Source: Sphyrna mokarran (Eukaryota). Taken from it: a stretch of DNA of 64,000 bases. The stretch spans positions 15,996,001 to 16,060,000 of the forward strand of contig JAGIQG010000019.1 of NCBI GenBank assembly GCA_024679065.1, given 5' to 3'. The position numbers were made by a program, and so were the translations under genes. This document shows, in pieces, positions 1 through 64,000 of the stretch. The stretch's first letter is position 1. Each line of letters starts with the position of its first letter. The notes under the pieces were generated by a model that had not been told where the DNA came from, did no database searches, and worked only from the letters and a program-made list of their open reading frames with translations.

Positions 1-29
1 TCTTGTTTCAAATTTGCTCCACTCCTTAG

Positions 30-796
30 GGCCAACAGCAATGACTCCATCAGGTATACCAATTGTTCCTGAGACGGCAATTACTGGTGAGTAGATCTCC
101 TTACATATTATAATTTGATATTAAGGTTGAGCAATTTGTAATTTAATACTCTGCAGCATTTTTTTTTTGTTAACTTGGACCAGCAGCAACTAGGGTGACA
201 GTAAATCCCATTGTTTCTGAAACTGCGAGTATTGAAGGGTGTATTCATTCGTATTGTGACAATAATATTTCAAGAACTTTGAATAATTAGCTTTTACAAG
301 CAAACAACATTTGAAACTTGTGAAATTTAACATTGTGTTGCTGAGAGCAGGTTCAACAATATTGTTGTTCCTTCAGGCAACATGCTGAGGAACTGTTCTG
401 AAGGGAAATCTCAAAATTTGAGTGAGGGAATTATTGTTGATATGCGAGATAGTTTATGGGTCATGTTTGATTCTTACTGAAGTGCAAGGAATTTCTGATT
501 GAATTTGACTTAAATAATGATGCCTATAATTAAACATTTACTGGGAAATGAATTACAGTAGTAGTGAATGAATACTTTGTCCAAATTTCTGTGCTATTCA
601 GGGCCAACAACTACTGCAGGAACAGGAGGATCGACAACTTCAGAGACCACTGTCAGTGGTGAGTTTGGGTTTTATTGTATTCACACATCAAATTAATTTA
701 TGTGCTTCTGGACCAATCTTGTTTCATTTTATCTCTGCTCTGTAGGGCCAATGACTGTGATAGGTACACTTCCTGTTTCTGAGAGTAGAATTACTG
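30..796 (+). CDS. Exons B 30-86, C 602-658, D 746-796 (51 nt)
   Basis: GPTAMTPSGIPIVPETAIT / GPTTTAGTGGSTTSETTVS / GPMTVIGTLPVSESRIT; AG/GT intact. Confidence 0.85.
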
Positions 797-3700
797 GTGG
801 GCAGAGCTTCTTCATGCAAGAAGATGTTGTTAATTTACTGCTATTTGTGATTTTAAAATCTTCCATATGTCTGCGTTCACATTGGACCAACACCAGCTGC
901 AGGGCAATCGCTCACATTGTTTCCGACACTGGGAATCACAATGAGTGAATGTATTCTCAATGTCATACGATGTTTGTGGTGCCAAGTTGTTGCAGCGAAA
1001 AGACATGTTGTTGTGCACCATTGCAATTCACTATATTTTCAGTCCGTTCTGATGGAAGGATTTGAATGTGTACCAGTTGAGTTGTTCCATTTTGCTTTAG
1101 GTGAGCATCATCTCGTTTGAATGTGCTTGTTTCTGCTTTATTCTGATTATAGTTTCTGATGGGAAAATGGACAGCAGATAAGAATTAATGATTGCTTTAT
1201 TTCAGTTTTTGTACACATTTCCTTCTCATGCATGTTGGTGTTTTACATGTCTCACTGCTATTGATGCATATTCATGTTGACATTGACAGAGCTTTTCATT
1301 GAAGGAAAATTGGAATATTAAGTGCTACCTGATAAAGCAGCTGATATCTTGAATTTTCAACGATAATGTTTGGAGGAGGACAGCTTTATTGAATATAATT
1401 ATTGATTGTAATGTGGACTGTGTCCTTGAAGTCCGCTTGAGAATAGAAATGGCAGTATTTATGAATTTAAAAAGATAGTAATAAGGTAGATTGTCCAAAT
1501 TTTAATGAACAGTAGTAGACCTTGGTTTTGACATTCTGCATTGCTGTTTTGGAAGTGTATATTGAAATTTAAAATTTGACATATTTGCATTTGCATTTTG
1601 AAGAGCTAGGATTTTCATGCTGCTGATTTCTGATCACTAAATGCATTTATTCACATAAATGATGATAAATGAGGCAACAGGCGATTTGAGATGTTCAACA
1701 ATGTATGGTTTGTCTGCGATCAAAAGGCCAAATGGAAAGTATCGCATTTGTTGACTTGCAGGATGACAGAGTCTTTTGTTTTGGCAGCATATTTTGATTT
1801 GGCAAAATTTTTGAATGACATACTCTATTCTTTGGGAAATAAACAATTTAGTCAGATGTAAAATTTAAATTTTACTGGCAAGTAACATGCAAATCATTTT
1901 GAGATAATTTAATGCTACAAAAATTTCTGACTCCATGTTGAATTTTTTTGTCATTGCCTGAAAAGCAGCTGGTTTTTGAGGGCAACTTGGTTGAGGAACT
2001 GTTTTGAATAGTAAGCGCTGCAATTGTAGAAGGCAATGATTAACTTTGTAGCTTGTGAATGGATATTTTCCTTTTTCTGTTTCACAATGCAGAACCATTT
2101 GTCACTTGAGGCTTTGACAGAAATAATGATGCTAAGATGTTAAAAAAATCTTGGGAAACAATTGCAGCAGTAATGAGAAAGTATATTGTACAAATTCTGC
2201 TTTTCTTTAGGGCTGACACCAATCACAGCAACTGGAAAACCTACAACTTCAGAGACTACCATCACTGGTGAGTATTATTTTTGGCATCGTAGTCACCTGA
2301 AATTAATTTATTTGATGAAGTTTCAAATTTGCTCAACTACTTAGGGCCAACAGCAATGACTCCATCAAGTGTACCAACTGTTCCCAAGACAGCAATTACT
2401 GGTGAGTAGATTTCCTTATGTGTTATAACCTGATATTCATGTTGGGGAATTAGTAACTTAATACTCTGCAGCATTTTCTCTGTTACCTTGAACTAGCATC
2501 AGCTCCGATGATAGCAACTCCCTTTATTTCTGAAACTGGGAATAATGATGGGAGTATTCGTTCACAATATTCCAGATTCTGAAACATTTTTGTAACAATT
2601 AAATTTCGTAAGCAAACACCATTTTAAATTTGAGAAATTTAATATTGTGTTGCTGAAAGCAGGTGAATATTGTTATTTCTTTAGGCAATATAGGTGAGGA
2701 ACTATTCTGAAGGGAAACCTCAGAATTTGAGTGAGGGAATTATTGCTGATCCACAATTATGGTTCATGTTTGATCCTTACTGAGGTGCAAGCAATTCCAG
2801 GTTAAGAATTTGACTAAGATCATGATGCTTATAACTAAACATTTCCTTGGAAATGAATTGCAGTATAGTGAATAAATACTCTGTCTAAATTTCTGTGCTG
2901 TTTAGTGATATCAATAACTGCAGGAACTGGAGGGCCAACCACTTCAGAGACCACTGTCAGTGGTGAGTTTCAGTTTTGTTGTACTCAGCACAGGAAATGA
3001 ATTTGCATGCTTTGTGAACTAATATTGTTTATTATTATCTCTACTCCCTAGGGCCAATGGCAATGACAGTGACAGGTACATTTCCTGTTTCTGAGAGCAG
3101 AACTACTGGTGAGCAGAGCTTCTTTCATATTATAACCTCCTATTAATTTTGTGCTAATTGTGATTTTTAATTCTACTACAAGTCTGATGATTTTTTTTAA
3201 CCTTTAAAACTGAGTTATCATCAGGAAACAACATCTCAAACTGTGAAGAAACTGACTGACAGCATGTCAATTATATTGTTATTCCTGCAGGCAACATGTC
3301 TGAGGAACTGTTCTGAAGGAACTTTTCAGAATTTGTTTCTTACTAAGGTGCAAGCAATTCCTTGTTGAGAATTTGACTAAGGGCCTGATTTTACCATTTT
3401 GATTCTAAGCGCTGAATCTGAGAGTGTTCCAAATTTGACTTGTTAACCTGTTCTCAGGCACCCTAGACAGTGATCTGACCCACCTCCCTCCTTCCCCACT
3501 ACCAGTGAGTGATCTGATCTGTCTCCCTGCTACCAGAAATCCATCTGACCTGCCTGCCTTGTCTTCTGCCCACTAGAGATTCATCTGATCCATTTCCCTC
3601 CTTCCCCTCCACCAGAGAGCATTCTGATTTGCCTCCCTTCTCCCCTCCCGTCTGCCTCCGCAACTGCCGATCTCAGTTAGGGAGCTGCTGGAAGTTCTGA

Positions 3701-6700
3701 ACTTACCTCTTCAAAAGCTGGAGTGCCCGAAACAGATCTTTGCAGACAATGTCTGTTTCATGCTGAATCTGGATAGCTGGATATGATGATAAAGGGGGAA
3801 ATGCCAGTAAGTTTGGACATCCAACCCATTAAGTCAATGCATTTCAATTGATGTTGCGCCTGTTTTGGGCACAGTGCCGATTGTGGTCATTTTAGGCACT
3901 TGGCAAAGGGGAAACAGGCATGGATGTGGTCACTGATCAAGGTTCTCACCTCACATCTGAATTTACCAAGTTCCCATGCCTGAAAATGGGTGCAACTTGT
4001 TTGTAAAATTAGCCCATGAGGATGCTGATATTGAACATTTCCTTGGAAATGAATTGAAGTAAAAGTGAATAAATACTCTATCACTTTTTGTGCTGTTTAG
4101 GGCCAACAATAATTGCAGGAACTGGAGGACCAACAACTTCAGAGACGACTGTCAGTGGTGAGTTTTGGTTTTATTGTAATTGCCACATCAAATTAATTTG
4201 TGTGTTTTGTGGACTAATGTTGTTTCATATTATCTCTGCTCTCTAGGGCCAATGGCAATGACTGTAACAGGTACACTTCCTGTTTCTGCGAGCAGAATTA
4301 CTGGTGAGCAAAGCTTCTTTCATGTTATAAGCTGCTGTTAGTTTTGTGCTATTTGTGATTTTTAACTCTGGTAGAGTTCTGCAGTTATACTAGACCTGCA
4401 CCAGGTAGCAGGGTAGTCACTATGAAAGTTGCTGAAACTTTGATTAACAATGACTGAATGTATTCCGAGTGCCATATGATGTTTGCCATGCCAAGGTGTA
4501 TACTTTAATGAACACTGGTAGATCCTGGTTTTGACATTCTGCAGTTCTGTTTCGGAAGCGTAAATATATAAAATTTAACGTATTTTTATCTGCATTTTGA
4601 TGAGCTAGGATTTTGGTGCTGTTGATTTTAGATCGTTAAATTCATTTATTTGTATGAATGATGACTGGTAAAGCATCAGGGAAACTTAAGATATACAGTA
4701 ATGCACTGTTAATCTGTGACCGAAAAGTCGAACGGAAAGCACTTCATTTATTGTTCTTGCAGAATGACACAGTCTTTTATTTTGATTCGGCAGTATGATA
4801 TACCTTGCTGGTGATACTGAGATACAGACAGACATGATTATTTCTTCCAACAGAATAAATTCAAAACAATAATTTCAATTCCGTAATGAATTCCTGATCG
4901 GAAATGTAGTTGTTCAGTGGGATTTTTGAATGATACCTTTATTCTATGAAAACAAATGAGTTAGTCAGCTTTAAAATTTAACTTTTACTGGCAAATAACA
5001 ACCAATTCATTTTGAGAAAGTTTAATGCCGCATTTGCCGACTCCATGTTGAATTTTTTTGTAATTTCCTGAACAGTAGCTGGTTTTTGAAGGCAATTTAT
5101 TCGAGGAACTGTTCTAAATGGTGAGCGCTGCAAGTGTGGAAGGGAATGATTAATTTTATAGATGCGTTTGGCTATCTTTTTCCTTCGCAATGTGGAACCA
5201 TTTGCCACTTGAGACTTGAATTGCATAATGATGCTAAGATAAATAAAATATTTTGGGAAGCAATTTTAGTGGTAATGAATAAATATTCTGTACAAATTCT
5301 ACTTCTCTTTAGGATCGACACCAATCCCAGGAACTGGAAGACCTACGACTTCAGAGACTACCATCAGTGGTGAGTGTTGTTTTTATCATCCTTGTCACCT
5401 GAAATTAATACATTTCATTGGTAGATTAATATTGTTAAATTTTTGTTCCACTACATAGGTCCAACAGCAATGACTCCATCAGGCGTCCCAACTGTTCCTG
5501 AGACAGCAATTACTGGTGAGTAGATCTCCTTACATATTATGACCTGATATTCATGTTGAACAATCTGTAATTAATACTGTGCAGCATTTTTTCTGTTACA
5601 TTGGACCAGCAGCAACTAGCATGATAGTATCTCCCATTGTTTCTGAAACAAAGAATAATGAGGGGAGCATTCATTCACATTGTCCCAATAATATTTCAGA
5701 TCCTTGAATAATTAACTTTGGCAAGCAAACAACATTTGAAATTTGTGAAATTTAATGCTGTTTGCTGTAAGCAGTTCAATTATTTTGTTATTCCTACAGG
5801 CAATATACCTGAGGAACTGTTCTGAAGGGAAGCCTCAGAATCTGAGGGAGGGAAATTATTGCTGACATTTCAAATTACTTACGGATCTTGTTTGTTCCTC
5901 CTGAGTTGCAAGCAATTCCCAGTTCATAATTTGTCTGAGTTAATGATGCTTATAATTAAACATTTCCTTGGAAATGAATTACAATTGTAGTGAATTAATA
6001 CACTATCCAAATTTCTGTGTTGTTTAGGGCCAACAACAACTGTGGGAACTGGAGGACCAACAACTTCAGAGACCACCATCAGTGGTGAGTTTTGGTTTTA
6101 CCGTATTCACCACATCAAATTAATTTGTGTGCTTTGTGGACTAATGTTGTTTCATATTATCTCTGCTCCCTAGGGCCAATGGCAATGACTGTGACAGGCA
6201 CACTTCCTGTTTCTGAGAGCAGAATTACTGGTGAGCAGAGATTCTTCATGTTAGAAGATGCTGTTAATCTTCTGCAATTTGTGATTTTTAACTCTTTCAC
6301 ATGTCTGCATTTACATTGACCTACAAAATCTGCAGGACAGTCACTCAGATTGTTTCTGACGCTTGGGGCCCAATATTACCATTTTCATTCTGAGTGCTAA
6401 ATCTGGGTATAATGCAGATCCATCTTAGAAATCTACTTTCAGACACCCCCAAATGCACTGAAAACAATCTCTAGTCCAATTCACGCTATGGGCAGGGCTT
6501 AGTGCAGCTGAAACGATTGAAGCTCTGAACTGTGCATGCACAGAAAAAAATTTGAAAAAGCGAGCCTGTATCAGATCGCTCCCGAGCTGCAGAAAGCAGA
6601 GAAATTGGCCTGCGAGCAACAAGCGAGAGTGATGGCCCCCACAGCCATCACCTGTCCCCTTATCCAAACCTCCTCTTACCCACACACATGGCTGTTCCCC

Positions 6701-9700
6701 TTATCCATCCCCCCACTATCCCCAGCATGTCTTCTTTATTCACTCTCCCACTACCTACATACATCGCTGTCCCCCTTATCCACTACCGTATTATCCACCC
6801 ACATCACTGTCCCACCTATCTACCCCCACCCCCCCTACCGACACACATAATGGTCTTTCGTATCCATGCCTTGCACTACCACACACATCACTATCATCAT
6901 TATCCACCCTCCCACCATACAGACCGATTGCCATTCCTGACCCCCTTCCCCCCATTGCAGAGTGGCAGCGGGCCCCCAACCCCACTTTTGTGTCCCCAGC
7001 AGAGAGATTTCTACCCCCCTGCCATAGATTTATCTGTACCCGCCCAACTGAGATGCACGTTACCCATGTCTCGCTCCTCCCCCAACAACGATCTGGCCTC
7101 ACATCCACCCCTCAGAGAATTGTCTCAGCAGAGCTTTTCATTGAACGGAAATTGGAACGTTAAGTGCTGATAAATCTCTGGGGCCTGATGGCATTTATCC
7201 CAGGCTGCTTAGGGAGACGCGAGGTGAAATTGCTGGGCCTCTGATGCAAATCTTTGTCTCTTCTTTCGACACAGGAGAGGTCCCAGAAGACTGGAGAATA
7301 GCTAATGTTGTTCCGTTGTTTAAAAAGGGTAGTAGGGAATAACCCTGGAAATTATAGGCCGGTGAGTTTGAGTGGTAGGGAAGATGTTGGAGGGGATTCT
7401 TAGAGATAGGATGTATAGGCACTTAGAGCGTTGCGATCTGATAAGAGATACGCAGTATGGATTTGTTAAGGGGAGGTCATGCCTTACAAATCTGGTAGAA
7501 TTTTTTGAGGAAGTGATGAAAACAGTCGACGAAGGGTGAGCCGTTGATGTTGTCTATGTGGATTTCAGTAAGGCATTTGACAAAATCCCTTATGGGAGGT
7601 TAGTTGAAAAGGTCAAGGCTCATGGGATACAAGGGCAGGTAACTAGAAGGATAAGTAAATGGCTTAATAATAGGAGACAGAGTGTAATAGTGGAAAGGTG
7701 TTTTTCTAGCTGGAGGTCGGTCACTAGTGGTGTGCCACAGGGCTCGGTACTGGGACCTCTTCTGTTTATAATATATATAAATGACGTGGAAGAGGGAGTA
7801 AGTGGAGTGATCAGCAAGTTTGCAGACGATACAAAAATGGCTGGACTTGCGGATAGTGAGGAGCATTGTCAGGCGATGCAGCAGGACATAGATAGGTTGG
7901 TAGCTTGGGCAGACAGATGGCAGATGGAATTCAATCCTGATAAATGTGAGGTGATGCATTTCGGGAGAAAGAATGTAGTGGGGAGGTACATGATAAAGGG
8001 TAGACCTATTAAGAGTATAGAAACACAGATGGACCTGGGGGTGCAGGTGCACAAGTCTCTGAAGGTGACACAGCAGGTGGAGAAGGTTGTGAAGAAAGCA
8101 CATGGTATGTTAGCCTTTATAGGAAAGGGTATAGAGTACAAGAGCTGGCCTTTAATGTTGCAGTTGTATAAAACGTTGGTTAGACTTCATTTGGAATACT
8201 GCGTCCGGTTCTGGTTGCCTTACTACCAGAAGGACGTGGAGACTCTGGAGAGAGTGCAGAGGAGGTTTACCAGGATGCTGCCTGGTATGGAAGGTCTGAG
8301 TTACGAGGAGAGTTAGGCAAATTGGGGCTGTTTTCCTTAGTAAGACGTAGACTTAGAGGAGATCTAATAGAGGTGTACAAGATTATGAGGGGTATAGATA
8401 GAGTAAACAGGGTTAAGCTTTTTCCTAGGATGGACTCGAATAGCACAAGGGGTCACGGGCTTAGGTGAGGGGTAAGGTATAATTTGGATGCTAGAGGGAG
8501 TTTTTCACACAGAGGGTGGTGGGGGTACGGAATGCACTGCCAAGTAAAGTGGTGGAGGCAGGTATTCTGGAGTTATTTAAGAAATACTTAGATGGGCACA
8601 TGAACAGAATGGGAATGGAGGGGTATAGAAAATGGTTAAAATAGGGATCATGAGCCTGGGGGAGTCCCTGGGAAGTGTGTAAATAGATGATGATATTGAT
8701 GTACTTGTTTTTATCCTACAGGTGCTTTGGTCCACCTTGTTGCTAACAAGGTGCATACACACGATGGGTCATGAGAGGGCTGCTGTTTGATTTTTTTTCA
8801 AGAATATCCTAGTGCTTCACGTCATTAGTGTACGCTTGACCTGGACCATTTGATGGGCAACACGACAGCTCAGTGACTATCGCTGTGCTGTGCGGATACA
8901 TGGATTTGGGCCTGTGTCTGTGGGAGTTTGCGCATTCTCCCCATGCTTGCATGGGTTTTCTCCGGGTGCTCTGGTTTCCTCCCATATCCCAAAGATGTGC
9001 TCTTAGGCTAATTGGCAAAACAAATTCTCCCTAACTTGTCTCAAATTTGGTGTTTAATCCATAGATCTAAACATAGACAGGGATCACGAGTAGAGGTGGG
9101 AACTTCAGGGTGGCGGCACGAGCTCATTGGGCCGAAGGGCCTGTTTCCTGTGCTGTTTTGTTCTTTGTTCTTTGCTACCTGATAGAGTAGATGTCTTGCA
9201 TGTTCAATTATAAAGCTTGGTCAAGGACAGTGTTATTAATATGATTATTGATTATTGTGGAAGTTGTGTCTTTGAAGTCTGCTTGAGACCATGAATGGCA
9301 CAATTCATGAATTTAAAACGATAGTAGTAAGGCAGACTCCAAACTTTAATGAGTACTGGAAAATCATGGTTTTGACATTCTGCATTACTATTTTGGAAGC
9401 TTATGTTGAAATTTAAAATTTGACCTGATTGCATTTTGAAGAGTTAGGGTTTTGCTGCTATTGACTTTAGATGCTTTTATTTGAATGATATTGATAAGGC
9501 AGCAGGAGATTTAAGATGTACAATAGTGCATGGTTTGCCTGTGAGCGAAAGACCTACTGGAAAGCACCTCATTTGTTGACTTGTAGAATGACAGAGTCTT
9601 TTATTTTATTTGGCAGTGTGATAGATCTTGCTGGTAAAATTTATATGTAGACAGACAGGTATAATTATTCTACCACAGAATAAATTCAAAGCAGGAAATT

Positions 9701-12700
9701 ACATTATCATAATGATTTCCTGATCAGAGATTCTACTTGCTTAGTGGGATTTTTGGATGACACACTTTATTCTTTGGGAAATAACGATTTAGTTAGCTGT
9801 AAAATTTAATTTGAACTGACAAATAACATCCAAATCATTTTGAGAAAATTTGGTGTCTCATTTGCTGATTCCGTGTTGAATTGTTTGTAATTGCCTGAAA
9901 AGTAGTTGTATTTTGTTGACGAACTGTTCTGAATAGTAAGCACTACATTTGTGAAAGGGAATGATTAATTTTGGAGTTTGCATATGGATATTTTCCTTAT
10001 TAAGGTGGAACAATATGCCACTTGAGGCTTTGACTAATATAATGATGCGAAGATGAATAAAAAATCTTGGGAATCAATTGCAGGAGTAATGAATAAATAT
10101 TCTGTACAAATTCTGCTTTTTTAGGGCCAATGCCATTGACAGGAACTAGAAGATCTACAACTTCAGAAACTACCATCAGTGCTGAGTATTGTTTGCGCGT
10201 CCTCGTCCCCTGCAATTAATTTATTTGTTTGAGAGATTAATATGGTTTCAAAATTTGCTTGACTTCATAGGGCCAACAGCAATGACTCCATCAGGTGTAC
10301 CAACTGTTTCCGTGACAGCAATTACTGTTGAGAAGATCTCCTTACACATGAAACCTGGTATTCATTTCAAGCAATTTGTAATTTAATACTCTGCAGCATT
10401 TTTCCTGTTACCTTAGACCAGCACTGACTAGGACAATGGTAACTCCACTTGTTTCTGAAACAAGGAATAATGATGGGTGCATTCATTCACATTGTCATAA
10501 TAATATTTCAGAACCTTGAACAATTAGCTTCCACAAACAGGTCAATGTTAGTGTTATTCCTTCCTGCAACATGGCTAGGGATCTGTTCTGAAGGGAAACC
10601 TCAGAATTTGAGTGAGGGAATTATTGCTGATCTGCAAGATAGTTTATGGCTCATGTTTGTTCCTTACTGAGGTGCAAGCAATTCCTGGTTAAGAATTTGA
10701 CTAACATGATGATACTTATAATTAAACATTTCCTTGGAAATAAATTGCAGTCGTAGTGAATAAATACTCTGTCCAAATGTCTGTGCTGTTCAGGACCAAC
10801 AAGAACTATAGGAACTTGAACTGTAGAATTTGACTAAGATAATAATGCTTCTAACTACACATTTCCTTGGAAATGAATTATAGTCGTGGTGAATAAAAGC
10901 TCTGTTCAAATTTCTGTGCTGTTTAGGGCTAGTAACAGCTGCAGGAATTAGAAGACCAACCACTTCAGAGACCACCGTCAGTGGTGAGTTTTGGTTTTAT
11001 CATACCTGCCATGTTAAATTAATATGTGTGCTTCATGGACTAATGTTGTTTCATCTTATCTCTGCTCCCTAGGGCCAATGGCAATGACTGTGACAGGTAC
11101 GCTTCCTGTTTCTGAGAGCAGAATTACTGGTGAGCAGAGCTTCTTTCGTGTTGTAAGCTGCTGTTAGTGTTGTGCTATTTGTGATTTTTAATTCAACCTT
11201 ACGTCTACAGTTATGTTGGATCTGCATCACGTAGCAGACTAATCACTCAGATTGTTTCCAAAGCTGTGATTGAATGACTGAATGTATTCTCATGTTTGCA
11301 ATGCCAGGGTGTCTGAGGCAAGGGACATGTTGTTGGTGCTTCATTGCAGTTCACTGTATTTTCAGTCCATTCAAATAGACTGAAAGGGTTTGAATGTGTA
11401 CCAGTTGATTTGTTCTGTACTGCTTTCGGTAAGCAGCTTCTTGTTTGAATGTGCTTGTTTTTGCTTTGTGTCGATGGTAATATGGTGAACAGAATGATTG
11501 TTTTATTTCAGTTCTTGTTCACAGTTGCTTCTCGGTGCAGAAGCTGTAAAGACATGCATGTTGGTGTTTTTACTTGTCTCACTACTATTTGGTGCATGTT
11601 CAGATTTGCACTGTCAGCATTTTTCATTAAATAGAAATGGGAATAGTAAATGCTACTTGATAGAATAGATGTCTTGCATTATCAATTATGACATTTGAAA
11701 GAGTGTTATTGAACTTGATTATTGATCATGATGAAGGTTGTGTGACGTGTCTGTGAAGTGCTTTTGAGATCATGAATGGCAGCATTTATGATTTAAAAAA
11801 GATAGTAATAAGGCAGACTGTCCAAACTTTAATAAGCACTGGAAGATCCTGATTTTGACATCTTGCATTGCTGTTTTTGAAGCGCAGATTGAAGTTTAAA
11901 ATTTGACATTTTTATATTTGCAATTCGAAGAGCTAGGATTTTGGTGCTATTGATTTTAGGTCACTAAATCAATTTATTTGTAAGAATGATTATTGGTAAG
12001 ACATCAGCAAATTTGACAAACATAATGCATGGTTTGTCAGCAACCGAAAGGCCTACTGGAAAGTACCTCGTGTGTTGACTTGGAGAATATCATAGTCTTT
12101 TATATTGATTCAGCAGTATGGTAGACCTTGCCAGTGAAATTTATATGCAAACAAACATAATTATTCCTTCCAACAGAATAAATTCAAAGCAATAAATTTC
12201 AATATCATAAAGAATTCCTGATCGGAAGTGCCACTTGTTCAGTAGGATTTTAGAATGAGATCCTGTATTCTTTGGAAAACAAATGATTTAGTCAGCTTTA
12301 AAATTTAATCTTTCTGGCGAATAACATACAAATCATTTTGGGAAAATTTGGTGCTACATTTGCTAACTTTGTGTTGAATTTTTTCTAATTGCCTGAAAAG
12401 TAGCTGGTTTTTGCAGGCAACTTGGTTGAGAACTGTAAATGCTACCTTTGTGGAAGGGAATGATAAATTTTGTAATTTACACATGGCTATTTTCCTTTAT
12501 CCTTCGCAATATGGAACCCTTTGCCCCTTGAGGCTTTGACTCACATAATGATGCTAAGTTGAAGAAAACAACTTGCGAAACAATTGCAGAAATAATGAAT
12601 AAATATTCTGTACAAATTCCACTTTTCTATAGGTCCAACACCATTTGCCAGAACTGGAAGACTGACAACTTCAGAGATTACCATCAGTGGTGAGTATTGT

Positions 12701-15700
12701 TTTCAGTATCCTCATCTGAAATTAATTCATTTCATTGGTAGATTAATATTCAATTTTTGTTCCACTACATAGGGCCAACAGCAATGACTCCATCAGGTGT
12801 ACCAACTGTTCCTGCGACAGCAATTACTGGTGAGTAGATTTCCTTAAACATTATAATCTGATATTCATGTTGAACAATTTTTAATTTAATACTGTGCAGC
12901 ATTTTTTCTGTTACGTTGGACCAGCACCAACTGGGAAGCTGGTCACTCCCATTGTTTCTGAAACGAGGATTAATTAGGCGGGGGGGATCTTTCATTCACA
13001 TTGTCACAATAATATTTCAGATCCTCAAATACTTAGCTTTGGTAAGCAAACAACATTTGAAACTTGTGAAATTTAACATTGTATTTGCTGAGAGTAGTTA
13101 ATTATTTTGTTATTCCTACAGGCAACATGCCTGAGGAACTGTTCTGAAGGGAAGCCTCAGAATTTGAGTGAGGAAATTATTGCTGATATTCTAGATTATT
13201 TACAGATCTTGTTTGCTCGTCCTATGTTGCAAGCAATTCTTAGTTCATAATTTGTCTGAGTTAATGATGCTTATAATTAGACATTTCCTTGGAAATGAAT
13301 TACAATTGTAGTGAATTAATACACTATCCAAATTTCTGTGTTGTTTAGGGCCAACAACTGTGGGAACTGGAGGACCAACCACTTCAGAGACCACTGTCGG
13401 TGGTGAGTTTCTGTTTTTATTGTACTCAGCACATTAAATTAATTTGTGTGTTTCGTGGACTAATGTTGTCTCTTATTATCTCTGCTCCCTAGGACCAATG
13501 GCAATGACTATGACAGGTACACTGCCTGTTTCTGAGAGCAGAATTACTGGTGAGCAGAGCTTCTTCATGTTAGAAGATGCTGTTAATCTACTGCTATTTG
13601 TGATTTTTTAATTCTTCCATATGTCTGCAGTTACAGTGGACCCACACCAGCTGCAGGCCAATCACTCAGATTGTTTCTAACACTTGGGGCTCGATTTTAC
13701 CATTTGCATTCTAAGTGCTAAATCTGGATGTAATGCAGATCCAACTTAGAAATGTGGTTTCAGACGCCCCCAATCGCAGCCAGTCTTAAAAAAAAATCTC
13801 CAGTCCCATTCATGCTGTGGGCAGGGCTTAGTGCGGCCGAAACCATTGGAGCTCTGAACTGCACATGTGCAGTTAGAAAAACTGCCTGTGTTAGATCATT
13901 CCCGAGCCACAAAAAACTCAGAAAATGTCCTGTGAGTGACAAGCAGGAGAAATAGCCCCACAGACATCACTGTCCCCCTTATCCAACCCCCTCCACTACC
14001 CACATACTTCGCTGTCCCTCTTATCCAAACCCCCAATATTCACATGCATCACTGTCCCCCTTATCCATTCCCCCACTACCCACACTCATCGCTGTTCCCC
14101 TTATCCACTCTCCCACCTCCCACATTGCTATCCTGTTTATCCACACCCCATCACCCACACACATCACAGTCCCTCCTATCCACCGCCCCACTACCCACAC
14201 AACATTGTCCCCCTTATCCACCCCCCATTACCCACACAACATCACTATCAGCCTTCTCCAAACCCCACTAGCCACACACATCACTGTCCCCCTTATCCAC
14301 CCCCCATTAACCACAGACATTGATGTCATCCTTGTTAACGCTCTCAACTACCCACACACATCACTGTCCCCATTATCCACTCCACCAAGACCCACTCACA
14401 TCACTGTCCCCTTATCCACCCCGCCATTACCCACACACATCAATGTCCCCTTGTCCACATCCCCTACTACCTACACAAATCGCTGTCCCCCTTATCCAAC
14501 TCCCCTACTACTCAGACCGATCATCACCCTTGTCCTCCTCTACACCACCAGTCACCCGCAGAGTGGCAGCGAACCCCCTTACCTCACTCCTGCACCCCTA
14601 TCTCTGGTGGGGTTTCTGGTCCCCAGCCAGAAACCCGTTGCCCCTCCCCCCCCAAACAGCTGAGATACATCTCACCCGTGTCTCCCCCTGCCCCTGACAA
14701 TGATTTGGCCTCACTCATCCCTTGCTCAGAGAATGGTCTGGCCTCACTCACTGTGCCCCCACCCAAAGAACCCCGCCTCGTCCTCCTCTACCAACCAGAC
14801 AACAAGCAGCCTTCCTTCTTCTGCCCCCAGCAGAGATACATCTAACCTGCCTCCGCCTCTTCTTTCTCCTCCTCCCCAATCAGACAACAATCTGGCCTTG
14901 CTCTCCTGCCCCGAAAACCAGGGAATGATCAGGCCCGCATCCTTGCTCTCTCTCTCTCTCTCTGAGTCAGAGAGCTGTAAGAAGCTCGGAACGTACTCTT
15001 CAGCAACTGAAGCGCCCAATTTAGACTTTTATTTAGCAGGTCCATAATGCTGCAGTTCCGGATTAGCAAACGTGGTATGTTCAGAGGGGCCCTTCTCAGT
15101 GCAGAAACAGTAAACACGTATGTTGATGTTTCACTTGCCTCACTGCTAATTGAAGTATATTCATTTTGACTCTGACAGAGCTTTTCATTGAACGGATATT
15201 GGAATAGTAAATGCTTCCTGATAAAGTAGACATCTTGAATTAGCAATTTTTATATTTAGAAGAGGGCGTTGTTATTGAATCTGATTATTGATCATAATAT
15301 AGGTTATGCACCATGTCTGTGATGTCAGCTTGAGACTATGGCAGCATTTGTGAATTTAAAAAGATAGTAATAGGGAAAAGTGTCCAAACTTTAATGAGCA
15401 CTGTATTATCCTGGTTTTGACATTCTGCCTTGCTGTTTTGGATTTGTAAATAGAAATTCAAAATTTGATAAACTTACATTTGCATTTTGTAGCACTTGTA
15501 TTTGGTGCTATTGATTTTCAATTGCTAAATGCATTTATTCACATGAATGATGATACAGAAAGCAACAGGAGATTTGAGATGTACTATAATGCATGGTTTA
15601 TCTGTGACTGGAAGACCTACTGAAAAGCACTTCATTTATAGACTTGTAGAATGACAGATTTTACCATTATCATTCTAAGTATAAAATTTGGGCGTAATTC

Positions 15701-18700
15701 AAATCTGACTTGGAAATCTGTTTTCTGGCACCTCCATTAACACCTTGCCTGAAAAAAAATCACGTGTCTAAATTGTGCTGTGAGTGGTACTGAGTGCATC
15801 CGAAGTGATGGGAGCTCTGAACTGTGCACGCACATTGAGGAAGAAAATTTGAAAATCATGCTGCTTTCACATCGCTCCCAGGCTGCCTAAAGCGGATATA
15901 GCGGCCTGGAAGCGATAGTCCTCACAGACATCACCCCCATCCCTACAGCATAACTTTCCCCCTTTTTCCACCCACTCCATCCCCCCCTAATGAGATCAAT
16001 AGCGACACCCTTTGCCCCATTCCCCCCCCCCCCGCTGCCTCACCTGCACTGATCGCCTGCAGAGTGACAGTGGAACCCCCTGCTCCCCCTCCACCAGAGA
16101 TCCATTTGGCCTCCCTCCCACTATATTTCACATATGCACAGTCGACTACTTTGACAGTTTCATTACTTAAGTCCACGTGCATTATTATAGCTGTGGAATC
16201 ACTTCTCTCTGCTGCCTGAATGGTTGGTTGTTGCCCCCCATAAGAATGATCGGGCCTCCCCCTCCTCCTCTCCAGACAGCAACGTGGCCACACCCCCCCC
16301 CCCCCCCACCACCACCACCCACCACCACCACCATAGATATATCTGACCCATCTCCCCCATAACACCCCACCCACCAAGAATTTTGGGCCTCCCCCTCACC
16401 CCCAGACAACAATCTGGCCTCCCTTCTCTATCAGAGATATAGTTGACCTGCCTTCTCCACCCCACCAGAGAATGATGAGGACTGTCTTTCCCCATTCACC
16501 AGAGATACATCTAACATGTCTCCTCCTTGCCCTCCCCTCACCAGAAAATGATTGGGCTTCACTTCTCCTGCACCCCACGGGCGAATGATCTGACCCACAC
16601 ATCCATGATCTGAGTCAGTGAGCCGTTGAAAGCACTGAACTTATCTATTCAGCAGCTGGAGTGCCCAAAGCAGACCTTTGCCAAGCAGGTCTGTTTCATG
16701 CCCAATCTGGGCATATGAATGTGATGATAAAGCGGGAAATGCTGATAAAGTTGGGAAGGCAGTTCGTTAATTCAAATTAAATGCATGCAAATTCATTTAT
16801 ATTTCTGTTGTGCTCGTTTTGGGTGCAAGTCGGATCACTGCCATTTTAGGACCTTGATAAAGTGAGCATCTGCATAGACATGGGCGCGGATCGCATTAAT
16901 GGCATCATGTCTGATTTTACTACCTTTTGTTATATTAGTAAAATCAGGCCCAGAGTTTTCCATTTTGGTTCAGACCTTGCTGGTGAAATTTATATGCAGA
17001 CAGATAGATATAATTACTCCTTCCTACAAAATAAATTCAAAGCAGTGAATTTCAGTATCATGAATTCCCGATTGGAAATGCCAGTTTTTCAGTGGGATTT
17101 TTGAATGACACACTTTATTCTTTGGAAAACAAATGATTTAGTCACCATTAAAATTTCACTTTTACTGGCAAATAACATCTAAATCATTTTGAGAAAATTT
17201 AATGCTAAATTGGCTGACTCCATGTTGAATTTTTTGTCATTGTCTGAAAAGTAGCTGGTTTTTGAAGGCAACTATGTTGAGGTCCTATTTTGAATGGCAA
17301 GTGCTGCATTTGTAGAAGGGAATGATGAACTTTGTAGTTAGTGAATGGATACTTTCCTTTTCCCTTTATCAATGTGGAACAATTTGCTACATGAGGCTTT
17401 CACTGACATAATGATGCTAAGATTTTTAAAAATCTTGGGAAACAATTGCAGCAATAATGAATAAATATTTCATATACATTCTGCTTTTCTTTAGGGCCGA
17501 CACCATTTACAGGAACTGGAAGACCTACAACTTCAGAGACTACCGTCAGTGGTGAGTTTTGTTTTTGGCATCCTTGTCATCTGAAATTAATTTATTTGAT
17601 GAATATATTAATATTATTTCAAATTTGCTCCACTATTTAGGGCCAACAGCAATGACTCCATCAGGTGTAGCAACAGTTCCTGAGACAGCAATTACTGGTG
17701 AGTGGATCTCCTTACACATTATAGCCTGATATTCATATTGAGCAATTTGTAATTTAATATTCTGCAGCCTTTGTTACCTTGGACAGCATCAACTAGGATG
17801 ATAGTAATTCCCTTTGTTTCTGAAAAACTGGGAATAATGATAGGTGTATTAATTTACATTGTCACAATAATGTTTCAGAACCTTGAACAATTAACTTTTG
17901 TAAGCAAGCAACATTGGAAACTTGTGAAATTTAATGCTGTGTTGCTGAGAGCAGGTCAGTTATATTGTTATTCCTTCAGGCAACAAAACTGAGGAAGTGT
18001 TCTGAAGGGAAACTCAGAATTTGAATGAGGGAATTATTGATGATCTGTGAGATAGTTTATGATTCATGTTTGATCCTTACTGAGGTGCAAGCAATTCCTG
18101 GTTAAGAATTTGACTAAGATAATACTTATAACTAAACATTACCTGGGAAATGAATTGCAGTAGAAGTGGATAAATAATCTGTCCAAATTTCTGTGCTGTT
18201 TAGGGCCAACAGGAACTGCAAGAATTGGAGGATCAACAACTTCAGAGACCACCATCAGTGGTGAGGTTTGGTTTTATTTACACACCACAGGAAATTAATT
18301 TTGGGTGCTTCGTGAATTAATCTTATTTCATGTTATCTCTGTTCTGTAGGGCCAATGACAATGACTGTGACAAGTAAACCTCCTGTTTCTGAGAGCAGAA
18401 TTACTGGTGAGCAGAGTTTCTTTCATGTCATAAGCTGCTGTTAGTTTTGTGCTATTTGTGATTTTTAACTCTACCATATGTCTACAGTTATGTTGGACCT
18501 GCACCAGGTGGCAGGGCAGTCACTCGGATAATTTCCAAAACTGTAATTAACAATGAATGTATTCTTGGTGCTATACAATGTTTGGGATGCCGAAGTGTCC
18601 CAGGCAAAAGACATGTTGTTGGTGCGTCATTGCAGTTCACTGTATTTTCAGTCCATTCAGATGGAAGGATTTGAATGAGAACCAGTTGAGCTGTTCCATA

Positions 18701-21700
18701 TTGCTTGAATGTGCCTTTTTTGCTTTGCCCTGATGGTAATATGGTCAACATATAGGAATTTTTGAATGCTTCATTTCTATTATTTTGTTGAGTTTCACTT
18801 CTCAGTTTAAAAACTGTGAGCACAATCATGTTGGTGTTTTACTTACAAAACTGCTAAATGTTGCATATTTATGTTGAGATTGAGAGAGCTTTTTATCTTA
18901 CAGAAATGGGAAGATTAAATGCTTCCTGATAAAATAAATGTCTGACATTATCAATTAAAACTTTTTAGAAGAGGACTGTATTATTGAAGAAGATCATTGA
19001 TTGTAAAGCCGGTTGCCCGCTGTATCCCTTTTGCCATCTTGTGAACATAAATGGCAGCATGTTTTCATTCAAATGAATAGTAATGAGCAAAACTATCTAA
19101 CCTGTAATGAGCAATGGAAAATCCTGGTGTTGATGTTCTGAAGTTGCGTTTTGGAAGCATATATTGAAATTTAAAGTCTGCCTATTTGATGCATGCATTT
19201 GAATTTTGAAGGTCCAGGTAATTGTTGCCATTCAGTTTGGAAGCTAAACCCACTTATTTGCATGGATGATGATGGATTAGTCAACTAGTGCTCTGGGGAG
19301 CACAATAATGCTTGTTCATTCTGAGTGAAGAGTCAGGCTCAAAAGTATCCAATTTGTAGAATGCAGCAATCAATGCAGTCTTTTGTTTTGATACTGGAAT
19401 ATTATCTTTCTTAATCATGAAATTTCTTTACAGAAACACAGACCAAATAATTCCTTCCACAAAAATGAAAGTAGAGTGCAGATTATTGGGAGATTTGTAT
19501 GTTATTGTTCTGAAATGTGATTTGTGAGAATTATAGAAAAACATTTACTTGATTTGAAGATGAATCATTTTTTCTTAAATGATTTAAATGCTTAAAATGA
19601 GCTATCATTAGCAAACAACATCTCAAACTTGTGGGGAAACTTAACATATTTGCTGACAGCAGGTCAATGATATTGTTATTCCTGCAGGCAACATGTCTGA
19701 GGAACTGCTTTGGTGGAAAACTTCGGAAATTTATGTGAGACAATTATTGCTGATATTCTGGATTGGTTATGGACTTGGTTTATTTCTTTCTAAATTGCAA
19801 GCAATTCCATGTTGAGAATTTTGACTTACAGGAAGGCGGCGTGGGCTCATTGGGCTGAAGGGCCTGTTTCCCATGCTGTTTTGTTCTTTGTTCTTTGTAC
19901 ATGTTGATGCTTATATCTAAACATTTTCTTGGAAATGAATTATAGTAGCAGTGAATAAATATTCTATCCAAATTTCTGTGTGCTGTTTAGGGCCAACAAC
20001 AACTGCAGGAACTGGAGGACCAACAACTTCAGAAACTACCGTCACTGGTGAGTTTTGGTTTTATCATATCTGCCACATCAAACTAATTTGTGTGCTTTGT
20101 GGACAAATGTTGTTTCATATTATCTCTGCTCCCGAGGGCCAATGGCAATGACTGAGACAGGTATACTTCCTGTTTCTGAGAGCAGAGCTACTGGTGAGCA
20201 GAGCTTCTTTCATGTTATTAGCTACTGTTAGTTTTGTGCTATTTGTGATTTTTAACTCTACCAAAGGTCTGCTGCTACCTTGGATCCGCACCAGGTAGCA
20301 GGGCAGTCACTCAGTTTCTGAAACTGTGATTAAGAATAATTGAATGTATTCTCAATGTCATACAATGATTGCAATGACAGAGTGTCCCAGGCAAGGGACA
20401 TGTTGGTGTATCATTGCAGTTCACTGCATTTTCAGTCCATTCAGATGGTAGGGTTTGAATGTGTACCAGTTGAGTTGTTTTATATTGCTTTTGGTGAGCA
20501 TCTTCTTGTTTGAATGTGCTTGTTTTTGCTTTATCCTGATGGTGAAATGACCAACAGATAGGAATGATGATTGCTTTATTTCTGTTTTTGTGTGCATTTG
20601 ATTCTCAGTGCCGAAACTATAAACATATGCATGTTAATGTTTTACTTGCCTCACTGCTAATTGATGCATATTCATGTTAAGGCTGAAAGCACTTTTCATT
20701 GAACAGATATTTGAATAATAAATGCAACATGATACAGTAGATGTCTTGCGTTATCAGTTATAACATTTGGAAGAGAATAATGTTATTGAATATGATTATT
20801 GATCATAATGTAGGATGTGTCTGTGAAGTCCGCTTGAGACCAGGAGTGGCAGCATTTTTGAATTTAATAAGATAATAATCAGGCAGACTGTCTAAACTTT
20901 AACAAGCATGGTTAGATCCCAGTTTTGATGTTCTGCATTTTTGTTTTGAAGCATATATTGCAATTTAAAATTTAACAGATTTGCATTTGCAGTTTGAAGA
21001 GCCAAGATTTTGGTGCTGTTGATTTTAGATTGCTGAACGCATGTATTTGTATGAATGATGTTTGTTAAAGCATCAGGGGATTTAAGATATACAGTAATGT
21101 ATGGCTAGTCTATGACTGAAAGGCCGAATGGAAAGCACCTGACTTGTTGTTTTGCAGAATGGCACAGTTTTTTATTTTGATTCAGCAGTATGATAGTCTT
21201 TGGTGAAATTTATATGTAGACATAATTGTTCTTTCCAACAGAATAAAGTCAAAGCAGTAATTTCAATATAATAATGAATTCCTAATCAGAAATGCTAGTT
21301 GTTCAGTGGAATTTTTGAATGACACACTTTATTCTTTGGAAAACAAATGATTTAGTCTGCTTTAAAATTTCACTTTTACTGGCAAACAACATTCAAATTA
21401 TTTTGAGGAAATTTAATGCTACATTTGCTGACTCCAAGTTGAATTTTTTTGTAATTGCATGAAAAGTAGCTGGTTTTTGAAAGCAACTTGTTAGAGGAAC
21501 TTTCTGAATGTTAATTGCTGCATTAGTGAAAAGGAATGATTAACTTTGTAGTTTGTGAATGGATATTTTCCTTTTCTCTTCGCAATGTGGAATCATTTGC
21601 CTCTTGAGGCTTTTACTGACATAATGACACTAAGATGAATAAAAGGTCTTGGGAAACAATTGCTGCGAAATGACTAATTATTCTGTACAAATTCTGCTTT

Positions 21701-24700
21701 TCTTTAGGGCCGACACCAATCACAGGAACTGGAAGACCTACAACTTCAGAGACTACTGTCACTGGTGAGTATTGTTTTTGGCATCCTCGTGTCCTGAAAT
21801 TAATTTATTTGATGGTTAGATTAATATTATTTCAAATTTGCTTCACTACTTAGGGCCAACAGCAATGACTCCATTAAGTGTAACACCTGTTCCCGGGACA
21901 GCAATTACTGGTGAATGGATCTCCTTACACATTATAACCTGACATAAATATTGAGCAATTTGTAATTTAATACTCTGCAGTATTTTTTGTTACTTTGGAG
22001 CAGCACCAACTAGGATGACAGTAAATTGTTTCTGAAATTGGGAGTAATGATGGCTGTATTCATTCACATTGTCACAATAACATTTCAGAATCTTGAATAA
22101 TTAGCTTTCACAAGCAAACAACATTTGAAACTCATGAAATTTAACATTGTGTTGCTGAGAACAGGTCAATGATATTGTTGTTCCTTTTGGCAACATGCAT
22201 GAGGAATTTGAGCGAGGGAATTATTGCTGGTCTGCGAGATAGTTTATGGGTCATGTTTGATCCTTACTGAGGTGCAAGCAATACCTGGTTAAGAATTTGA
22301 CTAAATAATGATATATATAATGAAACACTTCCTTGGAAATGAATTGCAGTTGTAGTCAATAAATATTCTGTTCAAATTTCTGTGATGTTTAGGGCCAGTA
22401 ACAACTGTAGGAACTGGAGGGCCAACCACTTCAGTGACCACTGTCAGTGGTGAGTTTTGGTTTTATCATACCTGCCATGTTAAATTAATTTGTATGTTCT
22501 GTGGACTAATGTTGTTTTATCTTATCTCTGCTCCCTAGGGCCAATGGCGATGACTATGACAGGTACACTCCCTGTTTCTAAGAGTAGAATTACTGGTGAG
22601 CAGAGCTTCTTTCATGTTATAAGCTGCTGTTAGTTTTGTGCTATTTGTGATTTTTAACTTCACCATATGTCTACAGTTATGTTGGACCTGCACCACATGG
22701 CAGGGCAGTGACTCAGATTGTTTCTGAAACTGTGATTAAGAATGATTGAACGTATTCTTATGTTTGCGATCCCAAGGTATCCCTGGCAAGGGACATGTTA
22801 TTGATGTGTCATTGCAGTTCACTGTATTTTCAGTCCATTCAAATGGAAGGGTTTGAATGTGTACCAGTTGAGTTGTTTCACATTGTTTTTGGTCAGCATC
22901 TTCCTGTTTGAATGTTCTTATTTTTGCTTTGTCTTGATAGTAAAATGATGAACAGAAAGGAAAGTGTGATTGCTTTATTTCAGTTCTTGTTCATAGTTGC
23001 TTCTCAGTGCAGAAGCTGTAAAGACATGCATGTTGGTATTTTTACTTTCCTCACTGCTAATTGGTGCATATTCATGTTTGCACTGTCAACATTTTTCATT
23101 GAATGGAAGGGGGAACAGTAAATGCTACCTGATTGAATAGATGTCTTGCATTATCAATTATAACATTTTAAGGAGGTCAGTGTTATTGAATGTGCTTAGT
23201 GCACTTGAGATCACAAATGGCAGCATTTAAGATTTTAAAAAGATAGTAAAAAGGCAGACTAGCCAAACTTCAATGAGTAGTGAAAGGTCCTGATTTTGAC
23301 ATCTTGCATTGCTGTTTTGGAAGTGCGGATTAAAGTTTAAAATTTGACATTTTTATATTTGCAATTTGAAGGACTAGGATTTTGGTGCTATTGATTTTAG
23401 GTCACTAAATCAATTTATTTGTATGAATGATTATTGGTAAGATATCAGCAGATTTGAGATATCCAATAATGCATGGTTTGTCTGCAACCAGAAGGCCTAC
23501 TGGAAAGCACCTCGTATGTTGACTTGCAGAATGATGTGGAAATGCTGGCATTGGACTGGGGTAAACACAGTAGAATTGCTAAGCAGAGACTGATAGCCAA
23601 ATTCTACACACATGAGAATGGTCTTAACAGGGATCTTGGGTTCATGTTGCACTATCTGTAACCCCCATGACTTGTCTGGGTTTGCAAAACCTCACTTACT
23701 ATACTGTCTGGAGACAATACACATCTCTTTAATCTGTGCTCAATGCTCCTTCCACTCACATTGTTGGCCACTTTAAGACTTGAATAACAGGTTACGTGTA
23801 AAGATTCGCATTCTAGTCAGTAATCTGCAAACTGTCTGTGCTGTTTATATGCTCTGTCTGAGGTCAGTACTCTCCATTCACCTGACAAAGAGGGAAACCT
23901 CGAAAGCTTGTGAGTTTACTATCAAATAAATCGTTTGGACTTAAATCTGTGTTGCCGGACTTCTTACTGGACTTGCAGAATGACAGTCTTTTATATTGAT
24001 TCGGCAGTATGATAGACCTTGCCAGTGAAATTTATATGCAGACAGATAGACAGATGTTATTCCTTCCAACAGAATAAATTCAAAGCAGTAAATTTCAATA
24101 TCATAAAGAATTCCTGATTGGAAATGCCACTTGTTCAGTAAAATTTTAGAATGACACCCTTTATTCTTTGGAAAACTAATGATTTAGTCAGCTTTAAAAT
24201 TTAAGTTTTACTGGCAAATAACATACATATCATTTTGAAAAAATTTGATGCCACATTTGCTGATCCCATTTTGAATTGTCTGTAATTGCCTGAAAAGTAG
24301 CTGGTTTTTGAAGGTAATCGGATCGAGAAACATAAGCGCTACATTTGTGGAAAGGAATGATTAATTTTGTAAGTTGTACATGGATATTTTCCTTTATCCC
24401 TCGCAATATGAAACTATTTGCCCCTTGAGATGTTGACTCATGTAATGATAAGTTGAACAAGAAATCTTGCGAAACAATTGCAGAAGTAATGAATAAATAT
24501 TCTGTACAAATTCTTTAGGTCCGGTACTATTCACAGGAACTGGAAGACCGACAACTTCAGAGACTACCATCAGTGGTGAGTATTGTTTTCAGCATCCTCG
24601 TCACCTGAAATGAATTCATTTCATTGATTAATATTATTACATTTTTGTTCACGACATAGGGCCAACAGCAATGACTCCATCAGGTGTACCTGTTCCTGAG

Positions 24701-27700
24701 ACAGCAATTACTGGTGAGTAGATCTCCTTACACATTATAACCTCATGTTCATGTTGAACAATTTGTAATTTAATACTGAGCAGCATTTTTTCTGTTACAT
24801 TGGACCAGCACCAACAAGGAAGCTGGTAACACCCATTGTTTCTAAAATGAGGAATAATGCAGGGGGCATTCATTCACATTGTTACAATAATATTTCAGAT
24901 CCTTCACAAGCAAATAACATGTGAAGCTTGTGAAATTTAATGTTGTGTTTGCTGAGAGCTGTTCAAATTTTTTGTTATTTTTACAATGAGGAATTGTTCT
25001 GAAGGGAAGCTTCAGAATTTGAATGAGGGAATTATTGTTGATATTCTATATTATTTACAGATTTTGTTTGTTCCTCTTGAGTTGCAAGCAATTTCTAGTT
25101 CAGAATTTGTCTGAATTAATGATTCTTATAATTTAACATTTCCTTGGAAATGAATTACAATAGTAGTGAATAAATACATTGTCCAAATGTCTGTGCTGTT
25201 TAGGACCAACAACTGTGGGAACTGGAGGACCAACCACTTCAGAGACCACCGTCAGTGGTGAGTTTCTGTTTTTATCATACTCAGCACATCAAATTAATTT
25301 GTGTGCATCGTGGGCTAATGTTGTTTCGTATTATCTCTGCTCCCTAGGGCCAATGACAATGACTGTGACTGGTACACTGCCTGTTTCTGAGAGCAGAATT
25401 ACTGGTGAGCAGAGCTTCATGTTAGAAGATGCTGTTAATCTATTGCTATTTGTGATTTTTAATTCTTCCATATGTCTGCAGTTATAGTGGACCCACACCA
25501 GCTGCAGGATAGTCGCTCAGATTGTTTCTGACACTTGAGGCTCGATTTTACCATTTGCATTCTAAGTGCTGAATCTGGACGTAATGCAGATCTGACTTAG
25601 AAATGTAGTTTCAGATGCCCCTATACGCAGCCAGTCTTAAAAAAAAATCTCCAGTCCCATTCATGCTGTGGGCAGGACTTAGCGCAGCTGAAACCATCGG
25701 AGCTCTGAACTACAGTTAGAAAAAAATTTGAGAAAGCACATTGTGTCAGATTGCTCCTGAGCCGCAGAAAGCATCCTGCGAGTGACAAGTGGGAGCGATG
25801 GCCTCGCAGACATCACTGTCCCCTCTATTCCAACCCCGCCCCCCCCCCCCCATACCCACACACACCGCTGTTCCCCTTATGCACCCCCCACTACGCACAG
25901 ACATTGCTGTCCCCTTATCCACGCCCCCCCCCCCCCACCCACACACATTGCTATCCTCCTTATCCACCCCCAAACTATCGGACAGGTCACCACTTCTGCC
26001 TCTTCTGCCCCACAAATTGCCCGCAGAGTGGCAGTACATCCCCCAGCCCCACTCCTGTGCCGTCACCAGAGATTTATCTGCCCTCCCACGCCAGGAAATC
26101 CATTTGCCCCACCCCCAAGCTGAGATACATTTCGCCTGTGTCTACCCCACCCTCCCTCATAGAATGGTCTGGCCTTACTCACCCCCCCCCCCCCCCCCCA
26201 CCCCCCCCCCCCCCCCCCCAGGGAGCCCCACCTCCTCTTCCCTCCCCACCAGACAACAATCAGCCTTCCTTCTGCTGCCTCCCAGCAGAGATACATTTGA
26301 CCCACCTCTGCCTCCCCTTCCTCCTTCTCCCCAACCAGACAATGATCTGGTCTCACTCCCCTCGCCCTCAACCAGGGAACGATTAGGCCTGCCTTCCTTC
26401 TCTTCCTTTCTTTCTCCTCTCCTCTCCTCTCCTCCCTTCCCACCTCCAAACCCCGTATCGTTGCTCTGAGTCAGAAAGCTGTTGGAAGTTTGAAATGTGC
26501 TCTTCAGTAGCTGGAGCGCCCAATTCAGACTTTTATTTATCAGGTCCACTATGCCGCGGTTCCGGATTGGCAAACACAGTGCTAAAGGGAGAAATGCCGA
26601 TAAAAGTTGGGCAAGCAGTTCATTAATTCTATTTAAATGCAAGCAAATATGTTCAAATCGCTATTGCGCCTGTTTTGGGTGCAAATCAGATCACTGCCAT
26701 TTTCAGGCCTTGATGAAGTGGGCATCTGCATAAACGCGGACGTAGATTGCATTAATGGCTTCATGTCTGATTTTCCCACGTTTTGATAAATCGTTAAAAT
26801 TGGCCCCGGAGTCTTTTATTTTGGTTCCGACCTTGTCGATGAAATTTATATGCAGACAGGTGGACATAATTATTCCTTCCAACAAAATAAATTCAAAGCA
26901 GTAAATTTCAATATCATAATGAATTCCTGATCAGAAATGCCACATGTTCAGTGGAATTTTTGAAAGACCCACCTTATTCTTTGGAAAACAATTTAGTCAC
27001 CATTAAAATTTCACTCTTATTGGCAAATAACATCCAAATCATTATTAAAAAATTTAGTGCCACATTTGCTGACTCCATGTTGAATTTTTTTGTAATTGCT
27101 GAAAAGTAGCTGGGTTTTGAAAGCAACTTGGTGGAGGACCAGTTCTGAATGGTAAGTGTTGCATTTGTGGGGAAGGGAATGATTAATTTTATAGTTTGCA
27201 TTTGGATATTTTCCTTTTTCCTTTGCGATGTGAAATCATTTGCCCTTCAAGAGTTTGACTGACATAATGATGCTCAGATGGTCCAAAAAATCTTGGGAAA
27301 CAATTGCAACAGGAATGAATAAATATTCTGTACAAATTCTGCTTTTCTTTAGGATCAACACCATTCATAGGAACTAGAAAAACCACAACTTCAGAGACTA
27401 CTGTCAGTGGTAAGTATTACTTTTGGCATCCTTGTCACCTGGAATTAATTTATTTGAGGGTAAATTCATGTTGTTTCAAATTTGCTCGATTCCATAGGGC
27501 CAACAGCAATGTCTCCATCAGGTGTACCAACTGTTTCTGTGACAGTAATTACTGGTGAGTAGATCTCCTTACACATTATAACCTGATATTGATTTCGATC
27601 AATTTATTGTTTAATATTCTGCAGCACTTTTTCTGATCCCTTGGACCAGCATCAACTAGGATGACAGTAACTTCCATTGTTTTTGACACTGGAAGTAATG

Positions 27701-30700
27701 ATGGGTGTATTGTCACAATAATATTTCAGAACCTTTAATAATTAGCTTCCACAAGCAAACAACATTTGATACTTGTGAACTTGAATTTTGTGTTGTTGAG
27801 AACAGGTCAGTGACATTGTCATTCCTTCAGGCAACATACCTGAGGAACTGTCCTGAAGGGGAACCTCAGAATTTGAGTGAAGGAATTATTGCTGATATGC
27901 GAGATAGTTCATGGGTCATGTCTGATCCTTACTGAGTTGCAAGGAATTCCTGGTTAAGAATTTGACTATGATAGTGATGCTTATAGCTAAACATTTCCTG
28001 AGAAATGAATTGCAGTCATAGTGAATAAACACTCTGTGCTGCTCAGGGCCAACACCAACTTCAGGAACTGGAGGACCAACAACTTCAGAGACCACCATCA
28101 GTGGTGAGTTTCGATTTATTGTACTCATCACATGAATTTAATTTGTATGCTTCATGGGCTAATCTTGTTTCATATTATGTGTGCTCTCTCTGGCCAATGA
28201 CAATGACTGTGACAGGTACACCTTCTGTTTCTCAGAGCAGAATTACTGGTGAGCAGAGCTTCTTTTGTGTTATAAGATGCTGTTAGTTTGGTGCTATTGT
28301 CATTTTTAACTTTACCGTAGGTCTGCAGTTACATTGGACCTGCACCACATAGCAGGACAGTCACTCTGATAGTTCCTGAAATTGTGATTAAGAATAATTG
28401 AATGTATTTTCAGTGCCATACAATGTTTGCAATGCTAAGGTGTCCCAGACAAGGGACATGCTGTTGGTGTGTCACTGTAGTTCATTGTATATTCAGTCCA
28501 TTCAGATGGAAGGGTTTGAACGTGTACCAATTGAGTTGTTCATATTGCTTTGGATAAGCATCTTCTTGTTTGAATATGCTTGTTTTTGCTTTGGCCTGAT
28601 GGTAGAATGGTTAACAGTTAGGAATTATTAATTGCTTTTATTTCAGTTTTTATACACATGTATTTTTCACTATAGAAGCTGTAAGCATATGCATGTTGGT
28701 GTTTCGCTTGTATTATTGCTAATTGATGCATATTCATGTTGAGACTGGAAGAGGTTTTCATTGAACGGAAATTGGAACAGTAAGTGCTACCTGGCACAAT
28801 AGATGTTTTGTGTCATCAACTATAACATACAGAAGTGGACAGTATTATTCAATACGATTATTAATAATGCAGATTGTGCGGCATGCCATGAAGTCAACTT
28901 GAGACATGAATTGCACCATTTGTGAATTTAAAAAGACAGTGATATGGCAGACCATTCAAACTTTCCATAAGCAATCACGGATCCTGGTTTTGAAATTCTG
29001 CGTTGCCATTTTGGAAGCGTATATTGAAACTTAAAATTTGATTTGTTTACATTTTAAAGAGTTAGTATTTTGGTGCTATTAACTTCAGATCACTAAATCC
29101 ATTTATTCGCACAAATGATGATCAATAAGGCATCAGGAGATTTGAAATGTACGATAATGTGTTTTGTTTATCTGTGACCGAGAGGCCTACTGGAAAGCAT
29201 CTCGTTTGTAGACTTGCAGAATGACAGTGTGTTTTATTTTGATTTGGCAGTATGATAAACCTTGGTGGTGAAATTTTTGTGCAGATGGACAGAAATAACT
29301 ATTGTCTCCAACAGATTAAATTCAAAGCAGTAAATTTCAATATCGTAATGAATTCCTGATTGGAAGCGTCACTCGTTCAGTGGGATTTTTGAAAGACACA
29401 CCTTATTCTTTGGAAAATTAATGATTTAGTTACTGTTAAAATTTCACTTTCACTGGCAAATATTCTCCAAATAATTTTGACAAAATTTAGTGTCATATTT
29501 GCTGACCCCATGTTGAATTTTTTGTAATTACCTGAAAAGTAGCTGGTTTTTGCAGACAACTTGGTTGAGGAGCTGTTCTGAATAGTGAGTGCTGCATGTG
29601 TGGAAGGTTATAATTAATTTTGTAATTTGCGTACCAATATTTTCCTTTCTCTTTGCCATTTGAGGCTTTGACTAATATAATGATGCTAGGATGAGCAAAA
29701 AATCGTGGGAAACAATTGCAGCAGTAACAGATAATTATTCTGTACAAATTCTGCTTTCCTTTAGGGCCAACACCATTTACAGAAACTGGAAGAGCTACAA
29801 CTTCTGAGACTATTGTCAGCAGTGAGTATTGTTTTTGGCATTTTTGTCAGCTGAAATTAATTTAATGTTAAATTAATATCAAATTAAATTAAATTAATAT
29901 GGATAGGTTAATGTTGTTTCAAATTTGCTCCACTCCTTAGGGCCAACAGCAATGACTCCATCAGGTGTATCAATTGTTCCTGAGACAGCAATTACTGGTG
30001 AGTGGATCTCCTTACACATTATAACCTAATATTAATTTCGAGCTATTTGTAATTTAATGCTGTGCAGCATTTTTTCTCTTACCTTGAACTAGTACCAACT
30101 AGGATGATAGTAAATCCCATTGTTTCTGAAACGAAGTATAATGATGGGTGTATTCATTCATGTTGTCACAATAATATTTCAAAACCTTGAATAATTAGCT
30201 TTCACAAGCAAATAACATTTGAAACTTGTGAAATTTAACATCATGTTTTGTATTGAGATCTGGATAGGCTAAGTCAGTGGGCGAGGATCTGGCAGATGGA
30301 CTATAACGTTGGCAAGTGTGAGGTTATCCACTTTGGAAGAAATAATAGTAAAAGGAACTATTATTTAAGTGATGAAAGATTACAACATGCTGCAGTGCAG
30401 AGGAACCTTGGTGTCCTTGTACATGAATCGCAAAAGTCTGTTTGCAGGTGATCAAGAAAGCAAATGGAGTGTTGGCCTTTATCACGAGGGGGATGGAGTA
30501 TAAAAGCAGGAAGGTCTTGCTGTAATTGTACAAGGCACTGGTGAGGCCGCAACTGGAATACTGTGTGTAATTTTGGTCCCCTTATTTGTGAAAGGATATA
30601 TTGGCCTTGGAGGGAGTACAGAGAATGTTCATCAGGTTGATTCTGGAGATGAGGGGGTTAGCTTATGAGGGGAGATTGAGTAGATTGGTTCTGTGCGCGT

Positions 30701-33700
30701 TGGTATTTAGAAGGCTGAGGGGAGATCTTATAGAGACATATAAGATAATGAAGGGCCTAGACAAGGTAGAAGCAGAGAGATTATTTCCATTTAGAAAGAA
30801 AACAAGAGTTAGAGGGCACAGCTTCAAAATAAGCAAGGGTCAATTTTGAACAAAGTTGAGGAGGAACTTCTCCTATCAGAGAATAGTGAATCTTCGGAAT
30901 TCTCTGCCCATTAAAGCAGTGGACACTACATCATTAAATGTGTTTAAGTCACAAGTAGATAGATTTGTGACCAATAAGGGAATTAAGGGGTTATGGGGAG
31001 TCACTGGGTAAGTAGAACTGAACCACTATCAGATCAGCCATGATCTTTTTGAGTGGCGGGGCGGGCTTGAGGGTTAGATGGCCTACTCCTGCTCTTATTT
31101 CTTATGTGTTGTTGAGAGCGGGTCAGTTATATTGCTGTTTCTTCAGGCAATATGACTGAGAAATTGAATCTGAGTGAGAGAATTACTGCTGATCTGCGAG
31201 ATAGTTTATGGGTCATGTTTGATCCTTATTGAGGTGCAAGCAATGCATGGTTAAGAATTTGACTAAGATAATGATGCTTATAATTAAACATTCCCTTGGA
31301 AATGAATTGCAGTAGTAGTGAATAAATACTCCGTCCAAATGTCTGTGCTGTTTAGGGCCATCAAGAACTGCAGAAACTAGAGGATCAACCACATCAGAGA
31401 CCACCATCAGTAGTGAGTTATGGTTTTATTGTACCCGCCACATTAAATTAACTTGTGTGCTTAGTGGACAAATGTTGTTTCATATTATCTCTGCTCTCTA
31501 GGGCTAATGGCAATGACTGTGACAAGTACATTTCCTGTTTCTGTGGGCAGAATTACTGGTGAGCAGAGCTTCTTTCATGTTATAAGCTGCTGTTAGTTTT
31601 GTGCTATTTGTGAGTTTTAACACTACTGTAGGTGTATAGTTTTGTTGGACCTGCACCAGGTAGCAGGGCAATCACTCAGTTTCCGAAAGTGTAACTGACA
31701 ATGATTGAATGTATTCTCAGTGTCATATAATGTTTGCGATGCCAAGGTGTCCCAGGCAAGAGACATATTGTTGGTGCATCACTGCAGTTCACTGTATTTT
31801 CAGTCCGTTCGGATGGAAGGCTTTGAATGTGCACCAGTTCAGTTGTTCCATATTGCTTTCAGTAGGCATTTTTTGTTTGAATGTGCTAGTTTTTGCTTTG
31901 TCCTGATGGTAAATTGTTAACAGATAGGAATTAATGATTTCTTTATTTCACATTTGCTTCTCAATGCAGAAGACATGCATTTTGGTGTTTCACTTGCCTA
32001 ACTGCTATTGGATGTATATTCATGATAAGACAAAAGAGGTTTTCGTTGAATGGAAATTGGAACAGTAAATGCTACATGACACAGTAGATGTCTTGCATTA
32101 TCAATCATAACATTCAGAAGAGGACAGTGTTATTGAATGTGATTATTAATGATAATGCAGGTTGTGCAGCATGCCCTGAAGTCAATTTGAGATATGAATT
32201 GCAGCATTTGTGAATTTGAAAAGATAATAATAAGGAAGACTTTCCAAACATTAATGAGCGTGAGTATATCTGGTCTTGACGTTCTGCATTTCTGTTTTAG
32301 AAGTGTATATTGAAATTTAAAATTTGATATATTTACATTTGCATTTTGAAGAGCTAGGATTTTGGTGCTATTGGATTTAGCAATCTAAAGTCATTTATTC
32401 AAATCAGTGATGATTGGTAAGGGATCAGGAGATTTGAGATGTATAATAATACATGGTTTGTTTGTAACCAAAAGGCCGAATGGAAAGCATTTATAGATTT
32501 GCAGAATGACAAGAGTCTTTTGTTTTGGTTCGGCAGTGTGATAGGCCTTGCTGGTGAAATTTATATGCAGACATACAGATATAATTATTCCTTCAAATTT
32601 ATTTTGTTAGAAGCAGTAAGTTTCAATATCATAGTGAATTCCTGATCTGAAATGTCACCTGTGAGATTTTTGAAAGGCATACTATTCTTTGGAAAATAAA
32701 TGATTTAGTCACTATTAAAATTTTACTTTCACTGGCAAATAATATCCAAATAATTTTGAGAAAATTTAGTGTCATACTTGTTGACCCCATTTTGAATTTT
32801 TTTTAATTGCTTGAAAAGTAGCTGGTTTTAGAAAGCAACTTGGTCAAGGACCTATTCTGAATGGTAAGCACTGTATTTGTGGAAGGGAATGATTAATTTT
32901 ATACTTAGTGAATGGATATTTTCTTTTCTCCTTCGCAATGTGGAACCATTTGCCACTTGGGGCTTTGACTGACATAATGATGCTAAGATGAACAAAAAAT
33001 CTTGCAGCATGAATGAATAAATATTTATTTTGTACAAATTCTGCTTCTCTCTAGGGCCAATACCATTCACAGGAACTGGAAGACCGACAACTTCAGAGAC
33101 TACTGTCAGTGGTGAGTCTTGTCTTTAGCATTCTTGTCATCTGAAATTAATTGATTTGATTGGTAGATTAATATTGTTTCAAATTTGCTCGACTACATAG
33201 GGCCAACAGCAATGACTACATCAGGTGTACCAACTGTTCCCGTGACAGCAATTACCGGTGAGTGCATCTCCTAGCATGTTATAACCCGCTGGTAATTTCG
33301 AGCTGTACATAATTTAATGCTCTGCAGCATTTTTTCCTGTTACCTTGCACCAGTACCAACTAGGATGATAGTAATTCCCATTTGTTTCTGAAACTGGGAG
33401 TAATTATGGGTGTATCCATTCACATTGTCACAATAATATTTCAGAATCTTGAATAATTGGCTTTCTCAAGCAAATAAAGTTTGAAACTTGTGAAATTTAA
33501 CATTGTGTTGCTGAGAGCAGGTCAGTGATATTGTTGTTCCTTCAGGAAACATGGCTGAGCAAGTGTCCTGAAGAGAAACCTCAGCATTTGAGTAAGAGAA
33601 TTATTGCTGATTTGTGGTAGTCTATGGATCATGTTTGATCCTTACTGAGGTGCAAGCAATACCTAGTGAAAAATTTGACGAAGATAATGCTTATAATTAA

Positions 33701-36700
33701 ACGTTTCCTTGGAAATAAAATGCAGTAGTAGTAAGTAAATACTCTGTCCATAATCTATGCTGTTCAGGACCAACAACAGCTGCAGGAACTGGAGGACCAA
33801 CCACTTCAGAGACCACCGTCAGTGGTGAGTTTCAGTTTTATCAAACTGCCACATTAAATCAATTTGTGTGCTTTGTAGACTAATGTTGTTTCATCTTATC
33901 TCTGCTCCCTAGGCCCAATGGCAATGACTGTGACAGGTACATTTCCTGTTTCTGTGAGCAGAATTACTGGTGAGCAGAGCTTCTGTGATGTTATGAGCTG
34001 TTGTTAGTTTTGTGCTTTTTGTAATTTTTAGCCTACACTAGTAGGTACAGTTATGTTGGACCTGCACCAGGTAGCAGGGCAGTCAGTCAGATTGTTAGTT
34101 AAAGCTTCAGAAACTATGATTTAATAAATTCTCAGTGTCATACAATGTTTGCGATTCCAAGGTGTCGCAGCAAAGGGACATGTTGTTGGTGCGGCATTGC
34201 AATTTACTATTTTCAGTCCGTTTAGATGAAAAGGTTTGAATGTGTACCAGTTGAGTTGTTTCATGTTGCTTTTTGTCAGCAATGTGCTTGTTTTTGCTTT
34301 GTGCTGAATGTGAAATATTCAACAGATAGGAATTAGTGATGGGTTTATTTCAATTTTTATACACATTTGTTTCTCGGTGCAGAAACTGTAAACACATGCG
34401 TATTGGTTTTTCACTTGCCTGCTAATTGATGCATATTCATGTTGACACTGAAAGAGCCTTTCATGAATGGAAATTGGAATAGTAAATGCTACCTAATAGA
34501 GTAGATGTCTTGCATTATCAATTATAATGTTTGAAAAAGGCAGTGTTATTGAATATGATTATTGATCATAATGTAGGCTGTGTCAGTGATGTCCGCTTGA
34601 GACCCTGAATGGCAGCATTTAGGAATTTAAAAAGATGATAAACAATAAGGCAGATTGTCCAAACTTTAATGAGCACTAGAAGAGCTTGCTTTTAATATTC
34701 TGCATTGCTGTTTTGGAAGCATATATTGAAATTTAAAATTTAACATATTTTCATTTGCATTTTGAAGAGATAGGATTTTCTTGCTATTGAATTTAGATTA
34801 CTAAATGCAATTATTCACATGAACGATGATTGGTAAGGAACCTGGAGATTTGAGATGTACAACAATGCAAGATTTATCAGTGACCGAAAAGCCTACTGGA
34901 AAGGTCCTCATTCGTAGCCTTGTGGAATGACAGAACCTTTTATTTTGATTCGGCAGTATGATAGACCTTGCTGGTGAAATTTATATGCAGATGGACAGAC
35001 ATAATTATTCCTTCCAACAGAATAAATTCAAAGCGGTAAATTTCAGTATTGTAGTGAATTCCTGATCAGAAATGCCACTTGTTCAGTGGGATTTTGAAAG
35101 ACAAACTTTATTCTTTGGAAAACAAGTAATTTAGTCAGCTTTGAAATTTCACTTTTACTGGCAAATAACATCCAAATCATTTTGAGAAACTTTAATGCTA
35201 CATTTGCTGACTCTTATATTTTTTGTAATTACCTGATAAGTAGCTGGTTTTTGAAGGTAACTTGGTCCAGGAACTATTCTGAATGACAAGTGCTGCATTT
35301 GTGGAAAGGAATGATTAATTTTATAGATTGCATATGGATATGTTCATTTTTTTCTCTACAATGTGGAATGATTTGCCATTTGAGGCTTTGACTGACATAA
35401 TACTAAATTGAATAAAAATTCTTGGGAAACAATTGCAGCATGATGGAATAAATATGCTGTACAAATTCCACTTTTCTTTAGGATTGACACCATTCGCAGG
35501 AACTGGAAGACTTAGAACTTCAGGGACTACTGTCAGTGGTGAGTATTGTTTTTAGCATCCTCATCACCAGAAATTAATTTATTTGATTGGTAGATTAATA
35601 TTGTTTCAAATTTGCTCGATTACATAGGGCCAACAGCAATGACTCCATCAGGTGTACCACCTGTTTCCGTGACAGCAATTACTGGTGAGTAGATCTCCTT
35701 ACACATTATAACCTGATATTCATGTTGGGGAATTTGTAATTTAATACTCTGCAGCATTTTTTTCTAATACCTTGGACCAGCACCAAGTCAAATGATAGTA
35801 AATTGTTTCTGAGACGAAGATGGGTGTATTTTCTCATCGTCACAATAATATTTGAGAGCCTTAAATAATTAGCTTTCACAAGCAAACAGCATTAGAAACT
35901 TGGGAAATTTAACACTGTGTTGCTGAAAGCAGGTCATTGATATTGTTATTTCCTCGGTAATCTGTAAACTGTCTGTGCTGTTATATGCTCTGTCTGAGGC
36001 CAGTACTCTTCATTCACCTAACGAAGAACAGAAAACTCAAAAGCTTGTGAATTTACTATCAAATAAATTGGTTGGACTTAAACCTGATGTTGTCAGACTT
36101 CTTACTGTGATTCCCTCAGGCAACATGGCTGAGGAACTGATCTAAAGGGAAACCTCAATTAGAATGAGGGAACTATTTCTGATCTGCAAAATAGTTTATG
36201 GGTCATGTTTGATCCTTACTGAGGTGCAAGCAATTCCTAGTTAAGAATTTGACTAAGATAATGATACTTATAACTAAACTTTTCCTTGGAAATGAATTGC
36301 AGTAGTAGTACATAAATAATCCATCCCAATCTTCATGCTGTTTAGGACCAGCCAGAACTGCAGGAACTGGAGGACCAACAACTTCAGAGACCACCATTAG
36401 TGGTGAGTTTCAGTTTATTGTACTCACCACATGAAATTAATTTTTGTGCTTCCTGAACTAATGTTATTTCATATTATTTATGCTCTTAGGCCCAGTGGCA
36501 ATGACTGTGACAGGCACACTTCCTGTTTCAGAGAGCAGAATTACTGGTGAGCAGAGCTTCTTTCATGCTATAAGCTGCTGTTGGTTTTGTGCTATTTGTG
36601 GTTTTTAGCTCAACTATACATGTACAGTTACGTTGGACCTGCATGCGGGAGCAGCGCAATCACTCAGTTTCCAAAACTGTGATTAACAATCATTTGAATG

Positions 36701-39700
36701 TATTCTCAAATCCTTATAATGTTTGTGATGCCAAGGTGTGCCAGGCAAGGAACATGTTGGTGTGTCATTGCAGTTTTCAGTATTTTCAGTCTATTCAGAT
36801 GGAAGGGTTTGAATGTATATCATTTAAGTTTGTTCCATATTGCTGTTGATAACCATCATCTTGTTAGCATGTGCTTATTTTTGCTTTGTGGTGATGATAA
36901 AATGGTCAACAGATTGGAATTATTGATTGCTTTCTTTTAGTTTTTGTATATATTTGCTTCTCAGTTCTGAGACTGTAAAAACATGCATGTTGATGTTTCT
37001 CTTGTCTTATTGCTAATTGATGCATATTCATGTTGACACTGACAAAGCTTTTCATTGAAGGGAAATTGGAATATTAAGTGCTATCTGACAGAGTAGATGT
37101 CTTGCATTATTAAGTATAATGTTTGGGAGAGGATAGGGTCATTGAATATGATGATTGATGGAAATACAGGTTGTGCAACGTATCTGTGAAGTCAGCTTGG
37201 GACTGTGAATGGCAGCATTTACGAATTTAAACAAAAATAAGGCAGACTGTCCAAACTTTAATGAGCAGTCCGAAATGCTGGTTTTGACACTCTGCATTGC
37301 TGTTTTGGAAGCGTATATTGAAATTTAAAGTTTGATATATTTACATTTGCATTTTGAAGAGCTAGTATTTTGGTGCTATTGACTTCAGAACATTAAATCC
37401 ATGTATTCGCATGAACGATGATCGATAAAGCATCAGGAGATTTGAGATGTACAATTTTGCATGGTTTTTCTGTGACTGAAAGGACTAAGTTGTAGACTAG
37501 CAGAATGACAGACTGTGTTTGTTTTATTTTGATTTGGCAGTATGGATAAACTTTGCTGGTGAAATATATGAGGAGACAGATAGAAATAATTATTCCTTCC
37601 AACAGAATAAATTCAAAGCAGTAAATTTCAATATCATAATGAATTCTTGATGGGGAAATGACAGTGAGATTTTTGAAAGACACACCTTATTCTTTGGAAA
37701 ATAAATGATTTAGCCACTTTTAAAACTTCATTTTTACTGACAAATACTGTCCAAATAATTTTGGGAAAATTTAGTGTCACATTTGCTGACCCCATGTTGA
37801 AGTTTTTATAATTGCCTGAAAAGTAGCTGGGTTTTGAAAGCAACTTGGTCGAGGACCTTTTCTGAATGGTAAGCGCTGCATTTGTGGAAGTGAATAATTA
37901 ATTTTATAGTTTGCATTTGGATATTTTCCTTTTCCCTTCGCAATGTGGAAGCATTTGCCACTTGAGGATTTGACTGACATAATGATGCTAAGATGAATAA
38001 AAAAATCATGGGAAACAACTGCAGCAGTAATAAATAATTATTCTGTACAAATTCTCCTTTTGATTAGGGCCGACACCATTCACAGAAACTAGAACACCTA
38101 CAACTTCACAGACTACTGTCAGTGGTGAGTATTGTTTTTGGCATTTTCGTGTCTGAAATTAATTTATTTGATGGGTAGATTAATACTGTTCCAAATTTGC
38201 CCCACTACTTAGGGCCGACAGCAGTGACTCCATCAGGTGTACCAACTGTTCCTGAGACAGTAATTACTGGTGAGTGCATCTCCTTACACATTACACATTA
38301 TAGCCTGATATTAATATTGAGCAATTTGTAATTTAACACTCTGCAGCATTTTTTGATACCGTAGACTAGCACTAATTAGGATGATTGTAACTCTCATTTC
38401 TTCTGAAACAAAGATGGGTGTATTTTCTCATTGTTACAATAATATTGTATTAAGAGCCTTAAATAATTAGCTTTTACAAGAAAACAATATTGAAAACTTG
38501 TGAAATTTAATGTTGTTGTGTTGCTGAGAGCACGTCAATGATATTATTATTCCCTTAGCAACATGGCTGAGGAACTGTTCTGAAGGGAAACCTCAGAATT
38601 AGAGTGAGGGAATTATTGTGATATGCGAAATTGTTTCTGGATCATGTTTGATTCTTACTGAGGTGCCAGCAATTCCTAGTTAACAATTTGACTCAGATAA
38701 TGATGCTTATAACTAAACATTTCCTTGGAAATGAATTGGGGTAGTAGTACATGAATAATCCGTTCCAATTTTCATGCTGTTTAGGACCAACAAGAACTGC
38801 AGGAACTGGAGGACCAACAACTTTAGAGACCACCATTAGTGGTGAGTTTCAGTTTATTGTACTCACCACATGAAATTAATTTTTATGCTGCCTGGACTAA
38901 TGTTATTTCGTATTATTTCTGCTCCTAGGCCCAATGACAATGACTGTGACAGGTACACTTTCTGTTTCAGAGAGCAGAATTACTGGTGAGCAGAGCTTCT
39001 TTCATGTTAAAAGTTGCTGTTGGTTTTGTGCTGTTTGTGGTTTTTTTTTTGCTTGACCATACATTTACAATTACGTTGGATCTGCACGCGGAAGCAAGGC
39101 AGTCACTCAGACAGTTTCTGAAACTATGATTTAGCAATCATTGAAAATGTATCCTCAGTGCCATACGATGTTTGTGATCCCAAAGTGTCCAAGGCAAGTG
39201 ACATGTTGGTGCATCATTGCAGTTCTCTGTATTTTCAGTCCATTCAGTTGGAAAGGTTTGAATGTGTACCAGTTGAGTTGTTCCATATTGCTTTTGATAA
39301 GCATCTTCTTGTTTTTGCTTTGTGATAATGGTAGAATTGTCAACAGAAAGGAATTATTGATTGCCACCTTTCAGTTTTAGCATACATTTGCTTCTCAGTG
39401 CAGAGACTGTAAAAACATGCATGTTGGTGTTTCTCTTGTCTTATTGCTAATTGATACATATTCATGTTGACACTGACAGAGCTTTTCATTGAAGGGAAAT
39501 TGAAATATTAAGTGCTACCTGACAGAGTAGATATGCTTGATAATGCAAGACAACGTTTGGGAGAGGATAGTGTTATTGATTATGATTAGTGATTAAAAAT
39601 ATAGGTTGTGCAACGTAACAGAGAAGTCAGCTTGAGACTGTGAATGGCAGCATTTATCAATTTACAAAGATAATAATAAGGCAGACTGTCCATCTTTAAT

Positions 39701-42700
39701 GAGCAGTCATAGATGCTGGTTTTGACATTCTGCATCGCTGTTTTGGAAGCGTATATTGAAATTTAAAACTTGATATATTTACATTTTGTGTTTTGAAGAG
39801 GTAGGATTTTGGTGCTGTTGACTTCAGATCATTAAATCCATTCATTCGCATGAATGATGATCCAAAAAGCATCAGGAGATTTGGGATGTACAATAATGCA
39901 TTGTTTGTCTTTGACCAAAAGGCCGAATGGAAAGCACTTCATTTGTAGACTTGCAGAACGACAGAACCTTCAATTCTGATTCAGTAGTATGATAGATCTT
40001 GCTGGTGAAATTTATGTGCATATATAATTTTGGGAAGTTTTACTGCCACATTTGCTGACCCCATGTTGAAGTTTTTGTAACTGCCTGAAAAGCAGCTGAT
40101 TTTTGCAGTCAGCTTGGTCGAGGACCTGTTCTGAATGGTAAGCACTGCATTTGTGGTACGGAATAATTAATTTTGTAGTTTGCATATAGATATCTTCCTT
40201 TTTCCTTTGCAACGTGGAAGCATTTGCCCCTTGAGGCTTTGACTGACGTAGTGATGCTAAGATGAATTAAAAATCTTGGGAAGCAATTTCACTGTTAATG
40301 AATAGATATTCTGTACAAATTCTGCTCCTCTTTAGGGCCAACACCATTCACAGGAACTGGAGCTAGGAATCCTAGCTCTTCAAAACACAAGTGAAAATAT
40401 ATCAAATTTTAAATTTTGATATATGCTTCTAAAACAGAAATGCAAAATGTCAAAACTAGATATATCCGCGCTCATTAATGTTTGGAAATTCTTCCTTATT
40501 ATCTTTTCAAGTGCACAAACGTTGCAATTCATGGTCTCAAGTTGACTTCAGGGCATGCCGCACAACCTGCATTATTATTAATAATCGTATTCAATAACAC
40601 TCTCCTTGTCTGAATCTTAATTGATAATGCAAAACATCTACTGTGTCAACAGAAAGGAATTATTGATTGCCACCTTTCAGTTTTAGCACACGTTTGCTTC
40701 TCAGTGCAGAGACTGTAAAAACATGCATGTTGGTGTAACTTCAGAGACTACTGTCAGTGGTGAGTCTTGTTTTTAGCATCCTTGTCATCTGAAATTAATT
40801 GATTTGCTTGGTAGGTTAATATTGTTTCAAATTTGCTCAGTATCGTAGGGCCAACAGCAATGACACCATCAGGTGTCATGATGTAAAGATGCCGGCGTTG
40901 GATTGGAGTGGTAAGAACTCAGTAAGAATTTAGCAACACCAATTATTAATCCAACCGATTTATTTGATAGTAAAATAGCGAGCTTTCAACACTCCCGTGT
41001 CTTCATCAGGCAATTGCAGTGTTCTGGTCTGCAATAGCACACATCAGCACAGACAGTCAGAGATTGCTGATTAGAATGCGAATCCTTACATCTAACCTGC
41101 TATTCAAGTGTTAAAGTGGCTAACAATGTGTGTGAAGGGGATCCTGAGCATTGTTAGCCACTTTAACACTTGAATAGCAGGTTAGATGTAAGGATTCGCA
41201 TTCTAATCAGCAATCTCTGACTGTCTGTGCTGATGTGTGCTATTGCAGCCCAGAACACTGCACTTGCCTGATGAAGACACGGGAGTGTTGAAAGCTCGCT
41301 ATTTTACTATCAAATAAATCGGTTGGATTAATAATTGGTGTTGCTAAATTCTTACTGAGTTCTTACCATCAGGTGTACCAAGTATTCCTGAGACAGCAAT
41401 TACCGGTGATTAGATCACCTTAGATATTATAACCTGATGATAATTTGAGCTATTAGTAATTTAATACTCTGCAGCATTTTTTCTGTTAACTTGGACCAGC
41501 AACAACTTGGATGATAGCAACACCCATTGTTTCTGACACTGGGTGTAATGATGGGTGTATTAGTTCACATTGTGACAATAATGTTTCAGAATCTTGAATA
41601 ATTAGCTTTCACAAGCAAACAACAATTGAAACTTGTGAAATTTAATGTTGTGTTATTGAGAGCAGGTCAACAATATTGTTATTCCTTCAGTCAACATGGC
41701 TGAGGAACTGTTCTGAAGGGAAACGCCAGAATTTGAGTGAAGGAATTATTGCTGATCTCGATCATTTATGGGTCATGTTTTTTCCTTGCTGAGGTGCAAG
41801 CAATACCTGGTTAAGAATTTGACTAAGATAACAATGCTTATAATTAAACATTTCCTTGGAAATAAATTACAGTGGTAGTGAATAAATGCTCTGTCCAAAT
41901 GTCTGTGCTGTTTAGGGCCAACAAGAACTGCAGGAACTGGAGGACCAACCACTTCAGAGACCACCATCAGTGGTGAGTTTCAATTTAATCGTACTCACCA
42001 CATGAAATTAATTTGTGTGCTGTATGGACTCATCTTGTTTCCTATTATCCCTGCTCCCTAGGCCCAATGGGAATGACTGTGACTGGTACACTTCCTGTTT
42101 CTAGGAGCAGAATTACTGGTGAGCAGAACTTCTTTCATTTTAAAAAGCTGTTGTTAGTTTTGCATTATTTGTGATTTGTAACGTTACTTTAGGCCTACGG
42201 TTAGGTTGGGCCTGCACCAGGTAACAGGGCAGTCCCTCCGTTTCTGAAAATGCGAGTAATAATGATTGAATGTATTCTCAATGACATACGATGTTTTCAA
42301 TGCCAAGGTGTCCCAGGCAAGGGATGTGTTGTGGGTGCGTCATTGCAGTTCACTGCATTTTCAGCCCAATTGTTCCATATTGCTTTTGATCAGTATCCTT
42401 TTGTTTGAATGTGCTTGTTTTTGCTTTGTCCTGATATAAAATGGTTGACAGATAGGAATTAGAGTTTTATTTATTTTAGTTTTTCTACACATTTGCTTCT
42501 GAATGCAGAAGTTGTAAAGACGTGCATTTTGGTGTTTCACTTGCCTCACTGCTATTGGATGTATATTCATGTTTAGATGCAAGAGCTTTTCATTGAACAG
42601 AAATTGGAATAGTAAATGCTGCCTGACACAGTAGATGTCTTGCATTATCAATTATAAGATTCAGACAAGGAGAGTATTATTGAATACGATTATTAATAAT

Positions 42701-44255
42701 AATGCAGGTTGTGCGGCATGCCCTGAAGTCAACTTGAGACCATGAATTGCAGCATTTGTGCACTTGAAAAGATAATAATAAGGAAGACTTTCCAAACATT
42801 AATGAGCGCGGATATATCTGGTTTTGACATTTTGCATTTCTGTTTTAGAAGCATATATCAAATTTAAAATTTGATATATTTTCACTTGTGTTTTGAAGAG
42901 CTAGGATTTTGTGCTATTGACTTTAGATGGCTAAATCCATTCATTCGCATCAGTGATAATTGATAAGGGATCAGGAGATTTGAGATGTACAATAATGCAT
43001 AGTTTTTGTGGCCGACAGACCGAATGGAAAGCATTTGTAGATTTACAGAATAACAGAGTCTTTTGTCTTGGTTCAGCAATATGATAGGCCTTGAAATTTA
43101 CATGCGGACATACAGACATAATTATTCCTTCCAACAAAATAAATTTGAAGCAGTAAATTTCAGTATTATAATGAATTCCTGTTCTGGAATGTCACCTTGG
43201 GATTTTTGAAAGACGTAATTTATTATTTGGAAAATAAATGATTTAGTCACTGTTAATATTTTACTTTCACTGGCAAATAATATCCAAATAATTTTGAGAA
43301 AATTTAGTGTCACACTTGCTGACAACATGTTAAATGTTTTGTAATTGCCTGAAAAGTAGCTGGTTTTTGAAGGCAACTTGGTTGAGGACCTGTTCTGAAT
43401 GGTATGCGCTGCATTTGTGGAAGGGAATGATTAATTTTGTAGTTAGTGAATGGATAATTTCCTTTTCTTCTTTGCAATGTGCAAGCATTTGCCACTTGAG
43501 GCTTTGACTGACATAATGATGTTAAGATGAATAAAAAATCTTGGGAAGCAATTGCAGCATGAATGAATAAATATTTTGTACAAATTCTGCTTCTCTTTAG
43601 GGCCAACACCATTCATAGGAACTGGAAAACCTACAACTTCAGAGACTACTGTTAGTGGTGAGTCTTGTCTTTAGCATCGTCGTCATCGGAAATTAATTCA
43701 TTTGATTGGTAGATTAATATTGTTTCAAATTTGCTCGATTATATAGGGCCAACAGCAATGACTCCATCAGGTGTACCAACTGTTCCCAAGACAGCAATTA
43801 CTGGTGAGTAGATCTCCTTGCACATTATAACTTGATAAGCAATTTGTAATTTAATACTCTGCAGCATTTTTCCTGTTAACTTGAACCAGCACCGACTCGG
43901 ATGTTGTAACTTCCATTGTTTCTGAAATGAAGGGCCCAATTTTACCATTTTCATTCTAATTCTGGGCGTAGTACAGATCCAACTCTGAAATTTGCGTTTT
44001 GGCAACCCCATACACTCTCAGCCATTTCCAGTCCGAGTTGCATTGTAAGCAGAGCTTATTGGAACAATTGGAGCTCTGAACCACACATGCGCAATTAACA
44101 AAAAATTGGAATTGCTCCCACGCTGCAGAAAATGGAGAAATGGACCTGGAAGCAAAAAGCGGGAGCAAGGCTGTATCTTGATGGGCTGGGAGAGAGGGTG
44201 GGGAAGGATGGAGGTGGTAAGATATATCGTGTGTGTGTGTGTATTGGGGGTTGGA

Positions 44256-44290
<35 letters not shown>

Positions 44291-47200
44291 ACTTCCCTCC
44301 TTATCCACTCTCCACCAGCCAGACTGATCGCTACCCCTGCCATCCTCCCACCCCCACTGATCGTCCACAGAGTGGCAGAGAACCCCCCTAACCTCCCCCC
44401 CAGAGATCCATCTGTCACCCCCGGCCACCAAAGATCCATCTTATCCGCCTCCCGTGTCCGTCCTCCTACCTCCCAAGACAACGATCTGACCTCACACCCA
44501 CCCTTCCCCCACAACAACGAACTTGCCCCTCTCCCCCGCTATCCAGAGAATGGTCTGGCCTCACTCTACCTCCTCTCCAGAAGAACATTTGACCCGTCTC
44601 CTCCCCTCCCCTCCTCCCACACCACGAGACAACAATCAAACTCCCCCCACCACTAGATAATGATCAGCTCTCCTCCAACCACCAGACAATGATCAGCAAC
44701 CAACCCCGCCTCCCAAACACCAGACAATGATCAAACCCCTCCTTCCTCCCACAGCCAGAGATACATCTGATTCCCCTCTCCTCTTCCTCTCCCTCTCCCC
44801 TCCAACCAGAGAATAATCTGAACAGTATCAATCTCACCCCCATCATTGATTTGAGTCGAAGAGCCATTACAAACACTGAACTCACTCTTCAGAGGCTGGA
44901 GCACCTGACTCAGACTTTTATTCAGCAGGTCCCTAAAGCATGGTTCTGGATTGGTAAACGTGATGCTAAAGGGGGAAATACTGACAGAGTTGGGTGAGCA
45001 GTTCATTAATTCAATTTAAATGCATGCAAATGCATTTAAATTGTCATTGGGCACGGAACAGATCCCTGAGATTCGCAGGTCTTGGTAAGGTGGTGATCTG
45101 CGTGGACTTGGATGCAAATCGCAATAAAGGCCTCACACCCGAATTTACCACAATTTTGTGCCTGAAAATGGACACAAGTTGTTCACTAAATTGGGCCGGA
45201 GAGCTATCGTGGATGCATTTTCTTATTATCACTATAATATTTCAGAGCCTTGAATGATTAACTTTCACAAGCAAGGAAGATTTGAAACTTGTGAAATTTG
45301 ACATTGTGTTTGCTGAGAGCAGGTCAATGATATTGCTATTCGTTCAGGCAACATAGCTGAGGAACTATTCTGAAGGGAAACCTCAGTATTTGAGCGAGGG
45401 AATTATACTTGATCTGCAAAATCCTTTTTGGGTCATGTTTGATCCTTACTGAGGTGTAAGCAATTCCTGGTTAAGAATTTGGCTAAGATAATGATGCTTA
45501 TAACTAAACATTTCCTTGGAAATGAATTGCATTAGGAGTGAATAAATGCTGTGTCCAAATGTCTGTGCTGTTTAGGGCCAACAAGAACTGCAGGAACTGG
45601 AGGACCAACCACTTCAGAGACCACCATCAGTGGTGAATAACTTCAATATCATAATGAAATCCTGATCAGAAATGTCACTTGTTCAGTGGGATTTTTGAAT
45701 GACACACTATTCTTTGGAAAACAAATGATTTAGTCAGCTGCAAAATTTCACTTTTACTGGCAAATAACATCCAAATCATTTTAAGAAAATTTAAGCCACA
45801 TTTGGTGATTCCATGTTGATTGTTTTGTAATTACTTGAAAAGTAGATGGTTTTTGGAGGCAACTTGGTTGAGGAACTGTTCTGAATGACAAGTGCTGCAT
45901 TTGTGGACAGGAATGATTAATTTTCTAATTTGCCTATGGATATTTTCCTTTTTCTTACACAATGTGGAACCATTTGTCCTTCAAGGCTTTGACTGACATA
46001 ATGATGTAAAGAAGAACAAAAAATCTTGGGAAACAATTGCAGCAATATTGAATAAATATTCTGTACAAATTCTATTTTTCCTTTAGGGCCGACACCATTC
46101 ATGGGAACTGGAAGACCTACAACTTCAGAGACCACTATCAGTGGTGAGTATTATTTTTGGCATTCTTATCAGCTGAAATGAATTTATTTGTTGAGTAGAT
46201 TAATATTATTTCAAATTTGCTCCATTGGTTAGGACGAATAGCAATGACTCCATCAGGTGTACCAATTGTTCCTGAGACAGCAATTACTGGTGAGTGGATC
46301 AGCTTACATATTATAAGCTATGATAATTTTGAACTATTAGTAATTTAATACTTTGCAGCATTTTTTTCTGTTAACTTGGATCAGCAACAATTTGGGTGAT
46401 AGCAACACTCATTGTTTCTGACACTGGGATAATGATAGAAATATTAATTCACATTTTCACAATAATGTTTCAGAATCTTGAATAATTAACTTTCACAAGC
46501 AAACAACATTTAAAACTTGTGAAATTGAACATTGTGTTGTTCAGAGCAGATCAATGGTGTTATTATTCCTTCAGTCAACATGCCTGAGGAACTGTTCTGA
46601 AGGGAAAACCCAGAATTTGAGTGAGGGAATTATTGTGATCTTAAGAATGTTTATGGGTCATGTTTGATCTTTGCTGAGGTGCAAGCAACACCTGGTTAAG
46701 AATTTGACTAAGATAATGATGCTTATAATTAAACATTTCCTTGGAAATGAATTGCAATAATAGTGAATAAATACTTTGTCCAAATGTCTGCACTGTCTAG
46801 GACCAACAAGAACTGCAGGAACTGGAGGACCAACCACTTCAGAGACCACCATCAGTGGTGAGTTTCAGTTTTATTGTAATCACCACATCAATTAATTTGA
46901 GTGCTTCATGAACTCATCTTGTTTCCTATTATCTCTGCTCCCTAGGCCCAATGGCAATGACTATGACAGGTATACTTCCCGTTTCTGACAGCAGAATTAC
47001 TGGTGAGCAGAGCTTCTTTCATATTGTAAGCTGCTGTTAATTTTGTGCTATTTGTGTTTTTTAACTCTACTATAGGTCTACAGTTCATTAGACCTGCACC
47101 AGGTAGCAGCGTAGTCATAAGAACATAAGAAATAGGAGCAGGAATAGGCCATCTAGCCCTTTGTGCTTGCCTTGCTAGTCCCCTTCAATATCTTATGTCT

Positions 47201-50200
47201 TTATAAGATCCCCACTCAGACTTCTAAACTCCAATGAGTACAGACTCAGTTTATTCAATCTCTCTTCATAAGCTAACCCCTCATCTCCGATATCATCCTA
47301 ATGAACCTCCTCTACACTCCCTCCAAGGCCAATATATCCTTCCGCAAGTGCGCTGACAAAACTGCACACAGTACTCCAGCTGCAGTCTCACCAATACTCC
47401 GTACAGTTGCATCAAGACCTCCCTGCTTTTATATTCTATCCTCTTCGCTATAAAAGGCCAACATTCCACATGCCTTCTTGATCACCTGCTGTACCTGCAG
47501 ACTGGGTTTTTGCGATTCGTGCACAAGGACCTCTGAATCCCTCTGCATTGTAGCCCGCTGCACTTTTTGCCTTTTAAATAACAATCCCTCCTACTATTAT
47601 TTCTACCAAAGTGGAGAACCTCACATATGCTAACATTATACTCCATCTGCCAGGTTCTCACCCACCCACTCAACCTATCCAGATCTCTCTGCAGATTTTC
47701 CACATCCTCCACGCAATTTGCTTTTCCACTCATCTTTCTGTCATCAGCAAATTTTGTTACCCTACACTCAGCCCCCTCCTCCAGATCATCTATGTAAATG
47801 GTAAACAGATGAGGCCCCAGCACTGATTCCTGTGGCACTCCACTAGTCACCAACTGCCAATCAGAAAAGTTCCCTTTGATTCCAACTCTCTGCTTCCTAT
47901 GAGGCAACCAGTTCTGTATCCACGCTAACACCTTACCCCCAACTTGGTGCATCCTAACATTTTGCAGCAACCTTTTGTGAGACACCTTATCAAAACACCA
48001 CAGGGAGGGGCGGGGGGGGTGCGAAGTGAGGGGGGTGGGTGGTGGGGTCACTCAGATTGTTGATCACTATTTTAGAAACTATGATTGAATGTATTCTCAG
48101 TGCAACACGATATTTGCAAGGCCAAGGTATCCCAGGAAAGGAACATGTTGGTGCGTCATTGCAGTATTTTCAATCCATTCAGATGGAAGGGTTTAAACGT
48201 ACACCAATTGAGTTATTCCCTATTGCTTTTGGTCAGCATCTTCTTGTATGAATGTGGTTCTTTTTGCTTCTTGATGAATGTAAAATGTTCAACAGATAGG
48301 AATTAGTGATGCTTTATTTCATTTTTTATACACATTTGTTTCTCAGTACAGAAACTGGAAAGACATGCATGTTGGTGTTTCACTTGCCTGCTAATTGGTG
48401 CATATTCATGTTGATACTGAAGGAGCTTCTCACTGAATGGAAATTGGAATAATAAATGCTATCTGATAGAGTAAACATCTTGCATTATCAACTATAATGT
48501 TTGAAAGTGGGCAGTATTGTTGAATATGATTATTGATCATAATGTAGGTTGTGTCCGTAATATACATGAATGGCAGCATTTAGGAATTTAAAAAGATTGG
48601 CAGACTGTCAAAATTTAATGAGCACTGGAAGATCTGGTTTTGACATTCTACATTGCTGTTTTGAAAGCTTATATTGAAATTTATTACTTAACACATTTTC
48701 ATTTGCATTTTGAAGAGCTAGGATTTTGGTGCTATTGATTTTAGATCACTAAATGCATTTGTTCAGATGAACGATGATCGGTAAAGCATCCGGAGATTTG
48801 AGATGTACAATAATGCATGGTTTGTCTGTGACCGAAAAGCCTACTGTAAAGCTCCTCATTTGAATGCCTGCAGAACGACAGAACCTTTTATTTTGATTTG
48901 GCAGTATGATAGACTTTGCTGGAGAAATTTATGTGCAGATGGACAGACATAATTATTCCTTCCAACAGAATAAATTCAAAGCAGTAAATTTCAATATTGT
49001 AATGAATTCCTGATCAGATTTTGAAAGATACACTTTATTCTTCGGAAAACAAATGATTTTGTCAGCTTTTACATTTCACTTTTTTACTGGCAAATAACAT
49101 TCAAATCATGTTGGGAAAATTTAATGCTCCATTTGCTGACTCCATGTTGAATTTTTTTGTAATTGTCTGAAAAGTAGCTGGTTTTTGTAGACAACTTGGT
49201 CAATGAGCTGTTCTGAATGGTAAGTGCTGCATTTGTGGAAGGGAATGATTAACTTTGTAATTTGTGAATGGATATTTTCCTTTTCTCTTCGTAATATGGA
49301 ACCATTTGCCATTTGAGGCTTTGACTGACATGATGCTAAGATGGATAAAAAATCTTGGGAAACAATTGTAGCAGTAATGAATAAATATTCTGTACAAATT
49401 CTGCTTTTTAGGGCCGACACAATTCGCAGGAGCTAGAAGGCCTACAACTTCAGAGACTACTATCAGTAGTGAGTATTGTCTTTTGCATCCTCATCACCAG
49501 AAATTAATTTATTTGGTGGGTAGACTAATATTGTTTCAAATTTGCCCCACTACTTAGGGCCAACAGCAATGACGTCATCAGGTGTACCAACTGTTCCTGA
49601 GACAGCAATTACTGGTTAGTGGATCTCCTTACACATCATAACCTGAAGTTAATTTTGAACTTTTTGTAATTTAATAGTCTGCAGCATTTTTTCTCTTACT
49701 CATCAACTAGAATGATAGTAAATCCTGTTGTTTCTGAAACAAAGAGAAATGATGTATGTATTCATTCACATTGTCACAATAATATTTCAGAACATTGAAT
49801 AATTAGTTTTCACAAACAAACAACATTTGAAACCTGTGAAATTTCATGTTGTGTTGCTGACAGCAGGTCAACGATATTGTTATTCCTTTAGAGTTTGAGT
49901 GACAGAATTATTGCTGATCTGCGAGATAGTTTATGGGGCATGTTTGATCCTTACTGAGGTGCAAGCAATATCTGATTAAGAATTTGACTAAGATAATGAT
50001 GCTTATAATTAAACATTTCCTTGGAAATGAATTGCAGTCATAGTGAATAAATACTCTGTCCAAATGTCTGTGCTGTTTAGGACTAACAAGAACTGTAGGA
50101 ACTGGAGGACCAACAACTTCAGAGACCACCGTCAGTGGTGAGTCTCGGTTTTATCATACATGCTACATTAAATCAATTTGTTTGCTTTGTGGACTAATGT

Positions 50201-53200
50201 TGCTTCATGTATCTCTGCTCCGCAGGGCCAATGGCAATGACTGTGACAGGTACACTTCCTGTTTCTGCGAGCAGAATTACTGGTGAGCAGAGCTTCTTTG
50301 ATGTTAAAAGCTGCTGTTAGTTTTGTGCTATTTGTAATTTTTAACAGTACTGTCGGTCTAGTTACGTTGGACCTGCATGAGGTAGCAGGGCCGTCACTCA
50401 GATATTTTCCAAATATGTAACTAACAATGATTGAATGTATTCTTTGTGCCATAGAATGTTTGTGCTGCCAACGTGTCCCAGGCAAATTGTTGGTGCATCA
50501 TTGCAGTTCATTATACTTTTAGTCCGTTCAGATGGATAGGTTTGAATGTGTACCAATTGAGTTGTTCCATATTGCTATTGGTAAGCATCTTCTTCTTTGC
50601 AATTATTTGGTTTTGGTTTGCGCTGATGATAAAATGGTCAACAGATAAGAATTATAATTACTTCATTTCAGTTTTTGTATATATTTGCTTCTCAGTGCAG
50701 AAACTGTGAAAACATGCATGTTGATATTTCTCTTATTACTAACTGATGCATATTCATGTTGACACTAACAGAGCTTTTCACTGAAGGGAAATTGGAATAT
50801 TGAGTGCTTTCTGACAGAATAGATGTCTTGCATTATCAATTATAGCATTCAGAAGAGGACAGTGTTATTGAGTATGATTATCAATGATAATGAAGATTGT
50901 GTGGCATGCCCTGAAGTCAGCTTGAGACCATGAATTGCAGAATTTGTGAATTTGATAAGGAACGCTTTCCAAACATTAATGGGCACAGGTCGAAGCTAGT
51001 TTTGACATACTGCTTTGTTGTTTTAGAAGTGTATGTTGAAATTTAATGTTTGATATATTTAATTTGTATTTTGAAGAGCTAGGATTTTGGTGCTATTTAC
51101 TGTAGATTGCTAAATCTATTTATTTGCATGAATGATGATTGATACATGATCAAGCGATTTAAGATGTACAATACTGCATGATTTGTTTGTGATTGAAAGG
51201 CCAAGTGGAAAAAATCTCATTTTGTAGACTTGTAAAATGACAGAATCTTTTATTTTGGTGCGTGAGTATGATAGACCTTGGTGGTGATATTTTATACGCA
51301 GACAGTCATAATTATTGCTTACAACAGAATAAATTCAAAGCCGTAAATTTCAATATCATAATGAATTCCTGACCAGAAAATGCCATTTGTTCAGTGGGAT
51401 TTTTGAAAGACAAATTTTACCCTTTGGAAAACAAATGATTTAGTCAGCTTTAAAATTTCACTTTCACTGGCAAATAATATCCAAATAATTTTGAGAAAAT
51501 TTAGTGCCATGTTTGCTGACCCCATGATGAATCTTTTGTAATCGCCTGAAAAGTAGCTGGATTTTGAAGGTAATTTGGTCGACGAACTGTTCTGAATGGT
51601 AAGTGCTGCATGTGTGGAAGGAAATGATTAATTTTATAGTTTGCATATGGATATCTTCCTTTTTCCTTAGCAGTGTGGAATGATTGCCACTTGAGGCTTT
51701 GACTGACATAATGATGCCAGGATGAATAAAAAAATCTTGGGAAACAATTGCATCGGTAATGAATAAATATTCTGTACAAATTCCGCTTCTCTTTAGGATC
51801 GACACCATTCACAACAACTGGAAGACCTACGACTTTAAGGACTACTGTCAGTGGTGAGTGTTGCTTTTGCATCCTCGTCCCCTGCAATTAATTTATTGGA
51901 CAGGTAGATTAACATTATTTCAAATTTATTTGATTACATTGGGCCAACAGCAATGACTCCATCAGGTGTACCAATTGTTTCCGAGACAGCAGTTAGTGAT
52001 GAGTAGATCTCCGTACACATTATAACCAGATATTCGTGTTGGGGAATTTGTAATTTAATACTCTGCAGTATTTTTTCTGATAGCTTGGACCAGCACCAAC
52101 TAGGATGATAGTAAATCCCATTTCTTTTGAAACAAAGATGGGTGTATTTTCTCATTGTTGCAGTGATATTTCAGAGCTTTAAATAATTAGCTTAGAAACT
52201 TGCGAAATTTAATGTTGTGTTGCTGAGAGCAAGTCAATGATATTGTTATTCCCTCATGCAACATTACTGAGGAACTGTTCTGATTTGAAACCTCAGAATT
52301 GGAGTGAGGGAATTATTGCTGATATGCGAAGTAGTTTCTGGATCATGTTTGATCCTTACTGAGATGCAAGGAATTCCTGGTTAAGAATTTGACTCAGATA
52401 ATGATGCTTATAACTAAACATTTCCTTGGAAATAAATTGCAGTAGTTGTACATCAGTAATCTATCCCAATTTTCATTCTGTTTAGGACCAAGAACTGGAG
52501 GACCAACAACTTCAAAGACCACCATCAGTTGTGAGTTTTCAGTTTATCACACTCACCACATGAAATTAATATTTATGCTTCCTGCTGTAATGTTATTTCA
52601 CATTAATTTTGCTCCTAGTCCCAGTGGCAATGACTATGACTGGTACAGTTCCTGTTTTTGAGAGCAGAATCACTGGTGAGTAGAGCTTCTTTCATTTTCA
52701 AAGTTGTTGTTGGTTTTTTGCTATTTGTGGTTTTTTTTTTTTTGCTCAACCATACGTCTACAATTACACTGGACCTGCATGCGGGACCAGGGCATTGACT
52801 CAGAGTTTCAAAAATGTGATTAACAATGATTGAATGTATTCTCAGTGCCATACGATGTTTGTGATGCCAAGGTGTCCCAGGCAAGGGACATATAGGTGCG
52901 TCATTGCAGTTCACTATATTTTCAGTCCACTCAGGTCATTGGTTTTGAATGTGGATCAGATGAATTGTTCCATATTGCTTTTTGTAAGCATTTTCATGTT
53001 AGCTTGTGCTTGTTTTTGGTTTGTGATGATGGTAGAATAGTCAACAGATAGGAATTATTGATTGCCTTCTTTCAGTTTTTGTATATATTTGCTTCTCAGT
53101 ACAGAAACTGTAAAAACATGCATGTTGATGTTTCTCTTGTCTTATTGCTAATTGATGCATATTCATATTGGCACTGACAGAGCTTTTCATTGAATGGAAA

Positions 53201-56200
53201 TTGGAATGTTAAGTGCTACCTGACAGTAGATGTCTTGCATTATCAATTATAACATTTGGGAGTGGATAGTGTTATTGAATATGATTATTGATGAAAATAT
53301 AGGTTGTGCAATGTAACCGTGAAGTCAGCTTGAGACTGTGAATGGCAGCGTTTATGAATTTAAACAATAATAAGGCAGACAGTCCAAACTTTAATGAGCA
53401 GTCATAGATGCTGCTTTTAACATTCTACATTGCTGTTTTGGAAGCATATATTGAAATTTACAATTTAACATATTTTCATTTGTATTTTGAAGAGCTAGCA
53501 TGTGGGGACTGACTTTAGATTGCTAGATGCATTTATTTGCGTGAACGATGATTAGTAAGTCATCCAGAGATTTCAGATGTACAATAAAGCATGGTTTGTC
53601 TGTGACTGAAAAAGCTCCTCATTTGTAAACGAGCAGAACGACAGACTGTTTTATTTTGATTTGGAATTATGGATAAATGTGGCTGGTGAAATATATGTGC
53701 AGACAGACAGAAATAATTATTCCCTCCAACAGAATAAATTCAAAGCAGTAAATTTCAATATCGTAATGAATTCCTGATCAGAAATGCCAGTTGGATTTTT
53801 GAAAGACACATCTTATTCTTTGGAAAATAAATGATTTAGCCACTGTTAAAATTTCATTTTCACTGGCAAATATTCTCCAAATAATTTGCGGAAAATTTAG
53901 TGCTATGTTTGATGACCCCATGTTGAAGTTTTTATAATTGCCTAAAAAGTTGCTGGTTTTTGCAGGTAACTCGTCGAGAACCTGTTCTGAATGGTTAACG
54001 CTGCATTTGTGGAAGAGAATGATTGATTAATTTTGTAGTTTGTGTACCGATATTTTCCTTTTCTCTCCACAATGTGGAAGCATTTGCTACTTGAGGCTTT
54101 GACTGACATAGGGATGCTAAGATGAATTAAAAATCTTAAGAAGCAATTTCACTGTCAATGAATAAATATCCCATACAAATTCTGCTTTTTAGGGCCAACA
54201 CCATTCACAGGAATTGAAGGACCTACAACTTCAGAGACTACAGTCAGTTGTGAGTATTGTTTTTAGCATCCTCATCATCTGAAATTAATTGTTTTCATTG
54301 ATACATTAATATTGTTTCAAATTTGCTCCACTCCTTAGGGCCAACAGCAATGACTCCATCAAGTGTACCAACTGTTCCTGAGACAGCAATTACTGGTGAG
54401 TAGACCTCCTTGCACACTATAACCTGATAATAATTTTGAGCAATTTGTAATGTATTACTCTGCAGCATTTTTTCTGTTAACTTGGACCAGCAAACAACTC
54501 AGATGATAGTAACTCCCATTGTTTCTGACACTGGGTGTAATGATGGATGTCATTGTCACAATACATCAATGGATTCACATTATCACAATAATATTTCAGA
54601 ATCTTGAATAATTTAGCTTTCACAAGCAAACAACATTTGAAACTTATGAAATTGAACATTGTGTTGCTGAGAGTAGGTCAATGATATTGTTATTTCTTCA
54701 GTCATTGTACCTAAGGAACTGTTCTGAAGGGAAACCTCACAGTTTGAGTGAGGGAATTATTGCTGATCTCGAGAATGCTTATGCTTCATGTTTGATCCTT
54801 ACTGAGGTGCATGCAATTACTGGTTAAGAATTTGGCTAAGATAACAATGCTTATAATTAAATAGTTCTTTGGAAATGAATTGCAGTAGCAGTGAATAAAT
54901 ACTCTGTCCAAATATTTGTGCTCTTTAGGGCCAACAAGAACTGCAGGAACTGGAGGACCAACCACTTCAGAGACCACCATCAGTGGTAAGTTTCAGTTTA
55001 TCCGTACTCACCACATGAAATTAATTTGTGTGCTTCATGGACTCATCTTGTTTCATTTTATCTCTGCTTACCAGGCCCAATGGGAATGACTGTGACAGGT
55101 ACACTTCCTGTTTCTGAGAGCAGAATTACTGGTGAGCAGTGCTTTTTTTTCGTGTTATAAGCTGCTGTTAATTTTGTGCTATTTGTGTTTTTAACACTAC
55201 CCTAGGTCTATAGTTACGTTTTGACCTGCACCAGGTAGCAGGCCAGTCATTGTGATTAACCTGTGATTAAGAATAATTGAATGTATTCTCAGTGTTGTAT
55301 TATATGTCTGTGATGCCGAGATATCCAGGTAAGGTACATGTTGTTAGTGCATCATTGCCATTCGCTGTATTTTCAGTCCATTCAGATGGAAGATTTTGAT
55401 TGTGTATTGGGTGAGTTGTTCCCTATTGCTGTTGGTGAGCATCTTCTTGGTTGAATGTGCTTGTATTGGCTTTGTGCTGGATGTGAAATGGTCAACAGAT
55501 AGGAATTAATGATTGCTTTATTTCAGTCTTTGTACACATTTGCTTCTCAATGCAGAAACTGTAAAGACATGCATGTTGGTGTTTCACTTGCCTCAGTGCT
55601 AGTTGATGCATATTCATGTTGACATAGGGGCTTTTCAGTGAATGGAAATTGGATTGGTAAATGCTTCCTGATGAGTTGATATCTTGTATTAACGGTTATA
55701 ATGTTTGAAAGTGGGCAGTGTTATTGAATATGATTACTGATCATAATGTAGGTTGTGTCCATGATATCCATGAATGGCAGCATTTAGTAACAGCATTGCT
55801 GTTTTGGAAGTATATATTGAAATTTAAAATTTAATATATTTTCATCTGCATTTTGAAGACCTAGGATTTTGGTGCTATTGATTTTAGATCGCTAAATGTA
55901 TTTATTCAAATGAATGATGATTGGCAAGGCATCAGGAGATTTGAGATGTACAATAATGTATGGTTTGTCTGTGATCAAAAAGCGTACTGGAAAGCTCCTC
56001 ATTTGTAACCTTGCAGAATGACAAGCCTTTTATTATGATTTGGCAGTATGATAGACCTTGCTGATGAAATTTAGGTGCAGTTGGACAGACATAATTGTTT
56101 CTTCCAATAGAATAAATTCAAAGCAGTAAATTTCAATATCATAATAAATTCCTGATCAGGAATGCCACTTGTTCCGTGGGACTTTTGAAAGTCAAATTTT

Positions 56201-59200
56201 ATTCTTTGGAAAACAAATGATTTAGTCAGCTTTGAAATTTCACTTTTACTGGCAAATAACATCCCAATCAGTTTGGGAAAATTTAATGCTACATTTGCTG
56301 AGTTGATGTTGAATCTTTTTGTAATTGGCTGAAAAGTAGCTGGTTTTTCGAAGCAATTTGGTCAAGGACTTCTTATGAATGGTGAGCGCTGCATTTGTGG
56401 AAGGGAATGATTAACTTTGTAGTTTGTGAATGGATATTTTCCTTTTCCCTTTGCAATGTGAAACCATTTGCCACTTAAATCTTTGATTGACATAATGATG
56501 CTAAGATGAATAAAAAATCATGTGAAACAATTGCAGCAGTAATGAATAATTATTCTGTACAAATTCTGCTTTTGTTTAGGGCCGTTCACAGGAACTAGAA
56601 GACCTACAACTTCAGAGACTACTGTCACTAGTGAGTATGTTTTTGGCATTCTCGTGTCCTGAAATTAATTTATTTGATGGGTAGATTAATAATGTTTCAA
56701 ATTTGCCCCCCTACATAGGGCCAACAGCAATGACTCCATCAGGTGTACCAACTGTTCCTGAGACAGCAATTACTGGTGAGTGCATCTCCTTGCACATCAT
56801 AACCTGATATTAATTTTGCGCTATTTGTAATTTAATGCTTTGCAGCAGTTTTTTCTGTTACGTTAAACCAGCATCAGCTGGCATGATAGTAAATCCTATT
56901 GTTTCTGAAACGAAGAGTAATGACGTATGTATTCATTCACATTGTCACAATAGTATTTCAAAACCTCGAATAATTAGTTTTCAAAAGGAAACAACATTTG
57001 AAACTTATGAAATTTCACGTTGTGTTTGCAGGCAAGGGTCAGTTATGTTATTTCTTTAGTCAACATACCTGAGGAACTGTTCTGAAGGGAAACCTGAGAA
57101 TTTGAGTGAGAGAATTATTGCTGATCTGCGAGACAGTTTATGGGGCATGTTTGATCCTTACTGAGGTGCAAGCAATACCTGATTAAGAATTTGACTTAGA
57201 TAATGATATTTATAATTAAACATTTCCTTGGAAATGAATTGCAGTCATAGTGAATAAATGCTTGTCCAAATGTCTGTGCTGTTTAGGACCAACAAGAACT
57301 GCAGGAACTGGAGGACCGACCACTTCAGAGACCACTGTCAGGGGTGAGTTTCAGTTTTATCGTACCTGCCACATTAAATCAATTTATATGCTTTGTGGAC
57401 TAATGTTGTCTCATTTTATCCCTGCTCTCTAGGGCCAATGGCAATGACTGTGACAGGTACACTTCCTGTTTCTGCGAGCAGAATTACTGGTGAGCAGAGC
57501 TTCTTTGATGTTAAAAGCTGCTGTTAATTTTGTGCTATTTGTAATTTTTAACACTACCGTAGGTATAGTTATGTTGGAGCTGCACAAGGTAGCAAGGCAG
57601 TCACTCAGATATTTTTCAATTATGTAACTAACAATGATTGAATGTATTCTCAGTGTCATAGGATGTTTGCGATGCCAAGGTGTCCCAGGCAAGGGACATG
57701 TTGTTGGTGTGTCATTGCAGTTCACTGTATTTGCAGTCTATTCAGATGGACATGTTTGAATGTGTACCAGTTGAATTGTTCCATTGAGATGCTATTGGTA
57801 AGCATCTTCTTCTTTACAAGTGTTTGTTTTTGCTTTGTGCTGACGATAAAATGATCAACAGATAGAAATTATGATTGTTTCATTTCAGTTTTTGTATACA
57901 TTTGTTCCTCTGCAGATTCTGTAAAAATATGCATGTTGGTGTTTTACTACTAATTGATGCATATTCATGTTGACTCTGACAGAGTTTTTTATTGAAGGGA
58001 AATTGGAATACTAAGTGCTACCTTACAGAGTAGATGCCTTACATTATCAATTATAGCATTCAGAAATGGACAGTGTTATTGAATATGATTATTAATGGTA
58101 ATGCAGATTATGCAGCATGCCCCTGAAGGCAACTTGGGACCACGAATAGCAGAATTTGTGAATTTGAAAAGGTAGTCCTAAGGAAGACTTTCCAAACATT
58201 AATGAGCACTTGGAGAAGCTAGTTTTGACATTCTGCATTGTTGATTTAGAAGTATATATTGAAATTTAAAATTTGATACATTTACATTTGCATTTTGAAG
58301 AGGTAGGATTTTGGTGCTATAACTTTAGATGTCTAAATCCATTTATTTGCATGACTGATGATTGGTAACTGATCAAGAGATTTGAGATGGACAATAATGC
58401 GCGTTTGTCTGTGATGGAAAGGCTGAATGGAAAATATCTCATTTGTAGACTTGTAGAAAGACGGAGTCTTTTATTTTGGTCCACCAGTATGTTTGTCCTT
58501 GCTGGTGAAATTTATATGCAGACGTCAGATATAATTATTTCTTCCAACAAAATAAATTCAAAGCTGTAAATTTCAGCAAGATAATGAATCCCTGATCGGA
58601 AATGCCAGTTGTTCAGTGGATTTTTGGAAGATATACGTTATTCTCTGGAAAATAAATGATTTAGTCACTGTTAAAATTTCACTTTCACTGGCAAATAATA
58701 TCTGAATCGTTTTGAGAAAATTTAGTGTCATAATTGCTAACTCCATGTTGAATTTTTTGTAAGTACCTCAAAAATGACTGGTCGAGAAACTGTTCTGAAT
58801 GGTGAGAGCTGCATGTGTGAAAGGGAATGATTAATTTTATGGTTTGTGTATGGATATCTTCCTTTTTCCTTTGCAATGTAGAACCATTTGCCCCTTGAGG
58901 CTTTGACTGACATAATAATGCTAAGATGAATAAAAATTCTTAGAAACGATTGCAGCACGAATGAATAAATCTTTTATACAAATTCCGCTTCTCTTTAGGA
59001 TCGACACCATTTACAGGAACTGGAAGACCTACAACTTCAGAGACTACTGTCAGTGGTGAGTATTGTCTTTAGCATCCTCATCACTTGAAAGGAATTTCTT
59101 TGGTAGATTAATATTGCTTTACATTTGCTTGACTACATAGGGCCAACAGCAATGACTCCATCAGGCATACCAGCTGTTCCTGAGACAGCAATTACTGGTG

Positions 59201-62200
59201 AGTAGATCTCCTTATACATTATAACCTGATATTAATTTCGAGCTATTTGTAATTTAATGCTTTGCAGCATTTTTTTCTAATACCTTGGACCAGCACCAAC
59301 TCGGGTGATAGTAAATCCTATTGTTTCTGAAACGAAGATGGGTGTATTTTCTCATTGTCACAACAATATTTCAGACCTTTAAATAATTAGCTTTCACAAG
59401 CAAACAACATTAGAAACTTGTGAGATTTAATATTGTGTTGCTGAGAGCAGTTGAATGATATTGTTATTCTCTCGGGCAACATGGACGAGGAACTGTTCTG
59501 AAGGGAAACCTAGCATTTGAGTGAGGGAATTATCGCTGATATGCAAGATAGTTTACGGATCATGTTTGATCCTTACTGAGGTGCCAGCAATTCCTGGTTA
59601 AGAATTTGACTCAGATAATGATGCTTATAACTAATCATTTCCTTGGAAATGAATTGCAGTAATAGTACATCAATAATCCGTTCTAATTTTCATGCTGTTT
59701 AGGACCAACAAGAACTGCAGGAACTGGAGGACCAACCACTTCAGAGACCACTGTCCGTGGTGAGTTTCAGTTTATCGTACTGACTACATGAAGTTAATTT
59801 TTGTGCTTCCTGGATTAATGTTATTTCATATTATTTCTGCTCCTAGTCCCAGTGGCAATGACTGTGACAGGTACACTTCCTGTTTCAGAGAGCAGAATTA
59901 CTGGTGAGCAGAGCTTCTTTCATGTTAAAAGCTGCTGTTGGTTTTGTGCTATTTGTGGTTTTTAGCTCAATCATGTATTTCCAGTAAGACCTGCACACAG
60001 GAGCAGGATAGTGACTCAGATAGTTTCCGAAACTGTGATTAACAATGATTGAATGTACTCTCAGTGTCATATGATGTTTACCATGCCAAGGAATCCCTGG
60101 CAAGAGACATGTTGGTGCATCATTGCAGTTCTGTATTTTCATTCCATTCAGATGGAAGGGTTTGAATGTGTATCCGTTGAGTTGTCCCATATTGCTTTTG
60201 ATAAGCATCTTCTTGTTAGCATATGCTTGTCAGCATGTGCTTGTTTTTGCTTTGTGGTAATGATAGAATGGTCAGCAGAAAGGAATTATTGATTGCCTTC
60301 TTTCAGTTTTTTTATACGTTTGTTTCTCAGTGCAGAAACTGTAAAAACATGCATGTTAGTGTTTCTCTTGTCTTATTGCTGATTGATACATGTTCATGTT
60401 GACACTGACAGAGCTTTTCATTGAAGGGAAATTGGAATATTAAGTGCTACCTGACAGAGTAGATGTCTTGCATTATCAATTATAATGTCTGGAAGAGGAT
60501 TGTATTATAAAATATGATTATTGATGAAAATGTAGGTTGTGCAACATGTCCATGAAGTCAGATTGAGACTGTAAATGGCAGCATTTATGAATTTTAAAAA
60601 ATCATAAGGTAGACAGGCCAAACTTTAATGAGCAGTCATAGATGCTGGTTTTGGCATTCTGCATTGCTGTTTTGGAAGGGTTTATTGAAATTTAAAATCT
60701 AATATATTTACATTTGCGTTTTGAAGAGCTAATATTTTGGTGCTATTGACTTCAGATCATTAAATCCATTTATTTGCATGAATGATGATCGATAAGACAT
60801 CAGAAGATTTGTGATGTACAATAATGCATTGTTTGTCTGTGATAAAAGGCCGAATGGAAAGCATCTCATTTGTAGATTAACAGAATGACCAATTGTTCTA
60901 TTTTGATTTGGCAGTATGGATAAACTTTGCTGATAAAATGTACATGCAGACAGACAGAAATAATTATTCCCTCCAACAGAATAAATTCAATGCTGTAAAT
61001 TTCAATAACATAATGAATTCCTGTTCGGAAATGCTAGTGGGATTTTTGAAAGACATACTTTCTTCTTTGGAAAATAAATGATTTGGACACTGTTAAAATT
61101 TCATTTTTCACTGGCAAATATTCTCCAAATAATTTGGGGAAAATTTAGTGCCACATTTGTTGACCCTATGTCCAAGTTTTTGTAATTGCCTAAAAAGTAA
61201 TTGGTTTTTGCAGGCAACTTGGTTGAGGACCTGGTCTGAATTGTAAGCACTGCATTTGTGGAAAGGAATGATTAATTTTGTAGTTTGCGCACTGATATTT
61301 TCCTTTTTCCTTCGCAATGTGGAAGCATTTGCCACTTGAGGCTTTGACTGACATAGTGTTGCTAAGATGAATTAAAAATCTTGGGAAGCAATTTCACTGT
61401 TAATGAATAAATATTCTGTACTAATTCTGCTCCTCTTTAGGGCCAACACCATTCACAGGAACTGGAAGATCTACAACTTCAGAGACTACTGTCAGTGGTG
61501 AGTATTGTTTTTAGCATCCTTGTCATCTGAAATTAATTGATTTGTTTGGTAGACTAATATTGTTTCAAATTTGCTCGATTACATAGGGCCAACAGCAATG
61601 GTTCCATCAGGTGTACCAACTATTCCCGAGACAGCAATTACTGGTGAGTTGCTCTCATTACGCATTATAACCTGATATTCATGTTGGGAAATTTATAATT
61701 TAAAAATCTGTAGTATTTTTTCTGTTAACTTGGACCAGCAACACATCAGATGATAGTAAGCCCCATTGCATCTGACACTGGGTGTAATGATGAGTGTATC
61801 AGTTCACATTGTCACAATAAAATTTCAGAATCTTGAATAATTATCTTCCACAAGCAAACAACATTTGAAACTTGTGAAATTTTAATGTTGTGCTGCTGAG
61901 ACCAGGTCAATGATATTGTTGTTCCTTCAGTCAACGTGCCCGAGGAATTGTTGTGAAGGGAAACACCAGAATTTGAGTGAGGAATTTATTGCTGATCTCG
62001 AGAATATTTATGGGTCATGTTTGATCCTTACTGAGGTGCAAGCAATATCAAATGTCTGTGCTGTTTAGGGTCAACAAGAACTGCAGGAACTGAAGGACCA
62101 ACCACTTCAGAGACCACCATCAGTGGTGAGTTTCTGTTTTATCAAACTCACCACCTGAAATTAATTTGTGTGCTTTATGGACTCATCTTGTTTCATAGTA

Positions 62201-63922
62201 TCTCTGTTCCCTGGGCCCAATGGGAATGACTGTGACAGGTACACTTCCTGTTTCTAAGAGCAGTGTTACTGGTGAACTGGGCTTCTTCTGTTAGTGTTGT
62301 ATTATTTGTGATTTTTAATCCTACCCGAGGCCTACAGTTATATTGGATCTGCAGCAGATAGCAGAACAGTCACGCGGATAGTTTCTGAACCTGTGATTTA
62401 AGGACGATTGAATGTATTCTCGGTGTCATACAATGTTTGCGATGCCAAGGTGTCCCAGCTAAGGAATATGTTGTTAGTGTGTCATTGCAGTTCACTCTAT
62501 TTTTAGTCCATTCAGATGGAAGGCTTTGAATGTATATCAGTTGAGATGTTCCATACTGCTTTTCGTGAGCATCTTCTTCATTGTTTATGTATTGGCTTGT
62601 GTTGAAATTGTCAACAGATAGAAATTAATGATTGGTTTATTTGTACACATTTGCTTCTCAGTGTAGAAACTGTAAAGACATGCATGTTGGTGTTTCACTT
62701 GTCTGTTAATTGATGCATATTCATGTTGACACTGAAGGTGCTCTTCAGTGAGTGGAAATTGGAATAATAAATGCTACCTGATAGAGTAGATGTCTTGTAT
62801 TTCAATTATAATGTTTGAAAGTGGGCAGTGTTATTGAATGTGATTATTGATCATAATGTACGTTGTGTCCATGATGTTTATGAATTGAAACGGTAAGTAA
62901 GGCAGACTGTCCAAACTTTAATGAGCACTGGAAGATCCTGGTTTTGACATTCTGCATTGCATTTTGGAAGCATATATTGAAATTTAAAATTTAACATTTT
63001 CATTTGTATTTTGAAGACTTGGTGTTTGGTGCTATTGATTTTAGATTGCTAAATGCATTTATTCACATGAACGATGATTGGTAAGGCATTTGGTGATTTG
63101 AGATGTACAGTAATGCATGGTTTATCAGTGATCTGCTGGAAAGCTCCTCATTTGTAGCCTAGCCGAAGGACAGCATGTTTAATTTTGATTCGGCAGTATG
63201 ATAGACCTGATGAAATTTATGTGCAGGCATAATTATTCCTTCCAACAGAATAAATTCAAAGCAGTAAATTTCAATATTGTAATGAATTCCTGATCAGAAA
63301 TGCCATTTGTTCAGTGGGATTTTTGAAAGACAAACTTTATTCTTTGGAAAACAACTGATTTAATCAGCTTTGAAATTTCACTTTTACTGGCAAATAACAT
63401 CCAAATCATTTTGGGAAAATTTAATGCTATGTTTGCTGACTCCATGTTGAATTTTTTTGTAATTACCTGAAAAGTTAGCTGGTTTTTGAACACATTTTGG
63501 TCGACTAACTGTTCTGAATGATAAGAGCTGCGTTATTGGAAGAGAATGATTAACTGTGTAGTTTGTGAATGGAGATTTTCCTCTTTTCCTTCCCAATGTG
63601 GAGCCATTTACCACTTGAGGCTTTGATTGATGTAATGATGCTAAGATGAATAAGAAATCTCGGAAAACAATTGCAGCGGTAATGAGTAAATATTCTGTAC
63701 AAATTCTGCTTCTCTTTAGGGCCAACACCATTCAGCGGAACAGGAAGACCTACAACTTCAGAGACTACTATCAGTGGTGAGTATTATCTTTAGCATCTTC
63801 GTCATCTGAAATTAATTGATTTGTTTGGTAGATTAATATTGTTGCAAATTTGCCTCACTATATAGGGCCAATAGCAATGACTTCATCAGGTGTACCAACT
63901 GTTCCTGAAACAGCAATTACTG
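30..63922 (+). CDS. Internal part of a giant multi-exon mucin-like (PTS/Gly-rich) gene; ~92 symmetric phase-1 mini-exons, open at both window ends
   Basis: Recurring 57-nt blocks bounded by pyrimidine-rich AG and GTGAG. They translate without stops to Thr/Ser/Pro/Gly-rich 19-mers, look better conserved than the flanking introns, and their indels preserve frame. Confidence 0.88.
2211..3108 (+). CDS. Exons A 2211-2267, B 2345-2401, C 2906-2962, D 3052-3108
   Basis: 57-nt phase-1 exons, AG/GT intact, no stops. Confidence 0.85.
3381..4015. mobile_element. Non-autonomous TIR element (MITE-like, possibly PIF/Harbinger-related)
   Basis: Ends GGGCCTGATTTTAC and GTAAAATTAGCCC are imperfect inverted repeats. 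It interrupts unit sequence and is homologous to five other copies. Superfamily is a guess from the GGGC termini. Confidence 0.7.
4101..4303 (+). CDS. Exons C 4101-4157, D 4247-4303 (unit without A/B)
   Basis: GPTIIAGTGGPTTSETTVS / GPMAMTVTGTLPVSASRIT. Confidence 0.85.
5313..6230 (+). CDS. Exons A 5313-5369, B 5459-5515, C 6028-6084, D 6174-6230
   Basis: 57-nt phase-1 exons, AG/GT intact. Confidence 0.85.
6366..7128. mobile_element. Same TIR family, right end deleted
   Basis: Starts GGGCCCAATATTACCATTTTCATTCTGAG; C-rich minisatellite interior. Confidence 0.7.
7169..8640 (+). mobile_element. CR1-type LINE, 5'-truncated ORF2 (reverse transcriptase), decayed
   Basis: Motifs DKSLGPDGIYPRLL, DFSKAFDK, SGVPQGSVLGPLLF, KFADD, WQMEFNPDKC and LERVQRRFTRM; stops and frameshifts flank ORF 7558-8316. 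Confidence 0.95.
8855..9172 (+). mobile_element. V-SINE (HE1-like) with CR1-type 3' tail
   Basis: tRNA-like head GGGCAACACGACAGCTCAGTG, V-domain GAGTTTGCGCATTCTCCCC...GGTGCTCTGGTTTCCTCCC, and tail GGGCCGAAGGGCCTGTTTCCTGTGCTGT(TTGTTCT)n. Confidence 0.8.
10125..10823 (+). pseudogene. Pseudo-exons A 10125-10181, B 10271-10327 and truncated C from 10794
   Basis: Donors read CTGAG and TTGAG. The C copy breaks off after GPTRTIGT with TGA. Confidence 0.75.
10927..11129 (+). CDS. Exons C 10927-10983, D 11073-11129
   Basis: AG/GT intact, no stops. Confidence 0.85.
12633..13549 (+). CDS. Exons A 12633-12689, B 12773-12829, C 13349-13402 (54 nt), D 13493-13549
   Basis: AG/GT intact; in-frame 3-nt deletion in C. 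Confidence 0.85.
13686..15090. mobile_element. Same TIR family with expanded minisatellite, right end truncated
   Basis: Starts GGGGCTCGATTTTACCATTTGCATTCTAAG; same insertion site as the copies at 6366 and 25538. Confidence 0.7.
13957..14525 (+). repeat. ~37-bp C-rich minisatellite (approx. CCCACACACATCACTGTCCCCCTTATCCACCCCCCACTA), about 15 degenerate copies
   Basis: Repeated CATCACTGTCCCCCTTATCCA cores; shorter arrays at ~6640-6915 and ~25810-25975. Confidence 0.85.
15657..16951. mobile_element. Same TIR family, left TIR clipped
   Basis: ATTTTACCATTATCATTCTAAG ... GTAAAATCAGGCCC; interrupts the consensus GAATGACAGA/GTCTTTT. Confidence 0.7.
17495..18406 (+). CDS. Exons A 17495-17551, B 17641-17697, C 18204-18260, D 18350-18406
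   Basis: AG/GT intact, no stops. Confidence 0.85.
19831..19897 (+). mobile_element. 67-bp 3' tail of the CR1/HE1 family
   Basis: Matches 9110-9172; flanked by a TACA duplication. Confidence 0.8.
19991..20193 (+). CDS. Exons C 19991-20047, D 20137-20193 (unit without A/B)
   Basis: AG/GT intact; D acceptor is the weaker GAG. Confidence 0.8.
21708..22595 (+). CDS. Exons A 21708-21764, B 21854-21910, C 22393-22449, D 22539-22595
   Basis: AG/GT intact, no stops. Confidence 0.85.
23535..23969 (+). mobile_element. Penelope-like element 3' fragment
   Basis: 14-bp TSD GACTTGCAGAATGA. Encodes KQRLIAKFYTHENGLNRDLGF (GIY-YIG C-terminus-like). Contains a degenerate hammerhead core at 23882-23905 followed by AATAAA. 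Confidence 0.8.
24519..25404 (+). CDS. Exons A 24519-24575, B 24660-24713 (54 nt), C 25204-25257 (54 nt), D 25348-25404
   Basis: AG/GT intact; two in-frame 3-nt deletions. Confidence 0.85.
25538..26807. mobile_element. Same TIR family, chimeric copy
   Basis: Left junction equals that of the 13686 copy; right junction (TTAAAATTGGCCCC) equals that of the copy ending at 16951. Confidence 0.7.
27353..28248 (+). CDS. Exons A 27353-27409, B 27498-27554, C 28047-28103; D 28192-28248 lacks its acceptor
   Basis: D is preceded by CT instead of AG. Confidence 0.8.
29765..31558 (+). CDS. Exons A 29765-29821, B 29941-29997, C 31356-31412, D 31502-31558
   Basis: AG/GT intact; CR1 insertion in the B-C intron. 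Confidence 0.85.
30255..31107 (+). mobile_element. CR1-type LINE 3' fragment
   Basis: DLDRLSQWARIWQMDYNVGKCEVIHFG, LEGVQRMFIRLI, RRLRGDLIETYKIM; tail CCTACTCCTGCTCTTATTTCTTATGT. Confidence 0.93.
33055..33969 (+). CDS. Exons A 33055-33111, B 33201-33257, C 33768-33824, D 33913-33969
   Basis: AG/GT intact, no stops. Confidence 0.85.
35482..36546 (+). CDS. Exons A 35482-35538, B 35628-35684, C 36346-36402, D 36490-36546
   Basis: AG/GT intact, no stops. Confidence 0.85.
35957..36109 (+). mobile_element. Penelope-like terminal fragment
   Basis: Close match to 23820-23969; imperfect TSD ATTTCCTC/ATTCCCTC. Confidence 0.75.
38068..38985 (+). CDS. Exons A 38068-38124, B 38213-38269, C 38785-38841, D 38929-38985
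   Basis: AG/GT intact, no stops. Confidence 0.85.
40877..41364. mobile_element. Penelope-like insertion as an inverted terminal-repeat pair, inside exon B
   Basis: TSD ACCATCAGGTGT (40865-40876 and 41365-41376). Arms 40909-41128 and 41149-41368 are reverse complements. Homologous to the 23535 element. Confidence 0.85.
41265..41300 (+). ncRNA. Minimal type I hammerhead ribozyme motif (Penelope-type); mirror copy on the - strand at ~40977-41012
   Basis: CTGATGA-A-GACAC-GGGA-GTGTT-GAAA-GCTC: intact core, stem II and palindromic AGCT stem III. Confidence 0.65.
41916..42118 (+). CDS. Exons C 41916-41972, D 42062-42118
   Basis: AG/GT intact, no stops. Confidence 0.85.
43601..45632 (+). CDS. Exons A 43601-43657, B 43747-43803, C 45576-45632 (D deleted)
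   Basis: AG/GT intact; after the C donor GTGAA the sequence jumps into the late D-A intron. Confidence 0.8.
43932..45198. mobile_element. Same TIR family, both ends present, in a B-C intron
   Basis: GGGCCCAATTTTACC ... CTAAATTGGGCCG. Confidence 0.72.
44257..44289 (+). repeat. (CA)n microsatellite, preceded by (GT)n at 44229-44242
   Basis: Read directly. Confidence 0.95.
46087..47002 (+). CDS. Exons A 46087-46143, B 46233-46289, C 46801-46857, D 46946-47002
   Basis: AG/GT intact, no stops. Confidence 0.85.
47118..48046 (-). mobile_element. CR1-type LINE 3' fragment, antisense, internally deleted
   Basis: ORF 47482-48051 has FDKVSH, SGVPQESVLGP and KFADD. The tail is seen as CATAAGAACATAAGAAATAGGAGCAGG. 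GTCA is duplicated at the flanks. Confidence 0.93.
49412..50282 (+). CDS. Exons A 49412-49468, B 49558-49614, C 50081-50137, D 50226-50282
   Basis: AG/GT intact, no stops. Confidence 0.85.
51797..52675 (+). CDS. Exons A 51797-51853, C 52486-52530 (45 nt), D 52619-52675; B 51942-51998 is a pseudo-exon
   Basis: B has a TG acceptor and an AT donor; C has an in-frame 12-nt deletion. Confidence 0.8.
54193..55131 (+). CDS. Exons A 54193-54249, B 54339-54395, C 54929-54985, D 55075-55131
   Basis: AG/GT intact, no stops. Confidence 0.85.
56580..57489 (+). CDS. Exons A 56580-56630 (51 nt), B 56719-56775, C 57287-57343, D 57433-57489
   Basis: AG/GT intact; in-frame 6-nt deletion in A. Confidence 0.85.
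58999..59903 (+). CDS. Exons A 58999-59055, B 59141-59197, C 59703-59759, D 59847-59903
   Basis: AG/GT intact, no stops. Confidence 0.85.
61441..62271 (+). CDS. Exons A 61441-61497, B 61587-61643, C 62069-62125; D 62215-62271 lacks its acceptor
   Basis: D is preceded by GG instead of AG and has the weakened donor GTGAAC. Confidence 0.8.
63720..63922 (+). CDS. Exons A 63720-63776, B 63866-63922
   Basis: AG/GT intact, no stops. Confidence 0.85.
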
Positions 63923-64000
63923 GTGAGTAGATCTCCTTAAACATTACAACGTGCTATTAATTTAGAGCTTTTTGTAATTTAATACTCTGCAGCACTTTTT

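What the first reader, a model, noticed from the sequence alone, without database searches (positions are those of the whole stretch)
30..63922. Hidden giant mucin-like gene built from ~92 interchangeable 57-nt cassette exons: candidate combinatorial glycoprotein-diversification locus
Seen: four exon types recur in about 24 units, and all are phase 1-1 with lengths divisible by 3. Almost any subset therefore splices in frame, usually with Gly rebuilt at the junction (G+GN). Copies differ by a few residues. 85 intact exons give about 1,600 aa, and the array runs off both window ends. Known: most vertebrate mucins (MUC2, MUC5AC, MUC1) put the PTS repeat in one large exon. Cassette-encoded repeats occur in MUC19, Xenopus integumentary mucins, schistosome SmPoMuc/micro-exon genes and the CD45 A/B/C exons. 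Inference: this is an unannotated shark-type gene whose O-glycosylated domain length and sequence can be tuned by exon skipping and unequal crossover.
Basis: partly seen in the sequence, partly recalled or inferred. Interest (0 to 1): 0.9.

Follow-up and report, generated by a model that had tools for sequence, protein, structure and literature searches.

The report
Shark Muc19 mucin with cassette exons
This stretch is the middle of a very large shark mucus-protein gene of the known mucin-19 family, in which the sugar-coated stalk is written as hundreds of short exons that can each be dropped without breaking the reading frame, so the stalk length could vary by splicing, though that is not yet shown.

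Summary
Observation confirmed: 92 exon-like cassettes (four types, mostly 57 nt, all phase 1-1), 85 intact, 1,604 aa. The window is the middle third of a 238-cassette, 179-kb array. Flanking exons identify the gene: signal peptide, three VWD-C8-TIL units, one CysD, the cassette PTS domain, VWC and cystine knot, no fourth VWD. A 256-exon model gives 5,639 aa with one terminal stop. It lies directly after LRRK2 and groups with MUC19/spiggin, not MUC2/5. Shark orthologues exist in RefSeq only as fragments. Selection removes stops, splice loss and Asn/Cys/Asp, but ordinary missense changes drift as freely as synonymous ones: a composition-constrained glycan stalk, not an encoded repertoire. Two neighbouring paralogs have their own cassette arrays, and skate and sawfish RefSeq models already list PTS-deletion isoforms. 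Exon-per-repeat mucins and splicing-tuned length were proposed for chicken Muc13 in 2006. No cassette splice joint was observed; one RNA-like contig of a relative fits spliced 3' exons. The scan earlier noted a similar but unrelated exon array in another shark genome. Verdict: new variant of a known kind, unusual in scale; combinatorial diversification unsupported.

The parts
30..63922 (+). Central third (92 of 238 cassettes) of the PTS exon array of a Muc19-clade mucin gene. The rest of the gene lies outside the window on G000:C760: leader and D1-D2-D'-D3 exons 15,862,600-15,928,067; short Thr-rich exons, CysD exon (15,932,987-15,933,346) and two diverged PTS exons to 15,940,163; 62 upstream cassettes 15,945,598-15,995,940; 84 downstream cassettes 16,060,431-16,124,793; two unique PTS, two VWC-like and two cystine-knot exons, stop and AATAAA 16,126,163-16,135,454
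30..796 (+). Unit 1 (its D cassette lies just before the window): A 30-86, B 602-658, C 746-796 (51 nt)
2211..4303 (+). Unit 2: D 2211-2267, A 2345-2401, B 2906-2962, C 3052-3108, extra B 4101-4157 and C 4247-4303
5313..6230 (+). Unit 3: D 5313-5369, A 5459-5515, B 6028-6084, C 6174-6230
10125..11129 (+). Unit 4: D 10125-10181 (donor lost), A 10271-10327 (donor lost), B 10927-10983, C 11073-11129
12633..13549 (+). Unit 5: D 12633-12689, A 12773-12829, B 13349-13402 (54 nt), C 13493-13549
17495..20193 (+). Unit 6: D 17495-17551, A 17641-17697, B 18204-18260, C 18350-18406, extra B 19991-20047 and C 20137-20193
21708..22595 (+). Unit 7: D 21708-21764, A 21854-21910, B 22393-22449, C 22539-22595
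24519..25404 (+). Unit 8: D 24519-24575, A 24660-24713 (54 nt), B 25204-25257 (54 nt), C 25348-25404
27353..28248 (+). Unit 9: D 27353-27409, A 27498-27554, B 28047-28103, C 28192-28248 (acceptor lost)
29765..31558 (+). Unit 10: D 29765-29821, A 29941-29997, B 31356-31412, C 31502-31558
33055..33969 (+). Unit 11: D 33055-33111, A 33201-33257, B 33768-33824, C 33913-33969
35482..36546 (+). Unit 12: D 35482-35538, A 35628-35684, B 36346-36402, C 36490-36546
38068..38985 (+). Unit 13: D 38068-38124, A 38213-38269, B 38785-38841, C 38929-38985
40705..42118 (+). Unit 14: D remnant 40705-40759 (5' half lost; a chance AG makes a 55-nt out-of-frame exon), A remnant about 41342-41405 (5' half and acceptor lost), B 41916-41972, C 42062-42118
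43601..45632 (+). Unit 15: D 43601-43657, A 43747-43803, B 45576-45632 (no C)
46087..47002 (+). Unit 16: D 46087-46143, A 46233-46289, B 46801-46857, C 46946-47002
49412..50282 (+). Unit 17: D 49412-49468, A 49558-49614, B 50081-50137, C 50226-50282
51797..52675 (+). Unit 18: D 51797-51853, A 51942-51998 (both splice sites lost), B 52486-52530 (45 nt), C 52619-52675
54193..55131 (+). Unit 19: D 54193-54249, A 54339-54395, B 54929-54985, C 55075-55131
56580..57489 (+). Unit 20: D 56580-56630 (51 nt), A 56719-56775, B 57287-57343, C 57433-57489
58999..59903 (+). Unit 21: D 58999-59055, A 59141-59197, B 59703-59759, C 59847-59903
61441..62271 (+). Unit 22: D 61441-61497, A 61587-61643, B 62069-62125, C 62215-62271 (acceptor lost)
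63720..63922 (+). Unit 23 (continues past the window): D 63720-63776, A 63866-63922

Best explanation
The window is the central part of a Muc19-clade secreted gel-forming mucin gene of a carcharhiniform-type shark. The protein has a leader, D1-D2-D'-D3, one CysD, about 4,070 aa of Thr/Gly/Pro/Ser-rich stalk and a VWC-cystine knot end. By established mucin biology the knot dimerises, the D3 region multimerises and the stalk is densely O-glycosylated (inferred, not tested). The stalk grew by tandem duplication of a 2.4-kb genomic unit holding four small phase 1-1 exons (shown from sequence). Because every cassette keeps the frame, cassettes can be gained, lost, or silenced by splice-site mutation at little cost (22 of 238 are broken). 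Selection keeps splice signals, frame and residue composition but not the exact sequence (shown). Most cassettes are probably included, with leaky, largely unregulated skipping that gives a spread of stalk lengths on top of allelic copy-number variation (inferred). I put the gene's identity at about 0.95, its being expressed at about 0.85, and this splicing mode at 0.6.
For: Domains: C8 E 1.7e-10 and 6.9e-9, TIL 1.6e-7, VWD 8.3e-6, CysD 2.3e-13 on single exons (8 of 14 exons tested had a hit, the cystine-knot half-exon only below cut-off at E 0.066). Complete model: 34+216+6 exons, all AG-GT except one GC donor, 5,639 aa, one stop at the end, Cys 115/0/19 in N-terminus/cassettes/C-terminus. 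Best hit 94% to Mustelus mucin-19-like. LRRK2 ARM exons at C760:15.68-15.77 Mb, same strand. Tree: groups with tetrapod MUC19 and teleost Muc19-like at SH-like 100, apart from seven MUC2/5-type rows. Selection, counting distinct single-base variants in 215 57-nt copies: synonymous 83 of 186 seen, nonsense 1 of 18 (p 0.0008), splice AG/GT 12 of 48 (p 0.014), ordinary missense 179 of 397 (p 0.93). 17 of 22 exon length variants keep the frame. Bamboo-shark and whale-shark models hold related cassette peptides, the former joined to the same CysD and VWC-knot ends. One 644-nt contig of RNA-like run X3 lies exactly on the first VWC exon and its depth accounts for cover on the exons before and after it. 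Five cassettes keep AG and GT yet carry a stop or frameshift, so a full-length product needs them skipped unless they are assembly errors.
Against: No joint between two cassettes was displayed, whose tables were filled by SINE matches and cut; the spliced reading of the X3 contig is inferred from depth arithmetic, the run is from a related species and is RNA only by the tool's guess. Cassette donors are strong (mean 9.2-10.0 against 6.9 for 30 unique exons, recalled weight matrix), which favours constitutive inclusion. The tree lacks MUC6, otogelin and VWF and used FastTree only. The single CysD is atypical of mammalian MUC19. At least one of the five poison cassettes (16,081,652) looks like an assembly error. 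Copies share ancestry, so the p-values are approximate.
Confidence: 0.6

Rival explanations
1. Same gene, but skipping is regulated: tissues or states include different numbers or types of cassettes and so set stalk length and gel mesh size.
For: Acceptor strength differs by type (B 4.4, A 5.9, D 8.0, C 9.2), so A and B could be the tunable exons. Fourfold sites diverge less than intron interiors (8.5% against 14.4%), which fits exonic splicing signals. RefSeq isoform sets of skate and sawfish paralogs differ by in-frame PTS deletions. FIM-C.1 of Xenopus is described as polymorphic through alternative splicing (PMC7177656, passage).
Against: No tissue data. The RefSeq isoforms are automatic and can arise from short reads misplaced in repeats. 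Low fourfold divergence may also reflect gene conversion or base composition. In chicken MUC2 the passage seen reports one PTS-skipping product and no detectable further splicing on infection (PMC3549977).
Confidence: 0.17
2. Same gene, essentially constitutive: all intact cassettes are spliced in order, and length varies only between alleles by unequal crossover. Frame symmetry is simply what tandem exon duplication requires.
For: Strong donors in all four types. Any tandemly duplicated exon must be frame-symmetric to survive, so symmetry alone says nothing on skipping (established knowledge). Recent block duplications exist. Two S. torazame isoforms differ only by 1-4 residues outside the PTS.
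Against: Three poison cassettes have moderate to strong sites on both sides. Weak A and B acceptors over about 216 consecutive small exons make error-free inclusion unlikely (inference).
Confidence: 0.15
3. The array is a decaying pseudogene or a satellite that once held exons.
For: 22 of 238 cassettes are broken; ordinary missense changes are unconstrained.
Against: All 40 non-array exons are open with canonical sites and give one frame from start to stop; stops, splice loss and frameshifts are depleted; orthologous parts are kept in Mustelus, whale shark, bamboo shark and a stingray.
Confidence: 0.05
4. Dscam-like or SmPoMuc-like combinatorial diversification: cassette choice creates a repertoire of distinct glyco-epitopes for recognition or evasion.
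For: 167 distinct peptides among 216 intact cassettes; nearly all joins stay in frame.
Against: No excess of missense over synonymous variants. The product is a secreted gel-forming mucin with no recognition domain in the array. Cassettes are additive, not mutually exclusive. A minus-strand search showed no docking site with a complement placed at each cassette, only one inverted intron copy and short matches (output cut at 2,000 characters).
Confidence: 0.03

Closest known systems
Muc19/spiggin clade of gel-forming mucins (human MUC19, porcine and bovine submaxillary mucin, stickleback spiggin)
   Same: Three N-terminal VWD-C8-TIL units, PTS, VWC-like segment and cystine knot, no fourth VWD (PMC4948705, passages); position after LRRK2; phylogenetic grouping.
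   Different: One CysD domain. The whole repeat stalk is in 45-60-nt exons, whereas the human MUC19 VNTR lies in a roughly 12-kb exon (PMC10557577 and PMC13345508, passages). That mammalian MUC19 also has many small PTS exons is recalled; the primary papers were not held.
RefSeq fragments of the shark orthologue: Mustelus asterias mucin-19-like XP_078090731.1, Rhincodon typus mucin-2-like XP_048466531.1, Chiloscyllium plagiosum mucin-5AC-like XP_043569129.1, Hemitrygon akajei apomucin-like XP_072923025.1
   Same: 85-95% identity over most N-terminal exons (Mustelus); same CysD-PTS-VWC-knot order without D4 (Chiloscyllium); B/D-type cassette peptides recognisable in whale and bamboo shark.
   Different: None holds the full gene: the Mustelus model reads into the intron after the CysD exon and stops; the others hold a few cassettes or only the 3' end; names vary among mucin-19, -2 and -5AC.
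Chicken Muc13 (Lang et al. 2006, PMC1552070)
   Same: One exon per PTS repeat of about 20 aa; the authors propose length control by alternative splicing and an ancestral multi-exon design (section read).
   Different: Transmembrane SEA mucin with at least 12 repeats; here a secreted mucin with 238 cassettes in a four-type unit.
Xenopus MucXS/Otogl and FIM-C.1 skin mucins
   Same: Multi-exonic central mucin domain (PMC5789918, passage); FIM-C.1 polymorphism ascribed to alternative splicing (PMC7177656, passage).
   Different: MucXS alternates Cys-rich and PTS repeats; FIM-C.1 has trefoil domains; orthology to this gene was not tested.
Other elasmobranch Muc19-cluster paralogs
   Same: Own families of phase 1-1 PTS cassettes in two neighbouring genes; skate and sawfish RefSeq isoforms with PTS deletions.
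   Different: Different, more Thr-rich cassette sequences; several carry D4 and repeated CysD domains.

Membership tests
Gel-forming mucins (MUC2/5/6/19 class) | N-terminal signal peptide | tested here: inconclusive
   Met followed by a short hydrophobic run, 88% identical to the Mustelus start; no signal-peptide predictor was available.
Gel-forming mucins (MUC2/5/6/19 class) | Three VWD-C8-TIL units before the PTS | tested here: met
   Pfam hits on single exons; exon-by-exon match to the D1-D3 region of P0001; P0001 matches solved MUC5AC, MUC2 and MUC5B N-termini at about 700 bits.
Gel-forming mucins (MUC2/5/6/19 class) | Central Pro/Thr/Ser-rich domain | tested here: met
   4,071 aa, 51% T+S+P, no Cys or Asn.
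Gel-forming mucins (MUC2/5/6/19 class) | C-terminal cystine knot | tested here: met
   19 Cys in the last 176 aa; last exon matches mucin C-termini. Pfam Cys_knot on a half-domain exon stayed below cut-off (E 0.066).
Gel-forming mucins (MUC2/5/6/19 class) | Secretion, O-glycosylation and disulfide polymerisation | not testable with these tools
   Needs protein work.
Muc19/spiggin clade | D-domain phylogeny groups with MUC19, apart from MUC2/5 | tested here: met
   FastTree, 21 rows, 13-row clade at SH-like 100; MUC6, OTOG and VWF were not included.
Muc19/spiggin clade | Conserved position next to LRRK2 | tested here: met
   All 10 ARM_LRRK2 matches lie at C760:15.68-15.77 Mb on the same strand, about 100-180 kb before the start codon. 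Human MUC19 and LRRK2 share one 742-kb region (PMC10557577, figure legend); their adjacency is recalled.
Muc19/spiggin clade | CNTN1 on the far side (recalled from the human locus) | tested here: inconclusive
   80 kb sampled beyond the cluster showed no recognisable contactin exon by eye; the gene may lie further on.
Mammalian-type MUC19 architecture (not filed under this) | No fourth VWD after the PTS | tested here: met
   Only 3.5 kb separate the array from the VWC exon; tblastn with D4-bearing paralogs finds nothing there.
Mammalian-type MUC19 architecture (not filed under this) | No CysD domain | tested here: not met
   One CysD exon. Other shark members of the clade also carry CysD, so this separates it from mammalian MUC19 but not from the clade.
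MUC2/MUC5AC/MUC5B | Fourth VWD-C8-TIL unit | tested here: not met
MUC2/MUC5AC/MUC5B | Phylogenetic grouping with MUC2/5 | tested here: not met
MUC2/MUC5AC/MUC5B | Location in the TOLLIP-linked cluster | not tested
   TOLLIP was not searched; a separate VWD-rich cluster lies on C1437 at 63.8-65.2 Mb.
Dscam-type combinatorial splicing | Mutually exclusive exon clusters with docking-selector pairing | tested here: inconclusive
   No complement placed at each cassette was seen among the displayed minus-strand matches; short or imperfect pairings would be missed.
Dscam-type combinatorial splicing | Sequence diversification of the variable exons under selection | tested here: not met
   Ordinary missense variants 179 of 397, synonymous 83 of 186.
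Dscam-type combinatorial splicing | Cell-specific isoform choice | not testable with these tools
   Needs single-cell long reads.

The most novel reading that the evidence does not exclude
Sharks tune the length of a gel-forming mucin inside one animal by regulated skipping among more than 200 distinguishable cassette exons, with the weak-acceptor A and B types as the adjustable parts and perhaps intron pairing (one inverted intron copy lies just past the window) looping cassettes out. The whole elasmobranch Muc19 cluster would use this design, each paralog with its own cassette family. This would be a direct case, at a far larger scale, of the splicing control of mucin length proposed for chicken Muc13 in 2006.
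Probability: 0.17. Interest if true: 0.7.

Novelty: new variant of a known kind. Interest (0 to 1): 0.38.

Why it matters
It completes a 273-kb, 256-exon mucin gene that automatic annotation breaks into misnamed fragments, and shows that at least three genes of a shark Muc19 cluster build their glycan stalks from small exons, in line with the suggestion that multi-exon PTS domains are ancestral. Because the 216 intact cassettes hold 185 distinct DNA sequences, long reads can assign most exons, which makes the old question of whether splicing sets mucin length within an individual directly testable. The copies also give a natural mutagenesis of a mucin stalk: sequence is free, while Asn, Cys, Asp, His, Tyr, stops and frameshifts are removed.

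Tried and rejected
Expression search: no RNA holder listed on record; ten runs of relatives held 0.10-0.41 of the words of the last exon; this is no evidence either way. Laying reads on L027:2600-10000: tables were dominated by SINE/LINE matches, 332 joints and most pieces were not shown; runs X1 and X2 had no cover on the first VWC exon, and none of X1-X3 covered the first unique PTS exon after the array, which proves nothing for contigs. Tandem Repeats Finder does not see the array (period over 500). A fuzzy regex under-counted cassettes (42 matches) and was replaced by weight matrices. COR-A search did not locate LRRK2; the ARM model did. The intron-rate neutral simulation overstates depletion because exons diverge less overall and copies are related; I rely on the distinct-variant count, in which the Asn/Cys/Asp/His/Tyr/Trp class (3 of 47) was chosen after seeing these residues missing. 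The first tree held a mis-assembled row for this gene and is disregarded; one search replaces it. No transmembrane or SEA ending was found: the gene ends in a knot, a stop and AATAAA. CNTN1 was not found in 80 kb sampled. No structure prediction was run, as the domains are known and the stalk is expected to be disordered. Zhu 2011 and Das 2010 on MUC19 were not held. The scan's notes held nothing for this genome or sequence.

Full report
Observation. Weight-matrix scans and alignment find 92 cassettes between window 30 and 63922, all on the + strand, of four types in the order D-A-B-C (22 D, 23 A, 24 B, 23 C). D-A and B-C introns are about 89 nt, A-B about 500 nt and C-D about 1,500 nt. 85 of 92 have AG, GT, a length divisible by three and no stop, for 1,604 aa; junction codons are Gly in 76 of 84 consecutive joins, and 6 of 3,570 forward pairs would give a stop. 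A strict pattern occurs 76 times on +, once on -, and 0.025 times in Markov controls.

Extent. The window is G000:C760:15,996,001-16,060,000 of a 2.77-Gb genome. In 464 kb read around it, the array holds 238 cassettes from 15,945,598 to 16,124,793, none on the minus strand; 216 are intact and 22 broken. Three 11.1-kb blocks at 98.4% identity and a 2.4-kb block repeated 38.7 kb away show recent unequal crossover.

The gene. Upstream lie exons for a hydrophobic leader, three VWD-C8-TIL units (15,862,600-15,928,067) and one CysD (15,932,987-15,933,346); downstream lie two unique PTS exons, two VWC-like exons and two cystine-knot exons (16,126,163-16,135,217). Joined with the 216 intact cassettes they give 256 exons, all AG-GT but one GC donor, 5,639 aa and a single terminal stop, followed by AATAAA. 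There is no fourth VWD. One C8 exon is 94% identical to Mustelus asterias mucin-19-like, the only hit among 2 candidates, so the animal is most likely a carcharhiniform shark (inference). That RefSeq model runs into the intron after the CysD exon and stops. The 3' end is present in bamboo-shark and stingray models under other names; the bamboo-shark model joins CysD, a few related cassette peptides (B-type match P 0 of 500 shuffles, D-type 0.004, C-type 0.018, A-type 0.062) and the same VWC-knot end. The whale-shark model also ends in B/D-like peptides (0 of 300 shuffles), while three other paralogs' PTS regions did not match.

Family. All 10 matches of the LRRK2 ARM model lie about 100-180 kb upstream on the same strand. 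Among 120 listed homologs of the N-terminus, the named tetrapod hits at the top are mucin-19. A FastTree of 21 rows places the gene with tetrapod MUC19 and teleost Muc19-like proteins at SH-like 100, apart from seven MUC2/5-type rows and a sea-urchin row; MUC6, OTOG and VWF were not included. It is therefore a Muc19-clade gel-forming mucin, the first of a cluster with further VWD matches at 16.25-17.01 Mb. It differs from mammalian MUC19 in having a CysD. Of 12 sampled 10-kb stretches of the cluster, six held arrays of unrelated phase 1-1 Thr-rich cassettes: 33 exons in four stretches at 16.64-16.74 Mb (+) and 9 in two stretches at 16.93-16.96 Mb (-). The design is thus shared by at least three paralogs.

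Selection. In 215 copies of 57 nt (23 others left out), divergence from the type consensus is 7.5% at 0-fold sites, 8.5% at 4-fold sites, 14.4% in the interiors of the short introns and about 2% at AG and GT. Counting each possible single-base change once, 83 of 186 synonymous, 179 of 397 ordinary missense, 1 of 18 nonsense, 12 of 48 splice-site and 3 of 47 changes to Asn/Cys/Asp/His/Tyr/Trp are seen (the last class was picked after the fact). 17 of 22 length variants keep the frame. The exons are maintained as exons and as an O-glycosylatable, Cys- and Asn-free stalk, while their exact sequence drifts. This argues against both a pseudogene and a selected repertoire.

Transcripts. Contigs of three RNA-like runs of relatives and one other run were laid on the 3' end of the array. 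One X3 contig (644 nt, depth 5) lies on L027:8317-8418, the first VWC exon, with 41 and 501 further letters on its sides; bin depths of 0.83, 2.06 and 1.07 equal what this contig gives on the preceding PTS exon, this exon and the next. That fits a spliced mRNA, but the joints were not displayed and the run is RNA only by guess. X1-X3 also have cover in the two bins with a B and a C cassette and none at the 12 intron positions listed there, a weak hint. No cassette-to-cassette joint was seen, so skipping is neither shown nor excluded. Five cassettes keep AG and GT but carry a stop or frameshift, one of them in the window at 40705; two have one weak site and one looks like an assembly error. If real, they must be skipped for a full-length protein. 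RefSeq isoforms of paralogs differ by in-frame PTS deletions: 13 of 13 skate isoforms compared (13-86 aa; 15 of 16 members listed, one unrelated shorter protein left out), 13 of 14 sawfish isoforms (37-74 aa; 15 of 42 listed), 2 of 4 dingo MUC19 isoforms, and 0 of 2 S. torazame isoforms. These are automatic models whose exon borders I did not check.

How it most likely works. A secreted mucin polymerises through its D3 and knot ends and carries a glycan brush on about 1,580 Thr/Ser residues (established mucin biology; count). Frame-symmetric exons let the brush grow and shrink by genomic duplication and tolerate dead cassettes. Strong donors and weaker A and B acceptors (recalled weight matrix) suggest mostly inclusion with some leaky skipping. 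Regulated skipping (0.17), strict constitutive splicing (0.15), pseudogene (0.05) and Dscam-like diversification (0.03) are the rivals.

What is known. Lang 2016 (PMC4948705; abstract, passages and section 13 read, supplements not read, and its synteny figure and sequence files may bear on this) gives the domain rules, notes three Muc19 paralogs in ghost shark and skin expression of frog Muc19. Lang 2006 (PMC1552070; passages and section 8) describes one exon per repeat in chicken Muc13 and proposes splicing control of length. Passages were read in PMC5789918 (multi-exonic MucXS domain), PMC7177656 (FIM-C.1 splicing polymorphism), PMC3549977 (multi-exon chicken MUC2 PTS, one skip product), PMC9712336 (single PTS exon in human MUC2/5AC/5B/6), PMC10557577 and PMC13345508 (human MUC19 VNTR in one large exon), PMC2180178 (spiggin is the Muc19 orthologue), PMC3056801 (bovine MUC19) and PMC13558645 (muc19 marks a mucosal cell cluster in dogfish skin). 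Searches listed no paper on the exon structure of shark Muc19 genes (judged from listings); subscription journals are not covered. The many small PTS exons of mammalian MUC19, FIM-B.1 splicing, SmPoMuc and Dscam are recalled, not checked.

Verdict. A real and probably functional Muc19-clade mucin, a new variant of a known kind: unusual in scale and in having its whole stalk in cassettes, absent as a full model from the protein sets searched, but with known precedent for both the architecture and the splicing hypothesis. Interest 0.38.

Noticed in passing
G000:C760:16,061,931-16,062,329 (L021:1931-2329, about 2 kb past the window end): An inverted copy of about 400 nt of the A-B intron, 84-90% like the sense copies; in the pre-mRNA it could pair with an A-B intron and loop out cassettes. 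Single copy, probably a chance inversion.
   Followed up: no
G000:C760:15,970,288-15,970,315 (L018): A short inversion at the start of a C cassette leaves a 58-nt out-of-frame exon with AG and GT.
   Followed up: partly
L045-L048 (C760:16.64-16.74 Mb, +): A paralog with its own four-exon cassette unit (45/63/60/60 nt, phase 1-1), seen in all four stretches sampled over 100 kb.
   Followed up: partly
L051-L052 (C760:16.93-16.96 Mb, -): A minus-strand paralog with 57-78-nt Thr-rich cassettes and repeated CysD exons.
   Followed up: partly
L038-L044 (C760:16.238-16.30 Mb, +): The next paralog has a short PTS, a CysD and a fourth VWD unit.
   Followed up: partly
window 7540-8316 (+) and 47482-48051 (-): LINE reverse-transcriptase fragments in C-D introns (family assignment by recalled motif).
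   Followed up: no
window 6556-7170, 13936-14845, 25709-26469, 44018-44656: C-rich low-complexity inserts in long introns, some with 38-44-nt tandem units.
   Followed up: no
G000:C1437:63.8-65.2 Mb: A second large cluster of VWD matches, possibly an expanded MUC2/5/6 locus.
   Followed up: no
G000:C760:16,081,652 (L023): A B cassette with several one-base gaps whose sister in the next 11.1-kb block is intact; likely an assembly error.
   Followed up: partly

Follow-up and report, generated by a model that had tools for sequence, protein, structure and literature searches.

A young Penelope-like foldback in a mini-exon of a putative shark gel-forming mucin, probably skipped rather than respliced

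In Sphyrna mokarran, exon B, a 57-nt mini-exon in a gene that probably encodes a gel-forming mucin, is interrupted by 500 nt of repeat DNA. The insert is best read as a young, truncated foldback of a Neptune-type Penelope-like element that landed in a redundant mucin exon, with exons A and B then probably being skipped in frame rather than respliced. As the AG|GT in the duplicated target stands at its chance rate and the exon is likely skipped, the event is regarded as an ordinary insertion. A preliminary description of the same DNA had presented it as an intron gain in progress, a wording that the analysis does not support: the AG|GT occurs no more often than chance predicts, and foldback is the form in which the family routinely inserts. 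The window is the whole stretch of DNA analysed, 64,000 nucleotides of contig JAGIQG010000019.1 (15,996,001 to 16,060,000), and its coordinates are used throughout unless another locus is named.

Anatomy of the insertion

The features of exon B and of its insert are the following.

40849..40872, + strand: 5' half (24 nt) of a type B exon, a 57-nt phase 1-1 PTS mini-exon, with its acceptor AG at 40847-40848
40860..40879, + strand: predicted 8-bp hairpin with a 4-nt loop, in which 40860-40867 pairs with 40872-40879, covering the donor from -1 to +7
40865..40876, + strand: left copy of the 12-bp target-site duplication (TSD), with the candidate donor CAG|GTGTCA (GT at 40873-40874) and its last 3 nt common with the tail end of the element
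40874..40908, - strand: 35-nt Penelope-like 'tail', on one arm only and outside the long stem (compare PMC8557442 and PMC11167929)
40909..41128, - strand: left arm, an antisense 3' pseudo-LTR, with the + strand donor-like sequences GTG|GTAAGA (GT at 40911) and TCA|GTAAGA (GT at 40922)
41129..41148, no strand: 20-nt loop, which is the loop of a short hairpin internal to the element; the arms join there with a 9-nt overlap
41149..41368, + strand: right arm, a sense 3' pseudo-LTR without the tail, with the would-be branch point and pyrimidine tract, all stem-paired
41365..41376, + strand: right TSD copy, with the candidate acceptor AG at 41371-41372 and its first 4 nt common with the element
41373..41405, + strand: 3' half of exon B (33 nt), followed by the degraded donor CCG|GTGATT

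The 12-mer ACCATCAGGTGT is found in the window solely at 40865-40876 and 41365-41376, with the repeat ending there on both sides, so the earlier claim of a 12-bp TSD copying the internal CAG|GT of the exon stands. The insert (40873-41372) measures 500 nt, starting with GT and ending with AG, and its removal precisely yields, as had been proposed, an in-frame exon of 24 + 33 = 57 nt that reads PTAMTPSGVPSIPETAIT after the split Gly codon. It is composed of two head-to-head copies of the 3' end of the element, one tailed and one tailless, set between the duplications. Only these two pseudo-LTR ends are present, without any ORF, and the TSD ends overlap element sequence by TGT (3 nt) on one side and by ACCA (4 nt) on the other.

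The two arms of 220 nt each (40909-41128 and 41149-41368) differ at two mismatches (41014/41263 and 41028/41249) and enclose the 20-nt loop, in agreement with the stem first described. The RNA fold of 40820-41440 reaches -452 kcal/mol (z = -47), and hairpin and TSD are both far beyond chance. The stem had further been credited with juxtaposing the two candidate splice sites. It is real, but the sites are not flush with it, as 36 nt, mostly element tail, separate the donor from the base of the stem. The insertion is recent, as the nearest copies of the arms match them at 99.5-100% identity. A tandem genomic duplication was ruled out as its origin, the insert being foreign repeat DNA, and a DNA transposon or MITE was ruled out because the arms run on into an RT ORF in other copies.

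Identity of the element

The genome was searched with the left arm, giving 43 matches from the best 40 of 145 candidates. In longer copies, an ORF with RVT_1 and GIY-YIG domains precedes the arm sequence, which forms their 3' terminal repeat. All three ORFs tested carry both (RVT_1 E 2e-9 to 3e-8; GIY-YIG E 2-3e-4), the GIY-YIG scores of 21.5-22.2 bits falling slightly below the Pfam cut-off of 22.6 with the motif visible, and the Penelope label given earlier is thereby confirmed. A CX4CxxC linker lies upstream of the GIY-YIG core, and two Cys residues are located inside the core. Neptune and Nematis elements possess a CX2-5CxxC linker between RT and EN that is absent in Penelope and Poseidon (PMC8557442), and the CX4CxxC of the family falls within this pattern. 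The insert can be assigned, on these sequence features, to the 3' end of a Neptune-type Penelope-like element (RT plus GIY-YIG).

The family resembles Neptune/Nematis-type EN+ elements in the order RT then GIY-YIG, the linker Cys residues, the inverted pseudo-LTRs and the short TSD (PMC8557442, PMC3846280, PMC11167929), as well as in having one arm about 35 nt shorter and a one-sided tail of 30-40 nt. Indeed, an inverted truncated copy with a 30-40-bp tail belongs to the anatomy of Penelope-like elements (PMC8557442), inverted pseudo-LTRs are accompanied by 8-10-bp duplications (PMC3846280), and the tail is bounded by two reverse-transcription start sites, both target strands being cut and extended (PMC11167929). 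The TSD differs in length, with 8-10 bp in rotifer elements (PMC3846280) and 10-15 bp in the shark family.

An Rfam scan of five loci returned no hammerhead match at E <= 1, and its four matches were all under the gathering score. By eye, a hammerhead-like CUGAUGA-stem-GAAA core can be seen in the arms at about 41265-41300, with a stem I that does not close canonically. A U2 snRNA-like sequence at another locus (L003:611-763, - strand; 42.7 bits for a gathering score of 46) is probably a pseudogene. Older relics of the 3' end of the element lie in array introns of the window at 23584-23969 (78%) and 35968-36107 (71%), and a 1.6-kb copy (96%) is located at about +153.8-155.4 kb. About 1.1 kb separate a 705-nt foldback copy (L002:1056-1761) from a FAM221A/B exon downstream of it (L002:2841-3011, E 5e-28), so that hairpins of this size do sit in introns of conserved genes.

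Foldbacks and duplications across the family

The family survey covered 39 other copies, those that match the tail end best, the best 40 of 208 candidates having been scored. These copies (L051-L089) are the youngest ones, picked by likeness through the tail end, TGT included. An inverted second arm, which stops about 35-50 nt before the tail end is reached, is present in 26 of the 39, a TSD of 10-15 bp in 31 (12 bp in 14 of them), and the inverted arm together with an adjacent TSD in 25. The foldback is the routine insertion shape of the family. Long perfect inverted repeats can arise as sequencing artefacts, and the hairpin could in principle have been made by a foldback read during assembly. 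This explanation is extremely improbable in view of the clean 12-bp TSD, the asymmetry of the tail, the two arm mismatches and the 25 of 39 independent loci that are built alike. The derivation of the two arms from distinct pseudo-LTR variants was also considered and rejected, the same base being found at the tested site in 25 of 30 scorable tail arms and in all scorable opposite arms (L051-L089).

The far TSD copy also ends with TGT(C), the complement of the tail end, in 24 of 31 cases, a count biased by the selection for TGT. Such ends suggest primer-template pairing in vivo at both ends of the insertion, in a sample that was itself selected through TGT. An anole Poseidon element was described as starting non-homologously in vitro, whereas 24 of 31 TSDs of the shark family match the tail end, again in a TGT-biased sample.

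AGGT is contained in one of the 31 other family TSDs, compared with 2.9% of local 12-mers and 3.1% of those ending in TGT, and ACCT, the opposite-strand form, also in one of 31; both cases lie in apparent coding sequence of what we take to be LINEs. Moreover, a latent CAG|GT is an ordinary internal feature of type B exons, found in 45 of 54 copies. The AG|GT in the TSD of exon B is at chance rate, and the family is without proto-splice-site preference. With AG|GT in 1 of 31 TSDs for a chance rate of about 3%, this is not an introner family.

On the opposite strand, a GTAAGA donor stands at the start of the element, and in eight of 31 copies (L056, L057, L058, L066, L068, L069, L078 and L081) ACAG comes after the unpaired tail. 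From sequence, that orientation seems better equipped than the one in the window for imprecise intron formation, and the family may be seeding imprecise introns elsewhere in sharks.

The host mini-exon array

1..64000, + strand: part of a 180-kb host array of 57-nt phase 1-1 PTS mini-exons of types A to D, with a unit of about 2.4 kb

The array spans about -50.4 kb to +128.8 kb (contig about 15,945,600-16,124,800) and was resolved into 233 clusters corresponding to 231 copies, the broken A and B being each counted twice. Of these, 212 are intact, whereas 17 of the 229 copies other than the broken A and B are without AG, without GT, out of frame or stop-bearing, a figure in which a few may be miscalled, exon boundaries having been set automatically. 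The array tolerates exon loss, as seen from these 17 broken copies. Among intact exons, single-step changes to a stop are found for 0 of 18 possible ones and missense changes for 165 of 444 (p = 0.0005), in a test that excluded the stop-bearing copies at 66674 and -31391; included exons therefore appear to be policed against stops. Missense and silent changes show no difference (p = 0.32).

Upstream of the array and on the same strand, TIL (E 1e-7), VWD (a fragment, E 2e-4) and Mucin2_WxxW (E 4e-14) domains were detected, 124 of 415 flanking ORFs having been scanned. The CysD exon ends in phase 1, and a shark mucin model matches it at 84% identity. Strand, order and phase suggest that the array belongs with these TIL/VWD/CysD exons, and its host is probably a gel-forming mucin with a PTS domain of about 231 mini-exons. 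Eight further, paralogous CysD-like matches at 16.28-16.96 Mb of the same contig form a gel-forming mucin cluster. No C-terminal VWD or cystine-knot exon was found among 61 of 217 downstream ORFs, scanned up to 35 kb or less from the array end. The CysD query retrieved two shark mucin models among 89 candidates, neither containing the array, and the closest annotated model stops at the CysD exon directly before it. A protein query made of exons C and D gave 45 candidates with none at E <= 1, which is weak evidence. Other observations on the array are an 11-kb block occurring near-identically at about +80, +91 and +102 kb, and C-rich tandem repeats with a period of about 40 nt in introns of the window (13957-14505 and 25846-25971).

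The mammalian mucin domain is typically a single long exon, and multi-exon PTS domains have a precedent in PMC5789918 (for mucins in general, see PMC4948705). In Xenopus MucXS/Otogl, too, TIL, VWD and CysD precede a PTS domain that is spread across many exons (PMC5789918). The shark array differs from the mucins of that source by its about 231 uniform 57-nt exons, its four-type cycle and its extent of 180 kb. A literature search on tandem-repeat exons of shark mucin PTS domains found no paper.

Splice sites of the interrupted exon

Donor strength was expressed as the pairing energy with the U1 5' end, a crude proxy for a trained splice model, using the motif which we take to be that of the U1 5' end, while acceptors were compared by pyrimidine count. 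Precise removal of the 500 nt requires four sites, of which the B acceptor is intact. For the new donor CAG|GTGTCA the value is -6.7 kcal/mol; the 212 intact donors have a median of -9.2, and 12 of them do no better than the new one. The original B donor CCG|GTGATT scores -5.4 kcal/mol, level with the weakest intact ones (6 of 212 as weak or weaker), and is found in one of 56 B copies, CTG|GTGAGT being the form in 39. The new acceptor, with 10 pyrimidines in 15 nt for an array median of 11, is ordinary, and a competing AG in the right arm (41358-41359), out of frame and also stem-paired, lies 13 nt upstream of it. The Thr codon context of the restored B junction is found in 0 of 54 intact B copies.

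The fold prediction gives an unpaired probability of 0.0 over 40872-40878 and 41340-41367. The final three pairs of the predicted donor hairpin (40860-40879) are contributed by the insert, and this fragment is unexceptional, 17 of 200 shuffles folding as well. Both caveats attached to the first reading, namely that the donors GTGTCA and GTGATT are weak and that the pyrimidine tract is inside the stem (41340-41367 predicted fully paired), were borne out. That reading had left aside the TAA and the stronger donor brought by the element, the donor hairpin and the destroyed exon A. RNA structure over a pyrimidine tract or a donor blocks U2AF65 or U1 (PMC7404189, section 4.3), whereas inverted repeats can also bridge splice sites (section 4.1). 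The bridging examples given there draw the signals closer; in exon B, the signals sit inside the duplex.

Splicing of the 500 nt as the main product, with the stem bridging the TSD-derived sites, would make a precise new intron. The GT-AG ends restore the exon exactly, the acceptor has an average pyrimidine count, duplication of AGGT is an accepted route of intron gain (PMC3443670; the preliminary description was right to call on it, as it is textbook matter), and introners co-opting both target sites are known (bioRxiv 10.1101/2022.06.06.494994). Such an outcome is nevertheless very improbable, for it needs four sites at once with three of them weak or buried, and it faces a stronger donor 38 nt downstream, a rival AG 13 nt before the acceptor, an AG|GT at chance frequency and an exon A already broken. 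The intron-gain reading is geometrically possible, and what speaks for it amounts to a chance AG|GT, which leaves it a slim prospect. Low-level precise splicing could coexist with skipping.

The stronger competitor is the element donor GTG|GTAAGA at 40911, which at -8.0 kcal/mol is the top of the 37 GTs in 40849-41420, the new donor being joint fourth. It stands 38 nt downstream of the new donor and behind an in-frame TAA (40884-40886, + strand) within the element tail. Exons ending at the 40911 and 40922 donors would be 62 and 73 nt long, out of frame and with the stop included. If the B acceptor were joined to one of these GTAAGA donors before the second arm is made, exon B would act as a poison exon leading to NMD, and the allele would be partly or wholly null; the broken exon A of 424 nt could act likewise. 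The rank of the 40911 donor, its predicted partly open state before the second arm exists and the apparent policing of exons against stops (0 of 18 compared with 165 of 444, p = 0.0005) favour this outcome. It is held to be unlikely all the same, as both element donors lie inside the 220-bp stem after folding, a null allele would hardly last through two successive lesions in one unit, and two stop-bearing copies (66674 and -31391), outside the 0/18 test, do exist in the array.

The neighbouring exon A, probably broken earlier

40336..40759, + strand: exon A, split by about 370 nt derived from neighbouring introns, with an intact donor at 40760

The sequence splitting exon A is made of a piece (40368-40648) that is an inverted copy of 42624-42908 (95.8%) and a piece (40644-40736) that is a direct copy of 39338-39430 (97.8%). 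The inverted piece comes from 2.3 kb downstream and the direct one from 1.3 kb upstream, and these templated insertions look like the result of template switching during repair. From its own acceptor to its own donor, exon A is 424 nt long, out of frame and stop-containing, and no simple reading brings the two halves in frame with both of these sites. For the 3' remnant, the best acceptors are out of frame, and the frame is kept only via weaker ones (48 and 15 nt). Its strong donor lies 89 nt upstream of the exon B acceptor.

Between the exon A pieces and their templates there are 8 differences in 373 positions, and between the element arms and the copies nearest to them 1 in 498 (Fisher p = 0.006). 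The break of exon A therefore probably came first, an age argument that does not hold if the pieces derive from a diverged allele or a since-lost unit. The unit into which the element then inserted would no longer have been in use.

The remnant of exon A also bears on whether half of exon B could be retained, either the 24-nt left half through the donor at 40873 or the 33-nt right half alone, with the frame kept. In favour of this, each half is phase 1-1 with a length divisible by 3, the original donor of this copy (-5.4) is outscored by the internal one (-6.7), and an 89-nt intron still runs from the A remnant donor to the B acceptor. Against it, each half would be a microexon whose splice site is weak or buried, and inclusion of the left half would need the broken exon A to be handled in frame, so that half-exon inclusion is judged quite doubtful.

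Proposed course of events

The skipping of exons A and B, which is the preferred reading, can be arranged as a sequence of steps; the insertion anatomy behind it is observed, and every splicing step is inferred. A staggered 12-bp cut would have opened the target in exon B. Reverse transcription would have started from both 3' ends of the target, at the tail end in one case (TGT overlap) and about 35 nt inward in the other (ACCA overlap), and the two products would have joined at the internal hairpin of the element. Self-priming at that hairpin would give the same shape (PMC3846280). In the transcript, the stem would zip from the 20-nt loop during synthesis of the second arm, hiding the branch point and the pyrimidine tract. 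With a weak and paired new donor, a degraded old donor and two halves reduced to microexons of 24 and 33 nt, the spliceosome would join exon D (38929-38985) to exon C (41916-41972). As all array exons are phase 1-1, this D-to-C skip would keep the frame and cost the mucin two 19-residue repeats out of about 230.

Several points weigh against skipping. The new acceptor is ordinary on sequence alone (10 of 15 pyrimidines for a median of 11), the strong donor of the A remnant 89 nt upstream could still pull in the left half of exon B, and inverted repeats are able to bridge splice sites (PMC7404189). Furthermore, the donor hairpin is matched by 17 of 200 shuffles, and the U1 energy is a crude proxy.

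If skipping holds, the case matters little, being one more foldback that is tolerated since symmetric mini-exons can drop out. If precise splicing were true, exon B would provide one of the rare recent intron gains in vertebrates, and Penelope-like elements would join the intron-making transposons. In either case, exon B offers a clean natural substrate to ask whether a duplicated AG|GT is sufficient when a long stem covers the branch point. The side results are maybe worth more, namely a very young shark Penelope-like family, with junctions that point to primer-template pairing on either side, and the roughly 231 mini-exons of the probable gel-forming mucin.

Comparison with known intron-gain systems

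A literature search on a Penelope insertion spliced out of an exon in a shark found no paper. An apparent lack of recent vertebrate intron gains is noted in PMC12130899. The word 'Penelope' is absent from the main texts of PMC12130899, PMC11282704 and bioRxiv 10.1101/2022.06.06.494994, whose supplements could list such a case.

In the AGGT-insertion route (PMC3443670), the TSD likewise supplies AG|GT on both sides, and removal would be precise. The same source indicates that elements inserted in AGGT may be spliced by pure chance. Exon B differs from this route in that the use of its sites is a candidate one, in that donor, branch point and pyrimidine tract are predicted to be paired, and in that stronger out-of-frame competitors are present.

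Introners (PMC12130899, bioRxiv 10.1101/2022.06.06.494994, PMC11282704) are also repeated mobile elements with TSDs and inverted ends that occur in exons, and in some of them both splice sites are co-opted (bioRxiv 10.1101/2022.06.06.494994). The insert of exon B shares with them GT-AG ends whose removal restores the coding sequence. As for accessibility, its donor, branch point and pyrimidine tract are predicted to be paired, and as for similar introns at many exon sites, the family gives AGGT in 1 of 31 TSDs and ACCT in 1 of 31. Thus, whereas introners are families recurrently found as spliced introns, the shark case is a single exon hit in a family with AG|GT in 1 of 31 duplications.
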